Shown here: positions 1 through 64,000 of the stretch, one piece after another | Numbering within the stretch: the stretch's first letter is position 1 | Layout of the letters: every line of letters begins with the position of its first letter | Source: Candidatus Woesearchaeota archaeon | GTDB taxonomy: Archaea > Nanobdellota > Nanobdellia > Woesearchaeales > UBA583 | Direction: 5' to 3' | DNA length: 64,000 nucleotides | NCBI GenBank assembly: GCA_965205335.1 | Contig: OZ242164.1 | Coordinates: forward strand, 800,001-864,000 | Translations under genes and position numbers: made by a program | Notes under the pieces: model-generated | What the model saw: the letters and a program-made list of their open reading frames with translations, nothing else | The model's database searches: none | Told to the model about the DNA's origin: nothing

Positions 1-1
1 A

Positions 2-937
2 ATATTAGTTCTTTATTATTTTATCTATTTCAGGCTTGCTTTCCCTGTGCTATTTGAAAAATTGCCAACATGGGATTATCCACAATTTAAATCAATTCTT
101 AGTTATGGCTTCTACTCTTTTATAGCAGATTCAATGCAAGTATTATTAGTACAGATAGATATAATCTTGATAACATACTTTTTAACATTGGAATCTGTTG
201 GTTTATACAGCAATGCACTCTCAATACTCTCAATATCCACAATACTATTATTTCCTATTACTATATTTTTCATCCCTATAATCTCAAAATACAAAGAATT
301 AAAAAAAATTGATAATATTAAAAGAGTTTTAACTCTGATTTACAGTCTTGGTTTATACATAATATTACCTGTTACTCTAATTCTTGTTTTGTTTTCGGAA
401 GAAATCATTGTATTACTTTTTACAGAAAAATTCTTAGGAGCAAATCAGGTTTTAATTTTATTTTCATTTTTTGCATTTTTCTCGATTTTATCTACATACA
501 ATATAAATATTTTGTTAGGTCTTGGTTTGGTCAAAAAGAGAGTAAAAATTCTTATTTTCGCCATCTTATTTAATATAATGTTTAATATAATCCTGCTTCC
601 TAGATATGGAATGTTGGGAGTTGCAATAGCAACAATTATTAGTTGGATAATATTATTTGTTGGAACCTTTTATGAGATTAAGTCCCAAATTAATTTTAAG
701 ATTGAAGTATTCAACATTTTCAAAATAGTGTTATTAAATGTAGGATTTTTTATCCTAGTATTATTCCTAAAATGGATAATAATTCTAAAAAATATTTATT
801 TAGAAGGAATTATAGTCTTAGGAATTGGATTTATATTCTATTTGGTTTCTGGTTTCCTTTTGAAGATAATAAAAACTCAGGACATTGCCATTTTTCTTCC
901 TGAAAAATATGCAAAACTATTAAAGTCCAGACATTGA
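2..937 (+). CDS. Oligosaccharide flippase (Wzx/MATE-like), 5' partial
   Basis: Multi-TM protein with D...VGLY and LLPRYGMLGVAIAT motifs typical of polysaccharide flippases; frame open to the window start. Confidence 0.85.
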   Translation: MLVLYYFIYFRLAFPVLFEKLPTWDYPQFKSILSYGFYSFIADSMQVLLVQIDIILITYFLTLESVGLYSNALSILSISTILLFPITIFFIPIISKYKELKKIDNIKRVLTLIYSLGLYIILPVTLILVLFSEEIIVLLFTEKFLGANQVLILFSFFAFFSILSTYNINILLGLGLVKKRVKILIFAILFNIMFNIILLPRYGMLGVAIATIISWIILFVGTFYEIKSQINFKIEVFNIFKIVLLNVGFFILVLFLKWIIILKNIYLEGIIVLGIGFIFYLVSGFLLKIIKTQDIAIFLPEKYAKLLKSRH

Positions 938-1050
938 TTTTTTGTGAATTTGAGAGAAAGCAAAGACTTATAAAATATTTTAGTTTGTATTCCTTATGTT
1001 TTATATTTTTTATAATTTGATTAATGAAACCTTTTTTAGGGGGAATTAGA

Positions 1051-1998
1051 ATGAAAACAATTTTAGTTACAGGAGGAGCAGGATACATTGGAAGTGCAAT
1101 TGTAAAAAGAACATTAGATATGAGATACAAAGTTTTAGTAATTGATAATCTATTAAAAGGTAGGAGAAAATATGTTGATAAAAGAGCCCAATTCTTTAAG
1201 ATTAATTTATGTGACAAGAAAAATTTACTTAATTTTTTTCAAGAACATAAAATCGATTGTGTTATTCATTGCGCTGCAAGAAAGTCAGTTGGTGAAAGTG
1301 AAGAACATCCTCAATTGTATTTTGATGAAAACATTTCTGGAACTATAAATCTTTTAGACGCTATGATATATGGGAAATGCAAAAAAATTATTTTTTCTTC
1401 AACTGCTTGTGTTTACAAAGAAAATTTGAGAGGAATTTATAGTGAACATAACAAACTCTCTTCTCAGAATGTTTATGGTTTTACAAAAATAAAATGTGAA
1501 GAGATAATAAAAGAATTTTCAAGAACATTAAATATGAAATATGTCATTTTTAGGTATTTTAATGTTGCAGGTGATATTGGATCAAATTATCAGGAAAAAG
1601 ATTCTCAGAACATCTTTCCTGTTTTGTGCGAGTCTATAAGAGATAAGAAGACTTTTTTTATTTTTGGAAACAAATATAACACAATTGATGGCACAGGTGC
1701 TAGAGATTATATACATTTATCAGATGTGATCTCTGCACACACAAAAGCAATAAATTATCCTAAAAATGAAATCTTTAATTTAGGAACTAAAAAAGGAACA
1801 AGTGTCTTGCAAATAATAGAAGAATTTGAAATCCAGTTAAATAGAAAAATTAATTTTAGGGTTAAAGGGAATAGAGCAGGTGATGTTGGGAGATGCTTGG
1901 CAAATCCTAAGAAAGCAAAACAACTATTAAACTGGGAAGCAAAAAAAGACTTAAAAGAAATTGTATGTGATTTTATCAAAGGTTATAATTTAAAATAA
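1051..1998 (+). CDS. galE: UDP-glucose 4-epimerase
   Basis: TGGAGYIGS, YGFTK (YxxxK), FRYFNVAG, DGTGARDYIH; ATG at 1051 preferred over 1024. Confidence 0.92.
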   Translation: MKTILVTGGAGYIGSAIVKRTLDMRYKVLVIDNLLKGRRKYVDKRAQFFKINLCDKKNLLNFFQEHKIDCVIHCAARKSVGESEEHPQLYFDENISGTINLLDAMIYGKCKKIIFSSTACVYKENLRGIYSEHNKLSSQNVYGFTKIKCEEIIKEFSRTLNMKYVIFRYFNVAGDIGSNYQEKDSQNIFPVLCESIRDKKTFFIFGNKYNTIDGTGARDYIHLSDVISAHTKAINYPKNEIFNLGTKKGTSVLQIIEEFEIQLNRKINFRVKGNRAGDVGRCLANPKKAKQLLNWEAKKDLKEIVCDFIKGYNLK

Positions 1999-2013
1999 AA
2001 AAATGCCTATAAT

Positions 2014-2568
2014 ATGAATAAGAAAATAAAAGACTATTTGAAAAGAGAAGAGATTACTTTAAGGAATCTATTAAATCCAAGATTTCTCTTAAAATTTTTC
2101 TACAAAACACGTTACTTGCATTTTTGTATAACTGGTACAACAGGAGTTCTACTAAATCTATTTTTCTTATGGCTTTTTGTGGAATTTATTTTTCTAGAAA
2201 GTGAATATTTAATATTTAATTTCTTGGTTATGAGTACAACTCTTGGTGTAATTATAGGACAAACAATTAATTTGATTTACAATTTTTCCCTGCACACAAA
2301 AATGACTTTTAAAACTAAAAAGGACCATAAAAAAAGATTTACTATTTTTATTGTGTATTCTTTATTTATAACTTATGCAGTGATTGTTCCCTTAATTTTA
2401 ATATTAAGAAATTTTTTTGAGCATCTTTTCCCGCACATCTTTTTAAGATTTTTAGTTGGATTTGAATATCTAATAGCATCTGCAATTGTTATTTTATTCT
2501 TTTCCTTTTTCAATTTTATTGTATTTAAAATTTGGCTGTTTAAAGAAAAACATAGACATATAAATTAA
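2014..2568 (+). CDS. GtrA-like membrane protein
   Basis: 4 TM helices, FCITGTTGVLLNL and NFSLHTKMTF; adjacent to a GT2. Confidence 0.75.
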   Translation: MNKKIKDYLKREEITLRNLLNPRFLLKFFYKTRYLHFCITGTTGVLLNLFFLWLFVEFIFLESEYLIFNFLVMSTTLGVIIGQTINLIYNFSLHTKMTFKTKKDHKKRFTIFIVYSLFITYAVIVPLILILRNFFEHLFPHIFLRFLVGFEYLIASAIVILFFSFFNFIVFKIWLFKEKHRHIN

Positions 2569-2587
2569 AATTGACTTTTAAAATAAG

Positions 2588-3319
2588 ATGAAAGATATTT
2601 TAGTAAACATTACATTTCCAGTTTTGAATGAAGAAAGAATTTTAAAAGAGGATGTCATGAAATTTTATAATTTCTTAAAAAAATCAAAATTTCCATACAG
2701 ATTTGAAATTACTATTTGTGATAATGGAAGTATAGATGACACCAAGAAAGTAGGTGAGAAATTAGAAAAAAAAGTTAAAGAAATTAATTATTTAAGACTA
2801 AGCAGAAAAGGAAGAAATTTTGCACTAAAAAGTTCCTGGACAAAATCAAAAGCAAGTGTTGTCTCTTATATGGATATTGATTTAGCAACAGATTTGAGAT
2901 TTTTCCTTCCTATGATAAATATGATTATAAAAGACAATTGTGATTTGGTTGTTGGAAATCGTTTAGGACTTAAATCAAAAGTTATTGATAGGAATTTTAA
3001 AAGAGAGTTTCTATCAAGAAACTATAATTTGTTATTGAGGATGTTTTTTTTTCATAAAATAAGAGATCATCAATGTGGATTTAAAGCAATAAAGAGAAAT
3101 TCTTTTCTAAAACTAAATAAAGAAATTCCTGATATAAAGGAAGAAATTTGGTTTTTAGATACAGAGTTAATAATAAGAGCAATTAAAAACAAAATGAAAG
3201 TTGAAGAGATTGATGTCATATGGAAAGATGATCCAGATTCAAAAGTTAAAGTTGTCAAAGCAGTTTTAGAAGATTTGAAAGGCATAGTTAGGCTTAGAAA
3301 AGAGTTTTTATTTAAATAA
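2588..3319 (+). CDS. GT2 dolichol-phosphate glycosyltransferase (AglD/DPM-like)
   Basis: PVLNEE, DNGSIDDT, YMDIDL, DHQCGFKA, WFLDTEL. Confidence 0.85.
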   Translation: MKDILVNITFPVLNEERILKEDVMKFYNFLKKSKFPYRFEITICDNGSIDDTKKVGEKLEKKVKEINYLRLSRKGRNFALKSSWTKSKASVVSYMDIDLATDLRFFLPMINMIIKDNCDLVVGNRLGLKSKVIDRNFKREFLSRNYNLLLRMFFFHKIRDHQCGFKAIKRNSFLKLNKEIPDIKEEIWFLDTELIIRAIKNKMKVEEIDVIWKDDPDSKVKVVKAVLEDLKGIVRLRKEFLFK

Positions 3320-4063
3320 TTATTTTTTTATGAGATATTTATTTACCTTATTCTCAACAAACTTTAACATTTTTAAAGGAATGAATTTTGTAATTTTATT
3401 TAAAAAAGCTGCTCTTGGTAGAAACATCTCAGGATGGATTATAAATACAGGTATATTTTTCGTTTCTTCTTTCTCCCTTTGTAATTTTGGAAAATTCTTC
3501 AGTTTGCTTTTCTTAATAAATACAAAAATGTTATTTCTATAGCACCTTTCTACCTTTTTATTGTTCCAAATTTTATATCTAATACAATCTATCATCTCAT
3601 ATCCTTTTCTATTAAATTTCTCAATCCAATATTGTGGCTCTTGTTCATTTATATGATTAGTTCCTCCTTGAAAGGGCAAAGCCGCTGAAAAAATTATCAT
3701 GTCAGAGCAATCTGTTAAGTTTTTTATAAATGTGTCTGTATACTTGTTTTATATATGTTCTAAAACTTCTAAAGAAATTGCCAAATCAAATTTTCTATTC
3801 AAATTTATTTTTTTTGGCAAATCTCTTTTTAGAAAAAATTTATTGTTAATCATTAATTTTTCTTTTTTAATTTCATGATTATCAATTCCTAATATTTCAC
3901 ATCCATACTTCTCAAAAATATTTAACCATGTCCCAATTCCGCAACCAAAGTCTACAACAGATTTCACTTTTACGAAATCCAAGATAATTGGAACAACTTC
4001 TTTTGCAGAAAGAATAGAACTGTTCTTTTGTTGTTTATAATAATTATCATCATATACTGACAT
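3320..4063 (-). pseudogene. Class I SAM-dependent methyltransferase with an in-frame TAA
   Basis: ORFs 3749-4081 and 3320-3700 are in the same frame, separated by a single TAA (3749-3751); joined they read VDFGCGIG...SLEVLEHI*NKYTDTFIKNL...FSAALPFQGGTNHINEQ. Confidence 0.8.
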
Positions 4064-4161
4064 AAAATTTAAGAATAGCAACTTATTTATAAAATTGTGT
4101 AAGTATTATTTATGTAAAGAATGTAAGTGGATTAAGGAATTTATGCTAATTACGAAGAAAA

Positions 4162-6156
4162 GTGAAGAAGTCATCAACAAGGAAAGGTGAAGAGAACCAC
4201 AAAGAAGAATTAGAAATGAGATTAAATTATTTTGATACAAATCAGGTAAGAAAGTATCTCCCGTTTATCTTATTATCTCTTGTAGCAATTTCTTTCTTAT
4301 TTACAAATTATTATTTGACAAAGGATTTAAAATCAATACCTACTTGTATTTATGGTTGTGATTACTATTTTGAAAATGGAATTTCCCAGAATATGGCTTT
4401 GGACATTGATTTTGAAAAATCTTCTTCGCACAGTTGGTTAAACCAAACAAATTCACTTCCAAAAGGGCAATTTTTCTTAGTTGCAGTCTTTTCAAAACTA
4501 ACGGATTTTAAAGGAGATAACTTTTGGAAAAATTATATATACCTTTCTTATATTTTTATTATTTTAGGAATTATATTTTGGTTTCTGCTATATAAACTTT
4601 TCTTTAACAATAATTACCTTGCTTTACTTTTATCAGTTCTATCTTTCCAATTAACAAGTCTTCCATATTTTAAATATAGAAGTGTCATAAACATTCTTCT
4701 GCCTATACTGTTATTTTTCTTATTAAAAATGTTTAATGAGAAAGAAATCAATTATAAAAAAATAATATATGCCATATTATCTCTTATAATTGGAGTTTTA
4801 TTTACAAATATCCATGCTGAAAGTTTTTTCACATATATTTTTATTGTCTCATCACTTTTCATATTTTACATATTATATCCCATAAATTTTTCAAAAAACT
4901 TTCTTACAGATTTTATAAATAAAGTGAGAACCCCAAACAGTCTTATATTAATTTCTCTTTCTTTTGCAACAATCCTTATTAGCATCTTTTTAGGTTGGTG
5001 GAAAAAAGTAATTTTTGAATATGGTGGAAAAACTAATGCATTTAAATTTGACATACATATTGATCTCACAAATATATCAAATTACTTTGAGACCTTTTTT
5101 AACTTTGTAAAGAATATTTTCTTTAATTTCTCAGATATTAAAACTTCTCTTATTTCTCTTATAATAATTATTGTATTCATAAGTTTATTCTTTATTAAGA
5201 CGAAAGATAAAAAATTTTTAGAATTAGACAAACATCTTTATTTCGTTATTTTTTTATTTTTCATATCAATTTTCAATTATTTAATAACTGCTCCTTTGTT
5301 TGATAAAACCCTTAGCCCAAGACATTCATTTGGATTTTTATTTCCATTTTTTAGTGCATTTATTGTTGGGTATTTATTTGTGTTTATTTCTACAATCCTA
5401 AAAGATAAATACAAAAACTATATTAAGTATAAGAATATCTTTTTGATTCTCTTAATTTTCTTATTAACATTTGGTTTAATAAATGATACAGTTGAAGCGA
5501 AGAGTAACGATAGATTTTGGCAGGCTGGAAAAAATGAACTAAATACAAATTATCAAGAATTTGATGATTTTGTAATTAAAAACGATTTGCAGAAAGATAT
5601 TTTTATAACAACAAATGAATTAGGTTTCGCAATTCATGGTGTTTCGGGAGTTCAATTATTATCAGGAAGACAGTCTCATTTTTTCATATTTGGGGACTTT
5701 CAAAAATATTGGCTTGATTCTGCAATAATATTATACTCAAACAATTCACAAAACAGACATAAAGTCTTGGAGAAATATAAAAACTTAGCAAAATCAGAAA
5801 ACAAGGAGATTTATTTGTATTGGGATTATTATTGGATAAACAGCGAATGGCAATTTGACCAAGATGGGAATGCTCACCCATTTGACCCACTAAGATTTGA
5901 AGATAATTCGGATTTAAGAAAAATCTTAGATGATAACCGAATAAAATATTTTATCAGAGAAAATGATATATTTGAGCCCTCAGCAAGAAATTCTCCTCAT
6001 GTAACAAAACTTGATATTTTGTATATCTCTCCTGAGAATTATAACAATTACACACATCCTTGGAATAATGATTTAAACAATTATTTAGAAGAAGTTTGGG
6101 TATATGAAGAAAGCGGACAAGTTTTAGGCAAGGTTTACAAAGTAGTTTTGGATTAG
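4162..6156 (+). CDS. Multi-pass membrane protein, possible GT-C glycosyltransferase
   Basis: Many TM segments, acidic loop after TM1 (IYGCDYYFE), soluble C-terminal domain, glycan-cluster context. Confidence 0.55.
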   Translation: MKKSSTRKGEENHKEELEMRLNYFDTNQVRKYLPFILLSLVAISFLFTNYYLTKDLKSIPTCIYGCDYYFENGISQNMALDIDFEKSSSHSWLNQTNSLPKGQFFLVAVFSKLTDFKGDNFWKNYIYLSYIFIILGIIFWFLLYKLFFNNNYLALLLSVLSFQLTSLPYFKYRSVINILLPILLFFLLKMFNEKEINYKKIIYAILSLIIGVLFTNIHAESFFTYIFIVSSLFIFYILYPINFSKNFLTDFINKVRTPNSLILISLSFATILISIFLGWWKKVIFEYGGKTNAFKFDIHIDLTNISNYFETFFNFVKNIFFNFSDIKTSLISLIIIIVFISLFFIKTKDKKFLELDKHLYFVIFLFFISIFNYLITAPLFDKTLSPRHSFGFLFPFFSAFIVGYLFVFISTILKDKYKNYIKYKNIFLILLIFLLTFGLINDTVEAKSNDRFWQAGKNELNTNYQEFDDFVIKNDLQKDIFITTNELGFAIHGVSGVQLLSGRQSHFFIFGDFQKYWLDSAIILYSNNSQNRHKVLEKYKNLAKSENKEIYLYWDYYWINSEWQFDQDGNAHPFDPLRFEDNSDLRKILDDNRIKYFIRENDIFEPSARNSPHVTKLDILYISPENYNNYTHPWNNDLNNYLEEVWVYEESGQVLGKVYKVVLD

Positions 6157-6212
6157 TATAGATTTTTTTCATTTCAATATATTTATAAGTTGGAGAAGTT
6201 TATTTTCTTTTT

Positions 6213-7037
6213 ATGGAAGGCAAACCTTTTGTTTCTGTTTTAATGCCTAATTACAATTGTGAAAAATATCTCCCTTCTGCAATTGAAAGCGTATTAAATC
6301 AGACTTATAGAAATTTTGAATTTATAATTATTGATGATTGTTCAGATGATAATTCTTGGGAAATTATTCAAAAGTATAAGAAAAAAGATAGAAGGGTTAA
6401 AGTTTTTAAAAATAAGAAGAATTTAAAAATTGTTAAGACAAGAAATAAGTTGTTTGAAAAAATGTCAAAGAAAAGCAAGTACTTTGCAATTATGGATAGT
6501 GATGATATTTCTCATAAAGAGAGATTAGAAATTCAAGTTAAGTTTTTAGAGAAGAATAAAGACTTTGTCGGATGTGGTAGTGCTATTGAATATTTTTGGA
6601 ATGATTCAGGCAGAAAACTAATAAGATATTATGAAAATGATTTTGAAAAATTAAGACACATAAGTTTAATTAAATCACCGTTTCCACAGCCAGTAATGAT
6701 GATAAATACATTTATTCTTAAAAAAATAGGTAATTATGATGAGAGGTATGAAGTTTGTGAAGATTGGGATTTTTGGATGAGGATTTTACATAAGTATAAA
6801 ATGACAAATCTTAAAGAAATTCTATGCTATTACAGGCAATCTGAAAATCAAAGTAAAAATAAAAAACTAAAATTAATGATTCTAAATGGAATAAAATTAA
6901 AATTAAAATATATGAAAGGTTTAGATTATCTTAATTTCTGGATTTTGGCAAGGTTATTCTCTGAAGTAATCTTTCTTTTGCTTCCAAAAAATTTATTGTT
7001 ATTTCTTTTTTATAAAATGGAGTTTAAAGGAAAATGA
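6213..7037 (+). CDS. GT2 glycosyltransferase
   Basis: VSVLMPNYN, IIDDCSDD, MDSDD, EDWDFW. Confidence 0.9.
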   Translation: MEGKPFVSVLMPNYNCEKYLPSAIESVLNQTYRNFEFIIIDDCSDDNSWEIIQKYKKKDRRVKVFKNKKNLKIVKTRNKLFEKMSKKSKYFAIMDSDDISHKERLEIQVKFLEKNKDFVGCGSAIEYFWNDSGRKLIRYYENDFEKLRHISLIKSPFPQPVMMINTFILKKIGNYDERYEVCEDWDFWMRILHKYKMTNLKEILCYYRQSENQSKNKKLKLMILNGIKLKLKYMKGLDYLNFWILARLFSEVIFLLLPKNLLLFLFYKMEFKGK

Positions 7038-7972
7038 AAACAAGGAAGCTGATAGCATATCTGATACTAGCCCATAATCAGGAGAATCATTTTTATGATT
7101 TGATTAAAAGATTAAATAATAAAGATGTTTGTTTTTTTGTTCATATAGATAGAAAGTCAAATCAGGAGTTATTTGAAGAAAAAATGAAAGATTTGGATAA
7201 TATCTCTTTTGTGAAAGAGAGAGAAAATGTAATTTGGAAAGGTTTTAGTCCAGTTCAGGCAACATTGAAAATGATAGAATTAGCCCTTAATTCTAAGTAT
7301 AGTTTTAAATATTTTATTTTGTTGAGCGGAGTTGATTATCCAATAAAACCAAATAAATCTGTTTTGGACTTTTTCAAAAATACAGATAAGAATTATATTG
7401 AGTTTTCTGAGATTAAAAGCTCAAATAATTATCTCTCTTATTTTAAGAATGAACAAAGATGGTTCAAGATTTCAAAATGGCATTTTTATGATACTTTTAA
7501 AATTAATTGGAATTCAAGAACAGGTTCTCTAAAACATCAGATTTATCGAGTGTATATTTTGTTTAATATTCTATTTCTAAATATTTTTCTGCCAAGAAAA
7601 AGTTTTCCAAAAAGTATAAATAAATATTATTTTGGAAGTTCTTGGTGGTGTTTAAATAGAAGTTCAATTGATTATATTTACAATTTCCTAAGGAGTAATA
7701 GAGCTAGTGATTTAATAAAATTATACAAATATTCTGATTCATCTGATGGAATGTTTTTTCAGACAGTTCTTCTGAACTCAAAATATGAGAAAGAATGTGT
7801 GAATAATAATTTAAGATTTATTGATTGGAATAAAAAAAGAGAAGGACCAGCAATTTTAGATAGAAGAGATTTTGAAAAAATTAAAAGGAGTAGCTGCCTC
7901 TTTGCAAGAAAATTTGATTTTGAAAAATCAAAGAATTTAAAAGAGAAGATAAATAATGAGATATTAAAATGA
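7034..7972 (+). CDS. GT14 core-2/I-branching beta-1,6-GlcNAc transferase family
   Basis: IAYLILAH, FVHID, LLSGVDYPIK, GSSWW, FFQT, FARKFD. Confidence 0.85.
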   Translation: MKTRKLIAYLILAHNQENHFYDLIKRLNNKDVCFFVHIDRKSNQELFEEKMKDLDNISFVKERENVIWKGFSPVQATLKMIELALNSKYSFKYFILLSGVDYPIKPNKSVLDFFKNTDKNYIEFSEIKSSNNYLSYFKNEQRWFKISKWHFYDTFKINWNSRTGSLKHQIYRVYILFNILFLNIFLPRKSFPKSINKYYFGSSWWCLNRSSIDYIYNFLRSNRASDLIKLYKYSDSSDGMFFQTVLLNSKYEKECVNNNLRFIDWNKKREGPAILDRRDFEKIKRSSCLFARKFDFEKSKNLKEKINNEILK

Positions 7973-8778
7973 AGAAACAAAATAAAGAACTAACTCTTGG
8001 GATTTTAATAACTACAACAAATGAGAATATTGAAAGAATTAAAAAGGAACTTTTATCCGAGTTAATTAAGAATAAAAGTATTGATGAGGTTGTAATTTCC
8101 CATCAGATTTTTGATAAAGTTACAAAACCCCAGAAATATCTGACAAAAGGAAAAGTTAAGTATTTTTATATGTATGATAAAGGTTTATCAAAAAATAGGA
8201 ATAATGCTTTAAAACATTCAAAAGCAGATATTTGTCATATTTGTGATGATGATTTGATTTATTTGAAGAATTTTGATAAGATTATAAAAGAAGAATATGA
8301 GAAAAATAGGGATTATGATGTTATAACCTTTCAGGCAGTAAATGAAGGAGGTATAAAACATTTTAAAGTAGAAGAGGGAATGCATAACAGGAAGTCTATA
8401 TTAGGCATTAGTAGTTGGGGAATTACATTTAGAAGAAAAGTAATACTAAAAAATAATTTAAAATTTGATGAAGAATTTGGGCTTGGGGCAAAGTATTGTG
8501 TTGGAGAAGAAAATATTTTTTTAAAAGATTGTTTGGATAAAAATTTAAATATTAAACATATGGATAAAGCAATTGTATTTCATAAAGATGAAAGTAGTGG
8601 TATTCAGTATAGAGATGAATTAATAAATTCAAGGATAAAAGTTTTTATTAGAATGTTTGGTTTCTTTGGAGGAGTTTTTGTTGTGTTTTATTTCACAATT
8701 TTCCATTATAAGTTTTATAAAGAAAAATATTCAATATTTAGATTTTTTTGGTTGAGTTTAAGAGGTTTAAAAAAATGA
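7969..8778 (+). CDS. GT2 glycosyltransferase
   Basis: GLSKNRNNAL, ICDDD, FDEEFGLG, GEENIFL. Confidence 0.85.
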   Translation: MKKQNKELTLGILITTTNENIERIKKELLSELIKNKSIDEVVISHQIFDKVTKPQKYLTKGKVKYFYMYDKGLSKNRNNALKHSKADICHICDDDLIYLKNFDKIIKEEYEKNRDYDVITFQAVNEGGIKHFKVEEGMHNRKSILGISSWGITFRRKVILKNNLKFDEEFGLGAKYCVGEENIFLKDCLDKNLNIKHMDKAIVFHKDESSGIQYRDELINSRIKVFIRMFGFFGGVFVVFYFTIFHYKFYKEKYSIFRFFWLSLRGLKK

Positions 8779-8845
8779 TTAATGGTAAAAAATTTATGTT
8801 ATTTTTCTTGGAACATAATGATTATTTAGGGAGAAGTTCTTTAAA

Positions 8846-9826
8846 ATGAAAAAATTATTAAAATATATTAAGGACAAAAGAAACTCCAATAATTTTGTTT
8901 ATATAATTCTTTTCGGTTTATATGATTTGCATTTGGAACATATTTCATTTACTGAAATTACTAACCCTAAATATTATAACCCAGATACAAAGAAATATGA
9001 AAGTTTGAGAAAGGAATTTTCAAAAAAGAGAAAGTTAGGAATAAGTGGATTTATGCGAATTCATAATGAAGAAGAGACAATTGAGAATGTAATTTTATCA
9101 TGTATAGGTGGATTGGATGAGCTTATAATTTGTTTAAATAATTGTTTTGATAGGACGGAAGGAATTGTCAAACGACTAATTAAAAAATATCCTGATAAGA
9201 TAAAATTATATTATTATAATTATGACATCTTTCCAGCATGTAGTAAAAATCATCAGAGTTCAAAGTTTAATAATATTAGAAATCTTGCCAATTTCTATAA
9301 CTACACCCTACACAAATGCACATTTCAATATGCTGTTAAAATAGATGGTGATGACTTGATGACAAAGGATAAATTTGAAAATATTTGTAAATTGATCAAA
9401 AAAAACGGATTAAAAAAATATTTAGGATTTTTTGGTTTAAATCTATATAAATATGAGAATGAAATTTATTTTTTTGGGAATGAACTTATTGCTGGTGGAT
9501 ATGACAGAGGATTCTTTAAAATAAATAGATATACTTATTATTTGAAAGACAAATCTTGTGAGGTTTTTAAATTTTCAAAGTTATTTAGATTATTAGACTA
9601 TCCTTTATATTTTCATTTAAAACTTGTCAAAAAAGATAAGGGATTATTAAATCATAGTTTGAGTAAGAAAGAAATAGTCCTGTCAGATACTCTAAAAGAA
9701 AGATATTCTGATAGATTAAATAAAAGTTTTGAAGAGCTAAATTTATTAACTTTTAGAGAATTAGTTAAGAAGTATCCACAATTTAAAAGTTTGAAATTAC
9801 CGAAGGAATATAAGGTAGAAAAATGA
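8846..9826 (+). CDS. CgtA-like (beta-1,4-GalNAc transferase-like) GT-A glycosyltransferase
   Basis: FMRIHNEE, NNCFDRT, LANFYNY, KIDGDD resemble Campylobacter CgtA motifs (recalled, not searched). Confidence 0.65.
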   Translation: MKKLLKYIKDKRNSNNFVYIILFGLYDLHLEHISFTEITNPKYYNPDTKKYESLRKEFSKKRKLGISGFMRIHNEEETIENVILSCIGGLDELIICLNNCFDRTEGIVKRLIKKYPDKIKLYYYNYDIFPACSKNHQSSKFNNIRNLANFYNYTLHKCTFQYAVKIDGDDLMTKDKFENICKLIKKNGLKKYLGFFGLNLYKYENEIYFFGNELIAGGYDRGFFKINRYTYYLKDKSCEVFKFSKLFRLLDYPLYFHLKLVKKDKGLLNHSLSKKEIVLSDTLKERYSDRLNKSFEELNLLTFRELVKKYPQFKSLKLPKEYKVEK

Positions 9827-10806
9827 AAATATTTAAAATTAAATTAATTAATATAAATGACAATTTAATTAAAAGTTTTAATTCTTTCTTAAATAAAGAA
9901 AAAATTAAATTTGTAGAATCTAATGAAAATTTTGACATCGTTATGTTCGGTAGTTTCCCTGATTTTAAAATCCTAAATAAGTATGAAGACAAAAAGAAGA
10001 TTTGCATTTCAGGAGAAAATTTAATTGTTAAGATAAATGTAGTTCATATAATTAATAAAATATTTAAAAATATATCTTCTTTAAGAGATTCTTTACTCTA
10101 TTTTTTTATAAAATTTGAGATAAAAAATTTTAACTTGCCTTTTTATATTTACAAGAAAAATATAGATTATATAAGGAAATCAAAAAACTCAATTGTAATA
10201 ACTGATAATTTAATAGAATGGAACTCCATAAATATCCCTTCAACTTTTATTTATGACTACTCTTCTTTATTAAGAATTGACAAGAAATTAAGAAGGAATA
10301 AAAAGAAGAAATTTTGTGCTTTTATTGTTTCAAATCCTTCAAATCTAGATAGATTAATCTTTTATAAAAAATTATTAAAATATAAAAAAATTGATAGTTA
10401 TGGAAATGTCTTTAACAATTGTAAAATATCTAATAAATTGGAAAGAAAGTACGGAAATGACTTTAATAAGATAAATCAGGAAATTTATAAAGATTACAAA
10501 TTTGTAATTTGTTTTGAGAATTCTTACGCACAAAATTATATAACTGAAAAGATTATTAATCCTATGATTTCTAATAGCATTCCAATTTACAGAGGAGCTT
10601 CAAATGTGAGGGATTACTTTAATACAAGTTCATTTATTAATTATGATAACTATAGTAGTTATGAAGAAATGATAAAAAAGATAGTTGAACTTGATAATGA
10701 TGATGAAAAATATGAGGAATTTTTAAAACAAAACTTTTTAAGAAAAAATTTCTTTGAAAAAATAAATAATGAGAGAAAGAAGTTAGTTGAGGCTTTATTA
10801 AAATGA
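9823..10806 (+). CDS. GT10 alpha-1,3/4-fucosyltransferase
   Basis: FCAFIVSN, IDSYG, YKFVICFENS..NYITEKI, PIYRG. Confidence 0.88.
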   Translation: MKIFKIKLININDNLIKSFNSFLNKEKIKFVESNENFDIVMFGSFPDFKILNKYEDKKKICISGENLIVKINVVHIINKIFKNISSLRDSLLYFFIKFEIKNFNLPFYIYKKNIDYIRKSKNSIVITDNLIEWNSINIPSTFIYDYSSLLRIDKKLRRNKKKKFCAFIVSNPSNLDRLIFYKKLLKYKKIDSYGNVFNNCKISNKLERKYGNDFNKINQEIYKDYKFVICFENSYAQNYITEKIINPMISNSIPIYRGASNVRDYFNTSSFINYDNYSSYEEMIKKIVELDNDDEKYEEFLKQNFLRKNFFEKINNERKKLVEALLK

Positions 10807-12005
10807 AAAGAATTTTATTTTTATGTTATTCAATGAAAATTGGAAAAGGAACGGAAATGGTTATGACAAAAATAGCAAATGAATTATCAAAGAATCATAG
10901 AACATATTTCTTAACCTTATATGACTTAAAACCATATATTAAATTTAATGGGAAATATGAGAGTTTAAATTCAAAATTTGAGATTTTAAATCCTATCCTG
11001 TATCCTTTGAAAATGTTACAATATTTTTACAGAGCTTACAAAATAAAAATATACTGTAAGAAAAATAATATAACACACATAATTTCATCTCTTGAAGAAT
11101 TAAATATACCAGCAATATTTAGCAAAATCATCTTCAACAATAAAATAAATATTTTTGTTTCAGTTCATGTGAATCCACAAGTTTATTTAAAATCTAAAAT
11201 TAAAAAAATGTTGATATTAAAAACATATAGGATTGCAGATAAAGTTATTTCAATTTCTAAATATCAAGAAGAAATATTAAAGAAGGATTTTAATTTAAAA
11301 AATACAGAAATGATTCATAATTTAATTGATTTAAGTGAAATAAAGGAAAAATTAAGAGAAGAAATCTCAAAAGAAGAAAGAGAAAAATACTTTCACAAAA
11401 AATTTACGTTTATAACCATTGCAAGACTGGTTGAAAGTAAGAATTTATTTGTTTTATTTAGGTGCTTTAGAAAAATAGTAGAAAGAGAGAAAGACACAAA
11501 TTTAATAGTTTTAGGGGAGGGAGAATTAAAAAAAGATTTAGAAGAATTTATTGAAAAATTAGGATTGAAAGACAATATATTTTTATTGGGGCAGAAAGAT
11601 AATATTTATTCTTACTTGAAGGAATGTGATTGTTTTGTTTTTCCAACTTTATCTGAAGCTTTTGGTATGGTATTACTTGAAAGTTTAGCATCAAACATTC
11701 CAATAATTTCAACTGATTGCATAAGCGGTCCAAGAGAAATTTTATGTCCAGAATTAGAAATTAGTGCGAGAATAAAATATCCTTATTATGGGAAGTATGG
11801 TATTTTAACACAACCATTCTTGGAAAATGAGGATACAAGAAAAACATTAAATGAAGAATCATTAACAAAAAAAGAAATTGAATTATCTAATATTATGCTT
11901 AACATTATTAATATCAAAAAATTACAAAAAAAATATTCAAAGGGATTAGAGAGAGCAAGAGAATTTGATATTAAAAATATAATTAAGAATTGGAAAAAGT
12001 TATAA
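10803..12005 (+). CDS. GT4 glycosyltransferase
   Basis: IARLVESKN, EAFGMVLLE (EX7E), STDCISGPREI. Confidence 0.9.
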   Translation: MKRILFLCYSMKIGKGTEMVMTKIANELSKNHRTYFLTLYDLKPYIKFNGKYESLNSKFEILNPILYPLKMLQYFYRAYKIKIYCKKNNITHIISSLEELNIPAIFSKIIFNNKINIFVSVHVNPQVYLKSKIKKMLILKTYRIADKVISISKYQEEILKKDFNLKNTEMIHNLIDLSEIKEKLREEISKEEREKYFHKKFTFITIARLVESKNLFVLFRCFRKIVEREKDTNLIVLGEGELKKDLEEFIEKLGLKDNIFLLGQKDNIYSYLKECDCFVFPTLSEAFGMVLLESLASNIPIISTDCISGPREILCPELEISARIKYPYYGKYGILTQPFLENEDTRKTLNEESLTKKEIELSNIMLNIINIKKLQKKYSKGLERAREFDIKNIIKNWKKL

Positions 12006-12027
12006 ACTCATTAAAATTTTAATTTAT

Positions 12028-12756
12028 ATGATAAGAGTTTTAAGGAATTTTATTGCTAAGAATATGAAGTTTTTTCTAAGACTGATTCCTAAATCATTTA
12101 CAGATAATGACTTAATAAATGGTCTTAATGGTGTTAGGCATTACAGAAATATTAGTAAGATTATAGAATCTAACAAAGTGGATTTAGTTTTGGATATTGG
12201 TGCTAATTATGGCATATATTCACTAATTTTGAGAAACTTTGGATATAGTAAAGACATCATAGCATTTGAGCCTGTGAAGGAGAATTTTAGAATCTTGAAG
12301 GAAAATTTAAAAAATGAAAAGAACATAAAATTAGAAAATAAAGCAGTAGGTGACAAAAACCAAATAAAGCAAATTAATGTTCTTGGCTACAATAAAGGAG
12401 GCAGTTCATTTTTAGAACCGACAAATCATTATAAGGACAGATATACTGAAAATGTCAATGTTGTAAGATTAGATGATTATTTTGATGGAGGGGGAGGAAA
12501 AAATATATTCTTAAAGGCTGATGTTCAGGGTTATGAAGATTTGATATTGAAAGGAGCAAAACAATTATTAAAATCAGATAAAATTAAATTAATTCAATTA
12601 GAACTCTCAACTAAAGATTGTTTCTACAAAGGGCAATCTAATTTTTATGAAGTTCAAAAATTCTTAGAAAACTTCAATTTCAGGTTGGTTTATGTAAAGC
12701 CAAACCAGTTTGATAATGAAGGGATTTTGGAAGGTGATTTCTTTTTCTCAAAGTAA
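12028..12756 (+). CDS. FkbM family methyltransferase
   Basis: LDIGANYG, FEP, LKADVQGYE. Confidence 0.9.
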   Translation: MIRVLRNFIAKNMKFFLRLIPKSFTDNDLINGLNGVRHYRNISKIIESNKVDLVLDIGANYGIYSLILRNFGYSKDIIAFEPVKENFRILKENLKNEKNIKLENKAVGDKNQIKQINVLGYNKGGSSFLEPTNHYKDRYTENVNVVRLDDYFDGGGGKNIFLKADVQGYEDLILKGAKQLLKSDKIKLIQLELSTKDCFYKGQSNFYEVQKFLENFNFRLVYVKPNQFDNEGILEGDFFFSK

Positions 12757-12930
12757 AATTCATTAAACTATTTGTCTTTATAAAAATTAATGTGGGGCCC
12801 ATAAGGATAGGAATTATTTTTTAGTTCATCAATGACTTGTTTGTAAGTTAAGTTCTTCCTAACAGTATATAACAAATCTTTTCCAACTTTCATTTTATAA
12901 AAGGGTAGAATAAATTTGAAGATTTTTTCT

Positions 12931-13743
12931 TCATAAAAAACTTAACCATAATGGCCCCTCATTACTCATAATTTTAATTTTAAAACCTATCTCTTCCATA
13001 ATTTTCATAAATTCAATGCATTTATCCAAATCTAAAATTTGATTATGAAATTCCAAACAAAACCACAAATTTTTAACTTTCTTTAAAAATCCTTTATTTC
13101 CCTTTATTAAATTATATTCAAATCCTTCAATATCTGTTCTTATAAGAACATTTTTCAAAGGGATGTTGTTTTCCTTAAATAATTTCTCTAATGTTTGAAT
13201 TTCAATTTTTTCAGTATCTGCACTTTCTGTAAATTTGCTTTTATACAATGAACTCCAATTACCTTGCTTTGGTATAAATATTTTTGAGAATCCATTTCTA
13301 TCTCCTGCTCCAACTTTTTTAATAGAAACTTTATCTTCCAAATTATTTCTTAACATATTAAGTTTCAAAACTTCAAAGATTCTACCAACAGGTTCAATTG
13401 CAAGGATATTTGCTTTGCAGTATTGATTTTCTAATAAAACAAAATCCCCAATATTTGCTCCTAAGTCTATGATGTTATCTATCTTATTGTTTTTTAAGAT
13501 TTCTTTCATAATCCCAGTATTTAATGGTTCTTTAACATTTATTGTTAATATTTCTTTGGTTATCCCAGTATCATCCACATCAATAAATATATTTGAATCT
13601 GTCTCTTTATATTTCACATCTAAAAGTTTTAACCCTTTCTTATGATGCAAAAATCTACCAATTTTATAATAAAAAAATTCATACAACTTAAAATATCCAT
13701 AAAATGGAAGGCAAAAAAATAATCCTATTGTTTTTTTGAGCAT
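12931..13743 (-). CDS. FkbM family methyltransferase (C-terminus possibly frameshifted)
   Basis: IDLGANIG, AIEP, TDIEGFE; an open alternative frame continues from the A6 tract near 12935 to about 12790. Confidence 0.8.
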   Translation of the reverse strand: MLKKTIGLFFCLPFYGYFKLYEFFYYKIGRFLHHKKGLKLLDVKYKETDSNIFIDVDDTGITKEILTINVKEPLNTGIMKEILKNNKIDNIIDLGANIGDFVLLENQYCKANILAIEPVGRIFEVLKLNMLRNNLEDKVSIKKVGAGDRNGFSKIFIPKQGNWSSLYKSKFTESADTEKIEIQTLEKLFKENNIPLKNVLIRTDIEGFEYNLIKGNKGFLKKVKNLWFCLEFHNQILDLDKCIEFMKIMEEIGFKIKIMSNEGPLWLSFL

Positions 13744-13827
13744 AAAAATATAAAATAATCCTTAAAAAATTAAGAATTACATTTGATAATGTTTTAAATC
13801 AAACAAATAGAAGTTTTGAAGTAAAAT

Positions 13828-14946
13828 TCAATTCTTCATCTTATCATTTAGGAAGTCTAACAACTTCTCATTTGAATTTATAAAATCATAAAAATATAAT
13901 TCTCTTATTTTACTATTAGTAATTCTACATTCTTTTGGATAATTATTAAGAATTTTCTTGAATTTCAGATTATACTTTTCAAATATTAAATTCTTATCAA
14001 ACACTTCTAGATTTTTGTATAATAAACCAACATTCTTCATATACAAATTTAAATCTGGCATAAACATTATAACTTCTTTATTTAAATAAATAGAATTAAA
14101 GAATAATGAACTATAATCATTTACACTTACATCTATGAATGGGAGATATTTTTCTGATGAGATTTTTCCAAACTTAAAATTTTTCATCTGTAATTTGATT
14201 TGACTCTCTCTAAATTTATCTTTATCTCTTGGATGAAGATTAATTATAAAGAACATATTTTCATTGTCTCTTATAATTTCCATAAATTTTTCTAAGATTA
14301 ATTCTATTTTTTCTCCTGTTTGTCTTCCTTCCCATTTATCTCTATATGTTGGAGAGAATAAAACTATCTTTCTATACTTCTTTCTGTATTGCTTTATCTT
14401 TGATATCTCTTTTTTATCCTCTGATTTCAAAAATAATTCTATATTATCATAAAAATATAGTAAAGGTTCTCCAAATTCCAAAATTTGATTAGGATGTAAA
14501 TCAAACGCATATGAATAAATTGAGGAAGTTAGGAATGAATTTGTGACGAAAAAATCAATTTCTCTCCTATAATTCAACACTTTATTTTTTTGGTCTAATA
14601 AAGTAATCTTTTTTAGAGGTATGCCATGATGTAGTGCAATAACTTTCTGTCTCTTAACTTTTACGACGTTGCTTCCGTGAGTAGTCAGGACATATTTTGC
14701 CCTAAAAAAACTCCAGATTCCCTTAATACTTAAAATCTTAATGGTTTCTTTATCCTCCTCTTCTGAAATAAATTTGAAATAAAATCTAACATTTTTTTTA
14801 TTCTTTTTAAGATATTCGTGAAAAATGTAGCAGTTTCCACTATATCTCCACGGAGAATATAATATAACGAGTTTGTTGCACTTCGGAATAAAGAAATTAA
14901 TAAATCTTAAGATTCTTTGTAGGAACAGATTCTTTCTTAGAGTCAT
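13828..14946 (-). CDS. CDP-glycerol glycerophosphotransferase (TagF/TagB family)
   Basis: LHHGIPLKK, FSPTYR, LHP, DYSS motifs. Confidence 0.85.
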   Translation of the reverse strand: MTLRKNLFLQRILRFINFFIPKCNKLVILYSPWRYSGNCYIFHEYLKKNKKNVRFYFKFISEEEDKETIKILSIKGIWSFFRAKYVLTTHGSNVVKVKRQKVIALHHGIPLKKITLLDQKNKVLNYRREIDFFVTNSFLTSSIYSYAFDLHPNQILEFGEPLLYFYDNIELFLKSEDKKEISKIKQYRKKYRKIVLFSPTYRDKWEGRQTGEKIELILEKFMEIIRDNENMFFIINLHPRDKDKFRESQIKLQMKNFKFGKISSEKYLPFIDVSVNDYSSLFFNSIYLNKEVIMFMPDLNLYMKNVGLLYKNLEVFDKNLIFEKYNLKFKKILNNYPKECRITNSKIRELYFYDFINSNEKLLDFLNDKMKN

Positions 14947-14996
14947 ATATAAATAAAATTAATAAGTTTTATAAATATTCTCTTTTTTCCTTAATT

Positions 14997-16496
14997 ATGA
15001 AAGCAATAATCTTATCTGCAGGAGTTGGTTCTAGACTAAGACCCATGACAAATAATAAACCAAAGACATTAGTTGAAGTTAATAATAAACCTATGTTAGG
15101 TTATATCTTAGACTCTTTGATTGAATCTGAAATTGAAGATATTATTTTGATTGTTGGTTTTGAAAAAGAGAAGATAATGAAATTCTGTAAAGAAAAATAT
15201 CCAACTCAGAATATCAAGTTCATTGAAAATGAAATTTATGAGGATTCAAACAATTCATATAGTTTATATCTTGCAAAAAAAGAGTTAAACGAAGATTTCA
15301 TATTAATGAATGCAGACTTAGTTATTGAGCCATCAATTATAAAAAAGTTAATAACAAAAAAAGGTAGTTCCATAGCAGTTGATGTCGGAATATATAATGA
15401 AGAATCTATGAAAGTTATAGTCAGAGAAGGGTTAATTGAAAGGATTTCAAAAAAAATAAGTCTAGGAGATTCCCATGGTTGTAGCATAGATATTTATAAG
15501 TTTATGAAAAAAGACTGCATTAAAATAGTGAATGAACTGAAAAGAGTTATTGAAATTGAGAAGGATTTAAATCAATGGAGTGAAGTTATATTAGATAGAT
15601 TATTTTCAAGAAGAGAATTGAAAACAGAGGTTTGTGATATTTCTGGTTTTAAATGGTTTGAAATTGATAATTATGAGGATTTGTCACAAGCAGAATTACT
15701 ATTTAATATTCATTTACCTAATTTAAAAAATAAGAATATATTTTTTGTAGATAATGATGGAACTTTAACTAAAGATAGTGAGATGTTAGGAGGCTCTAAA
15801 CAGTTTATAGAAAAGATAAAAAGTAAAAATAAATTTTTTCATTTATGTACAAATAATTCTTCTAAATCTCCTTTTGATTACATGAAATATTTTAGCAATA
15901 AGAAAGTAAAACTTAAGGAAAGTGAAATTTTAGTTTCAATAAATCCATGTATTGATTTTTTTAAAAAGAGCAATTTTAAGAAAATATTCTGGGTTGCGAA
16001 TTCTAAAATTACAAAATACTTGAAGAAAGAGGATTTCATTTTTACTAAAAAAAATCCTCAAGCAATACTTTTAACTTATGATAACGAGATAAATTATGAG
16101 AAAATTAAAGATACAATTGACTTAATAAGAGAAGGAGTTCCTTATTATGCAACACATATAGATATGTTTTACCCTTCAAAAAGAGGGTTAATCCCTGACA
16201 TTGGATGTTTTATGGATATGATTTTTAAGTGTACAAAACAGAACCCAGTAAAAACTTTTGGAAAACCATCAATAGATTTTATAGAAGAAGCAATAAATAA
16301 AAATAATTCAAATTATGAAGATTGTGTAATAATTGGAGATAGACTTTATACAGATATGAAAATGGGAAGCGATAAAGGTATTATTAGGATTTTAGTTTTG
16401 TCTGGAGAAACAACAAGAGGAGAATATGAATTACAAGACAAAACAAAAGTTGATATAATTGTTAATAGTATAAAGGACTTAATTAAATATATATAG
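14997..16496 (+). CDS. Nucleotidyltransferase (LicC/Gtp2-like) fused to HAD-IIA (NagD/Gtp3-like) domain
   Basis: N-terminal ILSAGVGSRL..PK..EIDNYEDL; C-terminal DNDGT, TNNSS, GKP, GDRLYTD. Confidence 0.85.
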   Translation: MKAIILSAGVGSRLRPMTNNKPKTLVEVNNKPMLGYILDSLIESEIEDIILIVGFEKEKIMKFCKEKYPTQNIKFIENEIYEDSNNSYSLYLAKKELNEDFILMNADLVIEPSIIKKLITKKGSSIAVDVGIYNEESMKVIVREGLIERISKKISLGDSHGCSIDIYKFMKKDCIKIVNELKRVIEIEKDLNQWSEVILDRLFSRRELKTEVCDISGFKWFEIDNYEDLSQAELLFNIHLPNLKNKNIFFVDNDGTLTKDSEMLGGSKQFIEKIKSKNKFFHLCTNNSSKSPFDYMKYFSNKKVKLKESEILVSINPCIDFFKKSNFKKIFWVANSKITKYLKKEDFIFTKKNPQAILLTYDNEINYEKIKDTIDLIREGVPYYATHIDMFYPSKRGLIPDIGCFMDMIFKCTKQNPVKTFGKPSIDFIEEAINKNNSNYEDCVIIGDRLYTDMKMGSDKGIIRILVLSGETTRGEYELQDKTKVDIIVNSIKDLIKYI

Positions 16497-16500
16497 TTTT

Positions 16501-16974
16501 TTATATGACACACCTTTTCATAATCCTAATATTTAATGGTTCTTTAACATTTATTGTTAATATCTCTTTAGTTATCCCTGTATCAGTCACATCAATAAAT
16601 ATATTTGAATTTGTCTCTTTATATTTAACATCTAAAAGTTTTAACCCTTTCTTATGATGCAAAAATCTACCAATTTTATAAATATCAAATGTCTCTTGTT
16701 CATTAATAAACATAAAAGCATTACCAACATCTGGAAAGTATAGTTTAGTTTTATCAACTTTTAAAATAATTTCTTCTGTTTTTCTTCTAAAAAATTTGAG
16801 TTTAATATACTCTAATTTTCTTTTGCATTTATAAAATGTTAAAATTCTGAAATAAATATTTTTAGGAAGCAATTTTAAAATACCAAAATAGATTTTAATA
16901 ATGATATTTATGAAAAAAACCTCCTTGTTTTTCCTAATGAATCTGACTGTCTTAACTCTCAGTTTCCTAATCAT
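16501..16974 (-). pseudogene. Chimeric, truncated FkbM-related fragment
   Basis: Last ~55 codons (16516-16681) are a ~95% identical copy of 13504-13669; no SAM-binding motif. Confidence 0.7.
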
Positions 16975-17915
16975 TTTAACATCTTCCTAACTTCTTTCTC
17001 ATTTTCTAATATCTTTTTAACTCCTTTCTCAAAATTTCTTGGTTTAAACTCTGGAAGAATTTTCTTCAACTTTCTTATATCTGTTCTCTTCTCAAAAGTT
17101 CCATCTGGTTTTGACTTATCCCAAATTATCTTTCCTTTAAAATTTGTAATACTTTTCATAATATTCACATATTCCTTTATAGAATAATCAAAGCCAGTAC
17201 CAACATTTATAATTTCACTTGAATCATAATTCTTCATTAAATAAATAAGAGCATTAGCACAATCATCATTAAACAAAGCTTCTCTTCTTGGTTTTCCTGA
17301 ACCCCAGAATATAATTTCTTTTAAATTTTTTTTTTTTGCCAATACAAATTTTTTAATTAAAGATGCTAAAAAATGCCCATTTTCCAAATCATAATTATCA
17401 CTAATCCCATACATATTTGTAGGCATAATGCAAATAGAATTTATATTATATTGCTCTCTATATTTTTGACAAGCAATTATTCCTGTTATTTTTGAAATAG
17501 AATAACCAATATTTGTCTCTTCAAGTTTCCCACACAAAAATCTACTCTCATTTATAGGTTGTGGGTTTTCTTTTGGATAAATGCATGTTGAACCAGTATA
17601 TAATATCTTTGATTTTTTTGAAAAGTTTTTAACGGCATCTAACAAATTTAAAATCATCATTGTGTTTTCGTACAAGAAATCTGCCTGATGACTTTTATTG
17701 CCTAAAATTCCTCCAACTAAACCTGCCACCGTAAATATAAATTGTGGTTTCTCCCTTTTAATATAATTTTCAACTTTCTTTTTATCAAGCAAATTCAGTT
17801 CTTTAGAAGAAGGAGTTAAGATATTTTTGAACTTTTGTTCTCTTAATAATTTTACAACAGAACTTCCTAAAAGCCCACTTCCTCCTAAAACTAAGATTTT
17901 TGAATTTTTTTTCAC
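16971..17915 (-). CDS. fcl: GDP-L-fucose synthase
   Basis: GGSGLLGS, VGGILGN, STCIYPK, YSISK, MPTNMYG, WGSGKPRRE. Confidence 0.92.
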   Translation of the reverse strand: MKKNSKILVLGGSGLLGSSVVKLLREQKFKNILTPSSKELNLLDKKKVENYIKREKPQFIFTVAGLVGGILGNKSHQADFLYENTMMILNLLDAVKNFSKKSKILYTGSTCIYPKENPQPINESRFLCGKLEETNIGYSISKITGIIACQKYREQYNINSICIMPTNMYGISDNYDLENGHFLASLIKKFVLAKKKNLKEIIFWGSGKPRREALFNDDCANALIYLMKNYDSSEIINVGTGFDYSIKEYVNIMKSITNFKGKIIWDKSKPDGTFEKRTDIRKLKKILPEFKPRNFEKGVKKILENEKEVRKMLK

Positions 17916-17916
17916 T

Positions 17917-18975
17917 TTAAAACAAAAACTCTCCCTTATTTTCTTTCATTAATTTATAATCAGCTTTTACCATTATCTTAACCAAATTCTTAAATTTTGT
18001 CTTTGCTTCCCAGCCTAAATCTTTTTTAGCGAGAGTAGGATCTCCTAAAAGAAAATCTACTTCTGTTGGTCTAAAATATTTTGGATTAACCTTTACAATA
18101 GTTTTTTTTGATTTCTTATCTATACCAGTCTCATTAATCCCTTTTCCTCTCCACTCTAAATCAAAACCAAGTTCCTTTGCACAAAGTTCAACAAACTCTC
18201 TAACACTATGAGTCTCTCCAGTTGCTATAACATAATCTTTTGGTTTTTTGGATTGAAGTATTAACCACATTGCTTCAACATAATCTTTTGCATATCCCCA
18301 ATCTCTTTTTGAATCTAAATTTCCAAGTTCTAAAACTTTTTGATAACCTAATTTAATTCTTGATAATCCAAGTGTGATTTTCCGAGAAACAAAATTAAAT
18401 CCTCTCCTCTCACTTTCATGATTAAATAATATTCCATTGCAGGCAAAAATATTATATGCTTCTCTGTAATTCTTTATTATCCAGAAACCATACAATTTGG
18501 CAACACCATAAGGACTTCTTGGATAAAAAGGAGTATTTTCATTTTGCGGAGTTTCAAGGACCTTTCCATAAAGTTCAGAACTTGATGCTTGATAAAATTT
18601 TGTTTTCTTAGAGAGCCCTAATTCTCTTATAGTTTCAATAATTTTTAAAGTTCCAATAGCATCAATATTTGCAGTGATTTCAGGAATTTCAAAAGAAATT
18701 TTAACATGACTTTGCGCGGCTAAATTATATATCTCATCAGGTTTTATCCTTTTTATTAAACTTATCAAACTAGTTGTATCTGTCATATCTCCATAATGCA
18801 GAAACAATCTTTTATCCATTATATTTTTATTTTTATATAAATGATTTATTCTCCATGTGTTTATTGAACTTGACCTTCTAATCATGCCATGAACTTCATA
18901 ATCCTTATTAAGTAAAAATTCTGCAAGATAACTTCCATCCTGCCCAGTAATCCCTGTAATAAGTGCCTTTTTCAT
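17917..18975 (-). CDS. gmd: GDP-mannose 4,6-dehydratase
   Basis: [41 protein letters not shown]. Confidence 0.97.
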
Positions 18976-19075
18976 ATTATGAATATTATTAATTCATTTA
19001 ATTAATTTTTGTTTTTGAAGCACCTCTTACATTCTTTTGATTAATAGCATTTATTTTTTAATAATCTCAATTTGT

Positions 19076-19837
19076 TTATTTCTTGCAACATATCTTAATC
19101 AATAAATTATGTAACCATTTAATTCTTCTTATGTATCTGAAAATAAAGTTATACAATTTGCTTTTATAAAAAATGTTTTGAAACCTTGACACTATTATAT
19201 AAAAATATAACTTTTTCTTAAAGAATCTACTTCTTTGGTTTATAAAAATTTTATCAAAATAGTTTTGCTTTAATAATATAAAATTATTTTGCTTTAATAT
19301 ATTATCAACTTTTTTCAAATTATTATTATCTTCTACACTTATAACATCAATGAATGTTTTTTGAAAATTAATATCTTTTAAAATATCCTCTTCTCTTCCT
19401 TCAATATCTAATGATAAATAATTTATTCTTCTAATCTTCCTTTCTTTTAAAAATGTAGAAATTGCTATAGTAGATATATCTATCTCTTTAACTTTATTCT
19501 GTTTTTTCAACTTCTTTCTCTCTATATTGGAGAACGAAGAATAAATTCCACTAAGCATTGGAGCATCTTCAATCAATAAAAATTTTTCCTTTCCTCTTTT
19601 GTTTGAAATTCCATAGTTCAAGCAAATTGTTTTCCTTTTAGACTTTAATTTCTTAAAATATTTGGGTATAGGTTCAAAACACCATCCTCTCCATTTTAGC
19701 TGTTTCTCAAAGAAATAAGTATTAGATAAGGTAATTCCATCAAAAGCTCCTAAATCTAAGAAAACTCCATTTCTAAAATCCTTAAAAACTTTTTTGTGTA
19801 GAAATTTATCTTGTCCAACTTGACTATAATATTTCAT
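19076..19837 (-). CDS. FkbM family methyltransferase
   Basis: YSQVGQD, FLDLGAFDG, SNTYFFE, LSLDIEGRE. Confidence 0.88.
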   Translation of the reverse strand: MKYYSQVGQDKFLHKKVFKDFRNGVFLDLGAFDGITLSNTYFFEKQLKWRGWCFEPIPKYFKKLKSKRKTICLNYGISNKRGKEKFLLIEDAPMLSGIYSSFSNIERKKLKKQNKVKEIDISTIAISTFLKERKIRRINYLSLDIEGREEDILKDINFQKTFIDVISVEDNNNLKKVDNILKQNNFILLKQNYFDKIFINQRSRFFKKKLYFYIIVSRFQNIFYKSKLYNFIFRYIRRIKWLHNLLIKICCKK

Positions 19838-19862
19838 AATATCTAATTACAACAAGAATTGT

Positions 19863-19876
19863 TATATAAATTTTGT
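19863..19876 (-). promoter_or_regulatory. BRE-TATA (ACAAAA-TTTATATA) of the FkbM gene, abutting the IS TSD
   Basis: TATA begins 33 nt before the ATG at 19837. Confidence 0.7.
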
Positions 19877-19884
19877 GAAAATTT

Positions 19885-20914
19885 GGCTCTGTCCGAAAAT
19901 TAATTTTTTTAAGGAAGAAGAGATGAAAACACTATTTGATACTAAAACATTATTATTTTTCTTTTGAAAATTATCCAATTTTCATAGAAGAAAATTACAT
20001 AAGAAAGTTTTTTTCTTATGTTATACCACAGAATATTCCATGCTATTTCTCTTTTTTTCATAAAATGTGTCCTACTTCTGATATTTAGTCCTTGAACTCT
20101 CTTCAGGGATGAAAACACACTCTCCACATTGTTCCTTTTATTGTATAATTCTTTATTTTTGTGATATTTTTGTTTGATTTTACAATGCTTAACGATATTA
20201 TGTTTAGTTTTTCCATAATTTTTTGGCGGGAAAATCAAATCTATATCTTTTTCTTTGAGATTTTCTAAATGATCAAAGGAAAAGTATCCTTTATCTGCGA
20301 CAAGGACACTTTTCCTGACTTTTAATCTTTTGAAAAGTTTGTTTGCAACTTTTGAATCATGCTGATTCTTAACCAAGAAAGAAAAGTCTATTATTTGTTT
20401 AGAGCCTTGCACATCACAAATTATGTCTAATTTATGCCAAGGAGATTTGGGTTCAAATCGTATTCTATGTTTGTAATAAGTAGTTTTATGGTCTGCATCA
20501 ATTCCCGAACCATCAATTGCTACAAGTTCTGGGTTGGAATTCTCTAAAGAAAATCTAATCAAATCTCGGATAAAAGAAACTGAGAAGGACTTTAACCAAT
20601 CATGGAGAGTTGATTTTCCTGGAATATGTTTTAGTTGCAACCAATGTTTCCAAGCAGTTAAAACGCCGTCTAAATTGCTTACGAACCTTCTAAGAGATTT
20701 TCCTGATTGGATATATAAGACTATTATAGCAACTCTTTGATAATTATTAAAGAGTTTGCAACCCCTCACAAAATTGTGAGGCCTTAACCTTAAACTATGA
20801 CAAAGTTTAAGTATTTCTTTATGTAAACTATTAGTAAAGTTGGTTGTCTTTAGCATAAAAAACTACCAACTTTACACTTTATTAATTCTTTGATTTGAAT
20901 TTTCGGACAGAGCC
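19885..20914 (-). mobile_element. IS5-family (ISH1/IS903-like) insertion sequence, 1030 bp
   Basis: Perfect 17-bp TIR GGCTCTGTCCGAAAATT; 8-bp TSD GAAAATTT at 19877-19884 and 20915-20922. Confidence 0.9.
19942..20856 (-). CDS. DDE transposase (IS5-type)
   Basis: AIDGSG, HDS, ADKGY, YNKRNNVESVFSSLKR (YREK-like). Confidence 0.92.
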   Translation of the reverse strand: MLKTTNFTNSLHKEILKLCHSLRLRPHNFVRGCKLFNNYQRVAIIVLYIQSGKSLRRFVSNLDGVLTAWKHWLQLKHIPGKSTLHDWLKSFSVSFIRDLIRFSLENSNPELVAIDGSGIDADHKTTYYKHRIRFEPKSPWHKLDIICDVQGSKQIIDFSFLVKNQHDSKVANKLFKRLKVRKSVLVADKGYFSFDHLENLKEKDIDLIFPPKNYGKTKHNIVKHCKIKQKYHKNKELYNKRNNVESVFSSLKRVQGLNIRSRTHFMKKREIAWNILWYNIRKKLSYVIFFYENWIIFKRKIIMF

Positions 20915-21033
20915 GAAAATTTACTGTTCATTTTATTGAGTAAGATTTATAAATATAAGAGAGAGTTATTTTTAATGCTTTTCTTAGACACCATTTCCAA
21001 AAGATTTGATTTAATTGAGTGAAATTTCAAAAA

Positions 21034-21795
21034 ATGAAAAAAAATAAAAGAATAGTAGTTACGGTAAGTGGATACTTTGACCCTCTTCATATAGGACATT
21101 TAGAATATTTGGAAAAAGCGAAGCAATTAGGGACTTATCTTGTTGTCATTTTAAACAATAATCACCAAGCAAGACTTAAAAAAGGTAAAGAATTTATGGA
21201 TGAATTAGAAAGAAAGAAGATATTGGAGTCAGTTATTTACGTTGATGAGGTATTTATAAGCATTGATAAAGACAGAACAGTATGCGAATCTCTAAGAGCA
21301 GTAAAACCACAAATTTTTGCAAACGGAGGAGACAGGAACAATCAGGAAATACCCGAAAGTGCTGTTTGCAGAGAATATGGGATTGAACTTGTAGATGGTC
21401 TCGGCACTAAAATCCAGTCATCTTCCAACCTTATAGGTTCTGCGAGATATTTGGAAATTGGAAATAGACCATGGGGTTCCTATTTTGTGCTTGAGCAGAG
21501 AGAAGGTTACAAAGTCAAGCGTTTACTTATTCATCCAAAGGGAAGACTATCCTTGCAGTCACACAAAAAAAGAGAAGAACATTGGGTAGTCACGAATGGA
21601 ACTGCAAAAATAACATTAGATGATAAAAAATTAGAATTAAAAAAAGGAGAAAGTATAACTATTCCAAAGCAATCAAAACATAGAATTGAAAACGAAGGAG
21701 ATTCTCTTCTTGAAATAATAGAAGTGCAGATAGGAGAGTATTTAGGAGAGGATGATATTACTCGTTATGAAGATTTTTACGGAAGAGTGAAATAA
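21034..21795 (+). CDS. Cytidylyl/adenylyltransferase fused to a type II phosphomannose-isomerase cupin
   Basis: GYFDPLHIGH, NGGDR, KIQSSS; then RPWGSY, LSLQSH, EHW, HRIEN, EVQIGEYLGEDDI. Confidence 0.85.
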   Translation: MKKNKRIVVTVSGYFDPLHIGHLEYLEKAKQLGTYLVVILNNNHQARLKKGKEFMDELERKKILESVIYVDEVFISIDKDRTVCESLRAVKPQIFANGGDRNNQEIPESAVCREYGIELVDGLGTKIQSSSNLIGSARYLEIGNRPWGSYFVLEQREGYKVKRLLIHPKGRLSLQSHKKREEHWVVTNGTAKITLDDKKLELKKGESITIPKQSKHRIENEGDSLLEIIEVQIGEYLGEDDITRYEDFYGRVK

Positions 21796-21925
21796 GTATT
21801 AATTACTAGGAGTTAAGATAGTTATTAATTACATAGAAAACTTAGATTAAATATGTATGATTTTTATATGACACACTTTCTTATAACAAAATTTATAAAC
21901 ATCTTAAAACTTGATTTCTATATAA

Positions 21926-24900
21926 ATGACTAAAAGCAATGTTTCAAAGAAAAAACTAACTTCTAATGAGAATGCTTCCAAAGTAGAATTTAGAACCATA
22001 AATACCAACATTCTCAAAAAATTACTACCTGTTATTTTAATCTTAGTAGTTATGAGTGTGGGATTTTTTGTAAGATCAGGACCAGTCAGTTTGGATGGAC
22101 TTGAAGAGAGAGTTGAAGCAAGTGTACACCTGCAAATTCAGAACATAATCAGTTCACAAATTGAAGCAAATTATCCGAACCTAAATGACATAAACAGGCA
22201 AGAATTAGTAAATAAGGAACTTCAAAAAGTAATTGAAACAGGCGATTTAAGTATAATTGGAGAAAGTGCAAATTTGAATGAAATTGTCAGAACTCAGAGC
22301 GAAAATATCAAAGAATTATTTAAAGCAGACAATGGGCAGACATACTTAAATGCAATTGATCCTTACTTTTTTTTAGGTTTAAGTGAAAATTACTTAGAAA
22401 ATGGACATACTGGAACATCACTTAAAAATATTAATGGAAAAGAGGTACCCTGGGTTGATCTCAGATTAGCTCCAGTAGGTGGTAGTGGAACTTATGAACC
22501 AGAGTTTCACATATGGCTTGAAAGTAATCTATTTAAATTAAGCGGAGTGGATGAAAACTCAGATATTGGAGAAAAAACCAGAGTTATTTTTCTACTTTCA
22601 GTAATTCTTGCAATTTTATGTTCAATCCCTGTGTTTTTAATTATAAGACAGTACTCAAATGATTTAATTGCATTTCTTGGTTCACTGCTCTTAGTTTCAA
22701 TAGGAACATTTGTATCAAGAACCATTGCTGGATTTGTAGATACGGACGCATATAATATCTTATTTCCTCTAATAATTGTTACTTTCTTAGTATATGCACT
22801 TGCTATAAAGGATTTCAGATGGAGAATATTTTTGGGATGTCTTGCTGGGCTTTCCCAAGCTATATTTTTATGGGCATGGGGAAGTGGTTGGTTTATATTT
22901 TTGTTCACATCAATTTCCTTGATTGGATACTTGATTTACCTAGTCATATTAGGATTTTTAGATGCAAAAGAATCTCCCAAAGCCAAAGATACAATGCATT
23001 TTAAAAGCATTATCACAAGAGAAAATCCAATTAATAATGTAGTAATCACATTAATTGGATTCTTAATTTCTTCTGCAATATTTAATTATCTAATAAATTC
23101 AGCGAACATTTTCAAATTAACATTCAATGGTTTGTTCGGATCTCTGTCAGGACTTGCATCAATTTCCCAATCCAATATCTGGCCAAATGTTTTCTCCTCA
23201 GTTGCAGAATTAAATCCCGCATCATTTGATTCAATAATTAGTTCTGTTGGAGGAAAAATCGTTTTTCTAATTGCAATGATGGGACTTGTAATGCTATCTA
23301 TTGATTTCAAATCCAAAACATCTAAACATATCATTGCAAGAAGAATCCTTTTACTATTTTCAGTTATATGGTTCTCCTTTATAATATGGGGTAACTTTTT
23401 AGAATCTTTTATCGCAAACACACCTTATATATTTTTAATATTATTAATGCTTCCAGTTGGAGTTGGGTTATTATTAAGTCTTCTTAACTCAAATAATTCA
23501 AATAAAATTTTCCTTACAATGTTACTATCAATTTGGGTTGCAGGAACAATCTTTATGAGTTTAAATGGAGTTAGATTTATCTTATTATTAGCCCCCACAT
23601 TTGCAATCTCATTTGCTATGGGACTTTATTATATTGCTACATATATTAATAAATTTATTGCAGGTGAAACAAGTATTAAAGGTAATTTGGGTAAGATTAT
23701 CCCTGGATATGTAATTATTTTAGTCATATTCTTAGTTATCTTTGTACCTATCTTTCAAAACGCTAATGCAATTTCAAAAGGAACAACCCCTAATTTTGAT
23801 GATGCATGGTATGGTGCAATGTACAAAGTAAGGGACAATTCAAGTGAAGATGCAATAATTACGTCTTGGTGGGATTTTGGACATTTCTTTGTAGCAATTG
23901 GTGAGAGAGGAGTTACATTTGATGGAGCATCACAAACAACCCCAAGATCTCATTGGGTTGGAAAATTACTTCTTGAATCAGATGAGCAGAAATCACATGA
24001 CATTTTAAGAATGCTTGTTTGTGGAGGAAATGAAGCCCATAATATTATGCTCAACATAACTAATGGTGATAATTCTGATGCGGTAAAAATAAATAAAATT
24101 ATCTATTCAACTCTTGGAGAGAATATTTCAAATACAAGAGTAATTATTGAAAACAATGAATATTATGATTTCACTCAAAGTCAGATTGATGAAATTATGA
24201 ATTTATTAGCATGTGATGTTCCTTCTCAAAACTTCCTTATCACATCTGGAGATATGGTTGGCAAGGCAGGAGTGTGGGCTCATTGGGGAAGTTGGGATTT
24301 TACAAAAAAATATGTTCATGACAATTACAAATTAAAATCAGCACAAGAAATTGCCAATTTAATTGATGAAGATTTAACTCTTATTGACAAACACATTAAT
24401 GAATTAAAAGATATAGACATAAGAGCAACCACAGAGAATATAAAAAGAGAAGACTTGACAAATCAATGGTTTGCTCCATATCCTTCATATATTCCGCTTT
24501 CTGGAAGATATACTTATCCTTGCTCATTTGATAACGGTTCTTTGGTTTGTCAAAATGGCATAGAGATAGATTCAATTACAGGAAATATAACATCCCAGTT
24601 TAATGAACAGGTTAAATTCAAGAACTTAATCTTTCCGCAAGCGGATGGAAATCTTAGAATTGTAGAGCAAGATTCAGATGGTGATATTGATATTGTCTTA
24701 GTTCCAAGCTATAATGGATTTGAAGCTTTATTAGCTCAGAATCCGTTGGGTTCATCTCTATTTACAAAATTATATTATCTTGATGGTTATGGAACAAATT
24801 TATTTGAAAAATTTGATGACAAGCAATCTGCAACAGGCGTTAGAATTAAAACATGGGAAACGTTATGGAATAAAACAGAAACAGAGGAGAATTTAAACGA

Positions 24901-25009
24901 GATAGATTTAGATAATATTGAATTTGAAGTAAACACAGAAAATTTGACAAAAAATACTGATGAAGAACTGATGAAAGAATATAATGAATCTCTAAACTCA
25001 TCTAATTAA
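21926..25009 (+). CDS. aglB: Oligosaccharyltransferase AglB (STT3)
   Basis: WWDFG, DMVGK (DxxK), AIDPY, DTD, SVAE motifs; multi-TM N-terminus. Confidence 0.95.
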   Translation: MTKSNVSKKKLTSNENASKVEFRTINTNILKKLLPVILILVVMSVGFFVRSGPVSLDGLEERVEASVHLQIQNIISSQIEANYPNLNDINRQELVNKELQKVIETGDLSIIGESANLNEIVRTQSENIKELFKADNGQTYLNAIDPYFFLGLSENYLENGHTGTSLKNINGKEVPWVDLRLAPVGGSGTYEPEFHIWLESNLFKLSGVDENSDIGEKTRVIFLLSVILAILCSIPVFLIIRQYSNDLIAFLGSLLLVSIGTFVSRTIAGFVDTDAYNILFPLIIVTFLVYALAIKDFRWRIFLGCLAGLSQAIFLWAWGSGWFIFLFTSISLIGYLIYLVILGFLDAKESPKAKDTMHFKSIITRENPINNVVITLIGFLISSAIFNYLINSANIFKLTFNGLFGSLSGLASISQSNIWPNVFSSVAELNPASFDSIISSVGGKIVFLIAMMGLVMLSIDFKSKTSKHIIARRILLLFSVIWFSFIIWGNFLESFIANTPYIFLILLMLPVGVGLLLSLLNSNNSNKIFLTMLLSIWVAGTIFMSLNGVRFILLLAPTFAISFAMGLYYIATYINKFIAGETSIKGNLGKIIPGYVIILVIFLVIFVPIFQNANAISKGTTPNFDDAWYGAMYKVRDNSSEDAIITSWWDFGHFFVAIGERGVTFDGASQTTPRSHWVGKLLLESDEQKSHDILRMLVCGGNEAHNIMLNITNGDNSDAVKINKIIYSTLGENISNTRVIIENNEYYDFTQSQIDEIMNLLACDVPSQNFLITSGDMVGKAGVWAHWGSWDFTKKYVHDNYKLKSAQEIANLIDEDLTLIDKHINELKDIDIRATTENIKREDLTNQWFAPYPSYIPLSGRYTYPCSFDNGSLVCQNGIEIDSITGNITSQFNEQVKFKNLIFPQADGNLRIVEQDSDGDIDIVLVPSYNGFEALLAQNPLGSSLFTKLYYLDGYGTNLFEKFDDKQSATGVRIKTWETLWNKTETEENLNEIDLDNIEFEVNTENLTKNTDEELMKEYNESLNSSN

Positions 25010-25012
25010 TAT

Positions 25013-26365
25013 TTAAATCAATTCATTTAGAAAATCTAAAGTGATCTTTTCATATAGTTTCACATCCTCACTGGTTTTAGCCTCAAACCTTGTAGTTATC
25101 TTAGGAGAAGTATTAGACGCTCTGACAAGTCCCCAACCATTCTCGAACTCAACACGTGCTCCATCAATAGTTATTATATCCTTAATTCTAATTGGAAAAT
25201 TATTCTTAGCCTTTTCAATAAATGACTTAATCACTCCAAACTTTTTATTCTCTGCAATCTTAATTGTAATCTCCTCTGTTGAATGAACCTTAGGTATAAA
25301 CTCAAGTTCCTTCTTAAAATCAACTCCTTTATATACGAGTTCCAAAACTCTTAGAGTATTATAAAAACCATCATCATACCCAAAATACTTATCATTAAAA
25401 AACATATGCCCTGAAAGTTCAGTTGCAAAACTTGCATTAATTTCCTTAATTTTCATCTTCAAATTACTATGCCCTACCTTGCACATAACTGCTTTTCCAA
25501 TTTTATTAATCTCATCATACATAACATCTGAACACTTAACCTCTCCAATAACAGTTGGGTTATCCATATGCTTTGCAATAATTATCGCTAAAATATCGGG
25601 TTTAATTATAATCCCATCAATTAAAACATAGAACCTGTCACAATCCCCATCATATGCAAAACCTATATCAAAATCATCTTTCCTAAATTCCTCCTCAATG
25701 AACCTAAGATTCTCACGAACAAGAGGGTCAGGCTGGTGATTTGGAAATGTCCCATTCATCTCTTCAAATAAAATCTTAGCGTTTAAATTAAACATATCAG
25801 CCAAATTTCTTACATAAGGACCTCCCATTCCATTACCACAATCAAAAATCAATCTCTTATTCAGACCTTTCAAAAAACTAAACTCTTTCTCCAAAAACTC
25901 GATATACTTTAAATTAATATCTGACTCCATAAATTTATGATTATCCTGTATTTCCAAAGAACTGTTAATTACTTTCTTGCCTAACTCTTCAATATCCTTT
26001 CCAAAAAAAGGCTTATTATCAATTGTTATCTTAAATCCATTATCCTGAGGAGGATTATGAGATCCGGTAATCATGATAGATGAACCAATATTCACACCTT
26101 CATATTTCTGATACGTGGCATAATAAGCAGTTGGAGTTGCAACAAGTCCTAAATTAATAACTTTAAGCCCTGTCTTGTTTAAACCAGAAATAAGCCATTT
26201 AAACAATTGCTCAGAATGTGTTCTGCAGTCATATCCCACTGCAACAAGATTCCCCATTTTCTTAATCTCAAGCCCAGAATAATAACCAATATTCTTAACG
26301 GTTTTCTCATCCAAATCCGAAGGGAAAACTCCTCTTATATCATACTCTCTAAAAATATAACTCAT
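25013..26365 (-). CDS. Phosphomannomutase/phosphoglucomutase (AlgC-like)
   Basis: FREYDIRG, ITGSHNP, YDGDCDR, ELSGH, RASNT. Confidence 0.93.
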   Translation of the reverse strand: MSYIFREYDIRGVFPSDLDEKTVKNIGYYSGLEIKKMGNLVAVGYDCRTHSEQLFKWLISGLNKTGLKVINLGLVATPTAYYATYQKYEGVNIGSSIMITGSHNPPQDNGFKITIDNKPFFGKDIEELGKKVINSSLEIQDNHKFMESDINLKYIEFLEKEFSFLKGLNKRLIFDCGNGMGGPYVRNLADMFNLNAKILFEEMNGTFPNHQPDPLVRENLRFIEEEFRKDDFDIGFAYDGDCDRFYVLIDGIIIKPDILAIIIAKHMDNPTVIGEVKCSDVMYDEINKIGKAVMCKVGHSNLKMKIKEINASFATELSGHMFFNDKYFGYDDGFYNTLRVLELVYKGVDFKKELEFIPKVHSTEEITIKIAENKKFGVIKSFIEKAKNNFPIRIKDIITIDGARVEFENGWGLVRASNTSPKITTRFEAKTSEDVKLYEKITLDFLNELI

Positions 26366-27198
26366 TTTTGTTCCTTTTCTCTTAAATCATAAAAATAATT
26401 AGTTGCTTCAACAAACCCATGTATTGAGCCGCAATCAAATCTCTTCCCTTCTAACTTATATGCAACAACCTTTCCTTTCTTTGCCTGTTCTAAAATTGCA
26501 TCAGTTAATTGAACTTCTCCTTTTGAATCAGGTTTTGTGTTCTTTAGAATTTCAAAGATGTCAGGCGTTAAAATATACCTGCCAATAATTCCAAGATTTG
26601 ATGGAGCACCCTCAGGAGAAGGTTTCTCAACCATATTATCTACTTTTGTAATACCATTCCCAACAGATTTACCAGAAACAATTCCATACTTAGATATTTC
26701 ATCAAAGGGAACTTCTTCAACCAAAACAACACTGCACTTATATCTCTTGTAAACATTTATCATCTCTTTTAAAGTGCAGTGAGTATTGTCTTTTCCAATG
26801 CACACATCATCCGATAAAATCACAGCAAAAGGTTCGTTGCCAACGAGGGTTTCTCCTTTTAAAACAGCATCTCCTAAACCTAACATTTGGTTTTGTCTTG
26901 TATATGAGAAAGTGCACTCCTCAACAATCCTTTTAATACCCTCTAAAAGACATTCCTTTGATGAACCGTTTAACTGACTTTCAAGTTCATAATTATTATC
27001 AAAGTGGTCCTCAATTGCCCTCTTACCCCTACCAGTAACAATTGCAATCTGACGAATATTAGCACACATTGCCTCCTCAACTCCATACTGAATTAAGGGC
27101 TTGTCTACTAATGGGAGCATCTCTTTTGGCATAGCCTTTGTTGCAGGGAGAAAACGAGTTCCATACCCTGCAGCAGGAAATAAACATTTCTTAATCAT
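26362..27198 (-). CDS. galU: UTP-glucose-1-phosphate uridylyltransferase
   Basis: PAAGYGTRFLPATKAMPKEMLP, GLGDAV, VEKP, QLTDA. Confidence 0.95.
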   Translation of the reverse strand: MIKKCLFPAAGYGTRFLPATKAMPKEMLPLVDKPLIQYGVEEAMCANIRQIAIVTGRGKRAIEDHFDNNYELESQLNGSSKECLLEGIKRIVEECTFSYTRQNQMLGLGDAVLKGETLVGNEPFAVILSDDVCIGKDNTHCTLKEMINVYKRYKCSVVLVEEVPFDEISKYGIVSGKSVGNGITKVDNMVEKPSPEGAPSNLGIIGRYILTPDIFEILKNTKPDSKGEVQLTDAILEQAKKGKVVAYKLEGKRFDCGSIHGFVEATNYFYDLREKEQK

Positions 27199-27254
27199 TT
27201 TCTATCTTATGAAAACAAAAGATAAACTTTAATTTATAAATCTTTATGAATATT

Positions 27255-27290
27255 GGTTCTGTCCGGAAATTCAAATTTAAGAATTAATAA
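27255..27290 (+). mobile_element. Orphan IS end related to the transposase-upstream end of the IS at 19885-20914
   Basis: GGTTCTGTCCGGAAATTCAAATTTAAGAATTAATAA matches the reverse complement of 20879-20914 at 32/36. Confidence 0.8.
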
Positions 27291-27320
27291 CTTGAAACAA
27301 CAACTTTTAATTTTGAAACT

Positions 27321-27447
27321 TTTCCACATCATATACACTTGTAAACAAACCACAACGAATCATATCATTTTAGGTATTTTTTTGTTATTTCCACTGTATA
27401 CACTCATAAACAAACTATAACAAATTGTATCATTTTAGGAGTTTTTT
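27321..27447. repeat. Diverged ~60-bp tandem repeat (27321-27382 / 27388-27447)
   Basis: Both units read TTTCCAC..TATACACT..TAAACAAAC.A.AAC.AAT..TATCATTTTAGG..TTTTT. Confidence 0.75.
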
Positions 27448-27569
27448 CATCCTGAAATCAATTTTTGATATTTTCTCCCTTGATTATCTTTAGAATTTTG
27501 ATGTTTATAAAGATATTTATTTGTGGGTTCTGTTAAGTTTTAGTCACCTACCCAAAAACAACCAGAACC

Positions 27570-28581
27570 TTATTTCTTTACCCCCAAAAACTTTCTTTAC
27601 TACTCCCAAAAAAACTTATGTTTTAGGAATAACTAAAAAAGATTGTGATGAAGATGAATGCGAAAATTCTAAACAAGATTTTCCAGTATTTACTTATTTA
27701 GTTTTTAATATTGGTGAAACATTAGATGTTAATAGGTTTGAAATTCCTAAAAATGATTTAGATAATGCAAAGAACTTGTTTAATCAATTCAAAGGAAGCC
27801 CAAATAATTTTCAAACAGATGATCTGAGATGTAAATTACAATCTATTAAAAAGTTTGAAAATGAAAAATATTGGCTTATTGATAAATGGTGGAGTAAGGA
27901 AGAAAAAATTAAACTTGGCATTGAAAAAAAAGAGAATATTGTTTCTATTGAAGAATTTAAAGAGGAAATTCAAGTTCTTTCTCTAAAACTTGTAGAATGT
28001 AAATCTCTTTTAGATGAGATGAAAGTTGGTATTAACGATAAATACAAAACAAAATCTATTTCCATAATAGAAATTTTTGATACTGAAAAAGGAAATGCGA
28101 AATATACAAAAAATATATGTATAATCACAAAGGTAAATTTCCAGTTTATTCTTCTCAAACTTCAAATTTAGGGGAAATAGGAAGTATTGACACTTATGAT
28201 TATAATGAAGAATGTTTTACTTGGACAACAGACGGAACTTATGTTGGGAGAGTGTTTTATAGAAATAATAAATTCTCAATTACTACTCATTGTGGGATTT
28301 TGAGAGTTAAACCTGAATATAAGAATAAAGTTAATTTTGAGTATATGAATTTCATATTAAACCAAACACTCCCTAATTATAGATAGGGAGAGGGTTCTAA
28401 TAAGAGATTAGGGACTGAAAGAATGAAAGAAGTCCAAATTAAAATCCCAATAAATGAAAAAGGGGAGTTTGATTTGAATATGCAAAGAGAAATAGCAGAA
28501 AAATATAACAAAATTGAACAAATTAAAGAAAAATTAAATAAAAGTTATGAAAAAAATAATAAATTTAAATGTCAAGATATA
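27570..28581 (+). pseudogene. 3' remnant of a restriction-modification M-S fusion (N6-MTase tail plus HsdS-type TRD)
   Basis: ISLPPKTFFTT...YVL; FPVYSSQT, TWTTDGTYVG, IKIP...QREIAEK; frameshift near 28110, in-frame TAG at 28384, further frameshift near 28550. Confidence 0.75.
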
Positions 28582-28767
28582 AGCACCCGACACTTAACAA
28601 ATTAGAAAAAGCACCCTAATTTTGAACAGAACCGTATATAAAGATGAATTAAGTGTAAGAGTGCTTATTAGGATATTCAGAAAAGGTAGTGAGAAAAAAT
28701 TAAATATCAGTAGTTCTTTTAATACTTAGAGTTATCTTCTTTCAGATAATTTTATAAATTATCACTT

Positions 28768-28783
28768 CTTAGTAATTACTAAG
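28768..28783. promoter_or_regulatory. Perfect 16-bp palindrome CTTAGTAATTACTAAG, putative operator
   Basis: Lies between TATA TTTATAAA (28751-28758) and the Panacea gene start. Confidence 0.6.
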
Positions 28784-28826
28784 TGGTTAAACACTTTTAT
28801 ATTACTTTTTTAAGGTGTATGAAAAT

Positions 28827-29342
28827 ATGAACATGTCTTTCAATGAGGAAAAATTCAAATCTGTTTTACATTATATTATAAAAGAGACAAGTAATATTCA
28901 AAAAGTCTTCAAAACTTCATTATATAAAATGTTGTATTTTTCTGATTTTAACTTTTACGAGAAACATAATAAATTAATAACAGGTGAGATATATAAAAAA
29001 TTACCTCGTGGACCTGCCCCCATTCATTTTCAAAAAGTTATTGATGAATTAAAGAAAGAAAATAAAGTTAGGGAACTCAGAGTAACATTTCCCGATAATA
29101 AACAAGGACATAAATTCATATCCTTGATTGAACCTCATTATAATTTAACTTCTGAGGAAATAAACGAAATTGATAACACCATAAAATTATTGAGTTCAAT
29201 GTCTTCAACACAAGTAAGTGAATATTCTCATGGAGATACGCCTTGGAAAGTGGCTAAGGATAAAAATAATCTAGACCCTGAATATGTTTTTTATAGAATT
29301 CCCCTTTATTCTGCAAGAGAACAAGAAAATGAGAATATCTGA
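28827..29342 (+). CDS. Panacea (SocA/DUF4065) antitoxin-domain protein
   Basis: LYKMLYFSDF, ITGEIY, RGPAP, SEYSH..TPW. Confidence 0.85.
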   Translation: MNMSFNEEKFKSVLHYIIKETSNIQKVFKTSLYKMLYFSDFNFYEKHNKLITGEIYKKLPRGPAPIHFQKVIDELKKENKVRELRVTFPDNKQGHKFISLIEPHYNLTSEEINEIDNTIKLLSSMSSTQVSEYSHGDTPWKVAKDKNNLDPEYVFYRIPLYSAREQENENI

Positions 29343-29688
29343 AATTATTGAATTAGATGAGGCTAAAAAAGATTTAGAATTTCTCTCTAAGAAATATAAA
29401 CATTCTTTTAAAGATGATTACAAAAGATTTAAAACAATTGTTTTTAGTGATGAAGAATTTCAAGAGATTGAAAGAGTTTCCATTAAGCACGCTAATACAA
29501 GATGTAATAAGAAAACATTTTATAAATATAAAAAATTTAGATGTAGAGAGTTACAAAGTACTTCTTCATTTAGAGTTATATATTTTATAATTGACGGAAT
29601 ATTTTATTTAGTTGAAATATATTGTAAAAAACAAAAACAAAATGCTGATTATAAAAGGTTCAAGAAATATTGTGAATTATATAATTAA
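29329..29688 (+). CDS. Putative RelE-like toxin
   Basis: Overlaps the antitoxin stop; basic; AKKDLEFL.KKY, YKYKKFRC, FRVIY, VEIYCK pattern. Confidence 0.6.
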   Translation: MRISEIIELDEAKKDLEFLSKKYKHSFKDDYKRFKTIVFSDEEFQEIERVSIKHANTRCNKKTFYKYKKFRCRELQSTSSFRVIYFIIDGIFYLVEIYCKKQKQNADYKRFKKYCELYN

Positions 29689-29759
29689 CTCTCTCTCATC
29701 GCCATCTAAAAATTATGAAAAAATATCAGGTATCTAAAAATTAACAGAACCCATTAATC

Positions 29760-29773
29760 CAAATATTTATAAT
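29760..29773 (+). promoter_or_regulatory. BRE-TATA (CAAATA-TTTATAAT) of the citrate-lyase operon
   Basis: TATA begins 33 nt before the ATG at 29799. Confidence 0.65.
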
Positions 29774-29798
29774 ACATAAATGGCTTGATTTTTCAGAG

Positions 29799-31010
29799 AT
29801 GAACCTAAAAGAATTTGAGGGGAAATTAATTCTTAGAAAATATGGCCTGAATATTCCAAAAAGCACATTGATTTGTAAAGAAGATGCAATTCCAAAATTT
29901 AAAAAACCAGTCATTCTAAAAGCCCAGACATTTTCAGGAAAAAGAAAGGCTGGAGGAGGGATTATGATAGTTAAATCTCAAAAAGAAATGAGTGATGCAA
30001 TATCTGATATTTTCTCAAAAGAAATAAATGGTGAAAAAGTTTGCGAAATTCTGATTGAGGAATTAATTAATACGAAAAAGGAACTTTACCTAAGCATAAC
30101 TCTTGATACAAAAATTAGAAGACCTCTTCTTGTTATATGTTGTCAGGGTGGTTCAGATATTGAAGAATTAAAAGAGAATTCTCCCCAAAAAATTAAAACT
30201 CTGGAAATAAATGTTTTAGATGGAATTGATGAATCAAAATTAAGAGAATTAACTTCTGAATTGAATTTATCGGATGAAGAATTTGAGAACTTTTTTAATC
30301 TGACAATCAAACTATTTCAGATATACACAACAAGAGATTTAAAACTCCTTGAGATAAATCCATTAGCATTAACAAATAATGGATTCTATATATTAGATAC
30401 TAAAATAATCATTGATGATAATGGACTTTCAAGACAGGAATTTCCATTTGAGAGAACCACAGGTTACAGAAAAAGGACAAGTAGAGAAAAAGAAGCAAAT
30501 TTAATTGATGAAGATGATCATAAAGGAGTTTCAGGAAAAACATTTATTGATATGGATGGAGACATAGGAGTTATGGCGTCAGGAGGGGGAGCAAGCATTA
30601 TTGCAATGGACGCTTTAATTAGTTATGGGGCAAAGCCAGCAAATTATACTGAATATAGTGGAAATCCTCCTGCATATAAAGTTGAGAAATTAACAAAAAT
30701 TGTTTTGGATAAAGAGAATTTATCAGGATTATGGATAGTTGGAGGGATAGCAAATTTCACTGATATTTATGAAACACTTAAAGCGATAGTTGATGTATTA
30801 GTTGAGAAAAAAATTAATTTCCCCGTAGTTATAAGGCGTGGGGGGCCTAATGAGAAAGAGGCATTTGAATTAATACGAAAAACCGCAAAGAAACATAATT
30901 TGAATGTCTCAATTTATGGGCGTGAAACTCCTATTACTCTATGTGCTAAATATATGGCAGAAGCATCTAATAATTTTAAAAAGGAGGTTAATAATGGCAA
31001 TACTAATTGA
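29799..31010 (+). CDS. ATP-citrate lyase beta-type subunit (ATP-grasp plus citrate-binding domain)
   Basis: LKEFEGK, EINPL, GGGAS, ANYTEYSGNP, GGIANFT, RRGGPN are ACL-type rather than SucC-type signatures. Confidence 0.85.
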   Translation: MNLKEFEGKLILRKYGLNIPKSTLICKEDAIPKFKKPVILKAQTFSGKRKAGGGIMIVKSQKEMSDAISDIFSKEINGEKVCEILIEELINTKKELYLSITLDTKIRRPLLVICCQGGSDIEELKENSPQKIKTLEINVLDGIDESKLRELTSELNLSDEEFENFFNLTIKLFQIYTTRDLKLLEINPLALTNNGFYILDTKIIIDDNGLSRQEFPFERTTGYRKRTSREKEANLIDEDDHKGVSGKTFIDMDGDIGVMASGGGASIIAMDALISYGAKPANYTEYSGNPPAYKVEKLTKIVLDKENLSGLWIVGGIANFTDIYETLKAIVDVLVEKKINFPVVIRRGGPNEKEAFELIRKTAKKHNLNVSIYGRETPITLCAKYMAEASNNFKKEVNNGNTN

Positions 31011-31887
31011 TGAAAACACAAAAGTTCTTGTTTCGGGAATTACTGGCAAAGAAGGTTCTCGTTCAACTAAGGAAATGTTAGATTATGGTACAAAAGTAGT
31101 TTGTGGTGTTACACCAAAAAAAGGAGGACTGAGCGTTGAAGGAGTGCCTGTATATAATTCAGTTGATGAAGCAATTAAAAATCACCCAGAGGTTAATACT
31201 TCGGTCTTGTACGTTCCTCCAATGAGAGCAAAAGACTCTTTAATTGAATCAATTAATGCAAAAATACCATTAGTTGTATGCATTACCGAGAACATTCCCA
31301 TTCATGATTTTCTTGAATGTTATGAAAGAGCAAAGAAAAATGGAGTTCGCATAATAGGTCCTTCATCTGTTGGAATTATAAGCAGTGATATTTGCAAAGT
31401 TGGAAGCATAGGCGGAGCATCAAATGTTCAGTATTCAAAAGGTTCTGTGGGGATTATTTCAAAATCAGGAGGGATGACAAGTGAAACTGCCCTGCTTTTA
31501 AAAAACAACGGAATAGGAACATCAACAGCAGTAGGCATTGGCGGGGATGTTATATGCGGAAGTGATTTTGTTGATATACTCAAATTATTTGAAAAAGATG
31601 AAAAAACCAAAGTAATTGTTTTATTCTGTGAAATAGGAGGAGAGTATGAGCAGAGAGTAGCACAGGCAGTAAAATGCGGTGAGATAACAAAACCAGTAGT
31701 TGCATTTGTTTCAGGGGCATTTGCAGAAAATTTACATGGAGTAAGCATTGGGCATGCAGGAGCAATTATTGAAGGAGTTAATGCAACAAGAACAGCAAAA
31801 GTTAAAGCATTTGAAGACGCAGGAATAAGAGTTGCAAAAATTCATCATGAAATTGTAGATTTAGTAAAAGAAGTCTTAGATAAATAA
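30994..31887 (+). CDS. ATP-citrate lyase/succinyl-CoA synthetase alpha-type subunit (CoA-binding, phospho-His)
   Basis: GITGKEG, IIGPSSVG, SKSGG, GIGGD, EIGG, GHAGA; GGAGG Shine-Dalgarno before ATG 30994. Confidence 0.88.
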   Translation: MAILIDENTKVLVSGITGKEGSRSTKEMLDYGTKVVCGVTPKKGGLSVEGVPVYNSVDEAIKNHPEVNTSVLYVPPMRAKDSLIESINAKIPLVVCITENIPIHDFLECYERAKKNGVRIIGPSSVGIISSDICKVGSIGGASNVQYSKGSVGIISKSGGMTSETALLLKNNGIGTSTAVGIGGDVICGSDFVDILKLFEKDEKTKVIVLFCEIGGEYEQRVAQAVKCGEITKPVVAFVSGAFAENLHGVSIGHAGAIIEGVNATRTAKVKAFEDAGIRVAKIHHEIVDLVKEVLDK

Positions 31888-31892
31888 ATTTT

Positions 31893-31991
31893 ATTTAGTA
31901 CTAATATCTACTAATAACTACTAAATTAGTAGATAGGTTTATATATAATTTAGTACTAATATCTACTAATAACTACTAAATTAGTAGATAG
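31893..31991 (+). promoter_or_regulatory. Two perfect 44-bp direct repeats with internal inverted repeats flanking a TATA box
   Basis: ATTTAGTACTAATATCTACTAATAACTACTAAATTAGTAGATAG at 31893-31936 and 31948-31991; TTTATATA at 31938-31945. Confidence 0.85.
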
Positions 31992-31998
31992 ATTTAAT

Positions 31999-33297
31999 AT
32001 GAAACTTCCTCAGAGACCAATAGATTGGAGAGAGACATTCAAAAAAGAATCAAAGCAAATGTTTGAAATAGTAAAGGCGAAGAAACTTTTATCAAAGATA
32101 TTTGATTTTAATAGGAAGTACTTATATTGGTCTGAATTGATATATAAGATTGAAGATGAATCTCATAGGAAGTATATCTGGACATTTATGAAATTTTTAC
32201 GTTCAGAAAAATATGAAGATTTCAAATTTAATTCAATAAAATTAAAGTATTCTTTAATTGCAGACTTCAATAGAAAATTACATAATTTTGATAAGTTTTT
32301 AGCAGGAAATATTGAGATTCAGAGAAAAACATTGGGTTTACAAAAAAGAGATATGATTAGTTCTTTGATGGAGGAAGCTATAGCTTCGAGTGTTATTGAA
32401 GGAGCCTCAACAACAAGAAAAGTTGCAAAATCTATGCTTCGGGAAAGAAGAAAGCCTAAAACTGAATCTGAGAAAATGATTGTGAATAATTATGAGGTTA
32501 TGCAGTATGTCTTGAGTATTAAGGAAAAAAAATTAACGCCTGAAATATTACTAAACATCCAGAAAATAGTAACTAAAGATACACTTGATAATCCTGCTGA
32601 TGAAGGAGCTTTTAGAAACAATAATGATATTTTTGTAGGTCCTCAAGAGGCTATTGCACATATTCCTCCTGATTATAAGAAGATTTCTAATTTAATAGAG
32701 AAATTGTGTGATTTTGCAAATAAAGAATCTGATGAATTTATTCATCCAGTAATAAAAGGAATTATATTGCATTTTATGATAGGATATATCCATCCATTTA
32801 ATGATGGCAATGGAAGATGTGCAAGAAGTGTGTTTTATTGGTATATGCTATCCCAGAGATACTGGCTTTTTGAGTACATATCAGTTTCAAGAATAATTGT
32901 TCGTTCAAGAAAAAAATATGATTTATCTTATCTATATACAGAATATGATGAGATGGATTTGACATATTTTATAAAGTATAACATTGAATGTATAGATGAA
33001 TCTTTAAGTGAATTAATAGAATATATCAAGGTAAAGCAAAAAGAACAAAAGGAAACTAAAGAGATATTATATAAGAATCCTGATTTAAACTTAAGACAAG
33101 CAATGATTCTTGAGGAATTTATGAAAAATACTAATAAGATATTCTTAATTAAAGAAATTTGCGAAACTTATAAGGTTGCTTACCAGACAGCAAGAACCGA
33201 TTTGTTGTTATTAGCAGATAAAAGATTCATAAATAAAAAAATGGCAGGGAGAGCATTTGTATTCTCATTTAATGAAGAAGATGATATTCTCAGTTGA
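31999..33297 (+). CDS. Fic family protein (class II) with C-terminal wHTH
   Basis: HPFNDGNGRCAR; inhibitory SSVIEG; C-terminal VAYQTARTDL helix-turn-helix. Confidence 0.92.
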   Translation: MKLPQRPIDWRETFKKESKQMFEIVKAKKLLSKIFDFNRKYLYWSELIYKIEDESHRKYIWTFMKFLRSEKYEDFKFNSIKLKYSLIADFNRKLHNFDKFLAGNIEIQRKTLGLQKRDMISSLMEEAIASSVIEGASTTRKVAKSMLRERRKPKTESEKMIVNNYEVMQYVLSIKEKKLTPEILLNIQKIVTKDTLDNPADEGAFRNNNDIFVGPQEAIAHIPPDYKKISNLIEKLCDFANKESDEFIHPVIKGIILHFMIGYIHPFNDGNGRCARSVFYWYMLSQRYWLFEYISVSRIIVRSRKKYDLSYLYTEYDEMDLTYFIKYNIECIDESLSELIEYIKVKQKEQKETKEILYKNPDLNLRQAMILEEFMKNTNKIFLIKEICETYKVAYQTARTDLLLLADKRFINKKMAGRAFVFSFNEEDDILS

Positions 33298-33402
33298 AGT
33301 TTAACTATTCAAAAATATATAGATTCCTTACTTTACAGAAGAAATTTTGCTTAGGATATATATCAAAACCTTTAAATAAAATTACTTAGAAATATATTTA
33401 AA

Positions 33403-34128
33403 ATGATTTGGAAAACAAAAATATCGAAAGCTACAAAAAACAAAACAGTGCTTAGAGGTTATGATTTAGATGAATTAACGAAGAAGCTAAATTTCACTCA
33501 GACAATATTTCTAACACTTAAAGGGGAATTGCCAACCAAAAAAGAAGAAAAAATGCTTGACGCAATACTTGTATCATCTGTTGAACATGGAATTGAGCCA
33601 TCATCAATTATCACTGCAAGATGCACAGCGGCCGCAGGCAATCCATTTAATTCATCAGTTGCGGCAGGAATTGGAACATTTGGGAAATATCATGGAGGAG
33701 CAGTTGAAGATTGCGCCAAAATATTAAACCAGAATAAATCTGCAAAAGAAATTGTATCAAAAGCAGTCTCAGAAAAGAAAAGATTATTTGGTTTTGGACA
33801 TAAAATATATACTAAAGACCCAAGAACACAGACATTATTGAAAATCGCAAAAGACAACAAAATCTATGGACAATACTGCAAGAAAGCACAGGAGATTGAA
33901 AAAGAACTTGAGAAGCAAAAAGGGAGAAAACTATGCTTAAACATTGACGGATGCATAGCCGCAATCATCTTGGATATGGGTTTCCCCCAAACTCTTGGCA
34001 ATGCATTCTTTATAATTTCAAGATGTGTTGGAATCTGTGCCCATGTTCACGAAGAACTAACAGAAGAAAAACCAGTAAGAAGATTAGAAGATACAAAATA
34101 CATAGGAAAAAAAAGCAGAAAACTCTAA
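33403..34128 (+). CDS. Citryl-CoA lyase (citrate-synthase fold)
   Basis: WKTKIS, EHGIEPSS, YHGGA, GFGH, DPR, NIDGCIAA. Confidence 0.88.
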   Translation: MIWKTKISKATKNKTVLRGYDLDELTKKLNFTQTIFLTLKGELPTKKEEKMLDAILVSSVEHGIEPSSIITARCTAAAGNPFNSSVAAGIGTFGKYHGGAVEDCAKILNQNKSAKEIVSKAVSEKKRLFGFGHKIYTKDPRTQTLLKIAKDNKIYGQYCKKAQEIEKELEKQKGRKLCLNIDGCIAAIILDMGFPQTLGNAFFIISRCVGICAHVHEELTEEKPVRRLEDTKYIGKKSRKL

Positions 34129-34196
34129 ATTCCATTTCTCAAATTTCTATTGTAGATACCATAATATTTTTAATGCATAAGTTCTCATTTAATATT

Positions 34197-35393
34197 ATGC
34201 CATATAAATATGAGAACGTATATGAATTTGAAGAGGACTCAAAACTCATGTTAAACTGTTCTTTGCGTGAAATTGAAAAAATAAAAAAGAGTAATTTGAA
34301 AATCTGCGAAGTTGGTGTTGGCAGTGGTTTTGTTATTTCAAACATTGCAAAAAAATATTCAAAAAATCATTATTTTGGATGTGATATAAATTCTTACGCA
34401 GTTAATCTAACAAAAGAAGAATCATCAAAAACAGAAGTTAAATTTGAAATATTAGCATCAGATTTGCTTTCAGATTTTAATCAGAGATTTGATATGATTT
34501 TATTTAATGCTCCTTATCTGCCGTTTGAAAATAAAAATGATTCTTTTCAAAATATCTCAATTAAAGATAGGGCAATTTATGGAGGAAAAAAAGGATATGA
34601 AATTGCTTTAAGATTAATATATCAGATAAACGATAAACTAAACAATGAAGGAATCTGTTTAATTATTATAAGTTCTCAAACTAATTTAGATTACATTAAA
34701 GAAAGAATTGAAGAGAATTTTTTTGAGTGTAAATTATTAGAAAATAAAGATTCTTTCTTTGAGAAAATCCATTGCATAAAAATTACCAAATCAGAAATTT
34801 TGAAAGAACTAACAGACAAAGGCATTACACAGATCAAATACTTAGATTGTGGAAAACATTCAAAGGTCTTAGAAGGAGTTTACAGTAAAAATCCAGTAAT
34901 AATTAAAATTGGAAAATCACAGCACATTCAAAAAGAAATCGCCTTTGAGAAGAAACTTCAACAGGAATCCTTTGTTCCAAAGATGTTTCTTTATGAAGAT
35001 AATTTTATTGTTTGTGAAAAAATTGAAGGAGAATTAATCGTTGATTTTTTTGAGAACTGCAAGAGCAAAGAACTTCTAATTAAAATTCTAAATAAAATAT
35101 TAGATGCAACAATAAGACTTGATGAATTTGGAATTAATAAATTTGAAATGATTAATCCATACAAGCATATTTATATTTTAGACAGCGAAGAGATTAAATT
35201 CATTGATTTTGAGAGATGCATTTATACAGACAAACCAAAAAACACAACTCAGGTTCTTGAATTTTTCAGAAGACATTCCAAACAACTTTCAAGAAACAAA
35301 ATAAAAATTGATGAAAATAAAATATTCAGTATTTCAAAAAAATATAAAAAAAAGAATTTCAGGTTTGGAATAGAAGATGTTTTATGTGAATGA
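34197..35393 (+). CDS. HemK2/Mtq2-like methyltransferase fused to a RIO/Ser-Thr kinase-like domain
   Basis: VYEFEEDS, EVGVGSG, FNAPY, GGKKG; then GKHSKV, IIK, IDFER; ATG 34197 preferred over 33951. Confidence 0.8.
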   Translation: MPYKYENVYEFEEDSKLMLNCSLREIEKIKKSNLKICEVGVGSGFVISNIAKKYSKNHYFGCDINSYAVNLTKEESSKTEVKFEILASDLLSDFNQRFDMILFNAPYLPFENKNDSFQNISIKDRAIYGGKKGYEIALRLIYQINDKLNNEGICLIIISSQTNLDYIKERIEENFFECKLLENKDSFFEKIHCIKITKSEILKELTDKGITQIKYLDCGKHSKVLEGVYSKNPVIIKIGKSQHIQKEIAFEKKLQQESFVPKMFLYEDNFIVCEKIEGELIVDFFENCKSKELLIKILNKILDATIRLDEFGINKFEMINPYKHIYILDSEEIKFIDFERCIYTDKPKNTTQVLEFFRRHSKQLSRNKIKIDENKIFSISKKYKKKNFRFGIEDVLCE

Positions 35394-35430
35394 GGATTAT
35401 ATCTTTAAATTTGCATTTAGTTTGAGACAG

Positions 35431-35547
35431 GGCTTTGTACGAAAAGTAACAATTGCTTTAAAAAAGATTAAAACATTATATTATATATTGATAATTTTAA
35501 TTATTTCTAATTTATTATTAATTCTTAATGACTTTTCGTACAAAGCC
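35431..35547. mobile_element. 117-bp MITE, copy 1 (IS903/IS5-like ends)
   Basis: 17-bp TIR GGCTTTGTACGAAAAGT; 9-bp TSD TTGAGACAG. Confidence 0.95.
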
Positions 35548-35594
35548 TTGAGACAGAAAAAGTTTATAAAAACAAGTACACTTATCACATTACT

Positions 35595-36761
35595 ATGAGA
35601 ATAAATAGAGTCATCATAATATTAATTGTTGGATTGAGTTTGCTCTTCGCTTCTTGTTCCAAGACAACATATACAGAAGTTCCCCAAGAGACTCCTAAAG
35701 TTGTAGAAGAAGAAATATTGGTTGAAGTCCCACTAACAAATGTAGGAGTAATTGCTCCACTTACAGGAAACTCCGCCCTTGATGGACAAGAAACACTAAA
35801 AGTTATACAACTTGCCCAAAGAGTTTTCGGAGAGAAAATAAATCTGATTATAGAAGATGGAAAATGTGAAGGTCCAAAAAGTGAGCAAGCCGCCAACAAA
35901 TTAGTAAATTTAGATGACGTAAAATACATTCTCGGAGGAATTTGTAGTGATGAAACTCTTGCAGCCGCACCTATCGTAGAAGAAGGAAAAGTCATTTTAA
36001 TTTCAAGTGCTTCAACTTCCCCAAAAATTACAAACGCTGGAGAATACATTTTTAGAACAGTCTCATCTGACACTTTCCAAGGAAGAGTTATGGCAGAATT
36101 CTCAAAAAAAATGAGATGGAACAGAATTTTCATCCTATACGAAAATACTAATTACGGACAAGCACTTGCCCAAGTTTTCAAAAATAGTGTTGAAGGGATG
36201 GGAACAGAAGTTACATCCTTTGAAAGTTTCAAAAAAGACGAAACAAATTTCGGGCCAATTATTGAAAAAATCATAAATTCAGAAATTGACGCTCTTTATT
36301 TCGTTCCACAAAATGCCAAAAACGCCCAAACATTTGGAGAACAATTAAGAGAGAAAAATGTAAAGATTCAGATTTTAGCAAGTGAAACATTTGAAAACAA
36401 TGAATTAGCACAAAGTCATGGAGATATCTATGATGGAGCTTTTGTAGCAAGTCCAAAAGTTGATGAAAATTCTCAAAAAGTAAAAGAATTCAAACAGTTA
36501 TGGGAAGAAAATTACGGAGAATTCAAAAATGAAATGGGAACTCTCCTATATTATCTGTCCGCATTTGAAAACTTCAAACTAATTTCCGAAAGCATTGAAA
36601 AGTGTGGAGAAGATACACAATGTGCCAAAGAAAACCTAAACTCCATAGAAAACAGAGAAGGTTACATCGGAACTTACTCAATAGATAAAAACGGAGATGT
36701 CTCAAACACCAAATACAACATCAAACAACTTAAAGAAAACAAATTCCAAATTTACGAATAA
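35595..36761 (+). CDS. LivJ-like ABC substrate-binding protein (probable lipoprotein)
   Basis: LLFASC, APLTG, EDGKC, GGICS, ISSASTSPKIT, FRTVSSD, YGQ. Confidence 0.88.
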   Translation: MRINRVIIILIVGLSLLFASCSKTTYTEVPQETPKVVEEEILVEVPLTNVGVIAPLTGNSALDGQETLKVIQLAQRVFGEKINLIIEDGKCEGPKSEQAANKLVNLDDVKYILGGICSDETLAAAPIVEEGKVILISSASTSPKITNAGEYIFRTVSSDTFQGRVMAEFSKKMRWNRIFILYENTNYGQALAQVFKNSVEGMGTEVTSFESFKKDETNFGPIIEKIINSEIDALYFVPQNAKNAQTFGEQLREKNVKIQILASETFENNELAQSHGDIYDGAFVASPKVDENSQKVKEFKQLWEENYGEFKNEMGTLLYYLSAFENFKLISESIEKCGEDTQCAKENLNSIENREGYIGTYSIDKNGDVSNTKYNIKQLKENKFQIYE

Positions 36762-36978
36762 ACAAATAAATTTTTATTTTTTAATATTTTATGTTAGAAA
36801 ATTACGCATTATATATTATAATAACAATAAATATTTTTCTAATTTTGACAATAGGACAAAACATCACCATCGGAAATTTTGGAAGAGAATTTTCAAAGAA
36901 AATATTGCATAATTACAAACAGCGATGATAAAAAACAAAAAAATTCATTCAAATAAGTTAAAGTGATGCCCACATACA

Positions 36979-37328
36979 ATGGTAAGAATTAATATTATCA
37001 ACCCTGAACTTCTAAGTGATCAGCATCTGATTGATGAGTTTAACGAACTTTTAATGTTTAATCTCATATATCAAAAACTTTATACAAAAGACATCAGCAA
37101 CTTGCAGATGAAATGAAAAAAAGGAAATTTAATCCAACCAAACACAAATTCTGGAGCTTAAATGATTTTCCTATTGAACTTCAAAATGACTGGAAGTCCA
37201 CAAGAGAAGATGAAACTATCATAATTCAGAGAATAATAGAAAAACTTAATGAAAAAAGTGAATGGTATAAATATTATGGGGAGAAGAAAGTAGACAAACT
37301 CCTTATAAAAAAATTAAAAAATTATTAA
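36979..37328 (+). pseudogene. denV: Pyrimidine-dimer DNA glycosylase (T4 endonuclease V-like) pseudogene
   Basis: MVRINIINPELLSDQHLIDEFNEL in one frame; LYKRHQQLADEMKKR...WYKYYG in another; central part apparently missing. Confidence 0.85.
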
Positions 37329-37473
37329 AATTTCTAAAGATAAACTAAATAATCATAGTAATCAAAACAGAATAATTTCAAGTTTGGAATAGAGGAGGTT
37401 TTGTGTTAATGATAATTATTTCTTTAAATTTATTTTTAGTTATGGGAGTAAATATTTCACATATGAGAGAACA

Positions 37474-37590
37474 GGCTTTGTACGAAAAGTAACAATTGCT
37501 TTAAAAAAGATTAAAACATTATATTATATATTGATAATTTTAATTATTTCTAATTTATTATTAATTCTTAATGACTTTTCGTACAAAGCC
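37474..37590. mobile_element. 117-bp MITE, copy 2 (identical to copy 1)
   Basis: Same TIRs; different 9-bp TSD GAGAGAACA. Confidence 0.95.
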
Positions 37591-37760
37591 GAGAGAACAT
37601 AAACTTTTATAAAGTTTGGTTCTAGTGTAAATTCAGTTGGAGATAATTATTAATATTATGTGGGTAGTTTTAAAAAGAATAAAGGTATTAATAAATTATG
37701 AATTGGTTGTATCATAAAAATAAATTAACAAAAAATTTCTATCACAAAACATAAAAAAAG

Positions 37761-39002
37761 ATGTCAGACGAAAAAATACATTACAAAATAAACATTGAAA
37801 GAATAAACTTTCTAATTGACTTCTTTAAAATCACAAAAGAAAAATTCTTAGAATTGACCAATGAAGGATTAAAATCAGATAAAAACAAAATAAAATTTGA
37901 AGACTTTGAAAATAAAATTGAACTATCAAAAATCAAAAGAATAGACAAAATATTCAATAAGGGATTATGCTGGTACATAGACACTGAAAAACCAAACAAA
38001 AAAAATAATTCAAGCATATTCTTTAGAAAAAAAAGTTTCAACTCAAAAATAGGAATTGAAGACATAAAAATAATAGACGAATTTGAAAAAAAAAGAATAC
38101 TAACAAGTATTCTGTGCAATAACATAGACTTTAAACTCCATAGAAAAATCAAAAAATTTGAAGTTAATGATGATGTTAATGAAATTGTAGAAATAGTAAG
38201 ATACAAATTTAAGGAGATTGAAGAAGAACTGATAAAAGAGAAGAAAATAAAAAAAATCCACAACAAAAACACAAAAGAGAATGACAAAAATTACTTAAAG
38301 AACCTATTTAGAATTATTGAAGAATTTAATATATTTGTATTTGAATATTTAGAAAATCACAATAAGAAAGAAAAAGTTAATTTTGAAGGATTTTACATAA
38401 AAAATATCATAGTAGTAAAAAGACAAGAGAATTTAAGAAAAGAGATTTTCACACTGCTTCATGAATTTGCTCATTATCTCCTAGAAGAAGAAGAAATTGA
38501 TGAGAACATAGACAACAACTTAAAGGATATAAAAAATAATAAAGTAGAAAAATGGTGCAATGAATTTGCTTTCAAACTATTATTGGGCGATTACAAAGAG
38601 ACTTTTTATCAAAAACTTCCAAATAAACAAAACAACTTCTGCCAAGAAGAAATCATAAATTTAGTAAAAAAAACATATTTGAACCCAATTTCTTTTTATA
38701 CTAACTTTCTGATAAATAAGAAAATAGATTATAAATATTATACAGACAAAAGAGATGAAATAGACAGAAACTTTAAGAGAAAGATAGAGAGAGAAAAGAA
38801 ACAAAGAAAAGAAGAAAATAAATTGAAAAAATCAAGTGGACAAAAAATTTCTCCTATGATTCCAAAGGAAATAAAATCAGAATTATTTTATGATATTGTG
38901 AAAATAAACTTTGATAGAGGAAAAATTGATGATAGAGATTTCTGTAATTATCTAAACATAAAAAATGAAAAAAGCAGAATGGAGACTTTCTTGTCAAAAT
39001 GA
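37761..39002 (+). CDS. ImmA/IrrE family Zn metallopeptidase
   Basis: FTLLHEFAHYLL and EKWCNEFA..LL. Confidence 0.85.
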   Translation: MSDEKIHYKINIERINFLIDFFKITKEKFLELTNEGLKSDKNKIKFEDFENKIELSKIKRIDKIFNKGLCWYIDTEKPNKKNNSSIFFRKKSFNSKIGIEDIKIIDEFEKKRILTSILCNNIDFKLHRKIKKFEVNDDVNEIVEIVRYKFKEIEEELIKEKKIKKIHNKNTKENDKNYLKNLFRIIEEFNIFVFEYLENHNKKEKVNFEGFYIKNIIVVKRQENLRKEIFTLLHEFAHYLLEEEEIDENIDNNLKDIKNNKVEKWCNEFAFKLLLGDYKETFYQKLPNKQNNFCQEEIINLVKKTYLNPISFYTNFLINKKIDYKYYTDKRDEIDRNFKRKIEREKKQRKEENKLKKSSGQKISPMIPKEIKSELFYDIVKINFDRGKIDDRDFCNYLNIKNEKSRMETFLSK

Positions 39003-39571
39003 AATTTATGATTGACAGAAATTCTTTAATGAACTTAGAGAGATATTATCCATTTGATAAACAACATAATAAAACAGAATACGAAAAATTTAGAACGTTT
39101 TTCAAAAACAAATTCAAAAACAAAGAAATAATTATAATTGACAAAGTTGATAACGAAGGAATAAAGATGATTAAAAAAGAGTTTGAAATAGACAATAGAG
39201 TCATTACAAACACTGAAAATATCTTAGATACTTTAAATGAAATTTCCAATAATGAAAAAAATATAAACATCAATCACAATTTAAATAGTGAAGCAGAAAT
39301 TGAAAGAACAAAAGAAGATGAAAGAGAAAACAAAGTGGATTTAAGTTTAATCGCTTATTGTGTATATTTAAAAAGACAAAAGAAGTTAATTAATGAGGAA
39401 GTTATTCTAATTACAGATGAGACTAAAAATGAGAAATACAATACAAAACTATACAAGAAAATTCCTAATATTTGTAAGAACTATAGTATTGAATGTAAAA
39501 ATCTTCCTTATTTGATATTTGAATTTTTCAGAGATGAAATTCAATTTAAAATAAATCTTAACCAAAAATAA
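38999..39571 (+). CDS. DUF4411-like PIN-domain protein
   Basis: IDRNSL..YYP, VDLSLIAY, ITDE, KIPNIC; ATGA overlap with the peptidase. Confidence 0.75.
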   Translation: MKFMIDRNSLMNLERYYPFDKQHNKTEYEKFRTFFKNKFKNKEIIIIDKVDNEGIKMIKKEFEIDNRVITNTENILDTLNEISNNEKNININHNLNSEAEIERTKEDERENKVDLSLIAYCVYLKRQKKLINEEVILITDETKNEKYNTKLYKKIPNICKNYSIECKNLPYLIFEFFRDEIQFKINLNQK

Positions 39572-39671
39572 AAATGTATGGTATTTTTCGCATTAATCTC
39601 TGTAATTTTTCCATACAATTCACCTAATCATTTTATATAAATTTATAAAGATTTAAATTTTAATGTTCATT

Positions 39672-41939
39672 ATGAAAAAAGCAATACTTAAACCGGACTT
39701 CTCCCCCAGAACTTACCAACAAAGTATTTTTGCTAAATCACTTGATAAAAACTCCTTAGTCGTTTTACCAACAGGACTTGGAAAAACCATAATTGCTTTA
39801 ATGCTTGCAGTTTACTATTACAACAAAACAAACAAAAAAATACTGTTCTTAGCCCCAACCAAACCCCTTGTAGAACAGCAGGAAAAAACATTTAAACAAT
39901 TCATCAAAAACGAAAACGAATTTAAATTCCAAACTCTTGTTGGGACAATCTCTCCTAAAAAAAGAATTAACTTATATGAAAACTCAGACTTTATCTTTTC
40001 AACTCCCCAACTCATTGAAAACGACTTAATCAATGAAATAATCAAACCCTCTGATTTCTGTTACATAATCTTTGATGAAGCCCACAGAGCAATTGGAAGT
40101 TATTCGTATTGTTTTATTGCAGATGACTTTTCTCGAGAATCAAATACAAGATTTTTAGCACTAAGCGCATCCCCGGGGACATCAAAAGATGAAATAAACA
40201 CAATCATTTCAAACCTGAAAATTGAAGAAGTTGTAGTCAAATCATGTGATGACCCTGACGTCTTATCATACGTTAACAAAACCAAAATTGAATACATTGA
40301 AGTTGATATGCCAAAAGCATTTGAAGAAATCAGAGACCTCCTTATGATTTCATACAACAAAAGACTATCAAAACTAAAAGAGATTGGAGTTCTACACAGG
40401 AAAAATTTAAACATAGTTACAAAAACTGATTTACTTAATTTGCAAAATGAACTAAGAGCCCAAATAGGAACAGGAAAGACCTCAAAAAGTGTATGGGATG
40501 CAATCTCAATCTCAGCAGCATTAATGAAACTTGGGCATGGCATTGAACTATTTGAATCAGAAGAAGTAAGCAGTGCTCACACTTATTTCCATAACATATT
40601 AAGACTAAATGGAGATAACTCAAAAGCCGCAAAAGAACTCTCAATTGATGCATCATTTAGACAAGCCTATGAAAAAATAACAAGACTAAAACAAAACTCA
40701 GTTCTACATCCCAAACTAATCAAACTAAAAGAATTAATTAACTCTGAAATCAGAAAGCATAAAGACCTAAAAATCATCATATTCAGCCAATATCGTGACA
40801 CCGTAACTAAAATAGTTTCTGAATTAGAATCAATTCCCAACATTAAACCAAGCATTTTTCTTGGGCAGGCAATGAAAGGAGGAATTAAAATGTCACAAAA
40901 AGAACAAAGAGAAATCTTGGATAGTTTTAGAGAAAGCAAATTTAACATTTTAGTCTCAACAAGCGTTGGAGAAGAAGGACTTGACATTCCAAAAGTAGAT
41001 TTAGTTATTTTCTATGAACCAGTTCCAAGTGCAATCAGAACCATTCAGAGAATTGGACGAACAGGAAGATTTAACGAAGGAAGAGTATACATTTTGCAAA
41101 CGGCAGGAACTCGTGACATAATTACAAGATACATTGCAGGAGCAAAAGAAAAACGAATGTACAAAGTCTTGGACGAAATAAAAAAGGCTATTAATTCTGA
41201 CACATCCGATTCAGGACTTAATAAATTTATCAGAGAAAAAAAATCTTCATTAGAAAATACAAACATAGAAAATTCTAACGATGCATTTGATTCAAGAATT
41301 CCAATCTACATAGACCAAAGAGAAAACACATCATTAATTAAACAATTGCACAAAATTGATGAAATAAAAACAATATCAAAACAACTTGAAGTAGGCGATA
41401 TAATAATTGACGAAAACATTGGAATTGAAAGAAAAGAAAAATCAGACTTTGTTAATTCCATTATAGATAAGAGATTATTTCCCCAGTTAATTAATTTAGT
41501 AAGAAACTATAGAAGACCCATATTAATTTTAGAAGGTTCATCTAACATCTTTTCACTTAGAAACGTAAACCCCAATGTCATAAGAGCCTCAATTTCTGCA
41601 ATCACAGTTGATTTAAGAATTCCAATAATTTACACTGACAACATAGAAGAGACAGCCAATATGATTCTAACAATAGCAAAAAGAACTAAAAGGCCTAAAA
41701 AGGAAGTCTCCTTGGCAGACAGTAAGAAATTCTTTTCTCAAAATGAAGAACTTGAAAAAGTTGTTTCAACAATCCCAAAATTAAATGTCGTAACTGCAAA
41801 AAGTCTTCTTGGAAAATTTAAATCACTAAAAAATTTAGCCAATGCAAGCGAGAAGGACTTACTTGAATGTGAAGGCATTGGAAAAACAAGAGCAAAATTT
41901 ATTTCTGAGTTTTTTAAAAGAAAGTACACTGAGATATAG
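39672..41939 (+). CDS. hef: Hef helicase/ERCC4 nuclease
   Basis: PTGLGKT, DEAH, SAS, EEGLD, QRIGRTGR; GDxn ERKxxxD; C-terminal HhH. Confidence 0.95.
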   Translation: MKKAILKPDFSPRTYQQSIFAKSLDKNSLVVLPTGLGKTIIALMLAVYYYNKTNKKILFLAPTKPLVEQQEKTFKQFIKNENEFKFQTLVGTISPKKRINLYENSDFIFSTPQLIENDLINEIIKPSDFCYIIFDEAHRAIGSYSYCFIADDFSRESNTRFLALSASPGTSKDEINTIISNLKIEEVVVKSCDDPDVLSYVNKTKIEYIEVDMPKAFEEIRDLLMISYNKRLSKLKEIGVLHRKNLNIVTKTDLLNLQNELRAQIGTGKTSKSVWDAISISAALMKLGHGIELFESEEVSSAHTYFHNILRLNGDNSKAAKELSIDASFRQAYEKITRLKQNSVLHPKLIKLKELINSEIRKHKDLKIIIFSQYRDTVTKIVSELESIPNIKPSIFLGQAMKGGIKMSQKEQREILDSFRESKFNILVSTSVGEEGLDIPKVDLVIFYEPVPSAIRTIQRIGRTGRFNEGRVYILQTAGTRDIITRYIAGAKEKRMYKVLDEIKKAINSDTSDSGLNKFIREKKSSLENTNIENSNDAFDSRIPIYIDQRENTSLIKQLHKIDEIKTISKQLEVGDIIIDENIGIERKEKSDFVNSIIDKRLFPQLINLVRNYRRPILILEGSSNIFSLRNVNPNVIRASISAITVDLRIPIIYTDNIEETANMILTIAKRTKRPKKEVSLADSKKFFSQNEELEKVVSTIPKLNVVTAKSLLGKFKSLKNLANASEKDLLECEGIGKTRAKFISEFFKRKYTEI

Positions 41940-41962
41940 TATATTGTATGTATCTCATGCTT

Positions 41963-44839
41963 TCATTCAGAAACAATGACGGTTCCAGTTGCCTGTGGGT
42001 TTATGTGATCATGGAATCGCCATGAACCAGGTGTATTGAAAACAAACGAATATGTTTCTCCCATGCCCTTTGCCTCACATGCGTCAAATATAGTATCTTT
42101 TTCAGAAGTGAAGCATTTTACGATATTAGATCCTGGGTATGCGGTGTGTGTGGGGTGGAGATTAGAGGCCGGCCAAAATGCCTGATCATCATTAACCCAG
42201 GTAACCTTTTGTCCAATTGAAATATGTACTGTGTTGGGAACATACTCACTATTAACATACCGAATTACACCATTATCAGTTTTCTGGACATCATTGGCAA
42301 CACCTGTTTCATTGCTTATAGAAAGCGGTAACGCCCAAGACGGTTTTTGTGTGTTACATCTGTCATTATGTTGTTTAGGTAACTTATTACAGAAATCATC
42401 CATCCCTTCAGGAGGAATGACCTGAGCCGCAATATTTATTAATTGATCATAACATTGGACACGAAAAGAGGAGTGATGATCCAGTTTACAGAATGCAATT
42501 GCCCTTTCTGCATGTGTCTGATCCCAAATTAAATCGGCAAGCACACCGCTTAAACATATATTCCTATTCTTTATATCCTGAATTGTCCCACATAACTCAA
42601 ATGATTGAACGGGATCCTGTAATACTGAACCTGAAATTGTTCTTCCCATGCTGCCGAAACAACTATGTTGAAATTGTTCTGGTATTTTCGCGCACTCATC
42701 TCCTATATGTCGTGGACTTCTCAGAAGTGTTAGCATGCGATCTGTCTGAAGAAAGTAACATGTATTTTTGTATTTATCATCAAGTATGGTGCATGGATAG
42801 TGTGGATCATCATTAAGATACTCAGTAATATGCTGTTCTTCATTTTCTGTGTCACTGCTCGCAAGACCACCGACAATGTTTTCCATAAAAACACCAGAAT
42901 AACATGAATTACGATGCTGTTTCTGTTCAATTAAATCACATGCATTCAATGCCCCATGAATATCATAATCAAACCATGCCATCAATCCGTGTCCAGTACC
43001 GTGAAGACATTGATGTAAACCAAAGGTTTCCTTTTCTTCCCTGCACAACAGTTTGATACTGTTTAGTAAGTTGTCAGTTCCCTTATCGGCAAAAAATGCC
43101 TCAGTAGCGCCGTGCCTGCATCCTGAATGGCACTCAACACCGCAACTTTTAAATGCAGTGCTGCCGAGCAATTCATACCCTCTTCTCCCTAATTCATGTG
43201 CGCGATTATGGCAATCAATGCCATTGGCATATCCGAGACGACTTAAGGATTGTGTGAGTGAACGAAGATTGTATGTTTTAATCATTTCATCCATAACCTC
43301 ATCATTATACAGCAACTTTTCAGAATCCTCTTCAGGTTTTAAAATTTTATTTGGTGTATCAATAGTTATTTTATCTATAACAGCATTATCATACAGCAAC
43401 TGCTCAGAATCCTCTTCAGATTTTAAAGTCTTATTTGGTGTATCAATAGTTTTCTCTTCAATTAGATCACTACCAGAAAATCCATCCAGTATCAGCTCAA
43501 AAGAGGCGCGAATGAGTATCCAAATCTTTCGCATTGAGTCTCTGATAAAAAAAATCAGTCCTGTTTCTTTCTGTTGATTTATATATGTGTGGTTATTCTT
43601 ATCCTGTATCTCCACATCTTCAGTTTCTAAGTGGTTATCCATATCCAGTACCTCTTTACTACTATGACTCAGACAGTCATCTTTAAATTCATCAGGTACA
43701 ATGTTACAAACCTTTTCGTATTCATCATAATCTGTAACTAAATTACCAACATTAGCACCAACCCATTTAAAACATTCTGAGGTCATATTAATTGCCGTGC
43801 AAAATTCTGATGATCTTTCAAGATTTAATGTGTCAAAATTAGCAAGATTAGCAACTGCTGCCCAGTAGCATTCTTGTATATATTCACTCGGAAACCTATC
43901 ACAGATATGAACAGCAGTTTCTATGAAATTTCCTTCAAATGATCCTCTTAGAACTTTCTGCCAACCCGGATTCGTTGTCATAAGTCCTATAGAACGAATA
44001 CAGAATGTAGTATGGTCCCCTGCATTCAGACATGCGTTTGTGGCATTTTCTAATGAATAATTAAAATAATCTATTAAATATCCCGCATGGTTTTCGTAGC
44101 ATTGCTGACGATATTTAGTATCAACAGTGTTACATGGCGCGAGCGGGTCATCTTTTTTAAAACCAAGCAACGCATCCGACTCTCCACTGAATTTTCCATT
44201 AACATTTTCCATAAAAACTCCCTGCCAACATCCTTCTTGAGCGGTTGGAGTTGACAGTGTATCACAAAGATTTAAGGCTTTTGTGAGATTATAACTTACA
44301 TAAAACATATAACCATGCCCAACACCATGATAGCAGTAAAATCTATCTTTAAGGGGGGTTGAGGGCAGACTTTCACATATACTTTCTGCGGCTTTCGCAG
44401 GCTCATTATGTTTTGCCAGTGCTTTTTCAAAAAATCCATGCTGGCAGCCGTAGTTAAAATCAGCAGGACATCGTAAAAAAGATTTTCCTGTTGCACCTAA
44501 GTGGTGAGATGCAGACCTTCCGATTGTATGCGCTAACTGATGTCCGTCTGTTTTTATTTCAAATAAAGAACTTGCCATAATGTCTTGTAAAACCACTATT
44601 GCCTTTTCCGGACCGTTTATTGAGACTATAGCATCAAGAATTTCTTCTGCGCAAAGATATGATTCATTTTTACAAACCTTAATGTAACATGTCTCTCTCT
44701 CTTCTGATTGAGATAGGCATGTTTTAATTACATCACGCATTTGTTGAGAATCAGAAATTGCGTGTTTCTCACCTTTATGTGCGAATCCATCTAAAATCAG
44801 TAACCCAATTATAACTATCAGTATAATTTTAAGTTTCAT
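41963..44839 (-). CDS. Secreted Cys/His-repeat protein with a C-terminal cupredoxin-like domain
   Basis: Signal peptide; two modules with GC.HG / C.HG.GHG / C..GVFMEN; ends ..VTWVN..HPTH..FHDHINP. Confidence 0.7.
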   Translation of the reverse strand: MKLKIILIVIIGLLILDGFAHKGEKHAISDSQQMRDVIKTCLSQSEERETCYIKVCKNESYLCAEEILDAIVSINGPEKAIVVLQDIMASSLFEIKTDGHQLAHTIGRSASHHLGATGKSFLRCPADFNYGCQHGFFEKALAKHNEPAKAAESICESLPSTPLKDRFYCYHGVGHGYMFYVSYNLTKALNLCDTLSTPTAQEGCWQGVFMENVNGKFSGESDALLGFKKDDPLAPCNTVDTKYRQQCYENHAGYLIDYFNYSLENATNACLNAGDHTTFCIRSIGLMTTNPGWQKVLRGSFEGNFIETAVHICDRFPSEYIQECYWAAVANLANFDTLNLERSSEFCTAINMTSECFKWVGANVGNLVTDYDEYEKVCNIVPDEFKDDCLSHSSKEVLDMDNHLETEDVEIQDKNNHTYINQQKETGLIFFIRDSMRKIWILIRASFELILDGFSGSDLIEEKTIDTPNKTLKSEEDSEQLLYDNAVIDKITIDTPNKILKPEEDSEKLLYNDEVMDEMIKTYNLRSLTQSLSRLGYANGIDCHNRAHELGRRGYELLGSTAFKSCGVECHSGCRHGATEAFFADKGTDNLLNSIKLLCREEKETFGLHQCLHGTGHGLMAWFDYDIHGALNACDLIEQKQHRNSCYSGVFMENIVGGLASSDTENEEQHITEYLNDDPHYPCTILDDKYKNTCYFLQTDRMLTLLRSPRHIGDECAKIPEQFQHSCFGSMGRTISGSVLQDPVQSFELCGTIQDIKNRNICLSGVLADLIWDQTHAERAIAFCKLDHHSSFRVQCYDQLINIAAQVIPPEGMDDFCNKLPKQHNDRCNTQKPSWALPLSISNETGVANDVQKTDNGVIRYVNSEYVPNTVHISIGQKVTWVNDDQAFWPASNLHPTHTAYPGSNIVKCFTSEKDTIFDACEAKGMGETYSFVFNTPGSWRFHDHINPQATGTVIVSE

Positions 44840-44955
44840 ACTTTCAAATTCTCACATAGGTTTTATAAATTTACTGAAAAATACTTATAAAAAAATATTA
44901 TAACTATATCAAATAAAATAAAAAATTTAGAGCCGAAACAACATAACAATCAATC

Positions 44956-45426
44956 CTAAAAAGGTAACCATGGAATTGTTTGGGCTAAACCTTGCATAAC
45001 TCCACTTACATATAAAGGAGTTAGATAATACGGAGCAAATCCAATCGCAAGAGCAATAACTAATTTATGCCATAATTTCTCCTTAAACCCTCTTCCTGAA
45101 ATACCTTTTACAGCGTGAGATGTAACCATCTTAATCATCATAAACAAAGTTACTAAAATTGAAACAACTAAACTATTACCTGACTCATCAATAAGCAAAA
45201 ACCTAAGCACCCATTCAGGAAACCACTCCTGAGATAAAAGCCATGGGACATTACTGGCAATTAAAACACCAATTATGGAAAAAAGAAGCCCATGCCACAT
45301 ATCACCAAAGAACTGACGCCCAGATGTCATATTTTCATCTTCATATACAAAATATGCCTCAATTATCCCTATTATCACGCCTACAAAGAAAGGCAGAACA
45401 ATATGTATAGTTACTTCCTCAGCCAT
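44956..45426 (-). CDS. Hypothetical 4-TM membrane protein
   Basis: Hydrophobic ORF starting 2 bp after the scpA stop. Confidence 0.6.
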   Translation of the reverse strand: MAEEVTIHIVLPFFVGVIIGIIEAYFVYEDENMTSGRQFFGDMWHGLLFSIIGVLIASNVPWLLSQEWFPEWVLRFLLIDESGNSLVVSILVTLFMMIKMVTSHAVKGISGRGFKEKLWHKLVIALAIGFAPYYLTPLYVSGVMQGLAQTIPWLPF

Positions 45427-45428
45427 TT

Positions 45429-46235
45429 TTAATCAGAATCCTCAACCTTATGAATCTCTATATCTCCAAGGTGCTCTTTTTGTTTTAAATAAACTTTGTT
45501 TTGATTATGCAGGTGTAAAAGAGGCATGAAAACCTCTAATAACTCAATTTTACTCCTTGCATTTTTTGAAATATGCCCAAATGTAACATGTCCTTTCTTA
45601 GATTTCCACTCACAAACAATTAAATCATGAAGTTCAGAAATTATTGTTTTTAAATCTTTTTTCTTCTTCTCAAAAATAGGTCCATCATATTCCCATTCAT
45701 GATTCTTGTAAAAAAAATTCTCACGACGTCTATTACTTTGCTTAAAAGTATTCTCTAATAACTTAACCAAGTCAAAAATATTAACCTTTCTCTTTCGGGC
45801 GATTGGATTTCTCACCTTAATTGCATACCTTTCTTTTCTCTTAAAATCAGAAATATCCTCTAAATGATTATCTATTTCTTCAAGAGATTCAATCTCCTCC
45901 ATAGAATCATCACTTCTCTGAGCCTGTGCAATCTGTTCCACAATTCCTCTCAAATCCTGCTCCACTAAATTTTCCGCCTTAGTCTTAAGCAAGAATACTG
46001 CAATTGTTAAGAACTTACCAGAAGAGTCAAAATCAACTTTTTTCAGATTTCTCATAACTTCAAGATACTTCTGAGTTAAAACCCCCAAATCAATATCCCA
46101 AGGGTTAAGATTTTCATCGTGAATTAACTGATACAAAAAACTCTTCCAATTAATTTCATTCTTATCATTTGCAACCTTTAAAATTCTCTCTTCTGGTCTT
46201 ATATAATCAGCAGTCTCACCATGTTGAATATCCAT
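45429..46235 (-). CDS. scpA: Segregation/condensation protein A (kleisin)
   Basis: LNPWDIDL..LT.KYL, LLKTKAE.L, FMPLLHL, Q...GDIEI. Confidence 0.85.
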   Translation of the reverse strand: MDIQHGETADYIRPEERILKVANDKNEINWKSFLYQLIHDENLNPWDIDLGVLTQKYLEVMRNLKKVDFDSSGKFLTIAVFLLKTKAENLVEQDLRGIVEQIAQAQRSDDSMEEIESLEEIDNHLEDISDFKRKERYAIKVRNPIARKRKVNIFDLVKLLENTFKQSNRRRENFFYKNHEWEYDGPIFEKKKKDLKTIISELHDLIVCEWKSKKGHVTFGHISKNARSKIELLEVFMPLLHLHNQNKVYLKQKEHLGDIEIHKVEDSD

Positions 46236-46337
46236 ATATTTCCCAATCAAAATCCTAATTTATAAATCTCTGTATTCTTTATCAAGTAGCATAAACTGAA
46301 ACAATACTAAGACTAACTATAAAACGAAAACATACAA

Positions 46338-47531
46338 CTATTTCCCTGAAATTATCTCAATAACATCACCAAACTCTAAAACATGTTCCTTCCCAACTGA
46401 CATCTTTGTTTTAATATTATTTGCCCGAATAAAATTCTTACCAAAGTCTGTATGCAACCTGAAAGCAAAATCAAGAGCGGTTGCATTACTCTCCATTAAA
46501 AAACAATCAGGCAGGACATTTCCATTCTTATCCTCAAGTTTAACGCCCCCAGGGAAAATAAGTTTCATTTTAAGCAAATCAAACACAGCAGAATTTAATG
46601 CCTCCTGAACTCCTGTTGTTTTCATAACATCTAATGCCTTTCTTATTTTATCTAAACCTGCAATTTGTATATCACTTAACCCAGAACTATCTACAATTTC
46701 AAAACCTGAATCCCCAGGAACATACATTAAAATATTAGAATCATGACCCTTTCTCAAATTAAACTCATACTCTGCCATAACTGGAATAATATTATACATT
46801 GGAAACTGTTCTCTTAACTTATTTAACTTAGTCTCCCACAAATTATTTTCCAAAAGAACATCGCATTTATTTGCTGCAATAATCATTGGCTTTGAAACCT
46901 CTCTAAGTTTCTTGGCAAGTTCAAACAAATTATCAGAAATACTAACCTTATCAAGACTTAACTCATTTACAGCCCAAAGGATCTGCCTCTCTGAAATCTT
47001 AAGCCCTGATAAAACAGAACCTAAAGCAATCTCAATTTTCATATCCTGCATTTTAACCTTCTTTTCAATATTTTCCCAGTGTTTTGAAATAATATTAAAA
47101 TACCAGTGATTTAACTCATCCTCTAAAAACTCAATATCATTTGCAGGATTATATGAATTAATCTCAACAATTTCCCCTTTATCATTTGTTGCTCCAGACA
47201 AATCAATCACATGAATTAGAGAATCTGCCTGCCTTAAATCATCTAAAAACTTATTTCCAAGTCCTCTACCTTCATGTGCCTTCGGAACAAGCCCTGCAAC
47301 ATCAATTATTTCAACAGGAACAAACCTGTAATCCCCTATCACATACCCCTCTCTTGGATTTGAATGCTTATTAAAATCAAGGGCCGGATCTCTTACCTTA
47401 ACATATCCCATTGCAAAATTAGGTTCAATCGTTGTAAAAGGGAAATTTCCTGAAGGAGCATTTGCAAGAGTTAAACTTCTAAAAAAAGCAGACTTCCCAA
47501 CATTTGGCTTACCAACAATCCCTATAATCAT
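46338..47531 (-). CDS. ychF: YchF/Ola1 family GTPase/ATPase
   Basis: GKPNVGKS, FPFTTIEPN, DVAGLV, GLGNKFLDD, NKCD, TGS domain. Confidence 0.93.
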   Translation of the reverse strand: MIIGIVGKPNVGKSAFFRSLTLANAPSGNFPFTTIEPNFAMGYVKVRDPALDFNKHSNPREGYVIGDYRFVPVEIIDVAGLVPKAHEGRGLGNKFLDDLRQADSLIHVIDLSGATNDKGEIVEINSYNPANDIEFLEDELNHWYFNIISKHWENIEKKVKMQDMKIEIALGSVLSGLKISERQILWAVNELSLDKVSISDNLFELAKKLREVSKPMIIAANKCDVLLENNLWETKLNKLREQFPMYNIIPVMAEYEFNLRKGHDSNILMYVPGDSGFEIVDSSGLSDIQIAGLDKIRKALDVMKTTGVQEALNSAVFDLLKMKLIFPGGVKLEDKNGNVLPDCFLMESNATALDFAFRLHTDFGKNFIRANNIKTKMSVGKEHVLEFGDVIEIISGK

Positions 47532-47609
47532 AAAATAACATCACGCATATTTGTTTAAAAATATTTACATTTCCCCAAATTATTTAAACAAATAAATTAT
47601 AACATACAT

Positions 47610-47957
47610 ATGGGTGAATTAAAACAGGTAATCTTAGTCAGAACAGATATAAAGATGTCAAAAGGAAAAACAGCAGTTCAGGTAGCTCACGCATCAGTTG
47701 AAGCAGTATTTAACACAAACAAAAAATTAGTCTCAAACTGGCGAAAAGAAGGAATGAAAAAAATAACTCTAAAAGTTGATTCATTAGAAGAACTAAAAAA
47801 ATTTGAGAAACAAGCAACTGATAACAATTTACCCACTGCTTTAATTACAGATGCAGGACATACTGAATTACCTCCCAAAACAATAACTGCTCTTGCAATA
47901 GGTCCTGCTCCAAGCATTAAAATAGATAAAATAACGCAAGATTTACCAAACCTTTAA
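47610..47957 (+). CDS. pth2: Peptidyl-tRNA hydrolase Pth2
   Basis: KQVILVRTD, GKTAVQVAHA, DAGHTE, AIGP. Confidence 0.95.
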   Translation: MGELKQVILVRTDIKMSKGKTAVQVAHASVEAVFNTNKKLVSNWRKEGMKKITLKVDSLEELKKFEKQATDNNLPTALITDAGHTELPPKTITALAIGPAPSIKIDKITQDLPNL

Positions 47958-48050
47958 ATTCCATCACTTACTTCATTTAGACTAAGCCTTCCTAATTCCC
48001 TTATACTCTAAAACTATACACAAATGCTACAAAACCTAAGATAATACTTA

Positions 48051-48446
48051 TTACTTCCCTTTTACCTGAGCTAAGATTCCATCATTTCTTCTAAAAAACA
48101 AACCGAACATAATCATAAAAGATATTAAAGATACTATAAAAATAGACACCCTAATCATACTCTGCAAATAATTCTGATTATCATGTCTTGCATCAAGTGC
48201 TTTCTCATATGAATCTCTCAAATTAGGATCATCAACACCATATATATTCTTATCACTTAAACTGGCATTAACATACTTCAACTCATCACTCCAGACATTA
48301 TCCTCAACTGCTATAATATAATAAGATATCTCTTCGTCAAATGCAGATAACATAAGACTAAACAGGAAAAGAAACAAAATCAAAATAAAACCCACTACAA
48401 CTAAGACATTATTCCTTTTTCTTATATTTCCTACTCCCTTCACCAT
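48051..48446 (-). CDS. Hypothetical 2-TM protein
   Basis: Two hydrophobic helices; TATA TTTATATA at 48482-48475. Confidence 0.6.
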   Translation of the reverse strand: MVKGVGNIRKRNNVLVVVGFILILFLFLFSLMLSAFDEEISYYIIAVEDNVWSDELKYVNASLSDKNIYGVDDPNLRDSYEKALDARHDNQNYLQSMIRVSIFIVSLISFMIMFGLFFRRNDGILAQVKGK

Positions 48447-48502
48447 TGTGATTAAACATATTTTGCAAAGCCACTATATAAATATTTGGATTATCTGTGA
48501 AT

Positions 48503-49444
48503 TGTGTAGTGCAGTGACATATGTCACCACCTCAACTTTCTCTGAAAGTTGTCAAACTCATAAGAAGGAGTTTGACCAAATAAGCCCTCATGAGGCCTAA
48601 AAGCATTGTATCTATATCTAAATAACTCTAAATCATTGTTGCAATACTTAATTTCTCTGTCAATTGTTCCAAACAAACGTTCCACTTTTCCATTTGTTTG
48701 AGGACGGTTAACTCTAGTTCTAATGTGCTTAATCCCTCTTCTTTGACGCCATTTATCAAACTTAGACTTCTTACTTGTGAGTCCATATGGTGCTCCATTG
48801 TCACTGATTATTTGATTAGGATTTCCAAATTTCTTGATTAAATTATCAAGAAACTGTGTTACAATTGGCGTTGTAACAGTTGGAACGTGTAAAATACCTA
48901 AACAATAACGAATGGCATCATCAATGACTGCAATTATTTTACCTTTTTCCCCAAATTCACTGTCATCAATATGCCAAAGTGAATTTGAGTGTTTACGTTC
49001 GAAACGAACGTATTTAACCTGAGACCCTCTATTTCCTTCTTTACGAGTTAAATTATTCTCTCTAAGAACTTTATTAATGGTTCTCTCTGAAATATCCAGA
49101 TTAGGTAGGATTTTATGAAGCTTTTTAGATCCCCAACCAGTTTTATATCGAAGATTTAAAATTGCTTTCTCATCTTCTAAAGTAACTTTGTAATAGATCT
49201 TGTTTGGTCTTGTAGACTTATCTTGATAATCCCATATTTCTTTATCAAAACGTTGTTGCCAACGTTTTAAAGTACGAATACTTACAAAGTATTTGCACTT
49301 CTCAGCAAGTATTTTCTTGCATTTAGAATAAGAGTTTTGTTTAACTCTTAGTTTTATGAAAACTTTCCTAATTTCGTATTTTTTCATAAAATTAACAAGA
49401 ATTGTTAATTTTTAGACTGGTGACATATGTCACTGCACTACACA
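48503..49444 (-). mobile_element. IS481-family insertion sequence, 942 bp
   Basis: Perfect 27-bp TIR TGTGTAGTGCAGTGACATATGTCACCA; 14-bp TSD GATTATCTGTGAAT at 48489-48502 and 49445-49458. Confidence 0.92.
48524..49387 (-). CDS. IS481 rve-type DDE transposase
   Basis: WHIDD, IDDAIR, SDNG, PQTNGKVER, YN..RPH; stop codon lies inside the TIR. Confidence 0.92.
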   Translation of the reverse strand: MKKYEIRKVFIKLRVKQNSYSKCKKILAEKCKYFVSIRTLKRWQQRFDKEIWDYQDKSTRPNKIYYKVTLEDEKAILNLRYKTGWGSKKLHKILPNLDISERTINKVLRENNLTRKEGNRGSQVKYVRFERKHSNSLWHIDDSEFGEKGKIIAVIDDAIRYCLGILHVPTVTTPIVTQFLDNLIKKFGNPNQIISDNGAPYGLTSKKSKFDKWRQRRGIKHIRTRVNRPQTNGKVERLFGTIDREIKYCNNDLELFRYRYNAFRPHEGLFGQTPSYEFDNFQRKLRW

Positions 49445-49531
49445 GATTATCTGTGAATAATACAGACAAATAAAACCTTAAAACAACATTTCAAAACCAA
49501 ACTTTATAAATAAATTACTCCCTGCTAAGTT

Positions 49532-51118
49532 ATGAACAACTCAAACACTGATATTTTAGATGAAAACACAAAAAGGACTACTGGCTCTAATGCAATAATT
49601 TCAAACATTGAAGCCGCAAAAGCAGTTGCAGGCATTGTCAAAACAACTCTTGGCCCTATGGGAATGGACAAAATGCTAATTGATTCAGTAGGCGATTCAA
49701 TAATAACAAATGATGGCGTTAAAATTCTAAAAGAAATGGAAATTGAACACCCTGGGGCAAAACTTCTTGTTGAAGTTGCAAAAACACAGGAATTTGAAGT
49801 TGGAGATGGAACAACAACAGCAGTTATACTTGCTGGTGAAATGCTTAAATCTGCTCAGGAATTACTTGACAAAAAAATCCATCCCACAACAATTACAAGA
49901 ACATATAAAAAAGCACAGGAAATGGCTCTTTCAATATTAAAAAAAGAAGCAATAAAAGTTGACCCGCATAATGAAACACTAATAAGAGATATTTGCGAGA
50001 CTGCAATGACAGGCAAAGTTGCTGAATTTTCAAAAGAGAGATTATCTGAATTAATCTGTACAATAACAAAACAAATCCAGGAAAAAAACTCAATAGATAT
50101 TTCAAGAATTAAAATTCAGAAAGCATCAGGAGGGGAAATTGAAGAAAGCTCACTAATCAAAGGAATTGTACTTGATAAGAATCTTGCAAACCCAAATATG
50201 CCTAAATCATTAAGAAATGCAAGAATACTTCTCTTGTCAAACCCTCTTGAAGTAAAAGAACTTGATTCCGATGCAAAGATAAATATTAATTCTCTAAAAG
50301 AATATGAAGAATTCATGAAAGGAGAAGAGAATTATCTCTCATCAATAGTTGATAAAATAATTGAATCTGGGGCGAACGTTGTAATCTGTCAGAAAGGAAT
50401 AGATGATGATGTTGCATATCAACTTGCAAAAAACAATATTCTTGCAGTAAGAAGAACAAGAAAATCTGATCTGGAAAAACTATCATACGCATTAAATAAG
50501 AATATAATTTCAGGAACTAATGATATTAAAACAGAAAATGTAGGTGTTGCCAAAGAAGTAAATGTTCGCAAAATTCTAAATGAGAATTATGTATTTATTG
50601 AAGGTTGCGAAAATCCCAAGGCAGTAACTTTATTTCTTAAAGCATCAACTAACCATATTCTTGATGAATTGGAAAGAGCAATTGAAGATGCATTAGGCGA
50701 TGTGAACTCAATTCTTAAATCAAAGCAGATTGTTGCAGGAGGTGGAGCAGTAGAACTTGAATTACACAAACAATTAAATGAATATTCAAAAGAATTTCAC
50801 GGCAAAGAGCAATTAATAATTGAAGCCTACTCTCGAAGTTTTTTATCCATCCCAAAAATACTCTGTGAAAATTCTGGATTTGATGAAATTGAAACAATCA
50901 CAAAACTAATTTCACAGCATGAAAAAGGAAAGTCCAAATCAGGAATAAATTCATTTGAAGGTGTTGTAATTGATACAATAAAACACAAAATAATTGAACC
51001 AATCAACATTAAATCTCAAGCGATAAAATCTGCAACTGAAACCTCATCTATGATATTAAGAATAGACGATATTATAGCCGCTAAAAAACTCTCAAACTCA
51101 GATATATCCAACCTCTAA
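49532..51118 (+). CDS. Thermosome (group II chaperonin) subunit
   Basis: [33 protein letters not shown]. Confidence 0.96.
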
Positions 51119-51217
51119 GTTTTGTAAACTTTATCATGATGTTCATACTTACAAAAGTAAACAATGCTCTTGTTGTCTAATAAAAAATTATTTAAATGAA
51201 CTTCCTAAGATAATATT

Positions 51218-51925
51218 ATGACTAATATTCAAGGGGTTATATTTTTTGACTTAGATGATACACTTGTTAATAAAATAGAATTCTTCAATTATGCAGTTAA
51301 GACCTCCCTGCAAGAAGTAATTGAGAATGGATTTGATAGAGCCCCTCTTGATGCCATAGTAGAAGAATATCTAAGAATATACAGAAGAGATAAAAACGCT
51401 CAAAATCACTATGATTCACTTTTCTCTAAATACTTTGAAGATGAGGATTTGATACAAAAATACACAGAAATAGCAGTTGAAACGAGACATAGAATCAAAT
51501 CCCAGAAGTATAGAAAATACAGATACAAAAGAACCAAGCAAATCTTGGAAGAACTAATTGAAAGAAATTTTATAATAGGAATTATTTCTGATGGAATTTG
51601 CTCAAAACAAGAAGAGAAACTTAAATTACTGGGAATTGATGAATTATTTGATACTGAAAATATATGGATTACTAAAAAACAAGGATTTGAGAAATGCGAA
51701 GAATTTTACAGAACAATTTACGACACATACTCACAAAAATATAAAACACTAAATATATGGATGATTGGTGATAGAGAAGATAAAGACATAACATCTCCGA
51801 AAAGAGTTGGATTTAAAACTATTAAAGTAAGAGGAGAAAATGGCTTAGATGAACACACACAAACAATAGCAGATTACGAAATAGAAGCAATAGATGATTT
51901 GGATATTTCTGCATTTAGTGAATGA
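51218..51925 (+). CDS. HAD-IA hydrolase
   Basis: FDLDDTL, ISDG, MIGDREDKD. Confidence 0.85.
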   Translation: MTNIQGVIFFDLDDTLVNKIEFFNYAVKTSLQEVIENGFDRAPLDAIVEEYLRIYRRDKNAQNHYDSLFSKYFEDEDLIQKYTEIAVETRHRIKSQKYRKYRYKRTKQILEELIERNFIIGIISDGICSKQEEKLKLLGIDELFDTENIWITKKQGFEKCEEFYRTIYDTYSQKYKTLNIWMIGDREDKDITSPKRVGFKTIKVRGENGLDEHTQTIADYEIEAIDDLDISAFSE

Positions 51926-51928
51926 AAT

Positions 51929-52354
51929 ATGGCAAGATACATAAAAAACAAAAAGGCGAAAGGAACTCTTACTGAGAATGAACTCCTTCATACATTCTGG
52001 GACAATAACTGGGTTTGTGTTCGCGTGGCAGGTTCAGGTTCAACAAAATACCCAGCACCAGATATCTTGGCATCAAACGGATTTCGCAAAATAGTTATGG
52101 AAGTAAAAATGGTAAACGAAACAAAAAAATACTTCCCAAAAAAAGAAATAGAAGATTTAGAATTCTTTGCCCAGAAATTCGGAGCTACATCTTGGATTGG
52201 CGTTAAATTCATACAAGCCCAATGGTTTTTCATACCAACATCAGAACTCAAACAAACAAAATCAGAAAACTTTGCAATTGACATTATCACCATGAAAAGA
52301 AAAGGATTCACATTTAAAGAAATGATTGGAGAAAACCAAAATGAAAACATTTAA
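51929..52354 (+). CDS. hjc: Holliday junction resolvase Hjc
   Basis: KG..ENEL, RVAGSG, PDILA, EVK. Confidence 0.92.
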   Translation: MARYIKNKKAKGTLTENELLHTFWDNNWVCVRVAGSGSTKYPAPDILASNGFRKIVMEVKMVNETKKYFPKKEIEDLEFFAQKFGATSWIGVKFIQAQWFFIPTSELKQTKSENFAIDIITMKRKGFTFKEMIGENQNENI

Positions 52355-52670
52355 CGAAAAATGCTATGAATTGCTAAGAACTGTTCCGAAAGGAAAAATT
52401 ACAACTTACTCATCTATTGCTCATGCTCTTGGTTGCAGAGCATACAGAGCCGTAGGAAATGCCATGAATAAGAATCCCCATGATACAAATAAAGTCCCCT
52501 GTCACAGAGTTGTTAAATCAGATGGTAGATTAGGAGACTACGCCTTTGCTCCTGAAATAAAAGTAAAAAAATTAGAAGATGAAGGAATTCAAATAGAAAA
52601 ATTTGGTGGCACAATAAAAGATTGGAAAATTAAAAACTTTGAAAAAGTCCTATATGAATTCAAACTCTGA
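52341..52670 (+). CDS. ogt: O6-alkylguanine DNA alkyltransferase (MGMT family)
   Basis: VPKGKITTY, RAVGNAM, PCHRV active site. Confidence 0.88.
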   Translation: MKTFNEKCYELLRTVPKGKITTYSSIAHALGCRAYRAVGNAMNKNPHDTNKVPCHRVVKSDGRLGDYAFAPEIKVKKLEDEGIQIEKFGGTIKDWKIKNFEKVLYEFKL

Positions 52671-52675
52671 TTACT

Positions 52676-53365
52676 TTATTTATCATCCACAACAACATCC
52701 AAATTCTTATTTTTCTTCTTTAAGTATCTTGACAAATAATAACTTCCAATAAGCAATATTGTAGAGAAAATTACATATGAAATAATTGTCTTTGTTTCAA
52801 TCTCAGAACCACTTCCTATCATATGTCCGATTAAAACAAAAATTATAAGCCCGGGGATAATTCCTATAAAAGTTCCAAGAGCAAATTCTCTTTGTTTCAT
52901 CTTAGTCAAACCTAAACCATAATTAACGGCATCAAAAGGAGCCCAAGCTAACCTTAAAATAAGAGTTGTTGTAAACCCATCCTCTGTTGCTCTTTTATCA
53001 ATTTTTTTTACCCATGAAATATTATAATCTCCATCCTTTCTGAAATACCTTGCAACAAAAAATGCTAGATTAGCTGATATGTTCTCACCAATTGTAGTAA
53101 TGATCATACCCCATACAGGTCCAAACAAAGCTCCTGCAAGAGTAGTTAAAATAGATGCTGGGAAAAAAATTAAAGGACGAATAGTATAAGCAATAATAAA
53201 GATGACCCCTGCCCAAATCCCTAAATCTGCCGCCCATCTATCAATTATATCCCCAACATGAGAATAAATATCAAATATTGAAACACCATTATAAATAAAA
53301 TACCCAAAAAAACTTCCAATAAGAATTAGCCATAAAATTCCTATCACAATTTTTGCCCTTTTCAT
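52676..53365 (-). CDS. TVP38/TMEM64 (DedA superfamily) protein
   Basis: FFPASIL..AGALFG, LRL..PFDAVNY..G, GTFIGIIPG. Confidence 0.88.
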   Translation of the reverse strand: MKRAKIVIGILWLILIGSFFGYFIYNGVSIFDIYSHVGDIIDRWAADLGIWAGVIFIIAYTIRPLIFFPASILTTLAGALFGPVWGMIITTIGENISANLAFFVARYFRKDGDYNISWVKKIDKRATEDGFTTTLILRLAWAPFDAVNYGLGLTKMKQREFALGTFIGIIPGLIIFVLIGHMIGSGSEIETKTIISYVIFSTILLIGSYYLSRYLKKKNKNLDVVVDDK

Positions 53366-54030
53366 TTTCTCTTAACACTGTCTGAATTTATATCAACATA
53401 ACCATTTGCTATAAGATTGCCAAGTTCGGTAAGCCTTATACAAATCCTCGATTTTGTCCTCTTAGTCTCAACCAAATTCATTGAAACCAAACCCATTGAA
53501 TCTCTATTTCCTCTAAGATGATATGCGATAAGAGGAAGAGACATCTTGGATTTCTTTGAAAGCATCTCCATAGAATCAAACTTTCCATTATCATTAATAA
53601 GTCTTAAAATCTCCATTTTCTTATCATTTACCGCATTATAATATGAAAATTTCATAATTGGATACGTTATAATCTCATCGCCTAAAATTCCAATTGCTGC
53701 AATCCCATTAACAAATGCAGAAGACAATGCAAGACATGAAGTCATATAATCACAATCTACATTAATTACAATAGTATCTCCTTTATATAAAGACTCAATA
53801 TCGCGAATCTTCATAAAAACCTCTTCAATATTAGGAAAATCTGAAATCTCATAAACATCAATATCTATATCATGTTTCTCTAAATTTCTCTCAATTCTTT
53901 TTGCAGATTTAATGTATTTACTCTTTACCAAAAGAACAATAACATCAGGATAAAATCTCTTAAAACCCTTAAATAAAATCTCTTCACAGTCCTTATCTTC
54001 CCCAACAATTCCAATTAAAACATTTGCCAT
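53362..54030 (-). CDS. DUF6293/HFX_2341-like transcriptional regulator (Rossmann-like plus wHTH)
   Basis: C-terminal LSKKSKMSLPLIAYHL..GLV..LTELG; archaeal regulator architecture. Confidence 0.65.
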   Translation of the reverse strand: MANVLIGIVGEDKDCEEILFKGFKRFYPDVIVLLVKSKYIKSAKRIERNLEKHDIDIDVYEISDFPNIEEVFMKIRDIESLYKGDTIVINVDCDYMTSCLALSSAFVNGIAAIGILGDEIITYPIMKFSYYNAVNDKKMEILRLINDNGKFDSMEMLSKKSKMSLPLIAYHLRGNRDSMGLVSMNLVETKRTKSRICIRLTELGNLIANGYVDINSDSVKRK

Positions 54031-54134
54031 TTTTCTTATTTTTATATGAACATACAATAAATACTTTAATTAAAAATATTATTTAATTTATAAATATTAG
54101 TTTTAATCCTTGACAAAACTATGATAAAGAAAAT

Positions 54135-55685
54135 CTATTGATAACTTAGATTTACATACTCCTCAAGATCATAATAATTAGATTCATTAATCCCCAAACT
54201 CTCCTCTAAACCATATAAATGATTATAAGAGCAAACACCTCTTCTCCAGATGCAACTCTCCTTATTATTACAAGCCTTCTCACTTTTAATATCATAACAA
54301 TTTAAGGCTACACACTCTCCATATCTGAAAGTACAATCAGACGAATTCTCGCAACTAATTTTATCATTAGACTTAGTAAAACACAAATAATCAACATCAC
54401 GAACACTGCAATAAAAATTCTCACAAATATCATCAATACATACATCTCCTGATAAAGTTCTATCCAAACCATTAAACCTATCAATTTCAACTAACTTAGT
54501 CTCACCACCTTTAATGCTAAAATCTGAAGACACAGTATCTAACACTTCATCACTATAAAGATCTCCATTATTAACAGAAACCTTTGAACTATGATCTACA
54601 ATACCTTCTAACATTACTCCTATCTTATCTTTACTGCATGCAGTATCAGAAACAATCACTTTAATAGGCAACTCAAACTCAGAATCATCAATATTTCTAT
54701 CAATAGATATTATATTAAACCCAAAAACTTTATTATATACATCTTCATTAGTTATCTTGGACTTTGTTGAAAGTTCAATGCTCATCTCAAGAGGTACACT
54801 TGTTTCTCTCTCAAAACAAATTCTTATAATACCCTTATCGGATTCATCTACATCTCCTGTATCTAAATCTCCCATTAAATCCTCATAAATACCATCCCTA
54901 CCTATTAATTCCAAATACCTGTTCCAATCACTAATATGAACAGTAAAACTATCACATGTCCATTCCTTTATCTTTTTAGAACCATTATATTCAATTCCAA
55001 CAGTGCCGTTTTCAAGTACTGTCTCAAATTCCTCTGGTGTAAAGACTTCCCTAAAATCTGGGGTGTCCATTGCTCCCAAAAAATCTAATGAGTTATCACT
55101 TTGACCATCATCACTTCTCTTACATGAATATGAACTCTCTCCTAAAAAGCCTCCCTCTGTGCAAGTAATATTAACATATCCAAGATTAAACTGGTCAAAA
55201 ATAATCTTTCCGGATTCACCTAAAAATGAAATTATGATCTCAGAAGTCATTCTCTCCTTACCATCCTTTGTGGCAAATCTGGCTTTCATGCTAAACCCCT
55301 CTGAAAGAATCCCAAGAAACCCAACATCTACATCATACGATAAAGCCACATTATCCATATCCCCAAAATTATTCACATGCATTATATATTCATCATAAGG
55401 ATTAACAAAATAATTTCTTATATCATCATAGAACAAATAACTAAAAACCCCAATTAATAATAAAAGAACTATAATTATCCCCCAAATCAAATTTGTATGT
55501 TTCCTCCTGCCAGAATCAGGAGATCCCAATTCAGACACACTCTCAAGTTCTCTGTATATCTTTTCAATTTGTTCTCTCTTTGCTCCTGCGCTAATTAATT
55601 TATCTATTATTACATCTTTTGAATATGAATCCTTGTATTTAGAAACATAATCTCTAATTATATTCTTATCCATACTCAAACTCAT
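54135..55685 (-). CDS. Single-TM surface protein with a Cys-rich C-terminus
   Basis: One TM near residue 70; acidic ectodomain; C..C..W..C repeats. Confidence 0.6.
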   Translation of the reverse strand: MSLSMDKNIIRDYVSKYKDSYSKDVIIDKLISAGAKREQIEKIYRELESVSELGSPDSGRRKHTNLIWGIIIVLLLLIGVFSYLFYDDIRNYFVNPYDEYIMHVNNFGDMDNVALSYDVDVGFLGILSEGFSMKARFATKDGKERMTSEIIISFLGESGKIIFDQFNLGYVNITCTEGGFLGESSYSCKRSDDGQSDNSLDFLGAMDTPDFREVFTPEEFETVLENGTVGIEYNGSKKIKEWTCDSFTVHISDWNRYLELIGRDGIYEDLMGDLDTGDVDESDKGIIRICFERETSVPLEMSIELSTKSKITNEDVYNKVFGFNIISIDRNIDDSEFELPIKVIVSDTACSKDKIGVMLEGIVDHSSKVSVNNGDLYSDEVLDTVSSDFSIKGGETKLVEIDRFNGLDRTLSGDVCIDDICENFYCSVRDVDYLCFTKSNDKISCENSSDCTFRYGECVALNCYDIKSEKACNNKESCIWRRGVCSYNHLYGLEESLGINESNYYDLEEYVNLSYQ

Positions 55686-55790
55686 ACAATCTTAATTTTT
55701 AAACATATCTTACTATTTATTAAGAGACATCATTTTAAGTTAAACAATAAGAAAATCATATATTCATAGTTATATTAAATCATACAGAAT

Positions 55791-56780
55791 TTACTTCTCA
55801 GATTCCTCTTGCTCCTTCTCATCCTCTTCCTTCTCTTTTTCTTTCTCTGGTTCTAATCTTTCACCTAAATAAATTTTATTTATCTTCCCAACTCTAATCC
55901 TATTTAATATCCTCTTAGAATTCAACTTTGTAATTATCTTGCTTAAATTTGACTTGGATATAGATGGAAGATGATTCAAAATATCATATTGTGAAATTCC
56001 ATTATTTTCCTTTACAATATCTGCTACATCTTTCTCATTCTCTGTTAAATACTTCTGAGTCACCTCCTCATACTTATCAGAAATCTCCTTTTCTTCATCC
56101 TTTGATACCCCTTCTGCCTTTGGCTTCTTCTTTACTCTATCCTTCCTTTTTAGTCTTATAAAAAACGTCAAAAACACTATCACAATTATTACAAAGACAG
56201 CTATTATAAGAATTGCTATTATTCTAAAATTCTTAGACCAGAAACTCTCTGAAACCTTTTCACTCCCGAAATTAACTAAAAATAAAATATCCGATGTTAC
56301 GTTTTCACTTTCCCACTCAACGTTATCCCTTGTTTGCGTGTAATCTCTTGGAAAAATTTCAGTTATATCCCCAAAATTTTCATACATTTCCATACGATGA
56401 ACTAATAATTCTACTGGGAAATCAAAATCGGAGTATATTGAAAATGATTTTTTGGAAACTACCTCCTCTGACACACTATATGAAATAAACCTAACTGAAA
56501 AATTATTATTTCTTATCTCATCGGGTCTTAGAATTAAATAATCCCCTACTGTTGTGTATTTTAAATCCTCTCCATCTTGATTTATTGCATAATCTATCTT
56601 TGCATCCTCACTTGGTTTTTCAAATGAAAATCTCTTATAATCATCCTCTTCATCAAAATAGAAATTATATGTAAATATAGTATTCTCTGAGAAAATATCA
56701 GACTTAATTTCCACAGTAACTCCAAATGCAGAACCTAAGCAGAAAAATAGCATTAATATCACAAAAATACGTGTATACAT
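55791..56780 (-). CDS. Membrane-anchored wHTH protein (COG2512-like)
   Basis: Signal peptide, ectodomain, TM, then LTENE..GISQ..SKSNLSKII..L..R.RVG..NKI. Confidence 0.7.
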   Translation of the reverse strand: MYTRIFVILMLFFCLGSAFGVTVEIKSDIFSENTIFTYNFYFDEEDDYKRFSFEKPSEDAKIDYAINQDGEDLKYTTVGDYLILRPDEIRNNNFSVRFISYSVSEEVVSKKSFSIYSDFDFPVELLVHRMEMYENFGDITEIFPRDYTQTRDNVEWESENVTSDILFLVNFGSEKVSESFWSKNFRIIAILIIAVFVIIVIVFLTFFIRLKRKDRVKKKPKAEGVSKDEEKEISDKYEEVTQKYLTENEKDVADIVKENNGISQYDILNHLPSISKSNLSKIITKLNSKRILNRIRVGKINKIYLGERLEPEKEKEKEEDEKEQEESEK

Positions 56781-56880
56781 ATTATTATTCATATAAGAAT
56801 GAAGATTTATAAATCTTTTCAAACTCTCTAGTATATAGCATTTCATCACTTAAGAAATATTAAAGTAGGAGAAAAGTTAA

Positions 56881-57618
56881 ATGGATGATAAAGACACAAA
56901 TATAAAGCATATTGGGTTTATAATGGATGGCAATAGACGTTATGCTAAAAAATTAGGTGTTGATAAATCGGAAGGTTATAAAGCAGGGCTAAACACATTT
57001 CTAAAATTTGTTTCATATCAGATTAAACATAATATTTACGAAACCAGTTTTTTTGCTCTCTCTGAGGATAATGTCCAGAAAAGAGGTTCTAATGAACTTG
57101 AGGTATTAGGGGATATTGTAAAATCTTTTTTTGAAGATGAGAATGTTAAAAATTTCTTCATATCAAATAAAATCAAAGTAAATTTAATTGGAGATATTGA
57201 AAAACTTGAAAATCATAAAAGTCTTAAAGGAAAAAAGATAAATAAGAAGGCTGTTAATTTATGGAATCTCAAAAATAAAAAACACAAATTTATTGTAAAT
57301 ATACTTATGAACTATGGCGGTGCAAGCGAGATAATTAATGCCACAAAAGAAATCTCTAAAAGAGTTTTAAATGGAGAAATTAAGATTGAATCTATTGATA
57401 ACAAACTAATGAAAAAATATATGTGGACATCTAACTCCCTACCCCCTCAGATAATTGTCAGAACAGGAGATTGCCCCCGTTTATCTGGATTTTTATTATG
57501 GGATTCAAAATATTCTGAAATTTATTTCACTCATAAACTATGGCCTCAGATGGATGAATCAGATTTTGTAGAAATTCTTGATTGGTATAAAAAAATTCAA
57601 AGAAACTTTGGCAAGTAA
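56881..57618 (+). CDS. uppS: cis-prenyltransferase (UppS family)
   Basis: HIGFIMDGNRRY, NYGG, RTG, RLSGFLLW, RNFG. Confidence 0.93.
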   Translation: MDDKDTNIKHIGFIMDGNRRYAKKLGVDKSEGYKAGLNTFLKFVSYQIKHNIYETSFFALSEDNVQKRGSNELEVLGDIVKSFFEDENVKNFFISNKIKVNLIGDIEKLENHKSLKGKKINKKAVNLWNLKNKKHKFIVNILMNYGGASEIINATKEISKRVLNGEIKIESIDNKLMKKYMWTSNSLPPQIIVRTGDCPRLSGFLLWDSKYSEIYFTHKLWPQMDESDFVEILDWYKKIQRNFGK

Positions 57619-57662
57619 GTTCTTAAATTCAGAAAATAAAAAACTATTCTAAGAGAATTATT

Positions 57663-58814
57663 CTAATACAAGAATTCGTTCTTCTCAATTATAAATTCCT
57701 TAATTTCCACAGGTTTTGTTATTATCTTGATTTCATTTGTTCCAAACCTTAAATAAGATACAATTGATTTAATCTCATCACGTTTTAAACTCATAGTCTT
57801 TCCATTCAGCCTTATATCAATAACTTCCTTATCAAAATCCCCATACATTATCACATCAATTATATCATTAAACGAATTTATTGTAAACTTGTATACCTGC
57901 TGGTCATTAAAATAAACCTTATTAATTGAATACGCAACAGTATAGAAACCATTTGTTTCAAGTTCTAACACATTTGCATCTGGATTTAATATATTCTTAG
58001 GTACATTACCTGAAATTTTATTATACCTTGACAAGCAACGAGGATTTTCATTTGATATAGTATACCCATTAACAGTAATCTTAATTGCCTCAGAAACCTC
58101 TTTCTTTACATTACACTCAACTACTAAATCAATAAATACTCTCTCAAGAAACTTCTCATTATCGATCTGAAAATTGAAATCTCTTTTATTATTTTCCTGA
58201 TTATAAATAACCTCTGCAACTCTAAACTCTGAAATATCCATCTTATTCCAATTAATTATATTATACCATCTTGGCTTCTCTAATTCAAAAGATAAAGTTG
58301 TTTTCGTAAAATTTTCAGGATTTTGTATCCTTATTGGAACCCTGATGGGAATATCAGAATTTCTGGCAAGGGTTTTAATAAACTTCTTACCATCAACCTT
58401 AATTATCAAATGATTATCTCCCCAAACCCTGTCAGGATTAAAATACAGCAAAATATGCTTCACATCTTGAGGATTTAAAAAAGTTAAATCCATCTCATAA
58501 TTGTTAGCACCAATAAAATTAGCATTTAACCTAAATGAACTTCCTAAATAAATCACATTTGTAACTTCCTTTGAACCTAACTCTATATTTGGAAAACTCT
58601 CAGTTACTCTTCGTTGCCTTCCTATATCCGTATCATTTAAATAGAATAAATAAGAATCATAAGAATCAGAATCTCCCCCTTCTCCCTTTTTCTTTATGAA
58701 TGGGTTATCTGAATCATCTGAACCAAAAAAAATAGAGCCTACAACTAATAAAAGTGCCATAGCTATTATCCCTATAGCCACTTCATTTACACCTTTTTTA
58801 TTTCCTATATTCAT
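57663..58814 (-). CDS. Hypothetical secreted protein, possible class III signal peptide
   Basis: NKKG followed by a hydrophobic helix; beta-rich remainder. Confidence 0.55.
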   Translation of the reverse strand: MNIGNKKGVNEVAIGIIAMALLLVVGSIFFGSDDSDNPFIKKKGEGGDSDSYDSYLFYLNDTDIGRQRRVTESFPNIELGSKEVTNVIYLGSSFRLNANFIGANNYEMDLTFLNPQDVKHILLYFNPDRVWGDNHLIIKVDGKKFIKTLARNSDIPIRVPIRIQNPENFTKTTLSFELEKPRWYNIINWNKMDISEFRVAEVIYNQENNKRDFNFQIDNEKFLERVFIDLVVECNVKKEVSEAIKITVNGYTISNENPRCLSRYNKISGNVPKNILNPDANVLELETNGFYTVAYSINKVYFNDQQVYKFTINSFNDIIDVIMYGDFDKEVIDIRLNGKTMSLKRDEIKSIVSYLRFGTNEIKIITKPVEIKEFIIEKNEFLY

Positions 58815-58815
58815 T

Positions 58816-59316
58816 TTAGATATTCACCACATGTTTTTGCATAATTGTCCTAATTGCCTTTATATCCTTCATAAGAATCATAGAACACTTAGTTATTTCA
58901 TCATTTGCAAAATACTTATCATATAACTTAGAACCGAATTCCATAAGTGCACTTCTAGTTCTCTTTTCCTGAAAATCAGGCAGAACATATGGATTAATTA
59001 TGATGCTCACATTTCCCTTTGCAAGAATTTTTGTTTTACCATTAACCTTAACTTCCGTACCCTTTCCTCGCATGCTAATTTTAAGAGATAGAATTAACAT
59101 ATAATAGTCTGTATATTCCAAATCAGCCTCAGCATATGAATCCATACGCTTTACTCCATCCGTATTTTTCTCAATATAGTTCTTCTCAGTCCAATCATAA
59201 TGTCTTTCATCCTCTATAAATCCTCTTATTTCATCATACAACTTATACATGTCAAAATAACCATCAAAAGAATACTGTTTCTGAGAACCTGCAGGAATTT
59301 TATCTAAGCTACCCAT
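58816..59316 (-). CDS. Hypothetical protein
   Basis: 166-aa ORF with an upstream TATA near 59345-59352; 1 bp from the next gene. Confidence 0.6.
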   Translation of the reverse strand: MGSLDKIPAGSQKQYSFDGYFDMYKLYDEIRGFIEDERHYDWTEKNYIEKNTDGVKRMDSYAEADLEYTDYYMLILSLKISMRGKGTEVKVNGKTKILAKGNVSIIINPYVLPDFQEKRTRSALMEFGSKLYDKYFANDEITKCSMILMKDIKAIRTIMQKHVVNI

Positions 59317-59425
59317 AATATCTGTTTATATAACATGTTTCTGTTTTATAAATATTTCTCTTAACGTTGCCGTTAGGTTTAAATAATTAGAAAATTTTTT
59401 AAAGAAGGTTTACTGTTTTTTTTAT

Positions 59426-60598
59426 ATGGTTCATATATGTCTTAGAAGGAACTTCAAGAAAACAACTGAAATGAGTCTAATTCGTTTGGTTACATCATCA
59501 TCTGTTGCTATTTTTGTAACTGTCTGGGCTTTATACTTAGCATCATTTAATTTACCTAATTCAGTAATAGGATTTATTGCAGGTGCTCTTATGTTAGTTT
59601 CATTTGTGTTTTCTTTTTATAGCCCTTTTATTCTTGAAAAATTTGGGGATTATGTAATCTTGAAACTTAGTGTTTTTATGATTTTTATCTCCTTTCTGTT
59701 AATATACTTCTTTGACAATTTGTATGCATTTTTAATTCTTAGTTTTGTCTATACATTATTATATGTTTTAAAAACGGATAGCTTTGACATATTATTTAGA
59801 GATGAATCTGATATTGACAGTCTTAACAAAGTTGAAGGATTAATGTATGCATTATTTAACTTTGGACTTTTTGTCGGGCCATTTATTGCAGGATATATTA
59901 TGCAGTTGTTTAACATTAGAAGTACTTTTCTTGTGGCAGGTTTACTAATGCTTGCAGCATATTTTATGTTTTATTCAATGAAAGCCCAAATACCATACAA
60001 AGAAAAAATTCAGAACTCTGAAAGTGCACTTCATTTAGCTAAAGCTTTTGTTGAATATAGAAAAACCATACTGCCATTTCTAATTGTTTGTGGAATGTAT
60101 ATCTGGTGGTCTATGATATACATATATATCCCATTGTATATTATAGATTCGGGTTTTGATACAAGTATAATAGGTTTTTTTATGGGCATTGTTTTATTGC
60201 CTCTTGTAATAAATGATTACTTTATAGGAGTTTTATCTCAGAAGTATGGTTTTAGAAAATTTTTCATTACTGGGTATTTTATGTTATTTGTCTTATCTCT
60301 TGTTATGTTCTTTCTACATGGTAATTTATATTATGTTTTAATTCTGTGTTTTATAGCATCATTTATGATATCTCTAATTGACCCTCTTCAAGACAGTTAT
60401 TTCTTTAAACAAATCACAAGAAGTTCTGATGAGGAGAGATTTTACCCAATCTTTGCAACCTCTGAATATTTTGGGCATTTTATAGGAAGAATTGCTCCTG
60501 CTGTTGTTCTATTATTTTTACCTGTCTATTACATCTTTTTATCAATTTCTTTTTTTATGTTCATTCTGTTTCTAATAAGTTTAAAAGTAAGAGATTAG
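59426..60598 (+). CDS. MFS transporter
   Basis: About 12 TM; GPFIAG; GVLSQKYGFRK motif. Confidence 0.85.
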   Translation: MVHICLRRNFKKTTEMSLIRLVTSSSVAIFVTVWALYLASFNLPNSVIGFIAGALMLVSFVFSFYSPFILEKFGDYVILKLSVFMIFISFLLIYFFDNLYAFLILSFVYTLLYVLKTDSFDILFRDESDIDSLNKVEGLMYALFNFGLFVGPFIAGYIMQLFNIRSTFLVAGLLMLAAYFMFYSMKAQIPYKEKIQNSESALHLAKAFVEYRKTILPFLIVCGMYIWWSMIYIYIPLYIIDSGFDTSIIGFFMGIVLLPLVINDYFIGVLSQKYGFRKFFITGYFMLFVLSLVMFFLHGNLYYVLILCFIASFMISLIDPLQDSYFFKQITRSSDEERFYPIFATSEYFGHFIGRIAPAVVLLFLPVYYIFLSISFFMFILFLISLKVRD

Positions 60599-60722
60599 AT
60601 TTTGTAATATGAATTCCTTCAAGTCAAGTCCAACTTTTTATCCTAGATTTTAGTTTATCTCATTAGTTTCCTACTATGCAAGTACAAAAAGCATTTAAAA
60701 TATTACTCACTTGGGATATAGC

Positions 60723-61847
60723 ATGAAAAATCCAAAGGCAGTATTGGTTATGGTGGTTGTAATGACATTTCTTTTAATTCATACCTCATATCAGCATGGT
60801 AATCATGCAAGTGCAGAAACAATATTAAAACATACAGTGTATTCTCCATTTAATACTACATTAGTAGATACTGAGAATGAGTATATTAAGGGGGGAGGAG
60901 AGACAGAAGATGCGGGAATAACACCAATATCTGATAGATTCAAGGATTTAAATTATCCTAGTGGTCTTACAGATACACCTTTTTGTAAGATTGGTGGTTG
61001 GTATACAATAAATGTCTATAATGATCCAGGTGAACATGCGAGGGGTCCCCATGTTCATCCCCGTGCCTCTATATTCAATGAAAGTTTTGAATTATTTTAT
61101 TGTAAAACTACTCTTGACTTAGCAAAAAAAATAAAAATTCCAAGTTCTTGGGATACAACAAATGATCATTTGACATTGTATTGTAATGACGGAGAAGGAC
61201 TTGGCACAAATACTATCAACTTTGAAATATGGACAAGAAATTTAGGAGCATACAAACTATGCATATTAAAAAATCATGATAGAAGCGCAAATAACACAGT
61301 AATTTATGGTTTTGAAGTTGGAAACTCAGTCATTGATTCTAATTCAAATTATTTTTATGATAAAGATGACTTAGGTGATAATCATATTATGAAAGAATTT
61401 AGTACAGATTCTACTGAATCTAATAATTATACATTCTCTAATAAAAATTTTAAATTTGCATATGATCTGGAGGATAGTTTTTTCACATTAACAGATTCTA
61501 ATAAACCATTAGATAAAGATTTAGACTTACCAACCTCTCTTACTGATAATTTATCAAGGGTTTTAATTTTAAACAGAAGAAATGGTGTAACTGCATATGG
61601 ATATGAAACGGCACATAGATTATATAGCGGGGGAGGAAATTCAATAAAACCAGTATATGTTATTGATTTATCAGACTTCTCAGATGAAATGACACAGGAA
61701 AGATGTGAGCATATGTTAGCAAGTTATGGGAATGGAATTAAATGTGATGAATCAAAGAAAATTATAATAGACTCAACAGAATTTGATGAACCAAAAATTC
61801 CATTTAATCTATTCAAGAACATAGTCCTAAGTGCTCAAGATGGATAG
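60723..61847 (+). CDS. Hypothetical secreted protein
   Basis: N-terminal hydrophobic signal; several Cys; no recognisable family. Confidence 0.55.
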   Translation: MKNPKAVLVMVVVMTFLLIHTSYQHGNHASAETILKHTVYSPFNTTLVDTENEYIKGGGETEDAGITPISDRFKDLNYPSGLTDTPFCKIGGWYTINVYNDPGEHARGPHVHPRASIFNESFELFYCKTTLDLAKKIKIPSSWDTTNDHLTLYCNDGEGLGTNTINFEIWTRNLGAYKLCILKNHDRSANNTVIYGFEVGNSVIDSNSNYFYDKDDLGDNHIMKEFSTDSTESNNYTFSNKNFKFAYDLEDSFFTLTDSNKPLDKDLDLPTSLTDNLSRVLILNRRNGVTAYGYETAHRLYSGGGNSIKPVYVIDLSDFSDEMTQERCEHMLASYGNGIKCDESKKIIIDSTEFDEPKIPFNLFKNIVLSAQDG

Positions 61848-61911
61848 TACAACAAGATAAATATTCCACAACCACAAGAAACACCAAATAACTTTCCTTA
61901 AATTAATTAAA

Positions 61912-62097
61912 ATGAAAAAATTGAAGAACAATAAAAAGGCTATTGAATTAACATTTCAGACAATTGTAATATTTATTATACTAATAATTGTTCTAATATT
62001 TGTCATTGTGTTTTTCACAGAACACTTCACATCAAACAGTAATGTAGCAAAAAACATTAGTGATGGAGTAATTGATTCTGCAAGAAATCTAAACTAA
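61912..62097 (+). CDS. Small class III signal peptide (pilin-like) protein
   Basis: NKKA|IELTFQTIVIFIILIIVL. Confidence 0.7.
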   Translation: MKKLKNNKKAIELTFQTIVIFIILIIVLIFVIVFFTEHFTSNSNVAKNISDGVIDSARNLN

Positions 62098-62474
62098 TTC
62101 TCGTAATCAAAAGCTCCTTTTGAAAATGCATTTAACGATAATAAGGCACAGTTAACTCTATTTGGGCTTATTTTAATACCTACTAAATCAAAAATATCCT
62201 TCTCTGTTAAACTTTTTGCATCCTTAAAATCCATTCCAATTAACTTAGATGACAGAAGAGAAAAAGATGCAGTTGAAAGAGCGCAACCTTCCCCTTCAAA
62301 CTTAACATCTGAAATCTTTCCCCTATCAACCTTAACATAAATAGTAAACTCGTCACCACACAGAGCATTCTTCTCATATCTAAAAAAAGTATAGTCATCT
62401 AATTTACCGACATTTTGAGGATTCTTATAATTGTCCATCAACTGCTCTTTATAAAACTGCTCTTCATCATCCAT
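62094..62474 (-). CDS. IscU/SufU-type Fe-S scaffold
   Basis: YKNPQN.G, NALCGDE, GEGCALS.AS, RVNCALL. Confidence 0.9.
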   Translation of the reverse strand: MDDEEQFYKEQLMDNYKNPQNVGKLDDYTFFRYEKNALCGDEFTIYVKVDRGKISDVKFEGEGCALSTASFSLLSSKLIGMDFKDAKSLTEKDIFDLVGIKISPNRVNCALLSLNAFSKGAFDYEN

Positions 62475-62630
62475 TATACAAAAAGACTATCAAAGAACTA
62501 TTATAAAAGTTTTTATTTTAAATCTAAAACTTCTCATATCACTTGGAATTTTAAGTTCTTAAGCATTTAAGATTTTCTAAACGAATCCATCTATCTAAAC
62601 TTTATAAACTAAACTCAATTTCATCTCTAT

Positions 62631-63848
62631 ATGAAAAAAACATCTCTTAAAGACTACTTAAGTGAAACACTTGGAGAAGACTTGGCAAAAAAAGTAAACA
62701 GAGCATTTGAAGTAGTTGGAGACATTGCAATAATTGAAATAAATCCTGAGTTAGACAAATACTCAAAACAAATTGGAGAAGCCCTTCTAAAAACAAACAA
62801 ATCCATAAAGACAGTTCTAAAAAAATCAGGAATCCATCATGGGGAATTCAGAACTCAAGATTTAATATATGTTGCAGGAGAAAACAAAAAAGAGACTCAA
62901 TACACCGAAAACGGAATAAGACTTAAAATCAATCCCGTGGCAGTATACTTCTCAGCAAGACTTTCAACAGAAAGAGCCAATCTAATGGATAAATTAAAAC
63001 CTAATAAAAGAATTCTTGTAATGTTTTCAGGAATTGGACCTTACACATTTGTTGCCATGAAAAAACAACCTGACATTAAAAACATCACATCAATTGAAGT
63101 AAATCCAGAAGGACACAAATATGCATTAGAAAACCTAAAACTAAACAAAAACCTCATAAAAAAATCAAAAGATTACAAACAAGTAACACAATTTCTAAAA
63201 GATAACAACATCCTCTTTCACGAAAAAGAATTAATAAGATTAATTAACAATCTAAAATACACATTCATTAACGAAGATGTAAGAAAAGTCATACCAGAAT
63301 TAAAACTAAAAAAATACACAAGGGAAATTTCAAACTACCACAACGAACTCTTCACGATGTCACCAAAAGACATATCTGATTTCTTAAAAGATGCCAAATT
63401 CAAGGAAATATTCATTGACTTAGACAACTTAGAAGATAGAACAAAACTAAAAAACTTATTCATAATATTTTCAGAAAAATTTAATTATATACTAAAAACA
63501 AATAATAAAAAGTACATATTTGATGATTATATAACTAAAACATACCTATTAGACGTTCTAAGAGGCGATAACATTGAAGATATAAACAAATTTGATGAAA
63601 TATATATGCCCCTCCCAAAAGACTCCTCATTATTTCTTAATGTGGCATTCAAAGTTGCAAAACCCCAAACAATAATTCACACATATGATTTTGTTTCATA
63701 TAAAGATTTCCCAGATAAAACACAGAAATCAATTAAAGATATTGCCCAAAAAAATAACGTTAAAATACAAATAATTCAGACAAGAAAATTAGGACAATAC
63801 TCTCCAAGAAAATACAGGGTATGCTGTGACTTTAAAATCATCTCATAA
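62631..63848 (+). CDS. Trm5/Taw2 (Met-10-like) tRNA methyltransferase
   Basis: FEVVGDIAII, GEFRT, ENG, VYFSARL.TER, MFSGIGPY, MPLP, YSP..YRVC.DF. Confidence 0.85.
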   Translation: MKKTSLKDYLSETLGEDLAKKVNRAFEVVGDIAIIEINPELDKYSKQIGEALLKTNKSIKTVLKKSGIHHGEFRTQDLIYVAGENKKETQYTENGIRLKINPVAVYFSARLSTERANLMDKLKPNKRILVMFSGIGPYTFVAMKKQPDIKNITSIEVNPEGHKYALENLKLNKNLIKKSKDYKQVTQFLKDNNILFHEKELIRLINNLKYTFINEDVRKVIPELKLKKYTREISNYHNELFTMSPKDISDFLKDAKFKEIFIDLDNLEDRTKLKNLFIIFSEKFNYILKTNNKKYIFDDYITKTYLLDVLRGDNIEDINKFDEIYMPLPKDSSLFLNVAFKVAKPQTIIHTYDFVSYKDFPDKTQKSIKDIAQKNNVKIQIIQTRKLGQYSPRKYRVCCDFKIIS

Positions 63849-64000
63849 TTATTCCTTAGTTCATTTCTCTACAATGGTATAACTTATATCGGTGCACCGT
63901 CAAGGCATGGCATCCGTAGCCGCGAACAGTCGAAAAATTCTCTAAATTGTCTAGTGATGCTGATATGATTATAATATACATATCTGATTTTCTATGCAAG

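What the first reader, a model, noticed from the sequence alone, without database searches (positions are those of the whole stretch)
19863..49458. Unrelated transposons all insert exactly 6 bp (one BRE) upstream of archaeal TATA boxes: candidate TBP/TFB-anchored transposition
Seen: four insertions with TSDs. (1) IS5-type: TSD 19877-19884, 6-bp spacer (ACAAAA, - strand), TTTATATA 19870-19863. (2) MITE1: TSD 35548-35556, AAAAAG, TTTATAAA 35563. (3) MITE2: TSD 37591-37599, TAAACT, TTTATAAA 37606. (4) IS481: TSD 48489-48502, CAAATA (- strand), TTTATATA 48482-48475. TSD lengths differ (8, 9, 9, 14 bp), yet the promoter-proximal edge is always 6 bp from the TATA start. Three orphan GGTTCTG ends sit 14 bp (8+6) from TATA boxes: 27255 to 27240 (galU), 27526 to 27511, and 29751 to 29766 (citrate lyase). 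Five of the seven boxes begin 32-42 nt before an ATG. Known precedents are yeast Ty3 (TFIIIB-directed) and TnGBS/ISLre2 elements (fixed distance upstream of sigmaA promoters); I know of no archaeal, multi-family case. Inference: strand transfer is positioned at the upstream edge of the TFB-TBP footprint, by protein contact or the TBP-induced bend, giving a safe haven that leaves BRE-TATA intact. Selection alone would bar closer insertions but would not fix the distance. Caveats: n is small, TATA-like words are common in AT-rich DNA, and the MITE2 box could start 1 bp earlier.
Basis: partly seen in the sequence, partly recalled or inferred. Interest (0 to 1): 0.92.

Follow-up and report, generated by a model that had tools for sequence, protein, structure and literature searches.

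The report
Transposons homing to archaeal TATA boxes
In this small archaeal genome, dozens of jumping-gene copies from two unrelated transposase families sit at one exact distance upstream of gene promoters, which points to a promoter-guided way of inserting without breaking genes.

Summary
The window lies in a 1.2-Mb, 31% GC archaeal genome in which TTTATAAA starts 29-30 nt before start codons, so it is the TATA box of leaderless genes. Of 32 IS5-family insertions with intact 8- or 9-bp target duplications, 30 have a TATA box (at most 1 mismatch) starting exactly 6 bp beyond the duplication. The chance rate per position is 0.3-0.7%. IS481-family copies sit with their tip 20 bp from the TATA box (duplication 13-15 bp, spacer 5-7). 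The element is always on the BRE (upstream) side. Related IS copies in other genomes of the genus and order show the same spacing. A 35%-identical IS481-like element in a same-genus genome does not, so selection alone does not explain the pattern. Targeted insertion is established. Whether the landmark is the TBP-TFB-bound promoter (about 0.5) or naked BRE/TATA DNA (about 0.35) cannot be settled from sequence. My literature searches found no archaeal precedent. The closest known cases are bacterial TnGBS/ISLre2/ISKra4 and yeast Ty3.

The parts
19885..20914 (-). IS5-family insertion sequence (1030 bp); transposase ORF 19942-20856 (-), 17-bp perfect TIR GGCTCTGTCCGAAAATT
   Evidence: Sequence. 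ORF. Pfam DDE_Tnp_1 8.9e-22. Best NCBIfam model is IS5 family at 109 bits, below its 140-bit cut-off. Three 99.9-100% identical copies plus older copies in the genome.
19863..19884 (-). Target of the IS, read on the - strand: TSD 19877-19884 (second copy 20915-20922), 6-bp BRE spacer 19871-19876 (ACAAAA), TATA box TTTATATA 19870-19863. It drives the FkbM-type methyltransferase gene 19076-19837 (-); the ATG lies 33 nt after the TATA start.
27233..27290 (+). TTTATAAA 27233-27240, then 14 nt, then a truncated IS5-type end (GGTTCTGTCCGGAAATTC...) from 27255. The box faces the NTP_transferase (galU-like) gene 26362-27198 (-).
   Evidence: Sequence. BLAST of the IS end, 88.9% over 36 nt. Pfam NTP_transferase 1.6e-31.
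27504..28634 (+). TTTATAAA 27504-27511, then 14 nt, then a cassette with GGTTCTGTT terminal inverted repeats (27526-28634). It encodes no recognisable transposase and has no matching TSD.
29743..29773 (+). Cassette end ...AACAGAACC (to 29751), then 14 nt, then TTTATAAT 29766-29773. It drives the ATP-citrate-lyase-like gene 29799-31010; the ATG lies 33 nt after the box start.
   Evidence: Pfam ATP-grasp_2 and Citrate_bind.
27255..29753 (.). 2.5-kb stack of elements between two divergent promoters. It is absent from an allele seen in contigs of two public runs, which join 27254 to 29754 with 33-34 other letters between.
   Evidence: table 5/5c: X2, 1 contig, depth 2.1; X4, 1 contig, depth 3.2, 92 letters on the shorter side.
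35422..35570 (+). 117-bp MITE 35431-35547 (TIR GGCTTTGTACGAAAAGT), TSD TTGAGACAG (35422-35430 and 35548-35556), spacer AAAAAG, TATA TTTATAAA 35563-35570. It drives the periplasmic-binding-protein gene from 35595.
37465..37613 (+). Second copy of the 117-bp MITE, 37474-37590, TSD GAGAGAACA, spacer TAAACT, TTTATAAA 37606-37613. No ORF of 50 aa or more follows.
48503..49444 (-). IS481-family insertion sequence (942 bp), transposase ORF 48524-49387 (-), 26-bp TIR TGTGTAGTGCAGTGACATATGTCACC
   Evidence: Pfam rve 1.2e-10 and HTH_32. Best NCBIfam model is IS481 family at 182 bits, below its 224-bit cut-off.
48475..48502 (-). Target of the IS481-like element: 14-bp TSD 48489-48502 (second copy 49445-49458), spacer CAAATA (48488-48483), TATA TTTATATA 48482-48475. 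ORF 48051-48446 (-) starts 36 nt after the box start.

Best explanation
These are target-site-specific transpositions into the upstream edge of archaeal core promoters. IS5-family transposases mobilise full IS copies, about 30 copies of a 127-129-bp MITE, a 117-bp MITE and cargo cassettes. An unrelated IS481-family (rve) transposase does the same for its own IS. All place the promoter-proximal staggered cut 5-7 bp (IS5 types: exactly 6 bp) upstream of the TATA octamer, at the upstream border of the BRE. The distal cut lies 8, 9 or 13-15 bp further out. Because the target is duplicated, the promoter keeps its native sequence to -14, -15 or -20 from the box and stays functional, so the site is a safe haven and can be hit again. 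This produces stacks of elements with the youngest next to the box.

Shown: the geometry, its precision, its BRE-side polarity, its presence in related genomes, and its absence from a related non-targeting IS. Inferred: the landmark read by the transpososome is the promoter occupied by TBP and TFB (protein contact and/or the TBP-induced bend), not the bare sequence. The stated confidence refers to this inferred step; that insertion is targeted at all I put above 0.95.
For: 1. TTTATAAA is the TATA box. Its start peaks at -29 (51 cases) and -30 (41 cases) from the ATG of long ORFs, with none at -26 to -28. There are 367 promoters with a box (at most 1 mismatch) at -28 to -36.
2. Precision. 30 of 32 intact-TSD IS5-type insertions have the box exactly 6 bp past the TSD, all with unique flanks. 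23 boxes are perfect. 22 are followed by an ORF of 50 aa or more starting 24-49 nt after the box start. The null is 0.3-0.7% per position.
3. Polarity. The BRE hallmark A at -3 is present in 42 of 44, 9 of 9 and 8 of 8 sites of the three end types, against 274 of 324 in free promoters. No position from -14 to +19 differs from free promoters after Bonferroni correction.
4. A one-sided 15-bp landmark read by transpososomes that are normally two-fold symmetric. MITE orientation is random, 11 against 8.
5. Two unrelated superfamilies and three TSD lengths share the proximal cut position, while the TSD centre and distal cut differ.
6. Register is kept regardless of local sequence. At genome 34049 the 9-bp TSD of the MITE includes the terminal G of an older cassette. 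At 462833-463910 an IS481-like copy (TSD at -20 to -7) was followed by a MITE (TSD at -14 to -7) at the same promoter.
7. Targets include an RNase P RNA-like gene, named by eye from a recalled conserved motif, and housekeeping genes: aspartyl-tRNA synthetase, aIF2-gamma, ribosomal proteins S2 and L15-type, RtcB, thymidylate kinase.
8. The same spacing is seen in other genomes. 8 of 18 exact TIR hits in 4 of 5 related genomes have a box at 14 or 15 nt. Further cases are L005, L006, L007, L008, L014, L019, L039 and L092.
9. Precedent. An rve-type integrase (Ty3) is positioned by TBP plus the TFIIB-like Brf1 (PMC8632968, passages read).
Against: No protein-protein or occupancy evidence exists; the complex prediction could not be run. 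Both transposases are small (304 and 287 aa) and Pfam finds no domain beyond HTH and catalytic core. Targeted boxes are a stricter subset than promoters at large: perfect TTTATAAA in 30 of 44 against 126 of 324 (p = 3e-4), and the element-proximal TTT intact in 44 of 44 against 250 of 324 (p = 3e-5). That is what direct base read-out would give, although high TBP occupancy could give it too. BRE-side polarity and depletion inside ORFs (1 of 93 intragenic TTTATAAA occupied, against 47 of 318 non-coding) can both be produced by selection after sequence-only targeting. As I recall them (not checked here), published TBP/TFB footprints reach about 12 bp upstream of the box, so the proximal cut may lie under bound TFB. 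Transcription starts are inferred from ORFs called crudely by length, not measured.
Confidence: 0.5

Rival explanations
1. Direct DNA read-out. Each transposase itself recognises the BRE/TATA sequence or its shape and flexibility (A-tract plus TTTATAAA) on naked DNA, about 7-14 bp to one side of its cut site. Insertions on the downstream side of the palindromic box, or at intragenic boxes, happen but are removed by selection.
For: Targeted boxes are stricter than the promoter population (TTT 44 of 44 against 250 of 324; perfect box 30 of 44 against 126 of 324). Sequence-specific target choice is common among IS families (general knowledge). The landmark lies within the reach of target-DNA contacts of known transpososomes (recalled). 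Neither protein has an extra domain. Intragenic TTTATAAA sites are almost never occupied (1 of 93), as selection would produce.
Against: A one-sided motif is unusual for a symmetric transposase dimer. Two unrelated enzymes would have had to evolve recognition of the same 15 bp and, by coincidence, the same proximal register. No position outside the promoter's own logo is significantly biased. 0 of 61 scored sites look like a downstream-side insertion (A at -3 in 59 of 61).
Confidence: 0.35
2. Selection only. Insertion is essentially random, and only copies that leave genes and promoters intact survive in a compact genome.
For: The genome is 83% coding by a crude ORF call, so most random insertions would be lethal. 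The surviving positions are all compatible with promoter function.
Against: Selection needs only a distal cut upstream of the BRE, yet positions are fixed to the nucleotide (45 of 89 ends at 14 nt; no other distance above 5). Median non-coding room beyond the TSD is 95 nt. A same-genus genome holds IS481-like copies with clean or nearly clean TSDs (15 of 15 in two, 11 of 12 in one) and no TATA at 8-30 nt (0 of 3, or 0 of 4 counting a copy without TSD). Each family keeps its own register.
Confidence: 0.03
3. The box belongs to the mobile unit, or the pattern is an assembly or composition artefact. That is, the elements carry an outward promoter, or TATA-like words simply abound next to such motifs.
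For: TATA-like words are frequent in 31% GC DNA (411 TTTATAAA).
Against: The TSDs lie between element and box, and TSD and spacer differ at every site (32 unique flank pairs). The boxes sit at -29/-30 of unrelated host genes. Independent contigs cover the junctions and show an allele without the stack. In 78 mostly unrelated metagenomic occurrences of the 17-nt TIR word only 1 has a box at 14 nt. The random intergenic rate is 0.7%.
Confidence: 0.01

Closest known systems
TnGBS / ISLre2 / ISKra4 (prokaryotic Mutator-like DDE transposases) inserting 15-17 bp upstream of the -35 box of sigma-A promoters (PMC3942029, passages read)
   Same: Fixed-distance insertion upstream of the core promoter that leaves the promoter intact. 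It occurs in more than one transposase lineage. Elements with near-perfect inverted repeats insert in either orientation, as the MITEs do here (11 against 8). The mechanism is unknown there too.
   Different: Those are bacterial, use sigma-A -35/-10 promoters, and have Mutator-like transposases. Here the host is archaeal, the landmark is BRE/TATA, the transposases are of the IS5 (DDE_Tnp_1) and IS481 (rve) families, and the cut is closer to the landmark (5-7 bp). The same paper only speculates that archaeal ISH6, which duplicates an AT-rich AANATNTT, might favour promoter regions.
Yeast Ty3 LTR retrotransposon, integrated 2-3 bp upstream of Pol III transcription starts by contact of its integrase with TFIIIB (TBP and the TFIIB-like Brf1) (PMC8632968, passages read)
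   Same: An rve-fold integrase is positioned with nucleotide precision relative to a TBP/TFIIB-family complex on a TATA-type element. It is a safe haven in a gene-dense genome.
   Different: Ty3 is a retroelement with a C-terminal domain and chromodomain 'ruler'. It integrates downstream of TFIIIB at the start site. Here the elements are DNA transposons with minimal transposases that insert on the upstream (BRE) side, and contact with TBP/TFB is not shown.
Dictyostelium TRE5-A and other tRNA-gene-targeting retroelements of compact genomes (PMC6101501, PMC5006619; search listing and start of abstract only)
   Same: Convergent evolution of promoter-complex-proximal safe sites in gene-dense genomes.
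   Different: Eukaryotic, Pol III-specific and RNA-mediated.
Ordinary IS5-family and IS481-family insertion sequences and their MITEs
   Different: The target preferences I recall for these families are short words inside the TSD (for example YTAR or TNA in IS5 groups). I know of none with an offset promoter landmark. A 35%-identical IS481-like element in a same-genus genome lacks the preference.

Membership tests
IS5 family insertion sequence (element 19885-20914 and the parent of the 117-bp MITE at genome 589112-590775) | DDE transposase of the DDE_Tnp_1 type | tested here: met
   Pfam PF01609 at 8.9e-22 and 1.9e-24
IS5 family insertion sequence | Scores over NCBI's curated IS5-family model | tested here: inconclusive
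   NF033579 is the best model for all five proteins tried, but 109, 132 and 81 bits are under the 140-bit cut-off. Only the relative L019 passes, at 145 bits.
IS5 family insertion sequence | Terminal inverted repeats and a fixed-length target duplication | tested here: met
   17-bp perfect TIR. 8-bp TSD in 26 intact cases and 9-bp TSD in 6 intact cases.
IS481 family insertion sequence (48503-49444) | rve (retroviral-integrase-type) catalytic core with an N-terminal HTH | tested here: met
   PF00665 1.2e-10, rve_3 3.1e-09, HTH_32 1.3e-04
IS481 family insertion sequence | Scores over NCBI's curated IS481 model | tested here: inconclusive
   NF033577 is the best hit at 1.7e-53 and 182 bits, under the 224-bit cut-off. 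IS3 is a distant second at 62 bits.
MITE (35431-35547, 37474-37590; about 30 copies of a 127-129-bp element elsewhere) | Short, non-coding, multi-copy, with the TIRs of an autonomous IS and with TSDs | tested here: met
   Six copies of the 117-bp MITE at 99-100% identity. Paired ends and TSDs. TIRs identical over 17 nt to the IS5-type elements.
Promoter-targeting Mutator-like elements (TnGBS/ISLre2/ISKra4) | Mutator-like (p-MULT) transposase | tested here: not met
   Pfam finds DDE_Tnp_1 and rve domains and no Mutator-type domain. So these are not members, only functional analogues.
Promoter-targeting Mutator-like elements (TnGBS/ISLre2/ISKra4) | Insertion at a fixed distance upstream of the core promoter | tested here: met
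TBP/TFIIB-family-tethered integration (Ty3 type) | Physical contact of integrase or transposase with TBP and/or the TFIIB-like factor | not testable with these tools
The genome has one TBP gene and one TFB gene.

The most novel reading that the evidence does not exclude
Minimal DNA transposases of two unrelated superfamilies, in Woesearchaeota-like (DPANN) archaea, dock on the TBP-TFB-promoter complex and use its upstream edge as a ruler. This would be a prokaryotic counterpart of Ty3/TFIIIB targeting. One of the two enzymes belongs to the IS481 group, which is related to retroviral and LTR integrases. It would be the first host-factor-guided, promoter-directed transposition system in Archaea, and its element stacks would record insertion order at each promoter.
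Probability: 0.45. Interest if true: 0.92.

Novelty: new variant of a known kind. Interest (0 to 1): 0.85.

Why it matters
Fixed-distance, promoter-directed transposition is known from a few bacterial Mutator-like elements and from eukaryotic retroelements at Pol III genes. I found no report of it for Archaea or for the IS5 and IS481 families. The six literature searches that ran and bear on this found no such report. A 2026 survey of archaeal IS (PMC13343696) does not contain the words TATA, promoter or target site (term search over its text).

If the landmark is the TBP-TFB complex, this is a simple two-factor system for studying how a transposase reads a transcription pre-initiation complex. 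It would be an independent parallel to Ty3 and TFIIIB. Even if the read-out is purely of DNA, it shows how mobile elements persist in 1-Mb, 83%-coding symbiont-type genomes: about 15% of non-coding TTTATAAA boxes here carry an element (47 of 318), including promoters of essential translation genes.

There are practical uses. MITE junctions annotate promoters in uncultured archaea. Such a transposase could deliver cargo to a defined, non-disruptive position upstream of archaeal genes.

Tried and rejected
Chance was rejected by the intergenic null. Segmental duplication of element plus flank was rejected: 32 of 32 and 44 of 45 flanks are unique.

'The promoter is part of the element' was rejected because TSDs and spacers differ at every site. 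Space constraint was rejected by the median of 95 nt of further non-coding DNA, though this rests on crude ORF calls and that DNA may hold other elements.

I looked for a symmetric second half-site. Elements with a box at 14 nt on both sides (genome 47345, 147223, 460577) have no TSD. I read them as recombinants between copies, which is an inference.

tRNA genes as targets: aragorn found 32 tRNAs and none within 400 nt of the eight boxes that lack an ORF. What those eight drive is unknown, except one box upstream of an RNase P RNA-like gene, named by eye from a recalled conserved motif. Rfam and tRNA scans of the window found nothing.

Nearly all are chance matches in unrelated, higher-GC DNA. 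1 of 78 usable ends has a box at 14 nt. It serves only as a negative control, not as evidence on distribution.

TIR and TSD detection failed for most distant transposase relatives (Thermoplasmata, Acidobacteriota and others), so their targets are unknown. One copy in a record titled Halobacteria (L038, TSD 8 of 8) has no box at 14 nt.

No RNA holder was listed among public runs, so no transcription starts could be checked. Contigs did not show empty sites for the IS at 19885 or for the two MITEs; contigs cannot show absence. A BRE-like heptamer in the IS5-type TIR (positions 10-16) is not conserved in relatives' TIRs and was dropped as coincidence. Tandem Repeats Finder found nothing at 27200-27560. 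Supplementary tables of PMC3942029 (insertion sites of ISH6 and others) could not be seen and might bear on archaeal precedents.

Full report
WHAT IS THERE. The window is positions 800001-864000 of a single-contig genome of 1,199,749 bp with 31% GC. The genome has an archaeal SSU rRNA, one TBP gene and one TFB gene. Records holding the nearest relatives of its IS5-type transposase are titled Candidatus Woesearchaeota, Nanoarchaeales or Nanoarchaeota, so the organism is probably a DPANN-type archaeon. The three 'orphan' ends also lie 14 nt from a TATA-like octamer.

IS THE OCTAMER A PROMOTER ELEMENT? I called 1001 ORFs of 90 aa or more (first ATG, overlaps resolved; crude; 83% coding). TTTATAAA occurs 411 times in the genome. 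Its start piles up at -29 (51 cases) and -30 (41 cases) from the ATG, tails off to -34, and is absent from -26 to -28. That is the geometry of archaeal TATA boxes in front of leaderless mRNAs. 367 ORFs have a box with at most one mismatch at -28 to -36. Aligned on the box, the 324 that have no element nearby show a BRE: A at -3 in 85%, A-rich at -4 and -5, and T almost excluded at -7 (3%).

GENOME-WIDE TEST. I scanned the whole genome for the tips of the terminal inverted repeats and read outwards.

- GGC.CTGT.C tips (the 1030-bp IS and a 127-129-bp MITE of about 30 copies): 89 ends. 34 have strict TTTAWAWA and 45 have a box with at most 1 mismatch starting exactly 14 nt from the tip. No other distance exceeds 5.
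- GGCTTTGT.C tips (the 117-bp MITE and its 1664-bp parent): 26 ends, 9 at 15 nt.
- IS481-like tips: 33 ends, 8 at 20 nt.
- GGTTCTGTT tips: 26 ends, 5 at 14 nt. 5 more are separated by 8-9 nt from the tip of a later IS5-type element.

Only one of an element's two ends faces the promoter, so about half is the ceiling. Taken over all intergenic positions and both directions, a box falls at a given distance in 0.30% (strict) or 0.70% (at most 1 mismatch) of cases. Binomial tails are 9e-62, 4e-72, 1e-14 and 8e-10.

Counted per insertion, there are 32 IS5-type elements with an intact 8-bp (26) or 9-bp (6) TSD, all with unique flanks. 30 have the box exactly 6 bp beyond the TSD, and 23 of those boxes are perfect. 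22 are followed by an ORF of 50 aa or more starting 24-49 nt after the box start. The two exceptions are at genome 502957 and 665497. The second shares its TSD with a neighbouring MITE across a cassette.

Of 9 IS481-like copies with both ends, 5 have the box 20 nt from the tip (TSD 14+6, 15+5, 15+5, 13+7, and one without TSD). One has it at 18 nt. One is stacked behind a MITE at a promoter in the register expected for 20 nt. Two have none.

POLARITY. TTTATAAA is a palindrome, so the side matters. In 44 unique IS5-type sites, the six to seven bases between box and TSD reproduce the BRE of free promoters. A at -3 is present in 42 of 44, and T at -7 in 2 of 44. No position from -14 to +19 differs from free promoters after correction for 34 tests. 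A at -3 also holds in 9 of 9 sites of the 117-bp MITE type and 8 of 8 IS481-like sites. The elements are therefore on the upstream, BRE side.

MITE orientation is random, 11 against 8. The targeted genes include housekeeping genes: thymidylate kinase, RtcB, aspartyl-tRNA synthetase, aIF2-gamma, ribosomal proteins S2 and L15-type, an M17 aminopeptidase and an ATP-citrate-lyase-like enzyme. One target is a gene I read as RNase P RNA from a recalled conserved motif. So the insertions are tolerated in front of essential genes.

WHAT THE ELEMENTS ARE. The 1030-bp IS encodes a 304-aa DDE_Tnp_1 protein. The 942-bp IS encodes a 287-aa HTH plus rve protein. The best NCBIfam models are IS5 family and IS481 family, both under the curated cut-offs, so these are divergent members. 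The 117-bp MITE shares 17 nt of TIR with a 1664-bp element that encodes another DDE_Tnp_1 protein and a small SWIM-finger ORF. The GGTTCTGTT elements carry cargo and no transposase: MORN-repeat proteins and an aspartyl protease, and in the window an unassigned 216-aa ORF. They resemble mobile insertion cassettes moved in trans.

STACKING AND EMPTY SITE. At genome 34049 the 9-bp TSD of the MITE consists of the 8-bp TSD of an older GGTTCTG cassette plus the cassette's terminal G. At 462833-463910 an IS481-like copy has a TSD that matches -20 to -7 of the promoter, and a MITE with a TSD at -14 to -7 sits between it and the box. So the register is set by distance from the box, whatever sequence lies there, and the youngest element is nearest the box.

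In the window, everything between 27254 and 29754 lies between two divergent promoters, each boundary 14 nt from a box. That stretch holds a truncated IS5-type end, a cassette, and a SocA/Panacea gene pair. Contigs of two public runs join 27254 to 29754 with only 33-34 other letters between. One contig is from the probable source sample and one is from another sample with 90-95% similar sequence. This is an allele without the stack.

OTHER GENOMES. Transposases 22-48% identical occur in 12 of 40 related genomes searched, besides the window's own. Where I could delimit the ends, the same spacing recurs:

- L005: TSD 9 + 6 + TTTATAAA.
- L017: TSD 8 + 6 + TTTTTAAA.
- L006, L007 and L008: box 14 nt from the tip.
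- L014: box 15 nt from the tip.
- L019: TIR GGCTAATATG, TSD 9 + 6 + TTTTTAAA.
- L039: box 15 nt from the tip.
- L092, a locus with 52% GC: TSD 9 of 9 + 6 + TTTAAAAA.

An exact search for the 10-nt tip in five related genomes gave 18 hits in four of them. 7 have a box at 14 nt and 1 at 15 nt. Several of the rest are the far ends of the same elements or look like chance hits in genes.

Against this, a copy in a record titled Halobacteria (L038, TSD 8 of 8) has no box, and L021, L023 and L055 show none. For the IS481 type, a 72%-identical copy (L119) has TSD 15 + 5 + TTTATATA. A 69% copy (L120) has TSD 15 and only a 2-mismatch box by eye. A 63% copy (L122) has none. The 35-37%-identical elements of a same-genus genome have clean or nearly clean TSDs (15 of 15 in two, 11 of 12 in one) and no box at 8-30 nt in 0 of 3 (0 of 4 counting one copy without TSD). 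Targeting is thus a property of particular transposase lineages. It is not a property of the host genome or of survival alone.

MECHANISM. Shown: target-site selection keyed to the BRE/TATA core promoter. Selection alone is excluded by four observations: the single-nucleotide peak, the median of 95 nt of further non-coding DNA beyond the TSD, the family-specific registers, and the non-targeting relative.

Because the TSD is duplicated, promoter integrity constrains only the distal cut. What the families share is the proximal cut: 6, 6 and 5-7 bp from the box. The TSD centre (about 10.5, 11 and 13 bp) and the distal cut (14, 15 and 20 bp) differ.

I read the following together as favouring recognition of the TBP-TFB-bound, bent promoter, with the upstream edge of TFB on the BRE as the stop: a one-sided landmark for normally symmetric transpososomes, a shared proximal cut, and two unrelated enzymes. 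This is an inference, at about 0.5. The Ty3 intasome, an rve enzyme held by TBP and the TFIIB-like Brf1, shows that such docking exists (PMC8632968, passages read).

The main rival is direct read-out of the DNA, at about 0.35. It is favoured by three points. Targeted boxes are stricter than average: perfect in 30 of 44 against 126 of 324, and the proximal TTT intact in 44 of 44 against 250 of 324. The proteins are small. Polarity and the near-absence of elements at intragenic boxes (1 of 93 against 47 of 318 non-coding) can be produced by selection. Sequence data cannot separate the two.

COMPARISON AND NOVELTY. The closest known systems are the bacterial TnGBS, ISLre2 and ISKra4 elements, which insert 15-17 bp upstream of the -35 box (PMC3942029, passages read). 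They have Mutator-like transposases, so the present elements are analogues, not members. The other close systems are Ty3 and related Pol III-directed retroelements. PMC3942029 only speculates that archaeal ISH6, which duplicates an AT-rich word, may favour promoter regions.

Six full-text searches that ran and bear on the archaeal question found no report of TATA- or BRE-directed transposition in Archaea. A 2026 survey of archaeal IS does not contain the words TATA, promoter or target site (term search). Subscription journals and supplements were not searchable. I rate the finding a new variant of a known kind, well supported as a phenomenon and open as to mechanism.

LIMITS. Genes were called by ORF length only, and transcription starts are inferred. 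Related genomes are kin and not independent. TIR tips were found by motif, so highly diverged copies are missed, and a few motif hits are chance. The names of relatives are record titles and some look wrong for their kinship.

Noticed in passing
window 27526-28634; genome 664673-665488, 1044577-1045492, near 1195789: Elements with GGTTCTGTT terminal inverted repeats carry cargo genes (MORN-repeat protein, aspartyl protease, unassigned ORFs) and no transposase. They look like mobile insertion cassettes moved in trans, and they also sit 14 nt from TATA boxes.
   Followed up: partly
window 28815-29688: A SocA/Panacea-domain ORF (175 aa) overlaps a 134-aa ORF with no Pfam match. This is a likely toxin-antitoxin-type pair inside the element stack between the two divergent promoters.
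   Followed up: no
window 27254-29754: Contigs of runs X2 and X4 join these two places with 33-34 other letters between. This is an allele lacking the 2.5-kb stack. X3 also shows a 'goes back 117' joint at 27447/27331, which hints at copy-number variation of a roughly 117-nt unit there, although Tandem Repeats Finder reports nothing.
   Followed up: partly
genome 664537-665624 (outside the window): Two 128-bp MITEs with the same 8-bp TSD GTGTTCAA flank a GGTTCTG cassette that has that same TSD. The second MITE has no TATA box beside it. This may be a composite or a product of recombination. It is one of the two exceptions to the rule.
   Followed up: no
window 35358-35421 and 37377-37440: The far flanks of the two 117-bp MITE copies share a homologous stretch of roughly 70 nt (26-nt core matched twice, 0 expected by chance). 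It is either a duplicated gene tail or another small repeat.
   Followed up: partly
whole genome: Promoter architecture: TTTATAAA at -29/-30 of the ATG (leaderless), BRE with A at -3 (85%) and T excluded at -7. About 15% of non-coding TTTATAAA boxes (47 of 318) carry an element at the characteristic distance.
   Followed up: yes
L124, L130, L134 (a same-genus genome): IS481-like elements 35-37% identical to the window's, with 12-15-bp TSDs, that are not next to TATA boxes. They are a natural contrast set for finding the determinant of targeting.
   Followed up: partly
genome 15841-16554 (L113): An IS6-type transposase (DDE_Tnp_IS240, 237 aa). Its ends and target were not worked out.
   Followed up: no
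IS5-type TIR, positions 10-16 (for example window 19894-19900): The TIR contains CGAAAAT, which matches the BRE consensus of this genome. It is not conserved in the TIRs of same-genus relatives that also target TATA boxes, so it is probably a coincidence.
   Followed up: partly
genome 280118-403594 and other places: There are very long repetitive ORFs (up to 5179 aa) forming a paralogous family of 12.
   Followed up: no
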